From contig NW_020845694.1 in NCBI RefSeq assembly GCF_003704095.1, positions 496,001 to 560,000 on the forward strand: a stretch of DNA of 64,000 nucleotides, given 5' to 3'. This stretch comes from Pocillopora damicornis. Taxonomy: Eukaryota. The notes beneath the pieces were generated by a model that ran no database searches, had not been told where the DNA came from, and saw only the letters and a list, made by a program, of their open reading frames with translations. Position numbers and translations under genes: made by a program. Of the stretch, positions 1 through 64,000 are shown piece by piece (position 1 is the stretch's first letter; every line of letters begins with the position of its first letter).

Positions 1-1237
1 CATTTGTTTGATGCAGAGAGTAAGAGTTTAGCGGCTAAAGACAAATAGATGTTGACGAGTATAATAAACAATTCCCACTCAGGATCTAACTAGGGATTTA
101 CGGGTTGGAAAAATTACCTGTAGTAGCAATGAAAAATTTATATCATTAAAAGATTTTAAGGAGGAAACTGTCTCAAAAAATGCTCGCCTTTTTTCATCGT
201 AAATTGCAAAGAGTGAAAAAAGTTGATTTCCGAAACTGAAAACATAAATTGGCCACCGTGAAGAGTTTAAGCCTTTAAACTCATTACGATGGCTAACTTA
301 CGTTTCAACTCACTTGATGACACTATCCTGTTACACTCTCCCACCGACACAGCACCACAGTTTCTTTAGAAACTTATCCCCTTTATTAATTTCGAAACTG
401 TCCAGTAGTAGGTAATAATCATAAAAGGAAATTGTCAGATGTTAAATGATATGAAAACACGTGTACACCAAGCACATTTAGTTCATCATTAATCCCGACG
501 CTGAAGATTCATCTCAAGCTATATACTTCACTAGAATCAGATTTTCGGAGAATGTCTCATTTTTGATAACATTTGCTTGATAAAAAAAAGTAAGGGGTTT
601 GTTGCTAAAAATAAATAGATGCTGACAAGCATAATAAATAATTCACACTCAGGTTCTAAATTTAGGATACATACCTGTCAATGACTGTGTATGCCAAACG
701 TTCATAAACCTCTTTCAGTTCCCCACTTTGTAATTCAAATGCGGTGCAAATGAGTAAATCTATTTACAAAAACAATGATTAAGAAGTGATAACGGGTTAG
801 AGCAATCAAACAAATTTTGAATTTCTTTCAAATTAGAGCAGCTGCTTCAGTTTCTATCGGTCGTAGGAAATGAGCGTTTACAGAACAGCGCTCGGCTCAT
901 TGGATACTGGTCACTCGAAACCGACTCTAATTTCCTTCAGGCATTAGTAGAGGAGTTCATGCCCCATCGACAGGACAATGAATACAACTGCAGGGTGAAA
1001 TGGTGATTTACAGGTTGGAAAAATTACACATAGTAGCATGGTAAAATTTATATGATTAAGAGATTTAAGCGGGAAATTGCCACAAACAAAGCTCGCCTTA
1101 TTTCATCGTAAATTGCAAACAGTGCAAGCAGTTTGTTTCCGAAACTGTCCAGCACTAGGTGATTATCATAGAATGAAATTGTTCGATCCTCTATGATATG
1201 AAAACACGTGTACACCAAGCAAATGTAGTTCATCGTT
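1..1237. repeat. Diverged tandem duplication (copy A about 1-490, copy B about 570-1237)
   Basis: Collinear similar blocks: 34-88 with 604-658, 95-238 with 1005-1147, and 393-490 with 1140-1237. Confidence 0.8.
239..388 (+). mobile_element. Penelope-type repeat insertion with a target-site duplication
   Basis: Flanked by atttccgaaactg (226-238) and atttcgaaactg (389-400). The empty site is present in the duplicate copy at about 1134-1150. It contains an internal inverted segment (ggccaccgtgaagagttt / aaactcattacgatggct). Confidence 0.7.
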
Positions 1238-3280
1238 TATTCTAAACTAGGTACTGTATAACTTAATTTCACCGTACAACAACGGCCTAAAAGGTAGGGA
1301 AAGAGAATTAATTTAACAAAATATGCCTCTACTCATGCGAGAAAGTAAGTTATACGAGTTTATATTACTAGAGTTTCCTTTCTGCGCAAATGAACCTCGG
1401 AGAGAACTTTATCAATATGAATTTTATTATTCGCAATTCAAAATAAGATGTGAATAGCAGCCAAGCTTTGCCTTTTAAAAGGAAAAAAGTCTTATATGAT
1501 AATCTGCGGTCTGCACTAATTTATCAACACCCGTGGAACGTATTGATGTATAACACTTCAGTCCATAAACTCATCAGATTCAGATGTAATTTTTTCCGAT
1601 TGCTTATAAAATTATTTGGCAACATTTTTTCACCGAAAAAATATATTCTGATCATATCGAAAGAGGACGCGTCAACATTTTTGCTGTTTATATATTTATG
1701 TTTGAATACAATAGTAGCATAAATTGATATTCTTCCTTTCAGTCATCCCCAATCACTTACTTTTAATAAATACTGCGAAACGATCTTAAATTTTGAATAA
1801 TTTCTGTTCGAAAATGAGCGAAATCATTTGTAAAGTATCTGCGTCCCTCAGATAATTCGCAATTCTAAGTTACTATGGGGACGATGGGGGAGGGGCAATT
1901 ATCACAGAGCCATCGTTCTTGTAACACTCAAGAGCTCTTGAAAACAAGTACCAGAATAAAATTTACCCCACAATCAAATTCATAGTTATTTCAATTTAGA
2001 GTAGTTTAAAAAGGACTTGAAAATGAAGTCCAAATTTAATCACACTCTTTTATTTTAGTTTTCGTTTTCCGCCCTATCAGTTTCACGCTTGCGTCTCTCA
2101 AAAGGCTTTTAACACGTAATTGTTGAACTTGGAAGCTGACAATATTGATCCTCTTCTGCATATTATCAAAATATTCTGACACTTCTGCTGACACTTTGAG
2201 TGCTTTTTACTGACATTTTCGTAAGATCCCAACTGTTTGTTTATTATCTATGGAAAAAAATGCAAAAACCTGAGCTTTTCATGATATTGGAAGCTTATTT
2301 AAAAAAAAAAAAAAGTCTCCATCTTTATACCTAGAAACGCGTCAATACCTCAGTTAAGCGGCTAAAAGAGCAAGGCAAATTTTTCGTTGATGGGATAAAC
2401 ATTCCCACTGTTGAAGGTACGTTTGTCTTTATTAAGTATGCCTTACGTTTACTTTTGAGAAGTTCGGCTCTGTTAGCTTGCTTTAGTTTGCAGGTGAGAT
2501 ACAAAACGTTATGGTATAATTCCGTTGAATTTGTTTCGACAGCAACGTTTTACAGTACACGAATGGGATGATCGACCAAGTAGAATCGCGTAATACTGGC
2601 AACCTTGGTTCGATGAGGTACATGCTCACATTTTCAAGATTTTGTGTCCTCTATAACAAACAACTCATTTTGCAAATGATGAGTAATATGCAGTATTTGT
2701 GTAGATATTTCAAATTTAAGGCTATTTTATGTTGTGCACTGAGTCAAGACAAACCTTTTTTTTAATATAAAACTAAACACAATGAAGAGAGCTAATCGAA
2801 CAACAAAATAGCCGTGAATAACCTTTCCAAATTAACTACTATGGTTACTTGTTCAGGGAAACATAGTTAACTAACAACTTCCAATTAAGGAAAATTACCA
2901 AAGATCATAAGTGCCGTCAAAAATCGATTTTCACACAACCTAACGCGTAATATCAGAACAATTTCCTGTTTATACCACTTCCAATACATCAAGTTTTAAA
3001 ACGAAGTACAGTTAATTGAATAAGTTGACACATGCATGGAATACGTTCAACTTCGAGTATTTGTCTTGATATTTATTGTCCATTGCATGAGTTCAAAACG
3101 ATTTCTTTCATTTGCATTTTAGCATGTATGTTAAATTTGTCTTTTGTTTTTTTTCTTTGTTATAACCAACAGAATATAACATTTTGCTATAACCGTTTCC
3201 TTCCATCATTTTATTGAATATTTTTTTTCATTTTCTGCAGGAGGTACATCCCATAATTACACCGCAGCTTTTTCATTGTG

Positions 3281-4333
3281 ATGTCAACGAACTCCGACAG
3301 CGACATGGACGCCAAGAAGTTAGAATTTTTCTGGGGCCCAGTTCCCAAATACTACTGGGTTCTTAGTGCTATAAATGGACTAATTACCCTGATATGTAAT
3401 GGATTAGTCATCTTCATAATACTTAAACGAGAAAGGCTTTACCGAAATCCTTGCAACTGGTTACTTTTATCGCTGGCTTTTTCTGACCTAACAGTGGGAA
3501 TAATTATGATCCCGTCGCTGTTTCTCTGCTACTTTTCGACCATACCGTGCGACTGGAATGTGAACAAAATTGTGTACGACCTGTTTCTTTACATTTCCGT
3601 CACAAATCTTTGTTTTCTCACTATGGATAGATACATTGCAGTGGTGTTTCCTCTGAAATACAGCTTGCTTATCCCTCGAAAGTCCACCATCAAGTTGTTA
3701 GTAACAGCTTGGCTATTTCCTCTGGTTGTATGCGGTGTTTCTCTTGTGATAAATCTGCTCTCCATAGCCGAAACATCAAAAAAAATTTTAGAACATGTAT
3801 TTGTGGTCATAAAAGTTACCACATTTGAATTGCTGCCTTGTGCGTTAATGCTACTTGCCTACATACACATCTTTCAAATAAGCCGAAGACACGCCAGACA
3901 CATAAACTCCCTTCACAGAAGCTTAAGGAGAAGGAGTGATAGCACAGCCAGTGAAACAAAATGGCGCGCAAAATCGACCATAAAAGTGTTCTGTGTAGTT
4001 GTTCCTCTTTTCGTTATTTGTTGGACTCTAGCATCGTGGAGAGAGATTTGTTCGGCGTTCAACCGCTGCTCAATACCTCCGACCGCCGTTCACATTTCGC
4101 GACTTCTGTTAAAGGGGCACTCCATGATTGATCCTATCGTCTACGCACTACATAAAAAAGACATTCGCAAGGAGCTATTTCAGACCGCCGGCATGTCTCA
4201 TCTGCTTACACTTGACATTCGGCCGCGAAGCTTTAGGAGTGGCAGTGAAAATTCCTATACAGTTTCATTCGAAAGGGACGCGCCTCGAATGGAAAATGAC
4301 ATTGACAACTTTGGCACCTACACTGCTCTGTAA
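3281..4333 (+). CDS. Class A (rhodopsin-like) GPCR, orphan amine/adenosine-receptor-like, single coding exon
   Basis: Seven hydrophobic segments; TM1 ICNGLV, TM2 LAFSD, TM3 MDRY, TM7 DPIVY. First ATG at 3281 (the ORF track starts at a GTG). A polypyrimidine-CAG acceptor at 3240 suggests a 5' UTR intron. Confidence 0.92.
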   Translation: MSTNSDSDMDAKKLEFFWGPVPKYYWVLSAINGLITLICNGLVIFIILKRERLYRNPCNWLLLSLAFSDLTVGIIMIPSLFLCYFSTIPCDWNVNKIVYDLFLYISVTNLCFLTMDRYIAVVFPLKYSLLIPRKSTIKLLVTAWLFPLVVCGVSLVINLLSIAETSKKILEHVFVVIKVTTFELLPCALMLLAYIHIFQISRRHARHINSLHRSLRRRSDSTASETKWRAKSTIKVFCVVVPLFVICWTLASWREICSAFNRCSIPPTAVHISRLLLKGHSMIDPIVYALHKKDIRKELFQTAGMSHLLTLDIRPRSFRSGSENSYTVSFERDAPRMENDIDNFGTYTAL

Positions 4334-4638
4334 CAACCATGGCGCGGTGAAAATACTTTGGATATGATTCTTAAAGCAACTTTCCTTCATATTTAGTTGA
4401 TAAGACATAAGTGTAAGGGTTTCATTTATTTACTGATTAGCTTTAAATTAAGAGTTAGAGTGAGATTTTCGAGTTGCTCATGTACGAGCTAAGGTTACGA
4501 AAGCCTCGAAAGAAAAGAACTAACAGCAGGTGCACTGTCGGCCATGTTAAATGAATAATTCATATAATTCAAAGAGGCTTTCTAGTTGATCGACAATATG
4601 ACACTTTCGTAGAAATTCTTTGGAAAATCAGTTGAAAC

Positions 4639-7600
4639 ATGAGAGAGGACGCTATTCTTATATTCGTATCTTCCCTCGTCTCGGTCCATTGTCATTTGTT
4701 CACCGATGCAGGTTCAGACCAGCACTGCGAGGATGACACGTGCATAACAGATGAAAGACCGTGTTTTATTCCTCGGGAAAAAGGTATCTTAACGCGCCTA
4801 GATGGAGTAAAAGTAAGTAAATATGAGGGCAAACAAAAACGATTATTAACGTTTCTGTTATGCCTGTGTATCTGTTATTATTCCTCTATAGAACATTGCA
4901 ATTTCGGCTGAGTATTTTTTGTTATTTTATCGAAATCAGTGACTCGAGGAAAATTATGTAATTTTCGTGACAGTCCTAATCAGAAAGCTTCATCTTCCCC
5001 TGGAAAAGCCATAAAATGAACAATATTGTTATTCTAATGAAGCCTTTCGATTTTCAGTTAATCAAACTTTTTTGAATTGGCTAAACACTGAGAGCTGGTT
5101 GATTGAACGAAATCTCATTTGCACTATGGTTGCAGACCATCAGAATTGTTTATGGTCGGGTTATTTAAAGTAAATTAACGCTTTCCTGTTAGCTGAATTT
5201 CTTCTTGACACTGTTTAGAAATGATCAAAGTTTGAATCAATGATCGGGCCACAGATTTATTCAAGAACGTCTGATATTAATTTATTAAAAAAGGCAGGAT
5301 CTAACTTAAAGCTTACTTTCCAAACTCATCAAATTTCCTATTTTATCTTAAAATAAGGCTTACACTTGCTACTTCGAAGCATTTCGTGTTGTGAAAATAT
5401 TCTAAATCGTTGCAATTTTCAGTTTCATATTCAAAATATAATTTACGCTATCAATTTATTGTTAAAATTCATTTTCCAAAGTATAGTTTAGATTCTCTGT
5501 ATCTGTTTAAAGTCAACTTTTCGAGCTGACTGCAAAAAGCTGGTACCCGGTCTTATCACATAAAGAATACAATAAATACACCAGATGGTTTACTGGTACA
5601 GTTTAAAGATTCTGTCACGTGTTGCAGTAGAGTTAAAATTTATATCAAGTCTTAATCGTTAAAAATATTATGTGACGAAAATAACTGATTAACACCTCCA
5701 GAGAAGCCAGTTCAATTTACCTTAGTTACAGTTTATAATTCAAGCAAACCATGGGTTGAAGCAAATGGCCATTAAAATAGTTGAACGTTTACATCTGTTT
5801 CCTTTCTCGCTTGAACCGATATTGCCATTTACTATATATATATATTTTACTATATATACGATTTTAAGGTTTTGCTCTGCGTGATGTAATATCCCTCTGA
5901 AACATTTACTAACCTTTCACACCCTAACATCATTATGCACATTCTCCATACTGTACTCCATACATTTCCCTAGGAGATGACAAGGAGAACTTGTTTAACA
6001 ATCAAGAGCTTCTTCATTTGGTGATCATTTCGTTGATTCTTGTGACCTTAAAGTTTTATCGAAAGGTGACATTGTGAGGAGAAATTAGATGATGATCATC
6101 CTTAGCGATTAAATAAAGGTGTCCTCAGGGTTTTTTTAAAATAGTTTCGGGTAAAAGCAATTGTATAGTATCAATTCAACTCTGGAATTTTTCAACATGT
6201 TTCGCCATCATCTCGAAGTTTTTATATATGAAAATCAAGAGGAATGTTTGATTTCTACGTGAAGAAGTTCCACTTTGGCGAGCTAACAATCATCATTTTT
6301 CTTTAGGTTGGGCACAAACAGAAAGTTGATCTTGGAGCAGAAGGAAAAAAAGTACTGATAACTCGGGCTTTGAAACCACTCTTGTTTGGTGAGTGTCAGC
6401 CCAACGTACATTTAAGGGAATTTAAGACTTTTGGCCAAATTTTTTCAGCAACTCTTGCCCAAACCACGTACAATTCACCTCTTTTGGCGTATGCGTGGCC
6501 AGAAATTAGGAAAAATTGGTTTTGTTTATCAAGGGAGCCAGTTCTGTCTACAATTTGGTTGCAACTTGGCTACATATCCACTGTATCTGCCAGAAGATGA
6601 AGAAATATACAATATTAAGCGAAATAAATGGTATAAAAATATGGCGGAATTTCATCTGAAAAACAACGAACAGTTTTTAGTTTTCAGTTTTTTTTCATTA
6701 TCTATCTTACCTCCTCAGAGATCCCGAATTTCTTATCTGAAGAAGAATGCAACCACGTTATATCACTGGCGAATGAAAAGGAGTTGGTCAAAAGTGTCGC
6801 TAGAGGAGGACTAACAGAGAGCGACACATGGACACATGACCCAAATCGTAAGTGAGTTAAATTAATTACCACACAGGCTGATTTTAATTCAAAATCGAAA
6901 CTTAGTGGCAAACAGCGAAGGCAAGTTTGGTTTAACTTCTACTCGGTGCTATGCAATAAAAAATCAAATTAAGAAAATTTTTCCGTGAGTAGGACCTTCA
7001 GCTTTAGAAACTTGAACACAAAAGTGAGTAAGATAAACTGGTCAAAAGACTATAGTGTCAAACTTTAAAACACAATAAGTCCAGCTCTAAACAGATGATT
7101 TAGAATTACTTGATAGATTTCTCCCTGAATTGTAAGCTATTAGGTCCCCGTACCGCTGTTAGCCTCTTAGTTGTACCATTACTAATGGTGATAACAGCAA
7201 TCACAACAACATCACAAATAATAATAACATAGAGAGCAACTATAACGAAACGATGACGATTACGTTGACGATTATGATTCTGATAATGATAATGACGATG
7301 ACGATGATAATAATGGAAATTTTAGTGATAATGGAGATATGATAATGATAAAAAAGATAATGATAATGATATGATAGTGATAAGAATAATGTTAATGATA
7401 ATGATAATACAATGATAATGATAATAATAATAAAATGATAATGATAATGACAATGATATTATAATGATGATAATAATGATAATAAGAATAAAAAAATGAT
7501 AATAAAATGATAATGATAATAATAATGATAATAAAATGATAATGATAATGGTAATGATAACGATATGATAGTGATAATAATGACGATAATGATAATGATG

Positions 7601-10600
7601 ATGATAATGATAATGAAATTGATTACAAAATTCCCTTTGAAAAGACCAATTTGAATTGCAGTATTTGGAAAAGCGGAGGGCTCGAGAGGACTGTATGAAA
7701 ATTGGGACTTTGATCAAGATGGAAAAATAACAATTGATGAGGTGAGGACAGTACAGTATTCTATATGTAAAAAGAAACACCCCAGCTTTGTTACCTGTCA
7801 GATCAGTAACGTCGATGAATATAAAATAATTTTTTCCCTTCAGATAAAGAGATTTGCGAAGGTAGAAAGGTACCTTTATCTCACGGATGAGGAAGTGAAA
7901 CGCATGTAAGTTTGCCTCTACTCTAAGGTGAAGTACTACATGGATCGAAAATACATTAAATAGACTGTTTAATAGCTTTGCAATGCTTAAAGCGTTTGTT
8001 CGCGGATCCAGCCGAAAAAGATCACGTAGTCGAGGAAGGATTTTATTCGTCGTCTTACGTCAAGCATGGGAAATAGGAAAGAAATTTGATTCCCCCTGAA
8101 GGAATAAATCCCCCGGCGTCTTTCATAAAACTTTACTTGTGGACAGGATTCACTCAAATCGAGGAGGTTAGATCCCTTCTCCTTTTTCCCACTCGTACTT
8201 AGCTGTATTTCGAGCCACTTTGAGTAATTTTGCGCTGTTTTCTATCAGTTGAACGCTTTCATCAAACTAATGTTCTGTTACTTATTAAAATAATCAAATA
8301 ACAAAATTCGGAGGGAAAAACTTTTCTTCTCAGATTTAACACCTTCGCACGAACCTGGATAGAATTTGTAAAACACATTTATTAAAAAAAGAAGTTTGCT
8401 GTTCACAGATTTCACGACTTGAAGCTACGGGAGTTCGATGATAGTAAGTAAAGACCATAACGTAAGAGATATGATAATCTCAGAAATGTGACATATTTAA
8501 GGGTTCTGTTTAAATGGTTTGAACCGATTGCAGTTTCTTGAATGTGCAACTAGAGGACAAAACATATCGCAGAACTATGAGGGGCGACCAGACAATATAT
8601 ATATTCTAGCTCACTTTTATATAGAAATTAAAACAGTAACTTAATAAATCAGTCACTCAGTCTGTCAATCAGTCAATCAATCAAAAAAAACCAATCAATC
8701 GTTTCCCTTAAATGCAAGCATAAAAGGGTCTGACAATAGTTCTGCAAATACCTCTTAAGTGATGTGCGCACGTTCATCCAGAAAAGATTTTCATACGGAC
8801 TCTGATGATGCAGGTGTCATTACTCGTGAGGAGTTTCAAGACATGAACACGCTCCTTGTTGACAGCTACTTGTACGAAATGGGCCGCAGCCATCCGCGTC
8901 ACCGAGAAAGATTCAGTGAACAAACATGGCTGACAGGGGAACACGAAGACGGAATTCTTCAAGACATCCGCATGAGGTTGGACGATTATAGTTGCATAGA
9001 CCTATAATTAATGTCAACTAGCACAATTATTATGGAGCCATTACCGCATGTTACTCTCTTATTCTTACTCTTTAGCTCCTGTGTAAGTTTTGATGAAATT
9101 TCATCCTGCCCCCGAATTGAACATCCGTGCTGGGGAGGGTCTGGGGCAGGATATACTACGTACAGTGGTCCCGAGGGGATCACCCCGAGTAAAACGGTCA
9201 CAACTTATTTACCGTTTTTTAGAGGAAATGGCCTGCCTTGACTGTTTAGCTTTTAAATTGACTTGTTTCACTTCGCCTTGATATTATCTTTTTTACTTCA
9301 TTTTCAGTCTCCTTACTCATAGATGGCTGCAAGAAGGAGCCCGTTACCCAGATGTAGAAATGACAAGCATACCAAAAAAAATGTTTACCAAAATAAGTAA
9401 AAAATCTCGAAGACCTTGTAAGAGAAAGGGGGGCTTCGGGTAATTGGCTCCTGAAGCAAACAACCGTGGGAAGCAAAAAAGCGTCATGTAGTTGATTAGA
9501 AATCTTTTGAATTTATCTCATAACTTTTCCTTGCAGAGTACAGGCAGTTACAAAGCTGCCCGATGAGATTATCTATGGAAGTGAGTACTTACAGGTAAGG
9601 TTAAAACACTTTTTCTCTTGCCGAAACAGAGAGAGAAAAATCAAGAGGAAAATAAAAATAAGAGAAGCTGCTTATGGGAAAAAAATGAACTCCCGCATAA
9701 GAAACATGACGATCTTCTGACGAATCACAGCGCCATAGAATATCAAATGTTGCTTAAAGTCAATCTGGACTAACTGCACAGGATTCAATAATTAAATAGT
9801 CCTGAAATCAAAATTTTAAAAACGACTCTTTATAAGGTGCTTTTACTCAATTCTCTCACTCCTAGAAGAGACCATAAGATATTTTCTCCTTAATTAATTA
9901 ATTGTCAATTAGGAATATAATGAGACGAAAGACAAATATCAATGAAGGTAAATCAAATGATGATACTAACCAATAATCAAAACCTTAAATATGAGAAATA
10001 GACGAAAAATCAGGAGAAATAAATTTTTGATCTTAGGGGCGAAAGAGTTAAAGCCTAATGTTTCCCCCATTGAAAACAAAGCCTACGCCGAACATATCAT
10101 TAGACCTTCTTCCGAAACGGGCTTGACAAACTTATTACACTCACCAGGTTGTCCGTTATGGAGTTGATGGACATTACCACGCCCACCTCGACAGCGAAAC
10201 GCATGAGCATCCCGAGATACCCTGCTGTCATCAGATTCAAGGAGCCGGAATGGATCGTGAAAGGAGATGCAAGTTATGCAGGTATCTAGCAAAGTAATAG
10301 AAATAGACGTTTAGGGATTTAGTATATACATGCCTATGAGAGAAAGAGAAACTGGCTCTGTTACTTGAGCTTGAAAAATCACTTTCCTAATATCGATATG
10401 GAATTTTGTGGACAATGGAACTAGAGAACATGCATTTACTACACCCAGAATATGTGTTGAACTTTTAGATTCGAGAGCGATATGCGATTAGCTGCTTACT
10501 AATTATACATTAACCATTTTCCAGATATGTTACGATCCTCTATTTCTTAAATGAACCTCCCGAGGGAGGTGAAACGGCTTTCCCGATGGCGGACAACGCA

Positions 10601-11328
10601 ACGTTTATTAAAGAGGTCAGTTAAACTTTTCTTTTCTTTTCTTTTGAAACTAATTCGGATTTGACAAAACAACAACTGCAGTTAAAAATCAACTGGCAAT
10701 TGAAACACTTCGAGCAAAACTTTTGGCTAACAGGCTGACTGGTGCAAATAAGAATTATATTAATCAAGGCACTCGGTAATATCAATGGAATTGTGAGTAA
10801 AATTTGGTATCATTCAATTTTATCAACTTATTGGAACGCTATCAGGGCAAGGAAGAGAAATGAAAGTATCCGGTGCTAGAACTAGGCCCAGGGTATGTCC
10901 GAACAAGCACTGTTAAATTTCCACCTTTCTCTTCCCTAGAATAATCATCCAACCGATAAGCATTTATGTCACACCAAAAATCTGGTGTTAAGATAGATAT
11001 TGATAACCCATTCAATTAATGTTGTTTTCAGAATTTCGCGTCGTTACGTTCCAAGGAAGATTTCTACAATTTAAGTGAGTTTTGCCACAAGTCAAATCTG
11101 GTGGTGACTCCTAAAAAAGGAACTGCTATCTTGTGGTACAACCACGAGATGGACCCAAACAGTGGCTGGCTGGGGAGAATGGACGAGTATTCAATTCACG
11201 GAGGATGCGCAGTCAAAAGGGGGATAAAATGGATAGCGAACAACTGGATCACCGCCCCATATAAGAAGCTTGCTCATGTCCCAAGTCAGTACATACTGGG
11301 TCCGGATATTTACTTCAGTGAAGATTAA
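4639..11328 (+). CDS. P4HTM: Transmembrane prolyl 4-hydroxylase-like protein, paralog 1 (11 exons)
   Basis: GT-AG exons read in frame: 4639-4812, 6307-6388, 6719-6847, 7662-7741, 7844-7905, 8409-8443, 8814-8976, 9537-9594, 10148-10281, 10525-10615, 11032-11328. Motifs KPLLFEIPNFLSEEEC, EF-hand DFDQDGKITIDE, GHYHAHLDS (HxD), [21 protein letters not shown] and KWIANNW match P4HTM. Confidence 0.92.
7195..7616. repeat. Degenerate (AAT/GAT)n trinucleotide microsatellite in intron 3 of paralog 1
   Basis: About 420 bp of ataatg/gataat repeats. It explains the spurious ORF 7322-7780. Confidence 0.9.
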
Positions 11329-12892
11329 AAAAAGATGATTTCGCTCGGATAAATGAGGAACACAAGCCAGTAGTCAGTGTTACTGATCGATAAAGCGTAG
11401 GTGCAATATGCACACGAGCCTCGTAAACAAGACTCTTTCCGCTAAACAGAGAGGAAGAACGCTAAAATTTCTTCAAAATCGTAAAGAGTTTCTGCTGAGT
11501 TATCTGGTGGTATACATTGTAATATTGGTAATGAAGAAGCAAGCATGATCGTTCTACTACAATTTCTGCGGGGAAATCATCAGCAGCGACAGCGTTGCAT
11601 CGAAATAGACAGAGGTACCGACTTCTACGCAATCTGTGTGGTACATTCTGTTAAGACTGAAATGAGTTATTGATGCAATAAAATAGACACATTATGCTGA
11701 ACTTTAACGTTTTATTGTAATTTTACTTCTTATTTGTTTCTTACGTAATGTAGTATAGATGAACACTACTCTCATTTTTAGGAAGATAAAATTCAGTGAA
11801 AATTGGCCCAGCCAACCGTTGATTCTCATCACTTCCATCAAATGGAAATGGAGAAAGGGAAACGTTTCTTTAGTTACGCCGGATAGACTTTTAGAATAAA
11901 AAAGAAAATTACGTAATGAGTAATTATTTTTATACCTGTCTGTATACGGTATTATGCAACTGTGACCCAGCTGTAGGGGTGAAATATTCCATAACAGGGA
12001 TTGTAACTACGAATTATCTATTCAATTAACTTAAACGGTCGTACCAACGAATTTCAGGCCGCCAGGAGGTATGAACTCAATAGTTTTTCTTTGTTTTTCA
12101 GTGTCCTTTCCATTATTCACTGTCTTTCTTTTCTTCAGTTTTTGAGGCCATATTATGCATTCGTCAGAGCTGTAATCTTGTATCTTCATAAATTGTAAAC
12201 CGCACTACGTATACCACAAACGTATCATCGCTTTCACTGTCCACCGTAAACCGCATCGTCGACATAAACCAAGCTTAAGTAATATACAATTTACTTGTAT
12301 TTCGATTTTGACGTTGGCTTCCGTCGTATTGCACCCGAGGAAATCGAACAAAGATACCTTTAAGTAACCAGATCAAAGTATGTAAACCAAAAGGTTTCTT
12401 CATTGCAAGTGACGTATACTTGATTTATTAAATTTCACCTCGGAATATCGCATCTCGAAAGTTTTGATTGGTTCACTCAACTCTGGTTATCACCTCATAT
12501 TCCGAGTTGCCTTTTGTGGAACTGCTGTAACTGTTGCGAAGCTCCAAAAACCCATTATTTCAGGATTTAAAGAAATTCAAGAAAGCAATTATTCCATTCG
12601 CACTTGTTGAATACGAGATTGGTGGCAGCCAACTCAGCGTTCACCATCTCATATCCAACGTGTGCTCCTGGAAAAATGTCAAATAAACGAGGGTAATAAA
12701 AAAAAATCACTTAAACAGTCATGACCATGAGCGGTCCTTTAGACGTTCTGTGAACCATATTTAAAAAATCACCCCTTTTTTCTCTAACCTGAGAAAGAAA
12801 ATAAAGGGAGACTAAATTAAGGCATAGAGCTAAACACTTCAAAATCTAATTTAAAAAAGGAGTCAGTCTCTCTGCTGATAACGTTTACAACT

Positions 12893-15800
12893 CTATATAA
12901 CATCAAACTTTCTGAGCCAGGAACTAGGAATGTGAGCTCCATCTTTGTAAGGTGCAGTTATCCATAGATTAGCGATCCATTTCTCTCCCCTTTTTATGCC
13001 ACAACCTCCGTGCAAACTAAAATCATCTCTTGCTCCCATCCAGCCGCTCTCATCGTCTCGTAAGTGATTGTACCACATGATAGCTGTTCCTTTTCGTGGA
13101 CTGATCGCCAGACCTTGGTGGCAGTTATGGCTAAGATTGAAGTAGTCCAAATCACCACGACTTGAAGTCAGATACTAAATAGAATTGAAAACAAAACTCA
13201 TGTTACTCCTTCGTAGTTGATTGCGTAATCGGATCGTACATCTAATGGTAGCCCTGAAAATTATTGTTTTCTATAGGAGTGACTGACTTTGCAACTTCTT
13301 TGATGCTCTTAAAAGATAACAACCTTTAATTGATGTGTTTTTTATTGATTTATGGCCACTAGAATGTTGTCGCGGGGGAATTTGTATTTTTATCGCATTT
13401 CACTCTAAAAGGCTCACGCCCCGCGAGAATCTTACCTCCATGCTAAGGGTGACATTGTCGGCCATAGGGAAAGCAGTTTCTCCTCCTTCCTCGACATCGT
13501 TGAGATAAAACAGGATTGTTACATATCTGATCAAGGAAACAAGAACAAACAAAAAGCGGATTGATGAAAGGTGACAACTGACCTTATAAAGTATCAATTT
13601 TGTTTGAACATGATGTAATTCCATCTGAAATGTCGCTGCTAAAACGTGATTTTATCTAATTATGTAACACAAAGTTCTCGATGATGTCCCGTTCTTAGAA
13701 GTGAAATTAAAGTAGTTGGCTCAGTTAAGTTTGCGCGCAATATTTTTTAAAAAATTGTTATTATCACTAATCAAAGCAAAGCTGACTAAGAAAACGCAAA
13801 AAAGACGATTTGATTATTAGTCATCACCATTTAACTGAACTTTTGCATATGCTCACCTACAGAGCCTACAGCCTTCATCTTTATTAAAGGCTTGCACCAC
13901 ATCTTCATAAAGTTGGCAGCACCGTTTGTCAGTTCTTTTGTCTGTCTCCGAGTCAAAGTGGGCGTGGTAATGACCATGTTTTCCATAACGGACGATCTGT
14001 TGAAAATATGAACCCTTTTCATTGTAGTCGAAAACGTTTTTTTCTGCCCTCACACTACGAAGAAGGAAGTTGAAAATCAAAAAGAGAAGTTTAAAACAGA
14101 GTTTTGTTTCATGAAAGATGTTCACTTCACAAACTTCACACTCTAATTATTTTTTCATATTTAACATACGAAATATTCTTTTGACCCGCAAATAGCAGAT
14201 GCTAATCAAGGCAGGTCAATTTCTTATTTAACTAAATAAAATTTAACTTAATTAAATTATATTGGATATAATACAGAAATTAATAAATAATACATAAAAA
14301 GACATGTAAAAAGCTACACAATGAAAAGGGAAATGAAACTCATTCGTTGTAAAAGAGAAAACGTCCTTAAGTTTCTACTTGTAGTAAAATTTTGTAGAAC
14401 TGGATGAATTTGTTTCAGTTTGCAGTGTTTGAATTTTTTCCTCTAGTCTCCAAGAACTTCTGAAATCCCAATGAGGAATCGATCCTGGATTCGGCGCTCT
14501 GATGCTCTGCCATTGAGCTACAGAAAACACTAAAATGAACCAGACCTCTACCAGCTCCTTATGTACAAGCCTCCAGAGTACTGCCAAAATCGGCAACGTT
14601 GAGCGTTATACGAGAAAACAGACGAGAAAGATGATGAATTTGGAGCTTTGTCATGAAATAAAACGAACCCAGAAATCTGAGTTTTTTCTTCTCTTTTTTT
14701 TTTTTTACCATTACCGTGAGAGACCGAGATACTTTCCAAATGTCAAAAGATATCCTTTGACTAGAATTATAAGAAAAAAATTAAGGCCTACGATATCCTC
14801 TGGTTAAAAAAATTGTTTATTTGACAGTTTGTTACCTGAATTCTCTCACTGCCGTAGATGATTTCTCGGGAGAGTCTGGTGAGTTCTATAACTCTGAAGA
14901 ACAGATGGTAGATAATATATGATACATGACATGGTAGATGATACATGACAGCAATCAATTTTAACTAAATTTCTTCAGCCGTATGTTCGAATAGCTAGGA
15001 AACTATGATTGGTACAACTCGTTTTTAAGGCATACTGTAGAAAGCAGTAGGAGATCTTTGACTGCACGTGATTCTTCTATCAGACCTGTAAAATTGGTAG
15101 TTTATAAAAAATTTACAAATTAGCATGATCCAAAGCCAATGTGGAAGACGCCTGGTTTGGACTATCTATTAGGAGCACTGATCTGCCACGCTCAAGTGAA
15201 AACGTTACCTTTCTATCACTTTGTTTAAAACTGGATCGCCCAAAGATCTCTGATTGACCCAAGTCTGATCACTGTAACGTGGCCTGTGAAGTGGGTGAGA
15301 CATAGACATTGCTGACATCAAATCCGTTAACCCCATGGAATTCATTGTTTTGAATTCATCAATTGTAGCAAATCCTGAGAGAAAAGGTGATACTTTTACT
15401 CAGTGATCGTGCGAATAATCAAGGAGCAACAAAAGCAAAGAAGATCTCCATGGTATCAACGAGCGCTTTTCATTCAACTTATTTATTCTTGTTTTCTCGT
15501 CACCATATTCCCACCAATTTCATATAAACACACACACAACCCATAATTCCTTCAATCGCTCTGGTGAAGGGCTAACGCTCAAAACTTCAGCCTTGAAACT
15601 CTTTACGGTGGCCAATTTACGTTTTCAACTCAATTGCTAACATTAAAATTACCTAAAAGAAAAGAAGATTAGATAAGTGTTTACCGTGGGTCGATAAGAG
15701 TCGCTGTGTATCACTTGCGCCTAAAAATTACTCCATGTTGGTCTCAAGCTCGCTTGACTGTTTCCAATCCATTTCTTCTTTTTATTAACGAATATTCTTT

Positions 15801-18515
15801 GACGCACTTAAATATACTTCATCCCTATTTGAATTTTATCTTTATTTCAATGTTAATTCCTCAAAACATAACGCACTAAATGGAGAAATGACTGAAATCA
15901 TTTTAATCATAAAGATAATCAGTCAAGGTGCCTAGTATAAGAAAGTTATTTACCATCGTCTAATTCCGTGATATTCACATTATGAAGCCTGTAAACAGAA
16001 CAAACTCGGCTTAGGGACCGGTCGTTATTTATCACGGAAANNNNNNNNNNNNNNNNNNNNNNNNNNNNNNNNNNNNNNNNNNNNNNNNNNNNNNNNNNNN
16101 NNNNNNNNNNNNNNNNNNNNNNNNNNNNNNNNNNNNNNNNAAAGGAAAATAAAAACTATCCTTGGATTAAAGCGTTTACTCACAGTAAATGAAGGAAAAA
16201 GCAAGCAAGCAAACAAGCATGCCAGCAAATCGATAAGACTAAAAATATGCAGTTTGAGGGGAACTTATAGCTACTCAGGTTACATAAAAAGTCTAATTTT
16301 GTACCCACCTCCTCGATAGTCAGTTTTCCATTTTTGTCCCCATCCAAATATTGAAAATAATCAACATGCAGTGGCCCATCTGCAACAAAACATTTTAAAA
16401 AATTTTATGTCATGGATCAAAATCTTAACAATGAATAATCATGAATCATGGGTACATTGTATTTTACCGCAAAACATTGAACGAAGCTGCCTAATAATGA
16501 GCGGAACTTCCGTAAGTTACGACCAGCTTTCCATCAATGATAAAAGGAAGGGTTGACAACCAAAATAAAGTGCGCCCGATATGGGACTTGAACCCATGAC
16601 CCTCAGATTAAAAGTCTGATGCTCTACCGACTGAGCTAACCGGGCTCACGGAATAGTATTTGTTGAAATGAAAATACCCAATGCTGGCATCAGAGTATGA
16701 GACTTGGAATTGACTTTATTTTTGATTTAGAAGTGCACTGTGCACAGTGGACGCATCAGTTATCAATAAGGTCAAGTTACATTGCAGTTGCACGGTGAGT
16801 TTAGCTAAAAATACAGTCAAATGCAACTCCTCTGTTCCCTTTGAAATCACTGGCTCGTATCTTACTTCTGATGTCAGGGATTTCAAATTCACTCCAGGAC
16901 TGTAGTCCTCCCTTAGCTGTACTGGTAACAAAGCGTTCTCTTTCCGCAAGATTAACCATGTGGCCACACTCTTCCTCAGACAGAAAATTGGGAATTTCTG
17001 GAAATGAAGAGATGATGCCAGAAGAGATGATGTCACCGACCACAGTTCCTAATCATTAGCAACAATTATTAACGACAAAGCCATGCAAAAGCCTACAAAC
17101 ACTTCTAAAGTTTCATCAGCGAATTACTGTAAAGCCGTTGTAACGTTTGTTCTTTGACCATAACCGTGCAGCGTGAAAGGTCGTGAAAGTCTTACAGATA
17201 CCATTACCCCTATCACAATCATTACCATTAAGAATAAAGGTAAAATTTTCCCGCCGAAAGGAAAGAAAATCGCCAACAGGCATATAAAACTCCTACAAGT
17301 ATCCATACCATACGGTAAGATGTAATTTTTTTGGAGCAGTCTTACCAAACAAAAGAGGCCTCATAGCTTTTGTAATCCGCTTTCTCACAATATCACCAAG
17401 ATCAACATCTTCAACGTGACCAACCTATGACGAAATTTTACGTTTAAAATGTGACTTTATTTATATGGGCGCTATAGCTGAAAAATAAATGTGGCTAGAC
17501 ACAGCAACTGTAACAAAGACAGCCAGGAAAGTTTCGAGCGAGTTTTAAATTAAGGTGATATCCATGTACTTTATTCGCTACGATCGCTAAAACTTCCAGG
17601 GTTTATCTTTGATGACCAATATTGGAACTAAGAAACGAAAAACATTATACAATGAAGTTTTAACCAAGGAAAGAAATCGCACCGATCGCAGCGATGAATC
17701 CGATTCAATTACGACAATTCTCGTAACGAAGTACCGCGTGGACAGCGCCATTCCAAGATGGCGGCAAGCGCTTCTCGGAAGAGCAATCATTGATTTGGAC
17801 AGCCCTACTTGTTTGGACTGCCTTTTTTCAGTCAAGTTGGTGTTACTAAGAATAATTCGCGGAAGCACTGCTTGATCAATTTTGCTTTGGTGATTTTCAA
17901 AAAGTGCCGGTAACCGCCCTCTATAATGTTAGTCTTATCGTAGTTCGCCTAAGTAACTTAGCGACAGATTGTCTTCACGTACGGGATATTTTGCCAGTGT
18001 GTTTATGGGGATATTCGAACGAACGCATTCACAAACAGAATGATAATTCTAATTCGCACAAGTTGTTTTTCTTTTTCTTTATTCCCGAACGAATTATATA
18101 CCTGTGCATGTTAATTTGGCTGACCTAATAGGAAAAATAACATACGTACCATTTCGATCGGTTGTCAACTTGCATTGAGGAGCATGGGCAACCTCAAAGC
18201 CCAAATACAATGATCGTTAGCTTATGGCAGATTGTGACACCTTCTGTAATGGAGTGAATTAATGAACTTAAGAAGATTTAATAAAACCACAAGTCTTACT
18301 TTAACGCCATTTATTCTTGTCAAACCAGCCTTCCTTCCGATAACGCATGGTTCATCTCCGCTTGAATCAAACTTTTTGTAATCGCATCTTTGCCCCTCCC
18401 GTACAAACCTACAAACGTTATATGTTCGATTACTGGGCTTCTTTTCGCAGTAAGCTGACAAAGCTAAAAGTGAGCAAAGGAGACAAAACTTCCATCGAAG
18501 ACTAAACAAGGTCAT
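12893..18515 (-). CDS. P4HTM: Transmembrane prolyl 4-hydroxylase-like protein, paralog 2 (11 exons; exon 5 in the assembly gap)
   Basis: Exons in transcript order: 18515-18300, 17424-17346, 16997-16866, 16379-16309, [exon 5 presumed in the N gap 16041-16140, preceded by a polypyrimidine tract], 15988-15954, 15374-15209, 14893-14836, 13996-13857, 13526-13436, 13174-12893. Motifs [45 protein letters not shown]. Confidence 0.9.
16573..16645 (-). tRNA. trnK-UUU: tRNA-Lys(UUU) in intron 3 of P4HTM paralog 2
   Basis: Reverse complement GCCCGGTTAGCTCAGTCGGTAGAGCATCAGACTTTTAATCTGAGGGTCATGGGTTCAAGTCCCATATCGGGCG: 73 nt, full cloverleaf, TTT anticodon, A and B boxes, TTTT terminator just downstream. 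Identical to 35807-35879. Confidence 0.95.
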
Positions 18516-19454
18516 TGTTTATCGCTGTGAGAATAAACAGTAGTTCTCTTATTTAGTTTTTTATTTAAACGCCGTGGTTTGAAGCCACCCGTGACTCGCA
18601 CCGAAAGCATAAATATTAATCAATCGTGTTTTTTGAACAATGTATGTTGCAAGACGTGGATCAGTCCCTTAACATGGCTCTGTAATTCTAAGACTGACTG
18701 GAAACTCAAATATAAATTCGAGATGAGCCATTAAAACTAGAGAAAAATTAAACAGTTTGACTCATTTCAATTTCAGACTTAACGCCTCGATCTATAAATC
18801 TTGTAACCTAAAGCTTTAAGCTTGAATCAGGTAACAGGTGGCTATCGCGTTTCACACTTACAAACAGTACCTACCCAGTGGACAAAGAGAAAGGGCCTAA
18901 CCGTATAAAGGCACCAGGAAGTAAGGTCATTGACACCAGAAAACTGGGTCGACTTCACTACTAACTTACAATTAGGGGTCTGAATGTGTCAAATGAGCTG
19001 TATGACATACTAAGTATTCTGTCAATTATTTGATTAGTCGATAGAGGAAGGACCTTCAAGTCAAACCTTCAGTTCAGAAGAATATTCTGTTAACAGTTAA
19101 TCATTGGTCATTCCAAGTTTTATGGATTTCAAGATGATCTGGATCTGTGGCGATGATATCCCTTTCGGCTTCTTTTCGTTTTAGATTGAATTATTCAAGA
19201 AAAAAAACCGCACTGAAGAACACGCAACATTGTCACCGCGAAAAAAAAAAGACAACGTCTTACATGACCTGAGAAAGCGAGAATAGATTTTAATTAATTC
19301 CCATAATGATAATTTTCTTAGCCTAGAATTTGTATTGAATTGAATTTAGTCTATTCTGGATAGCTCCTTCAGGTTTTAACTGTTTAGATATCGTTTAATA
19401 ATCTCGTAGTTTCCATTCCTGAGTTAATAAAGTTCGGGTATGCAAAAGGTTTAA

Positions 19455-19523
19455 GCATGTAACAACTCAGCCACGAGCTTGGAATATGAGCTGAATCTTT
19501 ATGCAGTGCAGCGATCCAACTAT
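19455..19523 (-). pseudogene. Relic of a P4HTM terminal exon (sixth, decayed paralog)
   Basis: Translates to SWIAALHKDSAHIPSSWLSCYM, versus paralog 3 [22 protein letters not shown]. Nucleotide match to about 20007-20075. No other exons visible. Confidence 0.75.
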
Positions 19524-19735
19524 CCTCGTTCGCTTTCAAAATCATAATGTATTGAAGGGGATTCAGTAACTCTATTTCATTTAAAAAGGCGATTACAACC
19601 TGTCGGAATCTGAAAAAATGAGCGTTCCTCAGTAGGACCAAGATGGAATTTATCGTGCTGGTTTCCGTACATTAAGGCTAGCTTTTCCTCGATAGCGAAA
19701 TGAACAGTTGATAACAAAAGGACAAAATTGGATCT

Positions 19736-19777
19736 CGCCCGATATGGGACTTGAACCCATGACCCTCAGATTAAAAG
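19736..19777 (-). pseudogene. 3' half of tRNA-Lys(UUU), truncated at the anticodon arm
   Basis: 42-nt exact match (cgcccgatatgggacttgaacccatgaccctcagattaaaag) to the intact tRNA-Lys copies. The D-arm and acceptor 5' half are absent. Confidence 0.85.
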
Positions 19778-19953
19778 GCCAAGCAATTACTCTTCGCCGG
19801 GGGAAAGCGGGGGTTTTTTATGGGGATCACTTGTTTTTCAAGGGTAACAGACGAGGGATTAGTCGTCGCCAACAGGCAATTGGCTTCCTATTAACTGTTA
19901 ATGAAGGGGGGGAGGGTTACTCCACCCCAGGCGATAAATAATGACCAGTTCCC
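19778..19953. mobile_element. Probable MITE (GGGA-type terminal repeat, Harbinger/PIF-like) abutting the tRNA fragment
   Basis: The right end gcgataaataatgaccagttccc is the reverse complement of a terminus also seen at 16011 (ttagggaccggtcgttatttatc). The left end is degenerate. Confidence 0.45.
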
Positions 19954-20006
19954 AATTTCCTAGTTCCCACGAGTCCTTTCAACCTGCAAGTCCATGTATG
20001 TTGGTC

Positions 20007-23000
20007 TTATATGTAAAAATTCAGCCACGAGCTTCGAATGTGAGCTGAATCTTTATATGGAGCACTGATCCAATTATTAGCGATCCATTTTTCGCCTTTT
20101 GTGATATCACATCCTCCGTGTAAACTATACTGGTCCATCTCTCCCAGCCATCCGCTCTCTTTATCCATAAAGTGATTATACCACATCACAGCGGTTCCCT
20201 TTCGAGGCTTGATGACTAAGTTCCCCACATGACAGTTGTGACTCAGATTAAAATAGTCCAGCGTGCCGCGACTGTCTTTTAAGTACTGTTGAAAAGATAA
20301 ATAGACGCTACCATTAACCTTGATCGATTTATGTCGATGTTATAGAATTCTATTTGCAAAGAAAGAGACCGAGTTACGATGATCCGTCCGACCCTAGCTT
20401 TCACTATGGTTTTCTTTGGGATTGCGCACGCGGGGTCTTCCGGTCACATGATAAGTCTTGTCATCTCCAAAGTTCCTCATTTTGTATTGAATTCATCACC
20501 TACCTCAAAATTTAAGGTTTCGTTTTCTGCAACAGGAAAGGCTGTTTCACCTCCACCTTCCACGTCATTAAGATAATATAGAATGGTAATATACCTAGGA
20601 GAGGAGAAAGTATCCGGCAATTTTCATGGCTTGTAAAGTAAACTTATTCACTGAAGCTCCGTAAAGCTTAGACTCGCTTTTACTGGTCGAGTGTGATATC
20701 CATAATTTTGCCACAGCGGGAGCTTTGCTTTAACCGTTTTGACAAAATTTGGGACTCGAAATTTCCGAGATGATAATTACCGTTGATGATCTAATGTCAA
20801 ACAACCTTCACTGGCCAAAACAGAATTGAGAGGCAATAATACTCAAGCACAGTAGAAGTTGTTTAAAAAAAAAAAGTCAAACTAAATTATCAAAAGTAGA
20901 GCGGGGCATCATAGAGTAAAGTAAGGCTCGGAGTATGTTTTCAGAAAGCTTTCATTTTTGCTCAATTAATTGGTTCATAACTAACTGATTACGCATAATT
21001 GAGTCTCATAAGTCATTTTAGACACTAACTACTTTTTCCGTGAATACATATAAGGCAGAACATCTAACCTGCAAATCCTGCAGGGATTCTCAAAGCTCAA
21101 CATATCCACTTCATGTTGTTGATGGCAGCAAGGGACGTCGGTCCTCAGGTGAGTTTCAGAATCATAATGGGCGTGGTAATGACCATTTTTATCATAATAA
21201 ACAACCTGAAAGGACACGTGACGAGCAATGAAATGAGTTCTGTTAAAGGTAAAGTCTACATTTTGGTCTCATATGGACACCTACGTACTCTACCGGTTTC
21301 TAAAGCACAAAGTGGGTAAAAAGTTTGCCAGTTTAATTTGTTGCACGTTACCTCCAGCATTTTTTTTTTATCTAAGTTCACTTGTAGTGGAGTTGAAGAG
21401 AACCCGCTGTATGCATTCGAAAGGTTGCGATTCATGGACATCCCAAGATGTTATCAATGATTATACTCTAAAACTGATAGAAAGTTCATCTTAAACTTAT
21501 TCTCACCTGGAGTCTTTCACTTCCATAAATGATTTCTCTTGGAAGCTTTGTTAACTTAATTACTCTAGGAAAAGAATTACGAAAATTAAATTACTGTCTG
21601 ATGGGTCGTATACATGGATTGTATCTGGTTTCGGAAATGGGAAATCGATAAGGCAACGGGAGGCAAGTGAGATTAGAGTAGTCAGTTAGAATACTAATCC
21701 ATCCCTCAATCCATCCAAACATTATCTATTGTCTTTTACGCATGTATTTATTAGTGTCAAAAGCAATCTGGGTTTGCTGTCCTTTTGTTTTACTTCGCTC
21801 TACGAATGGTCCAGAAAACTCGCGCCATTCTGTCAACCAATCAGATGCAAGACTAAAACCAGTCACGACTTGGTCGCTCGCGCTTTCCCGCGCTTTAGGA
21901 AGTTTGGTCGGTTTTACTTTGTGTTCTCATTGGTTCCTTAGGGTATTTACCTTTTTTCAGATCATCCGTTGTGATTACTATGGCTTCAAGAAAATATGCG
22001 ACATTCTTAAAAACATGTTTCAACAGTTCTTCTGTCATCTTCAGTTCTAATTTATACAAAGTACAAAGTTGAATTTAAAGTGCATAACAAAACGCTCATT
22101 GGACAAATGTTATTCTTGTTATACACCTTAAATTCAACTTTGTAGTTTGTATAAATCAGAACTGAAGATGACAGAAGAACTGTCGAAACATGTTTTTAAA
22201 GAAGGTCGCATATTTTCTTAAATTCGTGACATATCTGCTGCTATCTAGATATCTTTACCATAGCTTTGATTTAACGACAATCAATCGAAAAATGCTCGAT
22301 TCATTTATCGTACCTTTCAATGATTCTATCTAAGGTAGGATCTTTGAGGTATCTCTGGTTCAAAAAGGTCTGATAACTATAACGAGCCCTGTATTTAGGA
22401 TGAGTTTTTCCTGCATGTGCCATTATAGTGTCAGCCCCACGAGTATTCATATTCTCGAACTCTTCAGGCGTGATTACTCCTGAAAAAGAAAACACGTTAC
22501 ATTTCAAGTCAAGCTTGGGGCAGCTTTCGTGCATACGCTAGCGCTTTGAATCGTGCCGTCAAGTGTTCACGTTTAGAGACGAGAATTCACTAATAATAAT
22601 AAGTTTCCTTGTAACGTCAAGAGAAAATGATGAACCATAATTTTTTTTTGGTAAAATAGAATTAAATTCATAAAATTTAATCATTTTTTAATAAATTTAT
22701 TTGAGCCTTGCATAAGCGCATGTCCTATAGAGCAAATCTTAATGATTTCTTTTCTGCAGACCTGATATCCTTGAGAACTTGAAGTGCAGCCTTAACTCTC
22801 ATAACTTAGGACGTTATCAATTGACACAATGCTTTCCTAATATTTGTTTTTTCTTCAGAGACATCATAAATATACAGAGACTTGAAAATGGCGTAGTGGA
22901 AAGGAACCCCTGGCTATCTTGGGCAAAGTGCATGCATGCGCAGAGACAAGATAACTAACAGACGCTTAAAAAGCATAAAGCTGGTAGTTTCTAAAGAAAC

Positions 23001-26000
23001 AGTGAAGTTACGTCGGTGGGAGAGTATAACAAGGTAATTTGGTATTATCAACTGAGTTGATAACCAAAATTGGCCACCGTTAATTGAAATTTAATTGAAA
23101 GCTGACGTTTCGAGCGTTAGCCTTTCATCAGAGCGAAAAAAGCAGCTTAGCTTAAAAAAGCAGGCTGGTAGAACGAGCGAAACTTACCATCGTCTAACTC
23201 GGTAACGTTCACCTTGTGAAGTCTGTGGTACATTAGATGATAAATCATAAGTTGTGAGATAATAAATACTATTTATTGTTATCAAAGTTGCTCTTTAAAG
23301 TAATACAGCCCAACGTTAATTTACTGTCTGAAGTTAAGGGTATAAGAAAATGACTCACAACTCCATCAAATCTTCTTCGCTGAAGACGGCGTAAATATAT
23401 TTCTTTCCGAACTCGACAACCTAAAGACAAAAATTCAACAATAATTCTATATGTTAAGACGACTTTAAGACAAGGAGATACATATGGTCGCTTACGAATG
23501 TACCGTGGTCTGGGAGGTCTACATGAGACACAAAACTTATATTAACTAAGATGTCACGAGAGAAGGAATCCAACTAAAAAAACTTGAGCTAAAGTGACAT
23601 GGAAAACTTATGAAAATGACATGACATGTAGTGCATGACATGACGCGACGCAATGACGACATGACAAGTAATATATGCCATAGAAAACAGGGGCTACAAT
23701 TATCGCTCTATACTCTCACGAGAAAAGGTGCTGACTATACATTTTGATGGAATGAAATGTGAAATTGATTTTGTTGTTGTTGTTGTTGTTGTTTGTTTGC
23801 CTACCTCGTCCACTGTAATTCTTTGGTCATTATTTATGTCCCAAGCACCAAAGATTCCCGCTACATCTTGAGCTTTGCCATCTGAGATAGTTGAAAAAAA
23901 ACATTGTCAATGTCATAACCAGAATTTGGACTCAAGTACAATTCTGTCATGCGTGTCTTCTGGAGGGTGTTGTAACTGACTTTCACTACAGCCGTATCGG
24001 TGAAAAAATTTTGAAGGTTTACCACGCTGCTTACCAGCAGGTTGGTGAATATCTACCATTATTCATCTTTACTGCGGTGAACTTGATAACTGGTAAATAG
24101 ATGGTGCACATAAAAGGTTCCAATGAGTGTTGTGAAGACACCTATGGCCCGCTCCATGAAACGCCCGTGAAACAGGCCAAACGATGAGACGATGGTAAAA
24201 GTGTCTACGTTCCACACCTTCCTAAAAAAGTCATGTGGGTTCCTTAATATTTCCTTCCAGTTTGGGTTGAAAAGGTGTTCGAGCCATACATGACCAAAAA
24301 TTTAATGTCACAGCCCAATTGCGCGCTCATCGAGGCCAATTTACGGTTGTTTTCTGGTGAGAGTCCAGTGATGCACTCATTTATTAGGCTGCTTAATCTA
24401 TTAGAAACCTTATAACCTTATCGTGAACTACTTACGTTCAATTTTCGGTATTTCTAAATCTTTTTCTGTCGTAAGACCTCCCCTAACCGAACTTGATAAC
24501 AGGCCATTGTTTTCAGCTAGCTTTATTATGTAGTCACATTCTTCATTGGTTAAAAAATGTGGTATTTCTGGCGAAAACAAAAACAAAATAACAATAAAAC
24601 ACCAACACAAAAAGAAAATAAACCAGGTATTTCAATTGAATCTATATCTATATTTGCATTAGTGAGTGAAGAATAAAGTCAGCTTCTCGAAGGCGGAGTA
24701 GCGAAGTGCAGATCGCTCACGCACTGTGCCATTATCAGTATGGGCCCCTAAAAAGGAACAACCTCAGTCATGCGATGGAGAGGGTGTTCAAAGTAATTTG
24801 GTAATTACAGACCCTGTCTTATACTTCCTCTTGGTAATCTTTTTTCTTAGCACCCAAATATTTGAGTGACGAGAGTACGAATAAGTTCTCACTGGCTTAT
24901 GTGTGAAAAGGAAAAGATATAAACTGTTGTATAGGAATTTGAGCTCTCCGAGCTGAAAACAACCATTTAGGTACGCAAGATCGGTTGAATCTTGTCCTAG
25001 TCACAAGAAAAAAAAATCAAATTATAATAAATAATAATAATGAAGGATTTTTATAGCGTCTTACCCATTTTTAGAGGAGGCGCGGTGGCCTCGTGGTTAG
25101 TGCGCTCGACTCCGGATCGAGTGGTCCGGGTTCGAGCTCTGGTCGTGGTCATTGTGTTGTGTTCTTAGGCTTTTACTTTACTCTCACAGTGCTTCTCTTC
25201 ACCCAGGTGTACAAATGGGTACCAGCAGCAAATATGCTGGGGGTAACCCTGCGATGGACTAGCATCTCATTTAGGGGGGAGTAGCAATACTCCTAGCCGC
25301 TTCATGCTAAGGAAACCGGAGTTAAGCGCCGGCCCCATAGGCCTCTTAGGCCTGTATATAGGCTTTACTTTTGCTTATCCATTTAGCTCATGGCGCTTTA
25401 CAACACTTTGCAGGGGAATTTGAGCCAGACTGCCTTGAGAAATTACAATTTTTTGACAGGTAAATTTTGCAGATGCCCCCAATTTCAGAAACAAGGCCAG
25501 AAAACAACACCGGGAACTACGTTCCCTACTCTTTGAGAGAAGTGTGTGGGTTCTTTAACGTTCCCTGCAAACCAGTACAGAGAAGATGCAGGAGACGGGG
25601 CCTACAGCTTTTCGTCCTTATCCGAGAAACAAAGACCTGATCCATCCTGTGGCATGCACCTTACCAAATAACAGAGGTTTCATCGCCCTCGTAATTCGAT
25701 TTCTGTGACAATCTCCTAAATCAACTTCCTCAACGTGACCAACCTGACGAAATCAAAGAAAATCTAAGTTTGAGGAAAATTTTTTTAATCGGCCGGAACT
25801 GGTTTATCTTTTATTGGTCATCCATAAAATAAATGCGATTGATTGTTGTTCAAATAAGTAATAAACACTCTCCCCTCAAACAAAACACTGAACGGTAGTA
25901 TTTTTTTATCTTTTGAGAGATTATTTAGCATACAACGTGGTTACTTTAACCATTAATTCTTTACTAACAACGATGTCAACATTGGTTTTCTCCTAAAGTT

Positions 26001-26491
26001 AAAAAAAGCAAAGCAAACGAGTGAGAAGAATTGAGTCACCAACTGTTAGTTTGATTCGATACCAAATTCTCAGAGGGAACGTCGAGAGAAAAATATAACC
26101 ATCAGTGATGAGAATTTATATTTTAAAAGTAAGATATGAAAGGTTCAAGTCCGCCGACTAATTTCACGTATTAAAAAATTTGTTAATTGAGGAATGGCTC
26201 ATCCAAAGAAGGCCACAAGAAAGATTAAACTTAGATCGTAACAACTTCCGATTTACAGTTTAAGTCACTTACCTTCACTCCGTCAAGTCGTGTTAATCCG
26301 GTTCGCCCGACAAATGTGGGACCTTCGTTAACACCATCATCAATCTCTCGTCGTTTACAAGCATGGTCGTTAGCAGAACAGCTCTCATGGCGAGAATTCG
26401 ATGGATCAGAATACTTATCTTGGCAAAGTGCAAATTTAAAGCTAACTAGAGATAAAATATATACAACTTTTACAGAATAGAATAAGGCCAT
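20007..26491 (-). CDS. P4HTM: Transmembrane prolyl 4-hydroxylase-like protein, paralog 3 (11 exons)
   Basis: Exons: 26491-26273, 25743-25665, 24567-24436, 23881-23805, 23420-23359, 23222-23188, 22479-22314, 21564-21507, 21205-21069, 20594-20504, 20285-20007. All GT-AG and in frame. Motifs [41 protein letters not shown]. Confidence 0.92.
21988..22219. repeat. Long inverted repeat (about 100-bp arms) carrying a hammerhead-like core; Penelope-type
   Basis: aagaaaatatgcgac...aagtgcataacaa pairs with ttgttatacacct...gtcgcatattttctt. The right arm contains CTGAAGA-t-gacag-aagaa-ctgtc-GAAAC-at-GTT (22162-22194). Confidence 0.85.
22987..23136 (-). mobile_element. Penelope-derived repeat with a minimal type I hammerhead motif
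   Basis: Reverse strand reads gctCTGATGAaaggctaacgctcGAAACGTCagc (23101-23134), followed by the acggtggccaattt...caactcagttgataa...tttctttagaaac body also present at 239-388, 15556-15655 and 42076-42160. Confidence 0.7.
25025..25628 (-). mobile_element. Deu/Nin-domain-like SINE, interrupted by the 25075-25372 SINE
   Basis: Reverse strand ggataaggacgaaaagctgtaggccccgtctc...acgttaaagaaccca...aagagtaggg resembles the Deu domain. (ATT)n tail at about 25025-25041. Confidence 0.6.
25075..25372 (+). mobile_element. tRNA-derived SINE (MetaSINE-like central domain) nested in an older SINE
   Basis: A box tggcctcgtggt, B box ggttcgagc, central cacccaggtgtacaaatgggtacc, tail ctttactttt. TSD cttacccattt (25060-25070) / cttatccattt (25374-25384). 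Confidence 0.8.
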
Positions 26492-28308
26492 CGTTGAAAT
26501 GTTCACGCGGATAATGGCGAAGTTTTGAAAAAAAAATATTTGTATGGTACCAGATTGACCCAGCAAGCCCCTGTTATAAATGATTAAAAATCCCCATGGG
26601 AGTCGGATCTCTTAATCGCTGGGATTTCAACCAGGAGTATGCAAATTTTAAAATTGTACTTGTCATTTGAGATTAAGTGTCGATATACCCTTGAAATGAA
26701 ACTCATTTTATCTGTAAATGTTTCACAGAAACTCAACAAACTGAGGTGTTAATAATGATTTTTTTGTTTTGATAACTTCTTGAGATCGACAGGTTTTAAC
26801 AGATTCAATAAACCAAACACTTCAACTTCTCACCAGGTGAGAAAACAACAATTTGCCTTTTATTCCGTTCTACTGCACAGGTTAACAGGCCCGTATACTA
26901 AGAACAATAGAATCAATTTTCTTACGCAGCTATTTGACCAATTCTTTAACTCTGTTCCTTAATCAAACACCGTCGCCTTCATTCATACCACGTGTTCTTT
27001 GACAAGTCAGTGTATGGAACCTGTCAGACAATCGCTTAAAACATTAAGCCACCAAACAAACAAAGTGTAACTAAAGTTTTACCCGGTGTGTTTATGAAAA
27101 AAAGGAAAATTTGTTCCACTTAGCTTTCCACGAGTAGTTTAGTTTTAGTTTCGACTTCAAGCGTGGAGGGCGCAGATGATTCCCCGACAAAGGAGTGACA
27201 GACATTGTAGTAACATGCATTTAATGCACATGATCCTCTCCTTAAAACAAGTAATCGATTTATGTGGAACTTTTCGTGAAAAGTTCCTTAAAGATCCCTT
27301 CATAATAGAGATTAGAAACAGAAGGCAAAATGAATTTCCTCACCGATACTTTAGTCCAGGCCCGCAGAGAACGGGGACTCCTGAATCAGCGGTACATAGC
27401 GCGAGGTATTGAGGTAGACTACGTTACGAGAGCTTGACAAGGCCTCTGACATGGTCTGCCAACTAGAACGTGATCGTATTTTTCTTCCAGGACATACACG
27501 TTCGTAGACAAGCCGTTAGGGTAGCCCGCAAGCCAGACAAGCTTTTATTCTATTTTAATTTTTTTTTGGAGTTTCAGTCACGCAATGAGGAACGTTTCCA
27601 GAAGTCTATCGTTGGTTTACGTGACGAACGTGACTAACCTAAAGATAGACCACATATATAACAAGGGCTGTTTATTGATACTTTACAGGCTGATACCAAG
27701 TTACGCTATACTGAACGATATGGGTGGTTTCTTTTTCCCTCAGTAGTCACAAAGGTGCACTTTTAAGTGTACAGGACACAGTCATCGCCAAGAAGAATTA
27801 AAACTAGCGTTAAATTTAATACTAGAATTAAGGTGTCGAAATAAAGAACGAAAATGTAGGCTATCCAGCTTGTTTTTCTCTTGAGCGCACAATCAATGTC
27901 AACACATGTCACGCAATCTTTCATTTCAAGTTCTTTTATTCCAAATGCAATATTTAGCAAATTTTAACATAGTAATGAATTCGAAATTACAAATACGATA
28001 CTTTGGCCTGTAGACAGAAACCGTTGCATGCTGCACTAACTTTCTTCATTCCGTTTCAGGCGCGTAGGATAGAACACGACACAACCGCGCGGTAACAGCT
28101 GTACTCAGTTGTTGTTTGACGGAGATCACCAGGCGAAATCAAAGACAATGTTTAAAACAATTGTTTCGTAATTAACCGTTTTAATGGTTATCAGAAGATC
28201 GCAACGGTCATACAATTCCATAAAAAGGCAATTAAATGGGCTAACCATGAAATTACAATTGAGTTCATGCGTATTCCTATAAAAGCGTTTTTTAAAAAGC
28301 CTTTTTCA

Positions 28309-28986
28309 TTACGCGTGCCTATAACAGCGAGAAAGCGCAGACTCTTTCTTTTGACAGGCATCAGGCTTAGTGCCTTGATAAGTGTCACACACAAGTCCCA
28401 GTAGATCAAACGTGGCCTCGTTTTGTATTTCATCGGTGTGTTTCCCGTTCAGCGTAATCCATGGAACGAAGTAATGGGGAGGATTGAGTGCGTTGGTCTT
28501 CAGAGCCATTTCATGCTCCAGGGCATTTCCCTGGGCACTCGAGTGGCACTTGTCAATGGAGGAGAAATCTATGCTAAATTGACTTGCACACTGCTCTGCT
28601 GCTGACACTGGATCGTATCCGGCGATGGTCGACTCCAGACAGTGGATGAAAGGAAAGTAAGATGTTGCATTCTGAAGGATAGAAATAGCGCATGTTTCGA
28701 TGAGGTTACCGACACATTCTGCCTCCCCGTGCTGACATGTAAATCGCCATTCATCCCCATAGCGACTCTCTTGTGCATTTCCATACGGCACGAGGATCAC
28801 CTCCATGATCTGGCCAACCTTCTGGAATGTTGGGTAGAACTGAGTCTCTATGAATTGCCTGCATCCTCCACACAGCGACTCGTAGTACAGCGCTATTTCA
28901 ACTTTTGGTGCAGCTACCGGTGTTCCGACACAGAACACAGGGAGGGCAGCCAGAAGGACGGAGAGCATGCACAGCTTGAATTTCAT
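28309..28986 (-). CDS. IFI30: Gamma-interferon-inducible lysosomal thiol reductase (GILT), copy 1, intronless
   Basis: Signal peptide MKFKLCMLSVLLAALPVFC, active site YYESLCGGC, signature CQHGEAECVGNLIETC, FVPWITLNG. First ATG at 28986, with a TATAAA about 50 bp upstream on the minus strand. Confidence 0.95.
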   Translation of the reverse strand: MKFKLCMLSVLLAALPVFCVGTPVAAPKVEIALYYESLCGGCRQFIETQFYPTFQKVGQIMEVILVPYGNAQESRYGDEWRFTCQHGEAECVGNLIETCAISILQNATSYFPFIHCLESTIAGYDPVSAAEQCASQFSIDFSSIDKCHSSAQGNALEHEMALKTNALNPPHYFVPWITLNGKHTDEIQNEATFDLLGLVCDTYQGTKPDACQKKESALSRCYRHA

Positions 28987-30964
28987 TTTAGCAACGAAAA
29001 GGATCACTGATTTTCATCAGAAGCATTCCAACCTTTATACCCAGGCATAGAGACGGCGCGTGACTTTCTCATGAAAAGCACATGGCTATATTGTGCCAGC
29101 GGTGTAATACCTAAAATGGTTCCAAAGTTGTTCCGGGGGTGGTTGGAGTTTGCATGATGGACAGGTAAGCATTGGTAACCTAAGCTGAACAATAAGCCTC
29201 CGTAAATAGTACATATGTTTGCGTTACGCAACAGTCGTAAAAAAAAAAAAAAGATTTGTTTAGGAATGAACGGCCGTATTCTTAACCTAAATATCTGCTC
29301 TAGTTTTGATTTAACTACCTTTCTCCCCTATGTGTTTATTCCTTCGACTCAAGAGAGTTTTCTCGGATTATTTACAGCCTTTTGGCTCGTTTTCAGTTCT
29401 CCCTTGTTCGAGATTGTGCTAGCCGTGAAGCTCAAATCTGATCCCCACCCCACCCCTGATAATCAATAATAACGACAGCAAGTGGAGGGGTCATTGTATT
29501 TGTTTTCTTCGTTTACCTATCGATTCCATTTTCGTTTATACTCTTAAACGCGTATTATGGCCGGTTTCACGGACTAATTAGATCAAGCCGGGACAATAAC
29601 GATAGATATTTGGCGTAGGGGTGATGAGTACTGGACCGGGGCAGGGGGAGGGAAAATAATTATTACTGCTTTTCCGGTTGCTCGCAGCGGGTTTGGCATC
29701 CAGGTCATGTGCTTTTCACGAGACTGATTTTTATTGCCCGAAATTGTCCTTCGTTTTTCAGCAACAAAAATTATTTGTTTATTTTCGTGCATTTTTTTTC
29801 TTTTTTTTAACGTTGGTTCAGTTCTCTCTCTGGCGCTGTACATACTGAACATCCCTTGAATTGCTTTTTAAAATTCTATGACTGTGGCCTTAGTAGCCTG
29901 TTAAGGTAGTATCCCTCTCATGCGTGTTTTTACGCGTGAGAGGGATGCGAAGAGCGCCTCCCCATGATTGCAACCAGTAAACGACAAATAATGCAGGCCC
30001 GAAACTAGTCCGGTATACTTAAGGTACAGAAAGGGTTACAGTTATTTCTGCGAGCAGCTGTGATCCTATCGGATCCTTGTGTTTGCGCAGAGCTTTCTGG
30101 GATCGCCAGGGGTCAAACATTGCAAGTGGCTGGAAGGAAACATATAAAACTGTATATGGCAAAAGGTTGCTTCGACGTCCCAAAGACAATTTTGGAGAGA
30201 TTTTTGAGAAACGGATTTAGGCATTGTTGTTTCGAGAGATATTAGATAGCTAGTTATGTAACGTGTCGAGACAATGACGATTGTACAATAAACCTTCTTT
30301 ATACTTCCCTCGTATCAAATCTAAATCCTAAATCCATTTCTGATGAGACAGCAGCGAATAAGCGTTTTTCTCTCTCCAAAACCCTTTTACCTCCTGTCGA
30401 AACAACCTTTGGCCATATTTATTTAGAATGAACTTCAGCGAAGGTTCGATTGAACATTTATTGGAGTGATTTGCGTACAGATCATTTTGATGTGTTAAAG
30501 ATTTCACATAACGATAAACGATCTCATTACGTTATAATAATAGATTAACAAGAAATTGTTCGAAATAAACCGGTGATAATAAACTGAACACTAACGAAAA
30601 TATTTTTGAGATTGAATGTCCTTTCGAAATTCGAGAACTTTTTCAGACAATCAAACTTCCTTTAGTAACTTGCCATGTTTGATCCCCGGCCTTTGCTAGG
30701 ATCCGATTACAGGAAAGTCATTCAATTCCTTAAGAAGTGGCTGTTATTTCTCAATTCCAAAAAAAAACCCGGTCAGATAAAGGAAATATTTCTAGAACAG
30801 AGAACGTTGGAAGACTTAAAGGCATGTGCTGAGTCATTTCTGTTTGTGGGGGGTTTCCGCATTCAATGAAAAAGTGAACGACAATTGATTAGACTCATTT
30901 CAATTCATTTAGTAGCCTTAATACAAAGTTACATAGGCGCGTTGCTGACAATAATATAATGTCG

Positions 30965-31693
30965 TCAATGCAGCTCACTCACTGGAGCCGCAACCCGCAG
31001 TGCCTTTTTTAACTCGATTAGAGGAAAAACCTTTTTGTAACATCGGCCAAACTCTTGCTTTTCACAATCCTTTGGCTTTGGTCCAGTGTAGTATTCACAG
31101 ACAAGCTTCAGCAAGTTTCTTTGGGCCATATTCTGAATCTTTTCAGTGTGCTTTCCATTTACGGTCACCCACGGAACGTACTGGTGCTGTGGCTCTAACG
31201 CATCCGTCATCGCGGCCATCTTGTGTTCCAGTTCGTTCCCCAAAGGACCACTCACGCAAGCTTCGATTGAATCATAGTCAATTTTCAGAGACTTGGCACA
31301 GCTCTGGGCCACTGTTGTAGGTTCTTCAGAACCCTCGATATTCTTCTCAAAGCAATAAACAAAAGATAGCGATGCCGAAATGTTCTTGAGGAGGGAAATG
31401 GCGCAAGTCTCAATGAGATTCCCCTCGCACTCTTTTGGCCCGTGTTGGCACTGAAAAACCCACTTGTCTCCAATCTTTCTTTCCTCGGCATTTCCATACG
31501 GGACAAGTGTCAGGTTTATTATATCGCTGACCTTGAGGTACGTTGGATAAAGCTGCTGTCTGATGAATAATTGGCAGTCAGGACACAAACTCTCGTAATA
31601 CAAGGCCAATTCTACTTTTGGTGCATCGTCAGGAAAGCTTGACGCAATGCCAGGCATAAGGCAAAGGAGACTCCACGCCAAAAGTCCGAACAT
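30965..31693 (-). CDS. IFI30: Gamma-interferon-inducible lysosomal thiol reductase (GILT), copy 2, intronless
   Basis: Signal peptide, active site YYESLCPDC, signature CQHGPKECEGNLIETC, YVPWVTVNG. 242-aa uninterrupted ORF. Confidence 0.95.
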   Translation of the reverse strand: MFGLLAWSLLCLMPGIASSFPDDAPKVELALYYESLCPDCQLFIRQQLYPTYLKVSDIINLTLVPYGNAEERKIGDKWVFQCQHGPKECEGNLIETCAISLLKNISASLSFVYCFEKNIEGSEEPTTVAQSCAKSLKIDYDSIEACVSGPLGNELEHKMAAMTDALEPQHQYVPWVTVNGKHTEKIQNMAQRNLLKLVCEYYTGPKPKDCEKQEFGRCYKKVFPLIELKKALRVAAPVSELH

Positions 31694-34685
31694 GGTTGAG
31701 TCGATTTGATGCAGTGAGGAAAATGTGATGTGCTATCGATATGCGTTGCTGTTTACAACACCCGGATAGTCTTTATTCGCTGAAAACGTCATAACACGTG
31801 TTAAATTTCAGTCACAAGACCATGTTGTTTTTGTTGTGTTAAGGCTTGCTAATCACGCATCTCATTAATCTGATTGCGATGAAAACCTTGCCCTTTAGGA
31901 CTTGTTGTTTTTGTTCGATTATGTAACCCTCAATACGTAGAAATAATACTTTTTCAGGAAGAAAAGCGCCAAACTAGCAATCATAAAAAGGGGGATAGAA
32001 TGGGGAACACAACAGCACATAAAGAGTCTTTTTTCCGGACGAAAAACTGAAAAACCTTTCGACTAAAAAATCCAAGATATTCGATCCGAAATGTTCTCAG
32101 TACTACTTTGACTGGTCTACATGGCAATGAAATTCTGATGTTTAAGTATGTGCGCTAATGGAGGAAAACTTCATTCGTTAGGATGATCATCAGACTGCTA
32201 AGCCAATGTTACATATTGAGGGGCTAGGAACTTGAACTTGTTCAGGAAATCAATTTAATTCTACTACGCTTCCAATGGATATATTGAATGAACAAAGTTT
32301 TCAAAAGCGCCTAGCGTCTTGATCCCATGACCCCTGGAGGAGAGGGCTGACCATAACAGTTTTACACCATTGTGCTTTGATATGAAGGCCACAAGGAAAT
32401 TAGTGAATTCTGTTTCCCCAAGGTTTCCACAGCAAAGAAAAATACATTTTCCGAACGCAGGGTGGCACACAACTTTACTGCGGTCTCAAGATGCACGATA
32501 TAAAAACTTCTGGTTGTTGCTTCCCTAGGGACCAGTGAGATTTGACCTATGGCACGTGACACGTACAAAAGTGTTGGAATTGGGAGGAATAACAAGGGAA
32601 GCAGAGAGTTTCGTTTTGCTTAAAACCCTGAAAGTTTACGGAGACGAAGCCGAGGGGAAAGGTGAGGTTTTAAGGAAAACAAAACTCACCCTTTTCTTGA
32701 GGTCAGTCATATTGGTGCTATGCATGGGTGAATTCTAGTAGACATTATTTCAAATTTCTACTTCCTAATTTTCGCTCGTGTTCGACTGGCGGGTAGCCCT
32801 TGTCATGCTCTTGGTTGGTGGAAATAATCCCAAGAGCGGTTGTACAGAAAACGGCGAAAGTCAGGGGAAGAAAAACCCAGTAGCGGCTGCTTCCGTGACA
32901 AACAGGACGGTTCTTTGTCACTCGCCCTCTTCCCCTCTCCTTTTCAAAAACCCAGTTCTGAGCAAGTTATGAGGCCATTAAGTGTGTGACAAAAAAGCAG
33001 AGAAATAAAATCAAATAATAAAGAAATGGATAGTGAAATGCAAAGATGTAAGAAAGAAATTAAATATTTGATGTGTTAAGTCAGATAATCCCGAACGTTA
33101 GCTTGATATCAGTCATTTTCCTTTTTACCACAAAAATTTCCAATTATGCGTAAAGATGAGTTAGGAGGAAAAATAAACTAAATGGGTAATTTCTTGAGCA
33201 AACCTAACATATTTGCAGAGGACTTGATATGCATGGGGCTGACAACAAAACTATAAAACACAAAGTCGATTTATCCCAAACGTCAGCTAGAAATGTCATT
33301 TTGTTTTTACCAGAACAATTTCCATATTAATAACTAAGTTAACCATTCGTTCGACTTCTTGAATGAGGCGACATTATTACACTATTACTTTGACAAAGCT
33401 TATTTTTGATTAAGAAATCTTTTCCTTAGAGACACTTACAGCCTCGGGGATTTTAAGTTTCTAAATATACAATTTTTTTTAGGTGCATTGCACCTTAAAA
33501 CACGCAGCACAACTGAAAGGTCCAGAACAAAACGCATGATTTTCATTTTTCATTTTTTTTTCATAAAATCTCGCGCAATTAATGTTTTGTCTTCATTGTT
33601 TGACAATTTTCGCGAGCAGCTGGACTTCTGGGCTTGTTTGCGATCTGAGCCAAGATTATAATTAGAGTTCTGCGTAATATTATTATTGCATGTAGTTGCG
33701 TTCGGCGAAGTAACATCTAAACCATTCACGGATATTTGACAAACTTAAGCTTATCCACCTCCGCTATATATTCTGCACGCCAGGCATTAAAACAGGTCAG
33801 TGAGTTATTTTCGTGTATAAGGTATTTTCTTATCGGTTTACAAATGGTTTAATCTTTTGCTGCTGAATTTATCTCACACTTAGTTAATAATACATGGGTA
33901 AGGACACTGAACGACAATCCTTTTTATTCTTCATCTTGGTTTTCGCAAAGTGCACCTGTTTCTAGTCTGATATGGTTGTCTGGAGATCGATGGAGTGATA
34001 ACTGATAGAGAATGTTATTAAGGAAACGGTGAAAACAATCCCTTCCAGTTTAATAGCTCGGTTAACGAAAGAGTATCAACGACGCATGATGAAATATTTT
34101 AATTATTCATACTGCCTTCGCCTGAAGCGAGACTTTTTGACAAATATAAGATGGACATTATTCCAACAACTGATGAACGGAATGTTATTTACCCTCTTAT
34201 GAAAATCCCAGAGAAAAAAGTTTTAAAAAAATCTGAATGGGAAAGGCTATCCAAATTGTTAACTTTAAACAATAAATTTTAGTTCAGTTTGATATTCTTG
34301 GATAAAATCGTCTCCGGCAGGCAGTATATTGACTTTGCTAAAGAGCAGCATGTATTAGAAGAAACATTCACATATCAAAGTCAAAAGCTCAGTCTCATTC
34401 CGCACTCCAGTGTAAGAGTCAGTATTTACTGATTAGAGGTTTTTCGTTGGGGCAAGAAAGTATCCTATGGAAAACAATTAAGAATACTCGAGCAAACAAC
34501 TGATCTAAAGCCTGCAGGAAAGAGAATCATTGCCAGGGCATCTTTAGTGGGCCTTCCTCATCTTCCTTCTTCAAAGAGATTTCTGTCAACAAAGAGAACT
34601 TCGCAACAACTAGCAATCATTAATCTGTTGTGATGAACGGCACGGCGTTAGAAGAAACTTCAGACTTCAGAAATACTTGTTAGAT

Positions 34686-35750
34686 ATGTACTCCAATCAG
34701 CCTGGTGAGAATTCAACCCAACAAAGTGATCACCCGCTTGTTTGTGTGTCAAAACCATTATCCGTTTTTATCTTCGTTATCTATGCCGCTGTTTTCTTTC
34801 TTGGGGTGTTTGGGAATTTTTTGGTCATATTCATCGTATCCAGAGATTCCAAGCTGCATACGCCATTTAATTACTTAGTTGTCAACCTGGCTGTTTCTGA
34901 CACGTTTGTTCTGCTCTTTTCGTTGCCGATTGTCGTATTCAGTGAATGTTTTTCATGGCCTTTTGATGAGTTTCTATGCAAGTTGTCTCGTCCATCGTTT
35001 CTCATTTTTACGGGTGTTTCTGTTTGCACGATGGTAGCTCTGAGTTTCGAAAGATATCAAGCAATAGTGCATCCTCTGGCACTAAAAATGACACGTGGAA
35101 GGGCGTTTTTCATCATCGTGTTTGTGTGGGTTTTGTCGTGTTTTGCATTTGGCCTTCCAAGGTTTTTTGTATTTGGACTAACAACTGAGAAAGGAATTTT
35201 ACAGTGTGACCCAATCAAGCAGAGTTTCGCCATAAGGACAGTGACGAAGATATTCCGGCTTATCATGACGTTAATTTTGCCTTGTATCGTTTTATCATGG
35301 GCGTATAGCCGAGTAATGCACAAGCTTAGAAACGAGCTCGCCTTCATTGCAGACGCATTTGCATCACGTGACATAGAGAGGATGCGAACCACGAGGAACA
35401 TCAAAACAATGCGCCTACTTGTAATAATTATTGTCGTGTTTGTCGTTTGCTTTTTGCCTTTCAACATTGTCACATTATTTGGCAGTCTCCCTGTGTATGC
35501 CGAATGGCATTACAATGAAACGATCGAGAATATGGCCCGGATGTTTCAAGTGTCTCACAGCTGCTTCAATCCCATGATCCTCTGTTCACTGGGCTCAGAA
35601 TTTCAAAAGGCTTTGAAAGAATTGTGTGTATGTTTACTCGGCAAAAACGTGCTGAAAAGCAAAAGAAAAGCCTACGTTTTACCACAAATTCGGCAAAGTC
35701 GTACTTCGACGTCGCCGGCAAACACCAATTCATTTGATACCAGTTTGTGA
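34686..35750 (+). CDS. Class A GPCR, neuropeptide-receptor-like, single coding exon
   Basis: GVFGN (TM1), NLAVSD (TM2), WPFDEFLC, SFERY, CFLPF, NPMIL; N-terminal NST sequon. First ATG at 34686. Confidence 0.92.
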   Translation: MYSNQPGENSTQQSDHPLVCVSKPLSVFIFVIYAAVFFLGVFGNFLVIFIVSRDSKLHTPFNYLVVNLAVSDTFVLLFSLPIVVFSECFSWPFDEFLCKLSRPSFLIFTGVSVCTMVALSFERYQAIVHPLALKMTRGRAFFIIVFVWVLSCFAFGLPRFFVFGLTTEKGILQCDPIKQSFAIRTVTKIFRLIMTLILPCIVLSWAYSRVMHKLRNELAFIADAFASRDIERMRTTRNIKTMRLLVIIIVVFVVCFLPFNIVTLFGSLPVYAEWHYNETIENMARMFQVSHSCFNPMILCSLGSEFQKALKELCVCLLGKNVLKSKRKAYVLPQIRQSRTSTSPANTNSFDTSL

Positions 35751-35806
35751 CTGCTGTGGAGTTCTTGTTTAATACACATAATTTTTCCAGCAGGTAAACA
35801 ATAATC

Positions 35807-35879
35807 GCCCGGTTAGCTCAGTCGGTAGAGCATCAGACTTTTAATCTGAGGGTCATGGGTTCAAGTCCCATATCGGGCG
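35807..35879 (+). tRNA. trnK-UUU: tRNA-Lys(UUU)
   Basis: GCCCGGT...ATCGGGCG acceptor stem, TCAGA-CTTTTAA-TCTGA anticodon arm, GGTTCAAGTCC T-loop, T-run downstream. Confidence 0.96.
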
Positions 35880-36658
35880 CTTTAAAAATTTTTGTTAATC
35901 AAAACTTGAGTTGTTCCTGTAATGGATGATATAGGATGGAAAATAAAAAAGAACTACAAATAATTTTTTTTCACTATTCCGTGAAGAAGCCTTGTATATT
36001 TGGTTGAAATTTGCTATGGCTTTGACACCAAAAACAACAATTGAAAGCAAAACAATTCTTCTCTCTTTTACCTATAAAACAATCCTTTTGTTTATTCAAC
36101 GAAAATCAAGATCGGCAAAGAAAGCCTTACATTCTTTTATTGCCTTAATTGAGTTAAAATGGTCTACGTCAGAGTAGTGGTTGTCTTTGGTCCGTCTTAA
36201 TCTCGTACCCAGATCCACAGTGTAGGATCTTGCAACCGCTTGGCCGTGAAAGATTTCGATATGTACGAGACTAGGTCCGTCTGATATTTTGTATTTGATG
36301 TCATGTAAAGAGTTATTGTCTTTGCCACAAGGTGATTTCTTCTGCTGTGAGTTTGAGATCCCATATGATATTAACCTTGAGTTTATAACGATTCAGTAAT
36401 CATAAAATTTGATTAGATTTATTTTCTGTACGTAATAAAGAATCAAAGATTGCGGCTTATTTGAATGGATTTTAAGGGGTAAAAACTCACTCGTTTAAAG
36501 TACCATCCAGAGCTATTTCTTGCGAGTAATAATATTTTTTTTTGACACGGCATGCTCTTACATTTTGTCCTCCCTTCTCAGTAGGTGTTTAAAACATTCT
36601 GAGAGAAACACCAGCCAGCGCCCTTGATCAGTCTTATTTATGAGTTTGTATGCCATGT

Positions 36659-37729
36659 TTAAAATGCTGTTTTAGAAGTTGATCCTCTCAAGTTTGACCG
36701 TGTTTCTGCCATGGATAACGACTGGTTACTCTGTTTTTCTCGACAGAACAACTTCTTAATCGCTTCTTTAAGTTCACGGTTATACCACGTTAATACAATA
36801 GGGTTAATTGCTGAGTTTGCAAACATAAGACACAGAAACAAACGCATGAGAAAGCCTGGCACTTGAGACTTGAACTTACTTATGGTGAGCACTGTGAAGA
36901 ACGGAAGCCAGCAAAGAACCCAAAATCCAACCAAAATGGCCACCATTCGCCCCGCTTTCTTTTCTCTCAAAGACGACGCTCGTCCTCTTACAGGGAAAGA
37001 ATTCTTAGAATTTGTTTCACTGACTGCAGTCACTTCTAGTGCAGCTATCTGCCTGGCTTGAGTTCTTGCGATCATGTATATGCGATAATATGAAAACGTT
37101 ATGAGTATCGCTGGGATAATGAACCAAATTAACCACTCGGCACTCATGTATATGGCTTCGTTTAAGATGTGCTCGTCGGAAGGCTTCGTTGTCGAACACA
37201 CGACGCCTTCCGGACGCCAAATGAGTGGCGGGAACGCGAGACAAAGCGCAATTAGCCAAGTCATCAGTACAATGGTAGTAGAGCGATGGACAGTTAGGTA
37301 ACGGTTAAAATGAAGAGGGTAGCGAATGTTTACGTAACGGACCAAAGTCATGGCGGTGAGGTTAAACACAGAAGCAGAACCGAACAATACTCCGCTAAGC
37401 AAGATAATGTAACAAACCGATGGGTGGATAGGCTTAAAGTCGATTATGACCTTTTCCACAGCTTGGTAAATAATGTCTGTACAAGCTAACATGAGATCGG
37501 CAGCCGCAAGACTTGCTACAAAAGCATTCCGAAGAGTTCGAAGATTGTGATTTGAGTATATGACGTACATGAGAAGGCCATTTCCCACGATAGCGAAGAG
37601 AGCCAAAAAAGAGAGCAAAATCGCCTCGAGCACTCTGTCGATTTGAAGTCCGTTGCCTTCGGAAGACTTGTTCTGAATTGCACCCGAATTTAGTCGTTTT
37701 GTCATGTTTTGAATGACATCCGAGCTCAT
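36659..37729 (-). CDS. Class A GPCR, aminergic/adenosine-receptor-like orphan, single coding exon
   Basis: IVGN, SLAAAD, C3.25, SASVFNL, VRY, REKKA, CWLPFF, NSAINPIV; seven TM segments. Confidence 0.92.
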   Translation of the reverse strand: MSSDVIQNMTKRLNSGAIQNKSSEGNGLQIDRVLEAILLSFLALFAIVGNGLLMYVIYSNHNLRTLRNAFVASLAAADLMLACTDIIYQAVEKVIIDFKPIHPSVCYIILLSGVLFGSASVFNLTAMTLVRYVNIRYPLHFNRYLTVHRSTTIVLMTWLIALCLAFPPLIWRPEGVVCSTTKPSDEHILNEAIYMSAEWLIWFIIPAILITFSYYRIYMIARTQARQIAALEVTAVSETNSKNSFPVRGRASSLREKKAGRMVAILVGFWVLCWLPFFTVLTISKFKSQVPGFLMRLFLCLMFANSAINPIVLTWYNRELKEAIKKLFCREKQSNQSLSMAETRSNLRGSTSKTAF

Positions 37730-40700
37730 CTTGCTTTTGTGCTTTAGATAAGCTATTTATTGTAGGGCGATGATCAACTTCTACTGCATGAGAACTCCGT
37801 TTCTTTCGACGTGTTCGTTCTGAATTGCGCTTACGTTTAGAAGCTTTGCAAGGCTTTGGACCAGTTCCGAACGTATCTTTCTTTCTCGCCTAAGGTCCGC
37901 TATTCACTGTTGTGCGGCGATTGAATTTCTGCCCTTGTCGTTATTCCACTAGTTCCTTTTTGTATAACCTGCACTTCTGTAGTTCACAATTTAATTGAGT
38001 TTCTTGGTTTGCTGTATTTATACTTATAGTAGGTCTAGGAAACCAACAAAACGAGTCGTCTTCTTCACCATAGGAACCACAAAATTAAAATTACCAGCGG
38101 GAGGCGTCCTTCTTCTCTCTCATTCTCTTTTTCGACCACTCTTTGATCTGATAGAAATGCCACCGGGGCTCTTGAAAACGAGTTTTTAAGCGCTTTTGTA
38201 ATGGAAATATTCACTTTAATCTCCAGGATCAGACACTGTGAGGATGCCATAATAAAACATGTAGCTGAATAGACTGGGTAAGGATAATTAGAAAGAGATG
38301 TTAAAGCCTCGAAAAAGCAGGTGTGTTTGTCAACTCCCGTTGCAGTTCAATCTAAAATCAAAAAAACAATAAGCTGAATCAAACTGTGTTGGACCGATTC
38401 ATGAACAATTCGCAGACACATTAGTCAGGAATCTTTCTGATATTGTTACCGTCAGAGAAGTTGAGTATTTCCCCCTGACTTTCTCATAGTTGGAAGTCGT
38501 TTCAGCGAAGTCAATCAGTGAAATTTATCTAAATCGACTTTAATTTAGATTTAATTAAAAAAGTTTCCTCGTGCGCCGGTGATTGAGCCTGTGGAGAATG
38601 TTGAACTGATTAACATTAACATTTTCCCTGATAAAGCTGTGTCAACAAGAGAACTAAGAGCCACATGAAGTGGCATTAAGAGTGCCTTGGTTTATTTTTA
38701 TCAAAAAGTTCCGATACTAGAGCACGACGAGTCTCTTTGTCTGTTGCATGGTAATGGCAAACATAATTCTTTAAGAAATGTGGATTTTTGACCGATGTAT
38801 CCCAAACTACCATGCGTCCCCTTATCAAAACCATAATCACTTGTAAAACCAATAATTTAGGAAGAATTGTTTTATGTATGTTTTATGGTATACTTTCGGT
38901 GGCCTAACAAGCTTACGCAAGTGCTGGTGCGTTTTCCTGACTGAAAATCACCGGTTATTTCTGCTGGGACATTGATTTACTTTAAGCTCCCACGTCGATT
39001 TGCTGTTCAATTCAATAAGTTTCTCCCATATGCAAAAGAAAATATAATAACTCATCAATAAAGAGTTCAATTTGATATATACAGCGGTGGAACTAACCTT
39101 ATTTTGATCTGTCATCCGTTATAAGAAGTCAAACAATTGAAGCCTATTTCCTTTGGTTTTTTTCATATGTTAATTTACATGTTAACTCTGTGCCATTGGT
39201 TCTGTTCGCATCGCATACGAACGTTTCGTGATGTTTTTCGCTCGCAATTTTTTTTTTAATCATCACACTTGCTGTGTTTTGTTCTTCGGTATATTCTGCC
39301 GATAGGCGAACCCAAGCCTCCTACATGGTAGTCTATCCAAAAAAAAACTCCCTGCTGTCGCAATAAAAAATCTCGTCAAATTGCGTGTTTGCGAACTCAA
39401 AATCGTTTTGGGAAACTTCTGTTTTAATGATGCGCTAATTTGACCACTCTCTGTAGTCTTAATTCCACTAATTTATACCTGAATTAAAGAGTGGTCTCCT
39501 TGATTCATAGAACTACATTTTTCTTTCTTGGTATTGGTAAAGCTGTTTAAAGCCCCGACTACGTTCAATAATGGGTTCTCAAAAGAGTCCGTTTTCGTCT
39601 CAAGCAAAATCATTGAGGCCGTGACCACACTAATGTGCTTAAACTCGTACTTTTTCATGCGTTTGTGGCCACCGTCCTCTGATCCTAAAAAAAAACCTGG
39701 AAAAGACTAACTGACAAGGAGTTTCGAAAACGGTCTCAAAAGTGGAGCATTTTGAAAACTCATTGTTTTGAGACGCTCCTTTTCGTGTGTGGCCAAGTGA
39801 AGACTCGAAAATGTGAATGGAACCTGAATCTCAATTATAGTATGAAAATAGAGTTGCCTGTTCTTCTATGTGATCTTACAATCCACAGGCTCCTTATTTG
39901 TAGTTGGTATGCTTTTACGTTACTCAGCTCAAACAAGGATAGTTGCATGCGATGAGAATTTTGTTGTTGTCGGTGTTGTTGTGTAAACCGGATCAATTCG
40001 CCATTATTGATAATTTGGAATTACTGATAAGTACCCCTCCTACTCCTCACTGTTGGGGATTTCCGTACATCGCATGAACTCTGTACATATCGACTTTTAG
40101 CTAATTAAAATGCAATACTAACCAATATCACGGTGCATTCAAAAAGACAATGTTCGTCATTTTCTGAAATGAAACCAAATATAAATGCGTACATTCTAAA
40201 GATTTTATCAATAGCATGATAAAGTTAAATATCTGCCTCTAGTTGGCGCAAAAATATGCACGGATATTTGTCAGCGGACATTATCTGTTCCGAGAAGTGA
40301 ACGGTTTTCCGAGAGTGAAGTTCGAGGTAAAACTAGGAGAGTTACATCACATGTAAAAATCTTCTTCCTTTTTCTTTGCGGCGCTTTGAACCTGAAAGAA
40401 GTAGACAGCAGGTGTTCACGGGTGGACAGAGCGTGGTGGATTGGCTGTCGAAATGAGACTAAACTGATAAAACATAATACCTCTTTTTCTTAAGTAGTTA
40501 GCCAGATGCGACATAATCAAAGCCAGCTATGTCGAGGGGAAGACCTTTTACTTAGTAACCGAACAGTACCACAAAGGTACTCTACATAAATTCGTGCTCT
40601 TGTGCGAGCGCTTGTATTCACTTTATTGAACATTTGATCAAAATGTCTTTTCTCCTCGTATGGTCGATACTTTTAGTTTAGAGGCAGGTGGCGAGAATAA

Positions 40701-40959
40701 ACAGCATAATCAACAGAGAGAATTTTCCAGTTCAAACAATAAATTCTCGTAGCTTCAATTTCGAATAATGTATAAATTTGGTGATGAGAGTTTACATGTC
40801 CATCTTTTATTTGAAGATAGTAAGGGCTAAAGCTTTGAATAATTTACAAAAAATTCAACACTAAAATTTAACTATACCAGTTCAACTTATAGATCGATAA
40901 ATTATATTGCAAGCTTCGCTGCTATCGAATTTGAGGCGAAGATAGCAAAAATTTAAGAT

Positions 40960-43900
40960 ATGATAATTTATACCAGTTATATTTGGGTTTTAACTGCCCT
41001 GTTTGGATTTGTAAGCTGTTATGTTGGAAGTCAAATTAATCTCTCTTGTGAAAACGGCGTGTGTTCCAGGCAAGCGGATCAAGGACCATGTGTTGTTAGC
41101 GACGACCACGAACGCCTTTTTAGATGGGATCCAGTCAAGGTAAATAGAAACGACTTAACTGAATGGCAGTGTAAGAAATGTAGGTTTTATGTTTTAACAG
41201 TGAACGCGTATGGTATTCAGGGACTTTCGTCTTCAAAATTATCCATTTAGCGTTTTGAATATATTAGTGTCTGTTTAAAGTTCCCCGAACATGCTCAGCT
41301 ACACGTTAAAAGATATACACTTGTCACAATCCCGCATTACAGACATAATTAAGGTGCTTTAGCACCGTGTCAAAGTCATTTGATATGTTTGACCGTGTAC
41401 TCTGATCGTCGGAATGGAATTATCACGGAGAAGGGCTGTTGTTGGTATGAGTAGCGACTGACGTTTCGACAACCTTAGCGGAAGTCAACTCTTTACTTGA
41501 CTCTGATAATTTCTTTCCCTGAGGTTGTCGAAACATCGGTCACCACCACTGAAAACAGTCCTCCCCAATGAGGAATAGTGTAACCCAAACGATCAGACTG
41601 CGTGATCAAATGTTACCACTGTCTTCAAACTAGGTACTGTGAATCAAAGTCAAACATCTCCAAAATGAGGTGTATACGTAGCCGTAGCCTGTATGTTTGG
41701 AGGTGGAGGGTAAGTCGGTTCTGAGGCCTTGAACAACAGCGTCGCGAGGGGAATGGGAAGAAAAAAAGGCCCGCGCGAGGCCTCGGTCCAGATTGAAAAC
41801 GCACTCTACAAAACGGTCAACTACATGGGTTGATTTGTGCTCTTCATTTCGTTGACAGAGAGGTCACGTGAGGGAATTAGAGTTAGAGCCTGGGAAAAAA
41901 TACAAGATGATAACTTTAGCCTCCAAACCTCCGGTGTTTGGTAAGACTTCATAGAGTAAAAGTTGAATATATTTTCTTATCATAAAATCAACTGTTCCTT
42001 TGTTCTTGTCTTTCCCATTAATAGCGTAGCTCCATTTTCTGCATTTAAAACAAACGCAACCCACAGTTCATCTATTTTCTCGGACGCAGGGCTAGCAATC
42101 CAAACTTCAGCTATAGAAACTCTTCACGGTGGCCAATTTAAAATCAGTGGATAAAGCCAAACAAGAATATTACTCATGATATAATGGATCACATATTTCA
42201 TAATTGGCGATCTGTGATTTCTCGAAAGACTAATGACGCGAACTTCACTATTTCAAAACATAATGAAGCCTGTTTTTTTACTCACTACTTTTTAGTTATC
42301 TTTTTCATAAACAATCAGTGCACCCCAATCTCTTCTTATGAAGTCGCTTCATGCTACACAAAAAAGGGAGTACGCTCAGACAGCTGTGTGTTCGAGTCGG
42401 TCTTATATACTTACATTAAACCAGCAATAATTTGTCTCGCTTTCTTGGTTACCTTTTGCCTTTTTTTCCAAGATGCCCGGCCAGAATGGTTTTTAGTCTC
42501 TCACATGATACTGGACAGAAACTTGAAAGACAGCTTACGATGTAGCAGGCTCATCATGCTGAGGCTTACTCCGACGGGTTTCGATAGCTCAGTTGAGGCG
42601 ACCAAGACTATAATTTGCCTGAACCGGGATACCACTCCATCGAGGGTCACCCTCTTGCATTTCGTTAAGCTTTCCTAAAAGTTCGCTTGTACCCATCTGT
42701 AAACCCCGGGGTGGAGAGGCACTTTGCGAATGAAATGTTTCCAAAGATCACAGGACAATAACTCGGCAAGGCTCGAACCCTTTTATCAAAACTCCAGCAC
42801 ACTAGCCACCAGGCCAAAGCTATGACCGTATCTCCCACTTCTTTCATGAGCCACCTTGATTTGTACGCGCGTGCACGTGGTTTATTTTCGGTGTCAGTTG
42901 GTACCAATCAGAGACAATATAGTCTTGATCGCGACGAGATTCATGATTTTGTAAACATTTTTAGTTAAATTTGAGGTAAACTTGTCTTCTTTTACAGAGC
43001 TCCCTGATTTTCTAAGCGAGGAGGAAAGTGAGCATATCATCGATCTAGCTGAAATGTTTGGCCTTGAAAATAGCCTCATGCATACTGATGAATTTCAAGA
43101 ACAACATAAGAAAGAAGTGAAAGGTAACGCTAACAATTTCACTGATAGTTTGTTCCAATAAGGAATAAGGAAATCTTATTCGTATTCTGTTTATTCATAC
43201 GACACTTTCGACATCGCCGATCATTTGCAAATGAATGACGCACGTTATAGCTCACGGCTGGTTATCTGCATGTTGACCGAACTATGTTATTATTTCGTTG
43301 TGAAATTTCATCTAGATCTAAATTTATCATAATTTTAACAAAATACTTTCTGCCATAAGGAGAAAAGTTGAAAGATTTTTGGGCGAACTCGTTTTACTGC
43401 AGTGGGCGAACTCGTAAAAGTGCTAAAGGGCGAAGTTGCAATGGGGCGAAAACTCCTCATACCCTCATGAGAATGTGTATAAGGTTCGATTCCCCGTGAG
43501 GACTCAGATTTTTTCCTTTGTACGACGAAAGATGATTTTTATGCGTTTCGATACAAAATTAAAAATTTACCATTTTCCTGCTTTCATACCAATAAATTTT
43601 ACTTATTTACTAGGGCACGCAAGTGGAGCTGCTGGTATATATCTAAGCTGGGACGAAAATCAGGATAAGGAGATAACTAAAGACGAGGTTGTGGAACTTT
43701 TTCGATGCCATTCTGTACTAAAAAGATATATAAATTATATTATGTGCCTGGCTGTTTATTTAATAAATTCCGGCTAACAATTCCATGACGGGAGAATTCT
43801 TTAGCAATCAAACGGGTATAAGAAATTTAGTGATTCAAAACGTAATGCTTGAAATTTTTTTTATAATTAAATGACTTCTTTTAGAGCAATATATTCTGAT

Positions 43901-46900
43901 AGGTTCTTACTGCAACATCTGGAAGAAAGCAAAACCACAGCGTCTTCAGTGATATCCATTATTTTTCATATTTTAAGAGTAACGTTTGCCACAAAATCAT
44001 TCACCAGATAGCAGGTGAAATGAACGGAAATTTTTTGCCAAAGTGTATTTTCATCACCTCTTAATTTCAGGTAATTCACTTTTCACGGAGATATAAGTTT
44101 CTTTACATGACCCCTGAGGAAGTCGACGTCATGTAAGTACAACTCACTCCGCTTAACACAATCACGTAGATAGCTGCCTCGGATATCTCGAGCCGCGAAA
44201 GTAACCATCTTCTTCTGGTCAATCATGGTCGTGCCACGCCGAACCCGAAATTTTAATGTCCGTCGGCCAAAACAGCAGGCATCCGAAGAATGAAGTGATT
44301 ACTCATCGAACTTTCGCGGTAAAATAAAATTCGTCGATTTTCGTCAAAAGCCGCCAAAATCAAAGAGGTCGCCTAATTTTACTCTTATTACTCAATTTTA
44401 CCACAATACTGCATTTTTCTTCAGAGTACCCACGCAATCCCTTCCTTTCTTTAAAAGAGAATCTTTATTCAGACCTTGGTCCGTGAAACAAAGGTTCAAA
44501 AGAAAGAATAAATCAGTTAGCACTGCATTATGAATTAAATAAGGGCCGAAATCGGCCGCACTGCCAGCCAATGATCTACTGGTTTTGATTGTGGAATCAA
44601 AAGTTGTACCAAATTTCACTTTGCCTATTCCTCAGGATAAAGAAATTGAAGATCAGAGAGTTTGATGATGGTATGCTCGTGGTTTGTTTAAAACTTTTAT
44701 TTCTTTGCATATGTAGTTTTGTCTACCTTTCAATTCTCACTCTTTTTTTTTTAATCTCCTTGATTATTCCTTGGATATTTTGGGAGGGTTATTTATTTGT
44801 TTGTTTTTATTTCTTGGCACTTGTTTTTAAATCTTGTTTGTGAACCGAATTCTTGCTATTGTTTACTTGTAGGCAAAGTCACGATACAAGAATTTCGTAA
44901 ACTACCAACGGCTGCTATGGACGACTATATGAACAAGCTGAAAGAATTATCACCAGTTCACCGTGAACGAAACAGCCACCAAACCTGGCTACATCAGGGA
45001 AAGTTTGCCAGTAAAATTATGCAAAGGTTACGAGAAAGGTGAAGTTAAGATATCACTTTCATGCATGTCTTTTCGTTGTTGTTGTTGTTACTGGGAAAAC
45101 TGAGATAGGACATTTCTCGGCTTGTCCACAATGGGACCCTGTCAGTTTTGTTAATTATCAATTTCTGATCAAATTAACATTAAGACTTATTCTTACACAG
45201 AATAAAGAAACTAACAAGGCTATCTGATCGTGTCATCCGTGGAAGTGAACCTTTACAAGTAAGATCTACGGTGTTTTGACCCTTTACACCCAAATATCAA
45301 TATGCATATTCTCCATGCTGTTCTCTAAACATTTTCCTAAGGTGCTGAAACGAAGGATTTGTTTAACAACCAGGAGCTTCTTTAGTAGCTGATCACTTCT
45401 CGTGACCTTAGTGTTTGATTCAGGGGTAACATTGAAGGAGAAATAATATGTTAATCTCTCTTAGGTGCTAAGAGTTAATGCTGATTCAGTTCCCACTCAC
45501 TTGCCTTCTTACAGACAAGAGAGTATCCAGTAATTAATGATTCTTAATCTCCCATACAGACCTCACTCTGAGGGTAATCCCTTCTGGGCTATTTCATTCC
45601 AGTTTTTATGTTTGTAGTTCCCAAAAAGATATAAGAATAACCGAGCGACCTTTAAGGTGAAGTTCTCGCTCGTTCGACATCCCATTGGGCAATTGTTCAT
45701 TTTCACCTGAAACACTAATTCAAGTAGCATGCATGATACAAGTAAAGTACGAGTACAATCTTCTGGATCCTCGATGCTTTCTCGCAGTTATTAGAGATTT
45801 CATCCATGGCACATTTTTAGCCCCAACTACGGAGACATCTTCCTTTTTTCTATAAAGTAAATACTTACCGTACAACGTTTGGTCTCAACCTTCAGGTGGT
45901 GAAGTACGATGAAAATGGCCATTACAATGTTCATCACGATGCTCAGCCAGTGGCTACTCACTCGCACCTCAAGTGCTGTCACCTGAACGTCACCAAGATA
46001 CCAGCTTGCAGACTTTGTAGGTTAGTTAAGTATTTTCTCGAGAAAAGAGCACATACTGCCCATGTAAGGGCCATTGCGGCACTAGAGAGGGTTTGAGTGG
46101 AAGAGTAGCGCTCAAAATCGGTTTTGATATCCCACTAAGAACAGAATTGGGTAAAACTGATTGTGATAAACTGATAACTTACAAAAATTCTACTGAATGA
46201 ATATCAGAAACTTGCTTTCCAAATGGAAGTTAAACAAATGGTCTGCCCCCTCCTCTCGCCTAATTCCGTGGAGTATTATTAATAGAACTGAAAGTGGTGA
46301 ATTTTGGCGGGATTTTATTCATTGTGCGGTGGAAATTTTTTTTTCCTCTGCGGAAATGTAGCTTTGCGGATCAAAGACGATCCACAACATCTGCAAAAAT
46401 TTAGACCCGCAAAATTTTCATGCCACGCGGTATTCCGCCCTTGTGTGACAGACAATCTCAAGTCATGCTTCTTTTCGTTTATAGATATATTACTATATTG
46501 TATTACCTAAATGACGTCGAGGAGGGTGGAGAAACAGCTTTTCCAGTTGCTGATAATAAAACCTTTGATCAACAGGTCAGTGATAAAGTGACTCCAAAAT
46601 CACAGTGACTACTTACGCCCTGCAAGTAGTAAAATAGTAAACAAAAGCCAGGCGGCAACTCAGGCGCCGGTAAAGATACAAACGACAAAATGGCGTTGAT
46701 TTTTACTTTTGGATGTGACTGATTGAGAAGCAGAACTCGCGCAATCTCCAAGTTTTTCCTCACGTGAACAAGAGTCGCTTAAACTTTGTGGGGATTTTGT
46801 TCTTGTTTCTGAATTTGTTAAGTTTGTGGGATTTGATATCTGGGCTAAAAAGGCTAAAACTGCTGAAATATTTAGCTGTTCAGCACAGAAACTTAAGCTA

Positions 46901-47558
46901 ATTTAAGCCTGTCATTGATGAAAATTTTACGAGCATGATGTCTGATGGGGAGAGCAGGGATGACTTTGTTATCAAAGGCACTCGCCTACTATCCGCTGAT
47001 GCCTGGTTACGATTTTAGAACGTGGCATCAAATGTGCATTGAGTTTTTATTTTTAGTTCTCGTCCTTGCACAGATATTTTCTCCTATTTTTAGGTTTTCC
47101 TCTATCTATTGAATTGGCAAAGAACCACTCTTTAGTTGCGCTGCTGCTAAACTCCATATGATTTTCGCCTGAAAAACGGTGAAGTAGACAAACGGAGCAC
47201 GGCAGCAAGAGTTTCAACGAAGATACCTAACGACATTCTTTCTTACATTTTCCCTCAGTTGTACATCAAAACCATGAGTGATGATTTATTCAACTTGATG
47301 GAATTCTGCCATGCCGCCAGACTAGTGGTCCCCCCAAAGCGAGGCAAGGCTATCATGTGGTATAATCACTTCGTGGATGAAGAGACTGGCTGGCTGGGAG
47401 AGAGGGACGATTACACCCTTCACGGGGGGTGTGGAGTGCAGAAGGGAATCAAATGGATTGCAAATAACTGGATTACTGCCCCTGACGCACCACTTGCGCA
47501 TATAAGAAGTAACTTTGAAATCAAGGAAGAAGAAGAAGAAGAACCTTTTAACTTATAA
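40960..47558 (+). CDS. P4HTM: Transmembrane prolyl 4-hydroxylase-like protein, paralog 4 (11 exons)
   Basis: Exons: 40960-41139, 41859-41940, 42998-43123, 43614-43687, 44071-44132, 44636-44670, 44873-45038, 45201-45258, 45896-46020, 46485-46575, 47259-47558. Motifs [47 protein letters not shown]. Confidence 0.92.
41400..41597. mobile_element. Palindromic Penelope-type repeat with a degenerate hammerhead core
   Basis: gactgacgtttcgacaacct...gactctgataat...aggttgtcgaaacatcggtc inverted arms, with outer ctgatcg/cgatcag pairing. Confidence 0.6.
42620..42820 (-). mobile_element. Degenerate MetaSINE-like SINE
   Basis: gtacccatctgtaaaccccggggtggagaggcact...ctcgaaccc...ctagccaccaggcca is the reverse complement of the 25075 element. 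Confidence 0.6.
45277..45478. mobile_element. TTAA-flanked MITE-like repeat (related copies at about 5909-6110, 49610, 49857 and 58275-58480)
   Basis: ccctttacacccaaatatcaatatgcatattctccat... ending aagagttaa; closely similar to 5910-6110. Confidence 0.6.
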
Positions 47559-48825
47559 AATTTTGAGATAAAAAATTTAGCGCCTATTTAGCATTTTTAG
47601 GTAGTGATCATGATTTAAAACTGCCTTTGATCTTGTGGATTTGACTTTCAACGTAAATGTTATAATGGTGAACCCAATTTCAAAGCCATTTCAGGATTTT
47701 CAAATTTAAAGATCGTATTCTGTGAGTCTCCTTTGGCTGTTAACTTATTCCCCAAACGAAGTTCCCAGTCTACACCTATGCTCTTTCTGGAACATGTTGT
47801 GAAGTAAAAAATTTGAATTGAAAGTAGGTAAATAATTTAATTTGATTAAAGTGACTCCCTTTTTGCAACCGGCTGTGTTATGTTTAATTGTGTTGTGATG
47901 CATGCATCCGTTCCTTGTTTTGTCGTCCACTACACTCACTGTATGTGAATGACGCTAAGGCACAAAATGTATGGCGCACAGGACTTTTTGTTAACATCAT
48001 TGTGACGTGTTTTTGGCTTTTTTTAACAGAACATCTTTCCAGCGAACAGTTCAATATGACCTTCGATATTTCAGTTTCTTCTATTCTTACTCTCTTTTAA
48101 GTAGATTTAGATCCTAACGGACGCACTCAAATCTATAACTGAAATGACTCTTAGCGAAATTGCAACTGAATAATTTTTCACCTAATCACTGGAAATAATT
48201 ATTTGTCTCAACTTTGTTTTTCTAATAACAGCCATTACACTGTGTAATCAGCAGGTCGTAGTAATTAGTATTCTTTGTATTCTGCTTTTGATACCACGAT
48301 TTCAGTCCTGTATTTTTACGCCTACCAATACTCTTGTGATGATCCAAAATAGATCAACATCTCCTCCAAGGGGGGTAGCATTACGAATAAACCCAGCCGA
48401 TTGATCACAACTGAAGGACAATCAACTTCAGCAGGCCTAGGTTTCCTTAATCATTAAATGAGTGCTTCCCCAAATGGAATACAAATGCAATACGATAATA
48501 TTCCAATATAATTGACTTTATAATGGTTATTTATCAGATTCCGCTCTAGCTGTGTGCGATGTGATAACTGAAATCAGCTGAAGAGAAACCATCGCTTCCT
48601 TCCAATCGTGCATGATCTTTTTTTACTTGAATCGGCTCAATTGTCTTGATCTATGGAAGTTAAGGACAGCTTAAAATTATGGAGCAGTTGTTTTAGTCTG
48701 ATGCTGGGTACTAAAATAATAAATATTTAATAAAAGTCCATGAAACCAGAGTAGCCAATTGACATCACGGGCAGTGAACTTGGCAGTGATACAGTTTTGC
48801 GAAAATTTCGCAGTGTTCTTAAAAT

Positions 48826-51800
48826 ATGAACAAAACAAGTTCACAATTTGAAGGCTTTATGAGGAATGGAAAAAACTTGTTCATAATTTTTTCGATTGTT
48901 GCTATCAATTTTAGGCTAGCTGCAAGCAGTAACGCGCGCAAGCGGCTCGATAAGTCTTGCGAAAACGGCATCTGTTTCAGGGAGCAAGACAAAGGACCGT
49001 GTATTCCCAGTGATGACGAACCAAGGCTGTTCAGATGGGATCCTATCAAGGTATGTTGCTGCTAAAGAAATGAAGGTATAATCAAACAAAGAAAATGCTA
49101 CTTCAGGGAGAGTACAAAGAATTGGACCATCATTACAATCTACAGAAGCTCTAAGTTGAAGCAGCGATCTATAGTAGCAGAAATCCATTTGTGGTCGAAA
49201 TAATGTAAACATTGTAATAATGCACGTACGTGTCCAGCACAGAGCTATGTGCCAAGCCAGATAATTACGTGCACTGCGCTACAACTTCTCAAGTTAAGAA
49301 CGATGCAATGGCGCCATTTTTAAATTCAACCAAAATTAGCACGTGGTACCAGCAAAAATAGCAACAGAACCTTGAACAGGAAACCTGCTACTTTAAAAAA
49401 CAGAATTCAAAACAGCTTTCTAGCTGAAAAGAAACGGTGAAAATCGTCTTCCTTATGCAAAAATAAGATAAATGAGAACATTGCAGTGGGGGGAGAGACG
49501 TCTTTCCGAGAATGCTGAATTCGCTCTCGAGAAAAAAGAGAGGAGTGAATTTTGAAATATAACCTGTCTTAACCGTTTAGTGTCTTTCTTTGAACTTCCC
49601 CTTGCATTTTCACCCTTGAATAAAATGCAAAGGTCATGAAAATAAAGGAAAGGATCATTAAGTTAAGAAGCTCCTGATTGTCAAACAAATTCTCCTTGTC
49701 AGTATCATAACAAATCAAAGAGACAGCATGGAGAACATGAATACTAATAAGGTGTTATTACCATAGAAAGGTCACGTGAGAGAGCTTGAACTTGAAGAGA
49801 GAAAAACATACAAGATGATTACACTCGCATCTAAGCCTCCTCTATTTGGTGAGTTTAACCTTTCGTTGCCTATGATCTGACTGTTAATTCTCTCCTCTGG
49901 TTGCTGCACATTTCTTTTTAAATCAGTTACGAGAATTTGGTGTTAGATCAAGTTAACAACTACTACCACAGCGATAAGTGTCTCTCCTCATACTTACCAG
50001 CTGATTGCTATTATTTTCCCTCGCAAAAGAGGGTTGCTACCTCCCACTTAATCATCATTCGTGTAAAGCTAGTTAAATCCATCTTTATTTATTACGATGT
50101 ACCTTTCAATCGGTAAAAGTACATGACATAGTGTTCCCACCTCCCCTTGGAAAGCGATCGGGCCATTTGATTGATCAGTACATACCAAGGCGTCGATTAA
50201 AGACAATTCAGGCCACTTTCATCCCCAAATGATAAACATTCTCTTGCTACATGACAAAGTAAAGTTATTTTTCTTTATTTGATTATAGAAATACCGGATT
50301 TTCTTAGCGAAAGCGAAGCCAATCACATCATAAGTTTAGCTGAAAAGGTCGGCCTCCGAGGAAGCGACCTTCACCTCGATGAGGAACTCGAGAAAAACAA
50401 AGAATTTGTAAGAGGTATGCTAGTTAACAAGGAAGTTTGGTATCAAGGATGGTCCTTAGAAGCTTCAGTTTACAAATTCATATCAAAGATAAGAGCTATA
50501 TCGCGGTGATTTAAATATCTTTTGTTTTTGCGTCTAAAATTGGGGGTGTGGGTGCATTGATCTAAAAATAGAAGAGAAGGCTCGAAAATAGGGGTTATTG
50601 AGGAAGAGAACCACCAAAGAGGAACCGAAATATAACGGAACGAAAAAATGATCGATGATTAAGACTGAGACGGACCGCAAAAGTAAACCCTGCAAAAACT
50701 GAGGCTAAATATTCCCTTTACTTTGTTTACTGAGTGGAGTGCCCCATTAGATGCTTCTGCGCTTTTCCTAATTAATCCCTCTAATTTTCAATTCATTTTT
50801 TTTTCAATCTATCTCTTTATCAATTGACATATCTATTTCGCAATTATAACTATTTAAAAATAGCATAAACTTCGCTCTTAATCCACAAGCCTTGACGTAG
50901 CTCGTTCAAATTAGTTCTGTATCTTGGCCCAGCAAGTTCCAGGAATCTCCAAACTCTGAAGAGCTGTTATTCAAGTGAAGAGAGATAAATTGTTCATTTA
51001 ACCTTCATTTTTTCTCTAGGAAATGCAAGTGGTTCTCTGGGAATGTTCTTAAACTGGGACAAAAATGAAGACGGGCTCATTACAAGGGATGAGGTAAAGA
51101 TGATAATTAAGTTATTAATTTTAGCATCAATTAAAAATCAAATTTGCATTGGTCATGCCTTACTTGGCTCTGTGATTGGCTAGGAGAACTCAGGCCACAC
51201 TCTCAATCTATTTGTTTTACTTCTCATTGGCTCCATGTGATATCTTCCTCAGTCTTAATTTGTCGTTGTGAATATTTTGGTTTCATTGTTACGATACTTC
51301 CTCGAAAAATAGTCTATCGTCCTCTTTTGGTATTTCACAACAATGTGTTACTTTTATCTTTCCTTTAGATCATTGATTTTGCTGCAGACTTCAAATACCT
51401 TTATCTGAGTCCAACAGAAGTAGATGACATGTAAGGATGATGATCACTTCTTTATATATCACTTGATGTTTTCTTCTTCGTGATCTTAACTCGAAGGCAT
51501 AGATCCTGCATTAGCTCCAACTTTTCTCTTCATTTTAGGATAAGCAAGCTAAATATTTGGGAGTTTGATGATGGTAAGTAGCACAATGAACCATTTTCCC
51601 GCAAGAAAATTTAATAGTTTCTCTCCTTTGTTTTAAGCAGTTTCTGCTTGAGGACCAAACTGATAGTCCTGTTTTGCAATGGCTTCGCATCACTTCTCTA
51701 CGTGTTCAGCATATGAAACCCGGGCAACCATCTCAGCCAATCAGATGCAAAGCTAACACCCTTCAAATACTTCACTTTCGGAAGCTTGCTTGTTTTTTCT

Positions 51801-54800
51801 TTTGAATTGTGCGCTGATAAACTCGAAACTTCAACATCGACCCGTTCGTGCACGGGACGGGGTGGGAAATTTGAACCGTTAGTGTCAGTTCTTTCCTGCG
51901 GGATACAAGTGTTCTATCTTTAAATATAAAGGTGTTTAAGGTAAATAGTTTACTCTCGCAGGCAAATGGTTCAGAAGAAAAGGTCTACAACGTCTAGATT
52001 TTAAAGCTTGGTCAATGTGCAGAAAGTTACGGTCGCTGATTTTGCCTTTAAAAATAAATGTGGGTGAGGCATTCGAACACAATTTTTGTCCCGGGGGCGG
52101 GAATTTGCACAAACCAATCTTCAAAATTCAAAGTTCAAAGGCCCTGGGGTTGCCCCGGGGGGGGGGGATGTTGAAGTTTCAAATTGATCGACGCAGTATC
52201 ACTGGTACCTTTTGATACTTCCCTTTGTTTGACCGATTGTTGTGGTTTCTAGGTTTAGTCATCACGTCAATTGATAGAAATCCACCTTTGACTTTTTTAT
52301 CAATACATTATAGATCAAGTAACCCCAGTAGAATTTACCACGCTGCCAACTGCCGCCATGGACGGATACATGAACAAAATCAAAGAAAAGCATCCAGCTC
52401 ACAGGGATAGGTTTAGTAACCAGGCCTGGTTAATTCAAGGCAAGCGAGCTGACCCCTTGTTACAAACATTACGAAAGAGGTAAGCTGGGAGACTGGATCC
52501 AAAGTCGATCTGGCAGACTCGATGGTGTTAACTGTCAGCCGTAAAACGACCAAAACGTTAGCGTAAAAATCGACAAATTCTATCCGTTAGACGTGAAAAA
52601 TGTTAACCGTAAAAAAGAATTTCTGATGACAACAATAGAAAGATATTAACTGTTCGCCAAAAATTGGCCAAAATTTTAACCGTTAGCTGAGCCTTAAAAG
52701 CCATCACCCCACTAAGACCCTCTTACACCTCAGCTTTAATTGAGAGATGTATACACTGAAATTCCGTCTTTCTTGAAAAGTCTTTTTTTGTTTTCACAGG
52801 CTCTCTAAGCTGTTAAGGCTTTCCGATCAAATCATACGAGGAGGCGAACCTTTACAGGTTTGTGTTGCAGCCACAACAACTCCACCATTCATAAGCAACT
52901 TTGATCAAAAAATAATAAATTGGATTGTTTCGCATGATTGTTCCTTCGGCTTAGACGAATAATACACGCCCCGGCCTTGATAATCCTTATTATCATGCTT
53001 AACCTCATTCTAAATTTGTTGATCAAGGTCGTAGACTCAATATAATTGATAAACCAAAACCAGAAGTGATGGGCTCCTGCCAAAACCAGTTAGTGGGAAA
53101 GGTTATCTAGAAAAAGCTACTCGTGGAGTATGGAAGATGAACTGTAAAAGTTGACTGTTAGGGGATCCTGACAGGGCAATTAATCCTGAAGCTTTTTTCT
53201 GGTTTTGCTATCTCAGTGGTTAACTCAGGAAAGCTCACAACCCCCTCCCCATCCCTCCCCCCTTTAACCAGGCAGATCCAATACACTATCTATTCACTAA
53301 GGCAGACACTAACATTTTTGATATTTGTAAATTACCCTCCCTTGTCTGATTGCGACATAAAAAGTTTTTGTTGTTATACTGAGTTCTTGTAGCCTCTGGA
53401 CTTGCAATGTCTGGCTCCAAAACAAACAGTTACACATGGCTGTTTGCATAAAAAAAAATTACTCAGTCAATGCCTTCACGTAGAGCTCTCTGTCCGTGCT
53501 TTGAGTGATAAAATTTTTTCTAGACAGTTGTTCACTTTATTTTATTAGGTGGTTAAATATACAAAAGATGGACATTATAACGCACACTATGACAGCCAAC
53601 CCGTGATGAACCAATCACACGTGAAATGCTGTCATCTGGAACTTTCTTTGCTTCCACATTGTAGAGTGTGCAGGTAAAATCGGTATTCAACACCAGAAGT
53701 AGTTGGTGAGGCGATCTATAGAACAGGAGCTGTTTTATAGCTATCTTTTATAAATGAGTAAATGTCTTTCACGAGGTGGTAAATTTTGAACTAGGTACTG
53801 AACATAGAGAAATGTTTTTCGTCTCGTCACGAACGTGGGTCGAAGGAAAAATATGAGTCTCCGTGGCGAATCGAATACCAGACCTTCGATTTCCCCTGGA
53901 ATTCCGTGTTGCGATGCCTCATCACTTTCTTGCATCGCATGGGAAAAAGCCCTGAACTAGAAATTTCAATTAAGTACAGCTTGGTAATAACCTAATCAAA
54001 GTGCACTTTGCGAAGCTGACCTACTCGAATATTTTGTTACAGATATGCTACGGTGTTGTATTATCTGAATGACGTGGATGAAGGAGGAGAAACTGCATTT
54101 CCCGTGGTAGATGAGAAAACTTTTGATAGAAAGGTTCGTTACACTAAGAACGCTTCATAATCAAATGATTTATATTTCAGAACTGAGTCGATCTGCGTAT
54201 TCAACTTTCATTCCATGTGCAAATGGTTCAGGACCGCAGGCCTCTAGCCACGTTAAGTTTTCAATAACCGGAGGAATAGGATAACGTAAGAGATGAAAGG
54301 GGAGCGGGGGGAGGGAGGAAGGGGGGGGGAGGAGGAGGAACGTCGTCTTCTGGGGTGAGGGGTGTGGTGGAGGGCTACAAACAAAAAATGTTTTGGTATC
54401 GATTAGTTAGGGTGTATTAAAGTACAATGAACAGTGGAGGCATCACAAAAATTTCTTTAAAGTTCAAGAAATGGTCCCTCTCAAGGTGACAAGAGATGCG
54501 AGTCATGAAACTCAATCCAATACTCTGTCAAACTTGAGGCAACTACATGATTAAGGTTTTCTGATGATTAACGCCGTCATTTGACGGAACAGTTTAAGTA
54601 CCTCTCGGGCGACTCGCTAGGCCAGTAGACACCTTCAAAGCATACAGGCTCTCCCACTCGGCAGATGTTTGCCCTTTGAGGAAGAGATATAAGAAGAGAT
54701 GTACTCACTAATTCACGCGGAACTACTTACCTTATCTCATCTCCACAGACTTACCTCGACACTATGAAAGTAGACAAGTTCAATTTGATGCAATATTGTC

Positions 54801-55024
54801 ACGATGGCAACGTTGTTGTAACACCAAAACGAGGCAAGGCGGTAATGTGGTACAATCATTTTGTGGATGAAGAAACAGGATGGATGGGAGAGATGGATGA
54901 GTACTCGCTTCACGGTGGCTGTGGGCTGTGGTCTGGGGTCAAGTGGATCGCTAACAACTGGATCACGTCCGCTGACGCCCAGTGGGCTCATTATAAAAGT
55001 GATCATGATATCGACGATAGATAA
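48826..55024 (+). CDS. P4HTM: Transmembrane prolyl 4-hydroxylase-like protein, paralog 5 (11 exons)
   Basis: Exons: 48826 (or ATG 48859)-49050, 49767-49848, 50289-50414, 51020-51093, 51369-51430, 51539-51573, 52314-52479, 52800-52857, 53549-53673, 54043-54133, 54749-55024. Motifs [41 protein letters not shown]. Confidence 0.92.
51810..52198. mobile_element. MITE in intron 6 of paralog 5
   Basis: Terminal inverted repeats cgaaacttcaacatc / gatgttgaagtttca. Confidence 0.6.
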
Positions 55025-55733
55025 ATAATTGTTTCCTGTCCATGGTCTTTTTTCAACCTTAGTTTGATTTTGCCCCAGCCGGCTAAACGACTTTAGAAAC
55101 ACTCTATAATCGGCATCTTCCGTCGCCCTGTTATTTTCGTCTTTCCCTGATTGGTTCCAATCTAAATGACGATTCTTGAAACCAAAAAACGCGACTAAAC
55201 TTTATGCATTGAACTGAGACGAAGAAATGATGGAGGAAAGCTACAGGGAATACGAAATTCTTCTTTCTTCGGTACATTTTCTTCATATTATTGCACTTCT
55301 TCAATTGCACTTTTGTATTCCTGTGTTTATTAAATAAAATAGGCAAAGTGTGTTAAAGTATTAAAAGTTTATTTCTTTCTTAAGTTAATTATGTCACTTT
55401 AGAATAATATCGTGTCGACCATATTCAAGCCATCAACCGTAAAATGCTTCTAGATCCTTTTTCTTCTCATGACGATGTAACCATGTTAGAGAGACAAGAA
55501 GTTACCGTTTCATAAATTCGCAATCATATAAACACGGTTCTCTCTTTCATTAAACTCGTCAAAATCAAACAACAGTAGACTTTCCATAATGGTAACAGCC
55601 GTCACATAATGAAATAAGTGCTTTCGTAAAACTCTGGTCTTCTTCGCAGCCGTTGTTTGATCTCGTCGCGTAATACGCGTGAGAAAGCGACAAGACCAAA
55701 CCACGGCTGTGCAAAAGACTTCAGACAAGTTTT

Positions 55734-58700
55734 TTATTTCACAATTTCTGCCAACGCTTGTTTTAGCTCTGGATAGTGGAACTTGTATCCCGTCTCTAAT
55801 GTCCGTTTAGGAATAACTTTCTGTCCTTCCAAAAGTATTTTTCCGCGATCCTGACCAAAGATAAAATTGATTGCAAACGAAGGGGTCGGAAAAATGGCAG
55901 GTCTCCACAGCGCGCCTGCGTACTCTTTCGTATAACTCTCGTTTGTAACTACTTGCGGCGCCACTGCGTTTAACACACCAGTCACGTGATCGTTCTCCAG
56001 GGCGTGAAAAATTATTCCCGTCATGTCATCCAAGTGGATCCAAGGGAAATATTGCTTACCGCTACCTAGTATGCCTGAAATAAAAGGATGGAAAAAAGGA
56101 ATAATCTTGGTTCCATTTTCTGAGGGAGGAGTTATATTTTTCCCATATAATACAATGCCTAAACCAATGCACGATACAATGCGTGGAATAATAAAATGTT
56201 GTGTCCACTACGAATTTTTTTTTTTACCTCCAAGACCGAGCCAAAATGGCCAAATTGTCTGCTGTATGACGCCTCCACCACGGCCTAATACAACTCCAAT
56301 CCTTAACGTGACCAATCTGGTCTCACAGCCATCAGGAAGCTTAGCACTGTTCTCCCAGTCAGCACAAAGTGTTGTCAGTGCATCTGCAGAGCTTGGAGGT
56401 GAATCTTCAGTGTACTCTTTAGTATCACTTGGAGGATAGTAACCTGAAGTGAAAAACGAACTATTTTGTCAGGTGTCCTTCAGGGACAACAGTGCTCATT
56501 AAGTAATTCAGTGAGGAGAGTGAGATGAATCCTACATCATGACAAATTTGTGGAGAGATACATTTTACTAACAAGGTTTTCACGTGCAAACAGGTTGAAT
56601 GCAAGATAGGAAGGCATCTTAGGAGGGAATTGGTCTGACACAAAAAGGACCTAACGTTTTGAGTTACACTTGCTCAGCTGGAAATTAGGCCAAATCAAAT
56701 TGCATTGTATAGGAAATTCAGCATCTTCTTGAAAGGAAATTTCTATTGATGAAATTGAATATAAAACAAACAATACCTCCAAAGTGAACATAGATAAAGT
56801 GAGTCATGAGGTTAAAGCAAAAGGATAATATTCTAGTCTTGCAAGCATACCCTCGTTGTTTGTGTTGCAAGACATGCGTTCCTTTACCCCACCACTTATC
56901 CCCCATCCCTACCAGAGCTGGGGAGAAGTTCTCCAGGAGTCTGGGACTTACCAGTGCCAGACTCCTAGCAGACTTCTTGCTACCTGACGTTGCCTGAGGC
57001 CTCATACTTTCTTGTGGTTAAAAGAATGCTTGCACTGAAGTGCCAATACTATTAAGAGGGCCTCCTTGCCAGCTTATCTTCCATAAGACATACAACACTT
57101 TCACCATCTCTCCCTAACTCAAGAGTACATCTGGATATGGGGGTGGAAAACGTGATTGGCTAATAATTCCCAACTAAGAAGACAACAGAACTACATTTCA
57201 TGTTTGGACTATCAAAAATGCATCTGTAGCCCCTGTCATGGATCAGTATGAAAAGAATCTTTGTCCAATTAATATTCTATTTTTTTTTCTTTAAATGACA
57301 TGCCCAACAAAATCTGGCTATAAAGCCAACCAAATGGATTGCAGCACTAGCTTAGAATGAGATGTTTGCCACTCAGGTAAACCAAGTGGGTTTTTAAACA
57401 TATATAATGTAGTTGTTGTTATATTCAAAAGAGCTCACCTACAGCAGAAGAGGAGACAAACACTTTTGGAGGATTTGATGCCTCTGATATTTTTCTTGCT
57501 AAGGTTTTAGTTGTTTCTATGCGACTATCTCTCAGTTTCTGTAAGAAGCCCTCATTCCACCTGTTCACAAGTACAAAATAAAGATTTTAATATTTTCTAC
57601 AGTTCAGTCATGAAATTAATTATATGACATGACAGGAACTTCATTCACCAAACATGAATGACTGTGTAATTAACACCTACTTTATTATGTAGAGTACTTT
57701 TCTGGGACCCTGCCACTAGAGATCTAGTGGACTTCCTTCCACTGAACTAATTAGTGTTGTCAGGGGGCTTGAAATAGGAGCTCACAGCTGGGTTGCAAGG
57801 ATCTACCACCCATAAGAGTGGTGTCATTTTGGGAGACTCGCTGGATACAGCAGAAACCCCTAAATACCCTAAGCACTTGCTTTCCTTTTATTACAAACAA
57901 TATTATAAAATCATCACCTTTTAAGTGGATTAAGAATGTTTTCTCCAGCAAGATTTACTACAGCCTCGCATTCTGGCAAAGGTGATTTTGAAATCTCACT
58001 CTGTTTAAAAACAAAGCAGTCACATAAAAATTACTGTAACCATTTTAGTTTCCCAACCTCTGTATAGCTGAAAATTTAATTTTGGTATGTGCTTGTAGGA
58101 TATTTGACAACACATTAAATGGATGTTCTAAGGCACATATGGAATGACCCTTTAACATGTGTCCTCAGACTACTGAAACCTCGTCATATGCTTAAAACAT
58201 AACTCAAATTAAAGAGAGTAAATTATAAAAGAAAATTTGGTGCTGCATCAGAGAAGGTATTACAAGATAATTTGGTTTCAATTCCCATGAGTGACCAAGA
58301 CAGAATTTCTCCTCACCAAATCAATACAATATCGAGCAGACAAGTGACAAGAATAGAGAAAAACATCACTTCAGGGATTATTAGTTGATTCAATACCAAA
58401 TTCTCAGAACTAATATCATAAGAATTGTATGGCAGACAGTAAGCAGAATTACTAATGAGATCTTGGGAGTGAAAGTGTTGAGCTGATGCTCTAACTGTTA
58501 TTCCTTAATAAATCAACTTTAGAAACTAAAATTTACCATTTTATATTATCAACTCAGTTGGTAAGACTAAAATAACTCAGATTAGTTCCATGAAATGAGT
58601 ATCTTTCACAAGTTCTTACCCAAGTTATTTTTCCAGGTGCCTGAGTCCTTGAAATAATGGTGACCTCGTGTCCTTTCCGTTTTAAGGCCTCTACCAATGC

Positions 58701-59236
58701 TCTACCAATAAATCCTGTTCCCCCTCCTGCAAACGATAGTTCCAGTCAACAATGGGATTGAACTGCTTTAAGACAATAGGTGATAGTAGTATGACAAAAC
58801 AAGACCTTTCTAGGAGAAAATGGGAGACCTCCCTACCAAAGGTACATCAGATAAATCGCTTGTGAAATTCACAAATTATGACCCTAATAAGGAACCCTGT
58901 GGTACACCAGAAGGAATGACAGACCAGGTAGAACTTTATCCCTCCATAACAACCCTTTGTTCTCTTTCTGTCAAGTAATCCCTACACCAGTTTAGCAGAC
59001 TACCAAAGATGCCAGAATTACAAAGCTTCTGCAGGATAATAACATGTGGTACTCTATCAAATGCCTTGGCGAAATCTCAGAACACGACATTGTAGTCCGT
59101 CATCCAAGGCCTTTTTACACTGGCGGTGTGTAAGTACCAATTGGTTATTACAGTAAATGAGCAGACAAAGATACAAAATTAAATGAACCGTGTACATGTT
59201 ACGTAACTGCGTCAGCACACCTACGAGAACTCTCAT
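55734..59236 (-). CDS. SDR39U1: Epimerase family protein SDR39U1 (6 exons)
   Basis: Exons: 59236-59221, 58726-58620, 58000-57918, 57560-57439, 56443-56228, 56074-55734. Spliced protein MRVLVGGGTGFIG...VNLAGENI...SRIETT...GYYPPS...RIGVVLG...GSGKQYFPWIHLDD...LLEGQKVIPKRTLETGYKFHYP matches SDR39U1/TIGR01777. Confidence 0.93.
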
Positions 59237-59703
59237 ATTTTCTCTCTTCTGAGGAGACCGATTCGGAGGATTGTCTGAAAAGTACTCGAAGGTTAGCGTC
59301 AGGCTATTATAAAAGTTAAGAACGTTAATTTAACAAAAGCAATCCTGACCGAGCTAGGCTCTTGGTTCGTTTTCACGTTTAGCACGAGAATCTTAGAGAC
59401 TGCGAGAAGACTGAGGAAGACAACAAAGGGCATAACCTTTGACGTACGACCGCTGTCTTCACAATTTTCAAAATGGCTGTTGATTGCCCCCAAATCAGAT
59501 TTGAGAAAAGAAGTCGTTTAATATGAAGCTTTTGTGTTTTAACTTTATTAGACGGCTCTAAAAGAAAACATTTCATGCTAAAAATACACAGATTACTCTT
59601 TTGGTCTCATCGTGAGGGTGCCATGTGCGGAAACATTCAGAGAAAGTGGGACATAGCAACGAGTTCGTCGTGATCATTACAGCTGATAATTTTTGACCGT
59701 GGT
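59237..59703. promoter_or_regulatory. Bidirectional promoter region between SDR39U1 and RPGRIP1L
   Basis: Divergent start codons about 470 bp apart; CpG-rich relative to both gene bodies; an RFX X-box-like half site catagcaac at 59652-59660. Confidence 0.55.
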
Positions 59704-62700
59704 ATGCCAGTTTCCTCGGCCATGGACGGACCTCCCTCGTTTTCCGTTGCCGAGGATGGAGGTATTGGTTTAATTTAATAGCTTTTGAATGTCGCAAACG
59801 CACAAAAATAAAAATTTGCAGTTTTGTTTACCTCTTATGATTGACAGCTTGATGTTGTTGTATGGCAGTTCAAGTTTAGCCTTCCTGTTAGGGCACATAT
59901 TTGCAGGAACGAACAGCTCAAGAACTTTGTGATCCGTTGCTCTTGTAGACGGAAGACATTTCAGCGAGATCTATGCTCGTCAGTTGATCTCCAAGATAAG
60001 CAGAGAGGAGCTTGAAGACAAATATTTGAGGCTTCAGGAGGACAATCAGGTATAGACTGGAGTACACATTGTATGACTCCCAATTCGCGTTCCTTTTTTC
60101 TTGTTGAATTATTTTCTCCTCTGATTGAGACATTTGATAAGCAGTATATATGTGCAATGTATATCTCTGATACATGGTGGATTTAGAGATAATTATGCCT
60201 TCATATTTTGAATTTGGCACCAGAAAATTAAAATAGGTACCTAATCATTACACCTACACCTGCACATGTTCAACATTTAGATCCTCATCTAGTTTGTACA
60301 AGATGCTGGAAGAAACAGTCAAGACTTTTTATTTCATGGTTGTTCTGGGAATTTGTCTTCCCTCCTTTGCTCAATCATGTCTTACCAAGTTCAACTATAA
60401 TGGAGTTTAGAGGTTTTATGCATGCAATGACATTTATATTTTACTTTCAGCTTAAGTTTGTGTCAATGGGTTTTGTCCAAGATTGAATGTGAAAGCTATC
60501 TAGGCAGTAATGAACACTACTTAAGCAGTAGTGAAACTATGGTCTAAAAAAAATTCAGGAATTTGAATCCATGTACAGGACTTGAATCCATGACCTCTGG
60601 GATACTGGTGCAGTGCTCTATCAAGTGAGCTACTAACCAGTTGTTTTGCCAACAAGTCATTTCACCAATGGTAGTTTTGCAAACGTTTCTGGTCAATTTG
60701 CAAATGTGTAGAAGTCAGTTCGCAAATGTTTAGAAGTCAGTTCGCAAATGTTATAAACATTTGCGTGTCAACCTGGGTTTAACTATAAAATTCAGAATAC
60801 TACATTAATGACTTGTTGTATGCGTAAATTATTGGATGTGAAATCTCACAGCTTATTTCTCACTAAAATATATTTCATATTTAATCAAATGGACAGATTT
60901 TATCCCATGTCTTGGTAGTTGTGGACCTTCCCTCCAAGAGCAAAACCTCCTGACAGAACACAACAACAGTAAGACCTGTTTCATATCAGTAGATTGATTT
61001 GCAGATAAGAGCTACTATACAAGCAACATGCAAATCCTGCAATAGAGCGAGACTGTATTACTTAAGCTGGAGAGTTTGTATGCTCAAATGTTGACATCTC
61101 AAATCTACAAAGCATGTGAACTGACTTCTACACAAGTCATATAAATGTTTATAACATTTGTAAACTGACTTCTACACGTTTGTGAACTGACTAGAGATGT
61201 TTGCAAAATGACCAGCATTCTGTGAGCATTATGAGCAAACTGGGAGCTGATCATTATGTTGGTTCATAACAAACCTGTAAAGCAATGAATCAATGACTGT
61301 GAATATATTAACATCACTTACATGTATATGAACTGCAGTTTTGAGAAATGAATATGAAAGGGATCTTTGGAGTAATGAACACTACTTAAGTTGCATTGGA
61401 AATAAGGCTTGGAAAAAAATTTAGGCTACTACAGGATGAATTGATGAATCACAGGTTTATTTTGAACCTACATAATGATCAGTTCCCAGTTAGTCTGTAA
61501 GCTCAGTTGGTTAAGAGCACTGAACCAGTATCACAGAGACCATGGGTTCAAATCCCATACAGGCCTGAATTTATTTTCTTCAGGCCTTATTTTCACTACA
61601 GTAACTGTTTGAGTAGTGTTCATTACTAGGAAGATCACTTTCATATTCATCTCTTAAACTGCAGTTCACATATATGATTTTCATATATTCAGTTTTTGTC
61701 CCAGATTGTTACTTACATTGCTGAATGATCTTAATGAAATGTATATTAATTACTGAGCTTTCACAGTCATTATACTTATACACAAAAATTTTTAATTGCT
61801 ACAGGAGTTAAAGAAATATGCAAGGAAGCAGGAGGAGAAGATCAAAAAGTATTTGATATATTCTGAACACATTAGTAGAAACTTCTAACTAAAAAGATCT
61901 TCAATAGTAGCAATAGATTTTCAATTTAAATGTCACATCAAATAATTTTTTTCTATAATTAGCTAGTTTTCTACTCGTTTTACTCATTTTTTCTGAACTT
62001 AGGATGGCAACTAAGCTGTTGCGATTGGTGCATGACAAGAAAAGGGAAGCCACAGATGGAGGTACTGTTATCAGTGGGTAATACAATATTCCCAACAAAC
62101 CTATCCAGTTACTTGCCTATAACTTTAGATTGTAACAGTATATTTTCTGTTACCCTGTATATATAGTTGCATCATTCAAATTTGCACTCTCAGAAGAATC
62201 AATTAAAGTCTGAAAGCTTTGGTCTCAAAATGCTAGGGTGTTCAGCCCTTAAGAGCTTTGATTCATAGGTATGGTCCTGAGCCAAACTTAGATTCCCATG
62301 ACACTTCAGCTTGGTCCCCTACATGTACATGGTGCAAATGATGTGAAATGTACATGAACCTGTATCAACTTCCCAAATTTAATCAGGTAGATATATTGTG
62401 ACTTTGTTTGCTTTTAAGATTTCATATATTTGCTATAATTTCCTTGAAATAGTGTCTGCTGTAAACAATGTGGATACAAGAGAGAAAATTGCAGATCTGG
62501 AAGCTAAAATTGTAGATTTAGAAAAGCAGAATGTTGGATTGAAAAATAAGGTACAGTTCATAACCAGTTTTCAGTACAATTACCAAATTCATCATAACAT
62601 GTACTTTATTCTGTCCTTTAAACATGTGTTTTGTTAATATATACAGTATAATATTTTTGTTATTTCTGTAAAATCAACCAGTATTAAGTTCAAACTCACA

Positions 62701-63217
62701 GTGATTTATGATTATTTTCAATGGTTATTTTTTAAGCTTACGGTTGCCAAGCAACAACTACAGACCCAAGGGAAGCGTGCCACACCTTATGATCATGTGA
62801 AACCTCGTGTTCAAACAGTAAGTGGAGATCAACATCAAGTGTATTTTAGTCAGATCAAATCTTTTTGGTCAATTTCTTCTATTTGGTTGAGAATTTATTA
62901 AAGATATGGAGTGGCTTGCATGTACAAATGCAATTGTTGCATTATCAAAAGTAGTCACATAGACTTGTTCATTGTTACCAGCATTACATGATTAAGTGTC
63001 GTATTATGTAAATTCAAGAGAATGGGCATTTTAAAAATAATTATGACTGGAATAATTACAGTTTGAATGAAAATGGTTTGTCTGTTTGTTTTCTTCTTCT
63101 TTCTTTCTTTCTTTCTTTATATAATATAACCTTGTTTCTTTTTCAGGGTATTCATGCCAGAACACCATCAGGAAACCAACTGAAGAAAGATTTAAGAGTT
63201 CAAGGCCATGATATGAA
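59704..63217 (+). CDS. RPGRIP1L: Protein fantom / RPGRIP1L, 5' part (coiled-coil N-terminus; continues beyond the gap)
   Basis: Exons 59704-59761 (first exon less certain), 59949-60049, 61805-61848, 62003-62061, 62453-62550, 62737-62817, 63147-63217. They give [47 protein letters not shown]...LEKQNVGLKNKLTVAKQQLQTQGKRATPY, matching the vertebrate RPGRIP1L N-terminus. Confidence 0.88.
60500..61700. mobile_element. tRNA-derived inverted-repeat element with a nested MITE (about 60640-61220) in RPGRIP1L intron 2
   Basis: gtaatgaacactacttaag...ggacttgaatccatgacctc...gagcta at left; gctcagttggttaagagcac...ggttcaaatccc...gtagtgttcattac at right. Inner inverted arms agaagtcagttcgcaaatg / aactgacttcta. 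Confidence 0.6.
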
Positions 63218-63398
63218 GTTAGTAATTCTACGCTGTACNNNNNNNNNNNNNNNNNNNNNNNNNNNNNNNNNNNNNNNNNNNNNNNNNNNNNNNNNNNNNN
63301 NNNNNNNNNNNNNNNNNNNNNNNNNNNNNNNNNNNNNNTTTTTTCAGTAACAACATCTTTGTCTTTATGCATTTATTAATTTCTGTGTATTGTATCAC

Positions 63399-63464
63399 CT
63401 CTAAAGGAGCAGCTTTGTACTGCTTGGTTCCGTATGCTACGTCACGCATCTGACTTTCAAGTTT
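63399..63464 (-). CDS. RPGRIP1L: Internal RPGRIP1L exon (KLESQMRDVAYGTKQYKAAPLE) in inverted orientation after the gap
   Basis: Polypyrimidine-CAG acceptor and GT donor on the minus strand. The peptide matches the RPGRIP1L segment KLEAQLKDIAYGTKQYK that precedes the first C2 domain. Confidence 0.8.
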
Positions 63465-64000
63465 CTGTAGAAAAAGAAAAGGAAGATTGAACAATACTTC
63501 AACGCAATAAAGAAAATAACAACGCACATCATATGAATAAATTTACAAAATAAGACACTACGTCGGTTAATTTCCTCTGAAACATTTGAGGCTCTGTTTC
63601 CAGGAAAGGGTACCAAATTTTTTCACGTCTCTCTCGAGACCTTCTACCATGCAAGGATCAACTCTCGTAATTTTTTATGACACGAACAATAGATGTCGGT
63701 ACTTACAGTCCGCTCTAAAGAGCGCATGCATATCAAGTGCACACGATTGAAACCAAACACCTAGATTGACTCACGGATTGACGTTGGGAGACAAGATGAC
63801 CGTGAAAGACAAAAGGATAGATACTTAACAACAGCCACACAGGCAGACTGATAGACAGACAGAGACAGACAGACAAACACACACACTGACAGTGGTCAGA
63901 CAAACAAGAAATACCTGCCCGAAAATCTCACTCACGGAGTAAACGTTCGGTCTGCTAATAGAAGGAGGAACATTTGCCACAAAACAAACTGAAACGTAAG

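Follow-up and report, generated by a model that had tools for sequence, protein, structure and literature searches.

Hydroxylation of proline requires an unfolded chain, Fe(II), 2-oxoglutarate and ascorbate. The prolyl 4-hydroxylases (P4Hs) of plants are described as type II membrane enzymes of the Golgi or ER whose cytosolic tail is very short, and the alpha subunit of collagen P4H has, to our knowledge, no KDEL of its own. The human transmembrane enzyme, P4H-TM, has been noted to act in vitro as a HIF-alpha hydroxylase, and its variants have been linked to HIDEA syndrome; the paper reporting its structure describes it as functionally enigmatic, with its physiological substrate open, and suggests that loss of the retention signal might allow it to advance past the ER (PMC7948501). 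In corals, two expression studies are written on the premise that 'P4HTM' is a hypoxia sensor (PMC9622859, PMC10202950).

A 64,000-nucleotide window of the Pocillopora damicornis genome harbours five genes of this type, here termed G1 to G5, each consisting of 11 exons. G1 (4639..11328, + strand) has exons at 4639-4812, 6307-6388, 6719-6847, 7662-7741, 7844-7905, 8409-8443, 8814-8976, 9537-9594, 10148-10281, 10525-10615 and 11032-11328, giving a spliced model of 434 aa identical to protein P0002 at 431/434 positions. G3 (20007..26491, - strand; exons 26491-26273, 25743-25665, 24567-24436, 23881-23805, 23420-23359, 23222-23188, 22479-22314, 21564-21507, 21205-21069, 20594-20504 and 20285-20007) encodes 444 aa, all shared with XP_027046522.1 (444/444). 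G4 (40960..47558, + strand) comprises exons 40960-41139, 41859-41940, 42998-43123, 43614-43687, 44071-44132, 44636-44670, 44873-45038, 45201-45258, 45896-46020, 46485-46575 and 47259-47558, and its 432 aa product matches P0335 at 431/432 residues. G5 (48826..55024, + strand; exons 48826-49050, 49767-49848, 50289-50414, 51020-51093, 51369-51430, 51539-51573, 52314-52479, 52800-52857, 53549-53673, 54043-54133 and 54749-55024) encodes 439 aa identical to XP_027046523.1 (439/439). G2 (12893..18515, - strand) is 443 aa long according to P0039 and P0322; its fifth exon falls within a gap of Ns at 16041-16140, making the exon 4/5 junction of the spliced model wrong, and the contig-derived P0039 was therefore used for analysis.

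The spliced models of G1, G3, G4 and G5 have the same intron phases (0,1,1,0,2,1,2,0,2,0), the joints between exons 1 and 2 and exons 2 and 3 of G3 were seen in RNA contigs, and starts are identical between RefSeq and contig-derived proteins. Two GenBank models, P0021 (G3+G2) and P0331 (G4+G5), present neighbouring genes as two-domain fusion proteins; these were rejected, as a start and a stop of its own is present in every gene and the proteins also occur singly in the RefSeq or contig-derived sets. The original prediction had recognised a group of P4HTM paralogs at 4639..49050: five P4HTM-type genes are indeed present, and all ten pentapeptides it quoted lie at the expected positions and strands, but that span ends at exon 1 of G5, a gene that extends to 55024.

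The catalytic machinery appears intact. Equivalents of human His328, Asp330, Arg358, His441, Lys451 and Trp457, whose roles in binding Fe, 2-oxoglutarate (2OG) and substrate are those given with the human structure (PMC7948501), align in 5/5 genes and in 64/64 rows of the core of the cnidarian clade to which they belong, as does the 2OG-Fe(II) dioxygenase core as a whole (HxD...H plus the 2OG-binding Lys). These conserved residues suggest that G1-G5 have prolyl 4-hydroxylase activity. PF13640 scores over the cut-off in all five proteins, the only Pfam families in which are 2OG-FeII_Oxy_3 and EF-hand; the P4Ha_N domain, and the dimerisation and peptide-substrate-binding domains of collagen-type enzymes, were found by Pfam in none. 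An AlphaFold model of G3 (pLDDT 89) has human P4H-TM as its best PDB match (6TP5; E 2.8e-36, 38% identity, TM-score 0.75 by target), and an ESM Atlas search gave nothing beyond the family name. An EF domain is inserted in the catalytic domain, as indicated by the match of the G3 model to 6TP5 and by the alignment for all five proteins. The ligands of the first EF-hand are retained in G1-G5; in the second, position 1 is R, T, T, R and W and position 3 is F, L, L, F and F, respectively, compared with an Asp at position 1 in 48/55 rows outside the clade. The core of the clade has lost the calcium ligands of this loop. In one form of the cnidarian family, three ShK-like domains are built into the EF region.

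The five proteins were originally proposed to be soluble, with signal peptides in place of a membrane anchor. Predicted signal peptides span aa 1-18 of G1 (4639..4692, +), 1-23 of G2 (18447..18515, -), 1-23 of G3 (26423..26491, -), 1-20 of G4 (40960..41019, +) and 1-34 of G5 (48826..48927, +; aa 12-34 if counted from the second Met). In the annotated isoforms of G1, G2, G4 and G5 an in-frame stop lies two codons ahead of the ATG, that of G2 also being downstream of an acceptor-like site at -9, and coding exons further upstream are thereby ruled out. For G3 they are ruled out by one spliced contig, from one of four RNA runs, which spans the 5' UTR (26492..26609, -) without a joint and includes no in-frame ATG. 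RNA reads were mapped solely to this 5' part of G3, and rare alternative first exons are possible at all five genes.

The scores separating signal peptides from anchors, including insertion energies, are rough heuristics based on hydropathy scales. On these, the top-scoring 11-residue window among the first 35 residues of G1-G5 has a hydropathy of 2.01-2.69, exceeding every one of the 357-369 downstream 35-residue windows per protein (maxima 1.18-1.60); the hydrophobic cores begin at residues 6-17, and their insertion energies are roughly 0.9-6.2. The same heuristic gives 2.1-2.5 for two GILT signal peptides inside the window, -2.2 to 0.1 for 10/10 anchored homologs, and -1.5 to -0.7 for five named fish and coelacanth sequences, where the core starts at residue 48-56. 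The cytosolic N-terminal tail and transmembrane helix of the vertebrate-type enzyme are thereby judged absent from G1-G5. Core identity among orthologs of G1, G2, G4 and G5 is mostly 0.2-0.5 against 0.58-0.97 for the catalytic part, vertebrate anchors being 0.83-0.96 identical; the core of G3 is rather conserved (0.67-0.73) and that of G2 is 0.93 identical in Stylophora. Despite this drift, the small-residue (-3,-1) ends are kept in orthologs.

Some paralogs might instead retain an uncleaved signal anchor and, like the plant enzymes, be type II membrane proteins of the Golgi or ER with very little of the chain in the cytosol. G4 is the most anchor-like of the five and the most plausible instance, with 30 uncharged N-terminal residues and an insertion energy (0.9) near the anchor range, and 3/55 core-clade rows score 0.5 or less by the heuristic; residues 2-27 of G3 form a single AlphaFold helix, a feature that cannot tell a signal peptide from an anchor. 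Yet the uncharged core is only 10-18 residues long in 4/5 genes and is followed by the recurring small-residue sites, a late hydrophobic segment occurs in 0/71 clade rows, and in the anchored paralog of the same coral the basic tail is 35 residues long and the helix both longer and conserved, all of which make anchoring highly improbable. Hydropathy, the retained (-3,-1) ends, the stops before four ATGs and the RNA contig at G3 thus agree with the original proposal, and the signal peptides of G1-G5 are very probably cleaved.

What sets these enzymes apart is not the signal peptide, as homologs from sponge, echinoderm, hemichordate and mollusc possess one too. By heuristic scoring it is present in 12/12 named non-cnidarian invertebrate homologs, ten of which also have a KDEL-like end, and the vertebrate membrane anchor consequently looks derived. 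The P. damicornis genome contains about 20 P4HTM loci, including a paralog with a signal peptide and HEEL end as well as the anchored paralog; no further locus was found in C2329:439-472k or 560-570k. Gaps and distant templates leave the genome models V2, V4, V5, V6, X1, Z and U3 incomplete or in part incorrect, and no conclusion was drawn from the N-termini of these models. Thirteen loci, G1-G5 among them, fall in a cnidarian clade (support 99/96) represented in corals, anemones, octocorals, hydrozoans and jellyfish. In trees with a weak backbone, built without a collagen or plant P4H outgroup, G1-G5 nest among P4HTM homologs from sponge, from invertebrate bilaterians and from vertebrates. 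The literature searches found no published description of this expansion. What is distinctive of the clade is the combination of expansion, decay of the second EF-hand and loss of the retrieval tail.

As originally claimed, the C-termini are not KDEL-like: G1 ends YFSED (11311..11328 with the stop, +), G2 KFDVI (12893..12910, -), G3 LNFYI (20007..20024, -; the model shows the preceding residues 431-440 as ordered, with a pLDDT of 91), G4 EPFNL (47541..47558, +; a tail variable among close relatives) and G5 DIDDR (55007..55024, +), so that 0/5 match xx[ED]L. Such ends occur in 4/67 sequences of the clade and 30/52 outside it, which suggests a change of location. Homologs in Haliotis and Ptychodera also lack the tail, and its loss is hence not unique to cnidarians. 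The absence of KDEL alone is not proof of export. On these sequence comparisons, forward transport of G1-G5 is somewhat favoured over retention in the ER.

Retention need not depend on a tail, as the enzymes could be held by a partner after cleavage, through thiol retention via an unpaired N-terminal Cys, PDI, or a KDEL-bearing or anchored paralog, leaving them ordinary ER-lumenal P4Hs. There is precedent in collagen P4H, in which the KDEL retention signal of the ER enzyme is described as residing on the PDI subunit (PMC9676403), and suitable paralogs of both kinds exist in the same genome. A Pro-Cys motif near the N-terminus, found in 32/44 scored core rows but 3/22 outside, could mediate thiol retention, and mature G4 and G5 each have an odd number of cysteines (nine). 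The ER also suits the requirements of the reaction, and the four clade members that do end in xxEL count against forward transport. By contrast, the skewed distribution of the tail suggests relocation, Pfam finds no P4Ha_N domain, and the soluble human P4H-TM construct is reported, in the structure paper, to have been purified as monomer and dimer (PMC7948501). Retention by a partner is accordingly rated possible but doubtful.

The reading given an even chance is that G1-G5 are soluble lumenal P4HTM-type prolyl 4-hydroxylases of the secretory pathway. Once its signal peptide was cleaved, each enzyme would be free in the lumen and would move with proline-rich cargo from the ER through the Golgi to vesicles, acting there rather than outside the cell. 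Besides the sequence features, points in favour of this reading are the published suggestion that P4H-TM without its retention signal might pass beyond the ER (PMC7948501), the detection of a predicted secretory P4HTM-type protein in red-coral skeleton matrix (PMC7853314), and one P4H-TM transcript reported as upregulated in Acropora branch tips (PMC4320547). The ancestral animal enzyme may have had both a signal peptide and a KDEL-like tail; one cnidarian copy would have lost first the tail and later the ligands of the second EF-hand, with tandem duplication of the tail-less copy preceding the split between anthozoans and medusozoans. The paralogs would subsequently have come to differ in the loop that follows HxD; in the human structure, this loop lies beside the substrate groove.

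A more extreme possibility, the bolder side of the original suggestion, is that the enzymes are exported and hydroxylate proteins of the skeleton, mesoglea, mucus or capsule in situ, outside the cell or in the maturing cnidocyst. The signal peptides and missing retrieval tails would permit this, and the expansion covers anthozoans and medusozoans, as do cnidocytes. For CPP-1, a Hydra capsule protein, hydroxylation of proline is assumed in the literature (PMC6910907). Furthermore, a predicted secretory P4HTM-type protein with EF-hand domains, the 448 aa CR_93 of Corallium rubrum (location mark 'S'), was detected in the axial skeleton matrix of this octocoral, from 2 + 1 unique peptides in a list that also includes histones (PMC7853314). 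CR_93 is of low abundance, and the only rows that share its motifs (3/163) belong to the V2 branch, rather than the G1-G5 clade; the comparison being by short motifs alone, this assignment is a lead. The main text of the Stylophora skeleton-proteome paper makes no mention of a prolyl hydroxylase. A Nematostella matrisome (PMC12549020) has no prolyl or P4H text match in its main text and ten supplements, and no family-motif match occurs among the rows listed in a nematocyst-proteome supplement (PMC8773148); the former's tables use gene identifiers and the rows shown in the latter are myxozoan, so neither is evidence of absence. No published detection of clade members outside cells was found in the literature searched, and it is doubtful that 2-oxoglutarate, Fe(II) and ascorbate would be available there. 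Action in place outside the cell or in the cnidocyst is accordingly improbable. A broader proposal, that of an exported family acting post-Golgi on cnidocyst capsules or the skeletal and mesogleal matrix, with proline-rich substrates particular to each paralog and one form bearing the three ShK-like domains, is unlikely.

Cnidarian proline-rich secreted proteins are candidate substrates of G1-G5, and of the clade. Paralogs that are probably soluble by nature and differ in their groove loops form a panel for finding lumenal substrates. If the ancestral enzyme was soluble and lumenal, its original substrate is unlikely to have been cytosolic, as HIF is. With about 20 loci and at least three topologies, the reading of coral 'P4HTM' expression as hypoxia sensing needs checking at the level of paralogs.

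Among known systems, human P4H-TM shares with G1-G5 the predicted fold with its inserted EF domain, the catalytic residues, cysteines at the loop-disulfide positions and, it would seem, a lumenal catalytic domain. The coral proteins differ in having no cytosolic tail, long transmembrane helix or ER-retention tail, in an EF-hand 2 without ligands 1 and 3, in their C-terminal arm, in extra N-terminal cysteines and in the number of loci per genome. Collagen P4H alpha and the 26-gene Drosophila expansion, 18 members of which are reported as high in the accessory gland, serve as a working analogy of secretory-pathway P4Hs with tissue-specific cargo (PMC12340787); unlike G1-G5, collagen P4H alpha has dimerisation and peptide-binding domains, pairs with PDI and lacks the EF insert, and its match to the G3 model is weak (7ZSC, E 3.1e-10). 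Chlamydomonas and plant P4Hs share the catalytic core and substrate-contacting residues (G3 model against 3GZE, E 2.6e-16), but are smaller and without an EF domain. CR_93 is likewise a cnidarian P4HTM-type protein with an EF-hand, but has V2-branch motifs and, known from a C-terminally incomplete sequence, stands outside the tree. The signal-peptide and KDEL-like homologs of invertebrates, namely those of Oscarella (HQEL), Antedon (KDEL/NDEL), Holothuria (HDEL) and Saccostrea (KEEL) together with the coral HEEL paralog, resemble G1-G5 in their early hydrophobic segment and domain layout, and are annotated 'transmembrane prolyl 4-hydroxylase-like' by homology; most of them retain the retrieval tail along with the two EF-hand loops, whereas the clade of G1-G5 does not.

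Spliced alignment within the window modelled each of the five P4HTM-like genes, G1 (4639..11328, plus strand), G2 (18515..12893, minus), G3 (26491..20007, minus), G4 (40960..47558, plus) and G5 (48826..55024, plus), as 11 exons separated by GT-AG introns, with an assembly N gap covering exon 5 of G2. The G3 and G5 models are identical to named Pocillopora damicornis proteins (444/444 and 439/439 residues), and all ten terminal motifs listed in the original prediction were located in the window sequence. Pairwise identity among the five is 40-60%; the last exons alone match PF13640 weakly in Pfam, and the closest solved relative of that of G1 is human P4H-TM (6TP5). The feature is real, and represents an apparently new variant within a known enzyme family. 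Three single-ORF rhodopsin-family GPCR genes lie among the cluster (3257-4333 and 34614-35750, plus strand; 36659-37756, minus strand), and the gene containing a minus-strand DUF1731 exon (55734-56207) converges on G5. Between G3 and G4 are two single-ORF, minus-strand genes for the thiol reductase GILT (28309-29013 and 30965-31732) with signal-peptide-like starts; their proximity to hydroxylases rich in cysteine could be fortuitous. Intron 3 of G1 holds low-complexity repeats of trinucleotide type (7100-7650), which generate spurious Ile/His/Tyr-rich ORFs.

An in-frame stop lies two codons upstream of the ATG in G1, G2, G4 and G5, and the same start methionine is found in the spliced contig-derived proteins P0002, P0039, P0334/P0335/P0339 and P0043. 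Upstream of the G3 ATG are 40 open codons, and RNA contigs from four runs were therefore compared with the 5' part of this gene (24300-27300). Two of the four runs span the joint of exons 1 and 2, and three that of exons 2 and 3. Of the four, only run X1 gave a contig (depth about 6) that reaches 26609, 118 bases before the ATG, unjointed; this speaks against upstream coding exons, although such contigs cannot prove the true translation start. On reading the sequence, the sole ATG in these bases is followed by a stop seven codons later. At 24688-25694, in G3 intron 2, contigs from two of the four runs connect 24799 and 25459 by a plus-strand GT..AG joint, antisense to G3, and the stretch at about 25075-25370 is a repeat of high depth.

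Hydrophobic cores, scored by a heuristic using Kyte-Doolittle and Hessa values, begin at residues 6, 10, 6, 8 and 17 of G1-G5, with summed insertion energies of 6.2, 3.0, 5.0, 0.9 and 4.8, respectively. By the same heuristic the two GILT proteins score 2.1 and 2.5. None of ten anchored homologs, taken from vertebrates and from an anchored paralog of corals and anemones, scores above 0.1; in the core of the cnidarian clade holding G1-G5, 3/55 rows are at or below 0.5. In all five genes a (-3,-1) site coincides with the motif named in the original prediction; such sites also occur in the coral anchored paralog, such that this test alone is not discriminating. In alignments of orthologs, a small residue, often Cys, is kept at this place although the core drifts: core identity in G1, G2, G4 and G5 is mostly 0.2-0.5, compared with 0.58-0.97 for the catalytic part, the exceptions being G2 in Stylophora (0.93) and G3 (0.67-0.73). 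Identity across the vertebrate transmembrane helix is 0.83-0.96. Together, the heuristic scores and the comparison of orthologs favour the predicted topology of a signal peptide without an anchor, and cleavage is very likely, least so for G4.

A genome search returned 21 last-exon matches at 20 loci, since two matches belong to a single gene; nine loci share the window's contig, four of these upstream of the window. Homologs from the set P0001-P0259 (370-760 aa, with the C-terminal motif, excluding fused and duplicate models) and 18 genome models, P0039 replacing G2, gave 163 rows, reduced to 126 by pruning at 80% identity and demanding a long match to a reference. G1-G5 all fall within one 71-row clade (FastTree 99), recovered in a 47-row IQ-TREE subset (99/96) with its core (100/99). 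All 41 of the 71 rows with a species label are cnidarian (the other 30 are unlabelled), including stony corals, anemones, Xenia, Dendronephthya, Hydra, Hydractinia and Rhopilema. A Hydra protein groups with G4/G5 (99/97), and other Hydra and Rhopilema proteins with G1-G3 (98/99); duplications therefore predate the anthozoan-medusozoan split. Several members apparently share one scaffold each in Nematostella, Hydra, Rhopilema and Oculina, which suggests that the cluster is old. A divergent P4HTM-like group, including P0165 from the clam Ruditapes and rows such as P0161, P0177 and P0178, mostly has an early hydrophobic segment and never a KDEL-like end, and is possibly a parallel expansion.

The clade contains 13 of the 20 loci: 12 models and, via its Montipora ortholog, L001 (G000:C2329:486514-492865, minus strand), just upstream of the window. 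Around its EF region L001 carries three inserted ShK-like domains, and its orthologs are P0128 (Montipora), P0022 (Desmophyllum) and P0024 (Stylophora); the L001 exons for the active-site HxD motif seemingly lie within N gaps. In a further member, L019/L013 (G000:C1173:197483-207611), in-frame stops interrupt both of the last two exons, making it a probable pseudogene. Other modelled paralogs include one with a signal peptide and HEEL, one whose last exon ends KLEL, and the type II anchored L009 (G000:C3902:88471-83823, minus strand), which has a basic tail of 35 residues, itself ends in KKIK and has orthologs in corals and Actinia.

The original prediction contrasted G1-G5 with anchored vertebrate P4HTM, but this contrast is inverted, as all 12 named invertebrate rows from outside Cnidaria (sponge, echinoderms, hemichordates, molluscs) have an early hydrophobic segment, and 10/12 the KDEL-like end xx[ED]L. 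On the 47-row tree the anchored forms require two changes. The signal peptide is therefore apparently the ancestral state, and the anchor a derived one that probably arose twice, in L009 independently of vertebrates. A constraint uniting the anchored forms of vertebrates and corals was rejected (p-AU 0.021, for a group defined after the trees were viewed); the root depends on one sponge row and one unnamed row, with a weak backbone. Within the clade, the hydrophobic segment is early in 61/71 rows, late in 0/71 and absent from seven; the remaining three rows lack a Met. The lack of a retrieval end in G1-G5 extends to most of the clade, where xx[ED]L terminates 4/67 rows with complete ends versus 30/52 outside (Fisher p = 3e-10, overstated because the rows are related). 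Ligands 1 and 3 of the second EF-hand are lost in the 64-row core, and 33/64 core rows share a C-terminal H-x-x-S arm, against 1/55 outside; this is ordered in the G3 model and therefore likely structural.

All catalytic residues are retained in G1-G5, and the predicted structure of G3 matches 6TP5. The simplest reading is that these would be soluble hydroxylases of the secretory-pathway lumen which, lacking KDEL, could escape retrieval, different paralogs accompanying different proline-rich cargoes. Golgi location is a feature of plant P4Hs. The main rival is that a partner keeps the enzymes in the ER, possibly by thiol-mediated retention of the ERp44 type. Secretion, which the original prediction allowed, and action outside the cell are possible but thinly supported: red-coral CR_93 was detected in axial-skeleton matrix on the strength of two unique peptides in one fraction and one in another (PMC7853314), but its motifs match only V2, another P4HTM branch, and the main text of a Stylophora skeleton paper (PMC7115838) does not mention prolyl hydroxylase. 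Literature on coral and cnidarian P4HTM and cnidocyte prolyl hydroxylases, including few subscription papers, yielded no description of the cnidarian expansion and no account of signal-peptide P4HTM as the ancestral form; Fig. S3 of PMC7948501, an alignment of invertebrate P4H-TM orthologs, may bear on novelty. In human P4H-TM the loop following HxD sits at the substrate groove, and it is nearly invariant among vertebrates (PMC7948501); this loop diverges between the coral paralogs.
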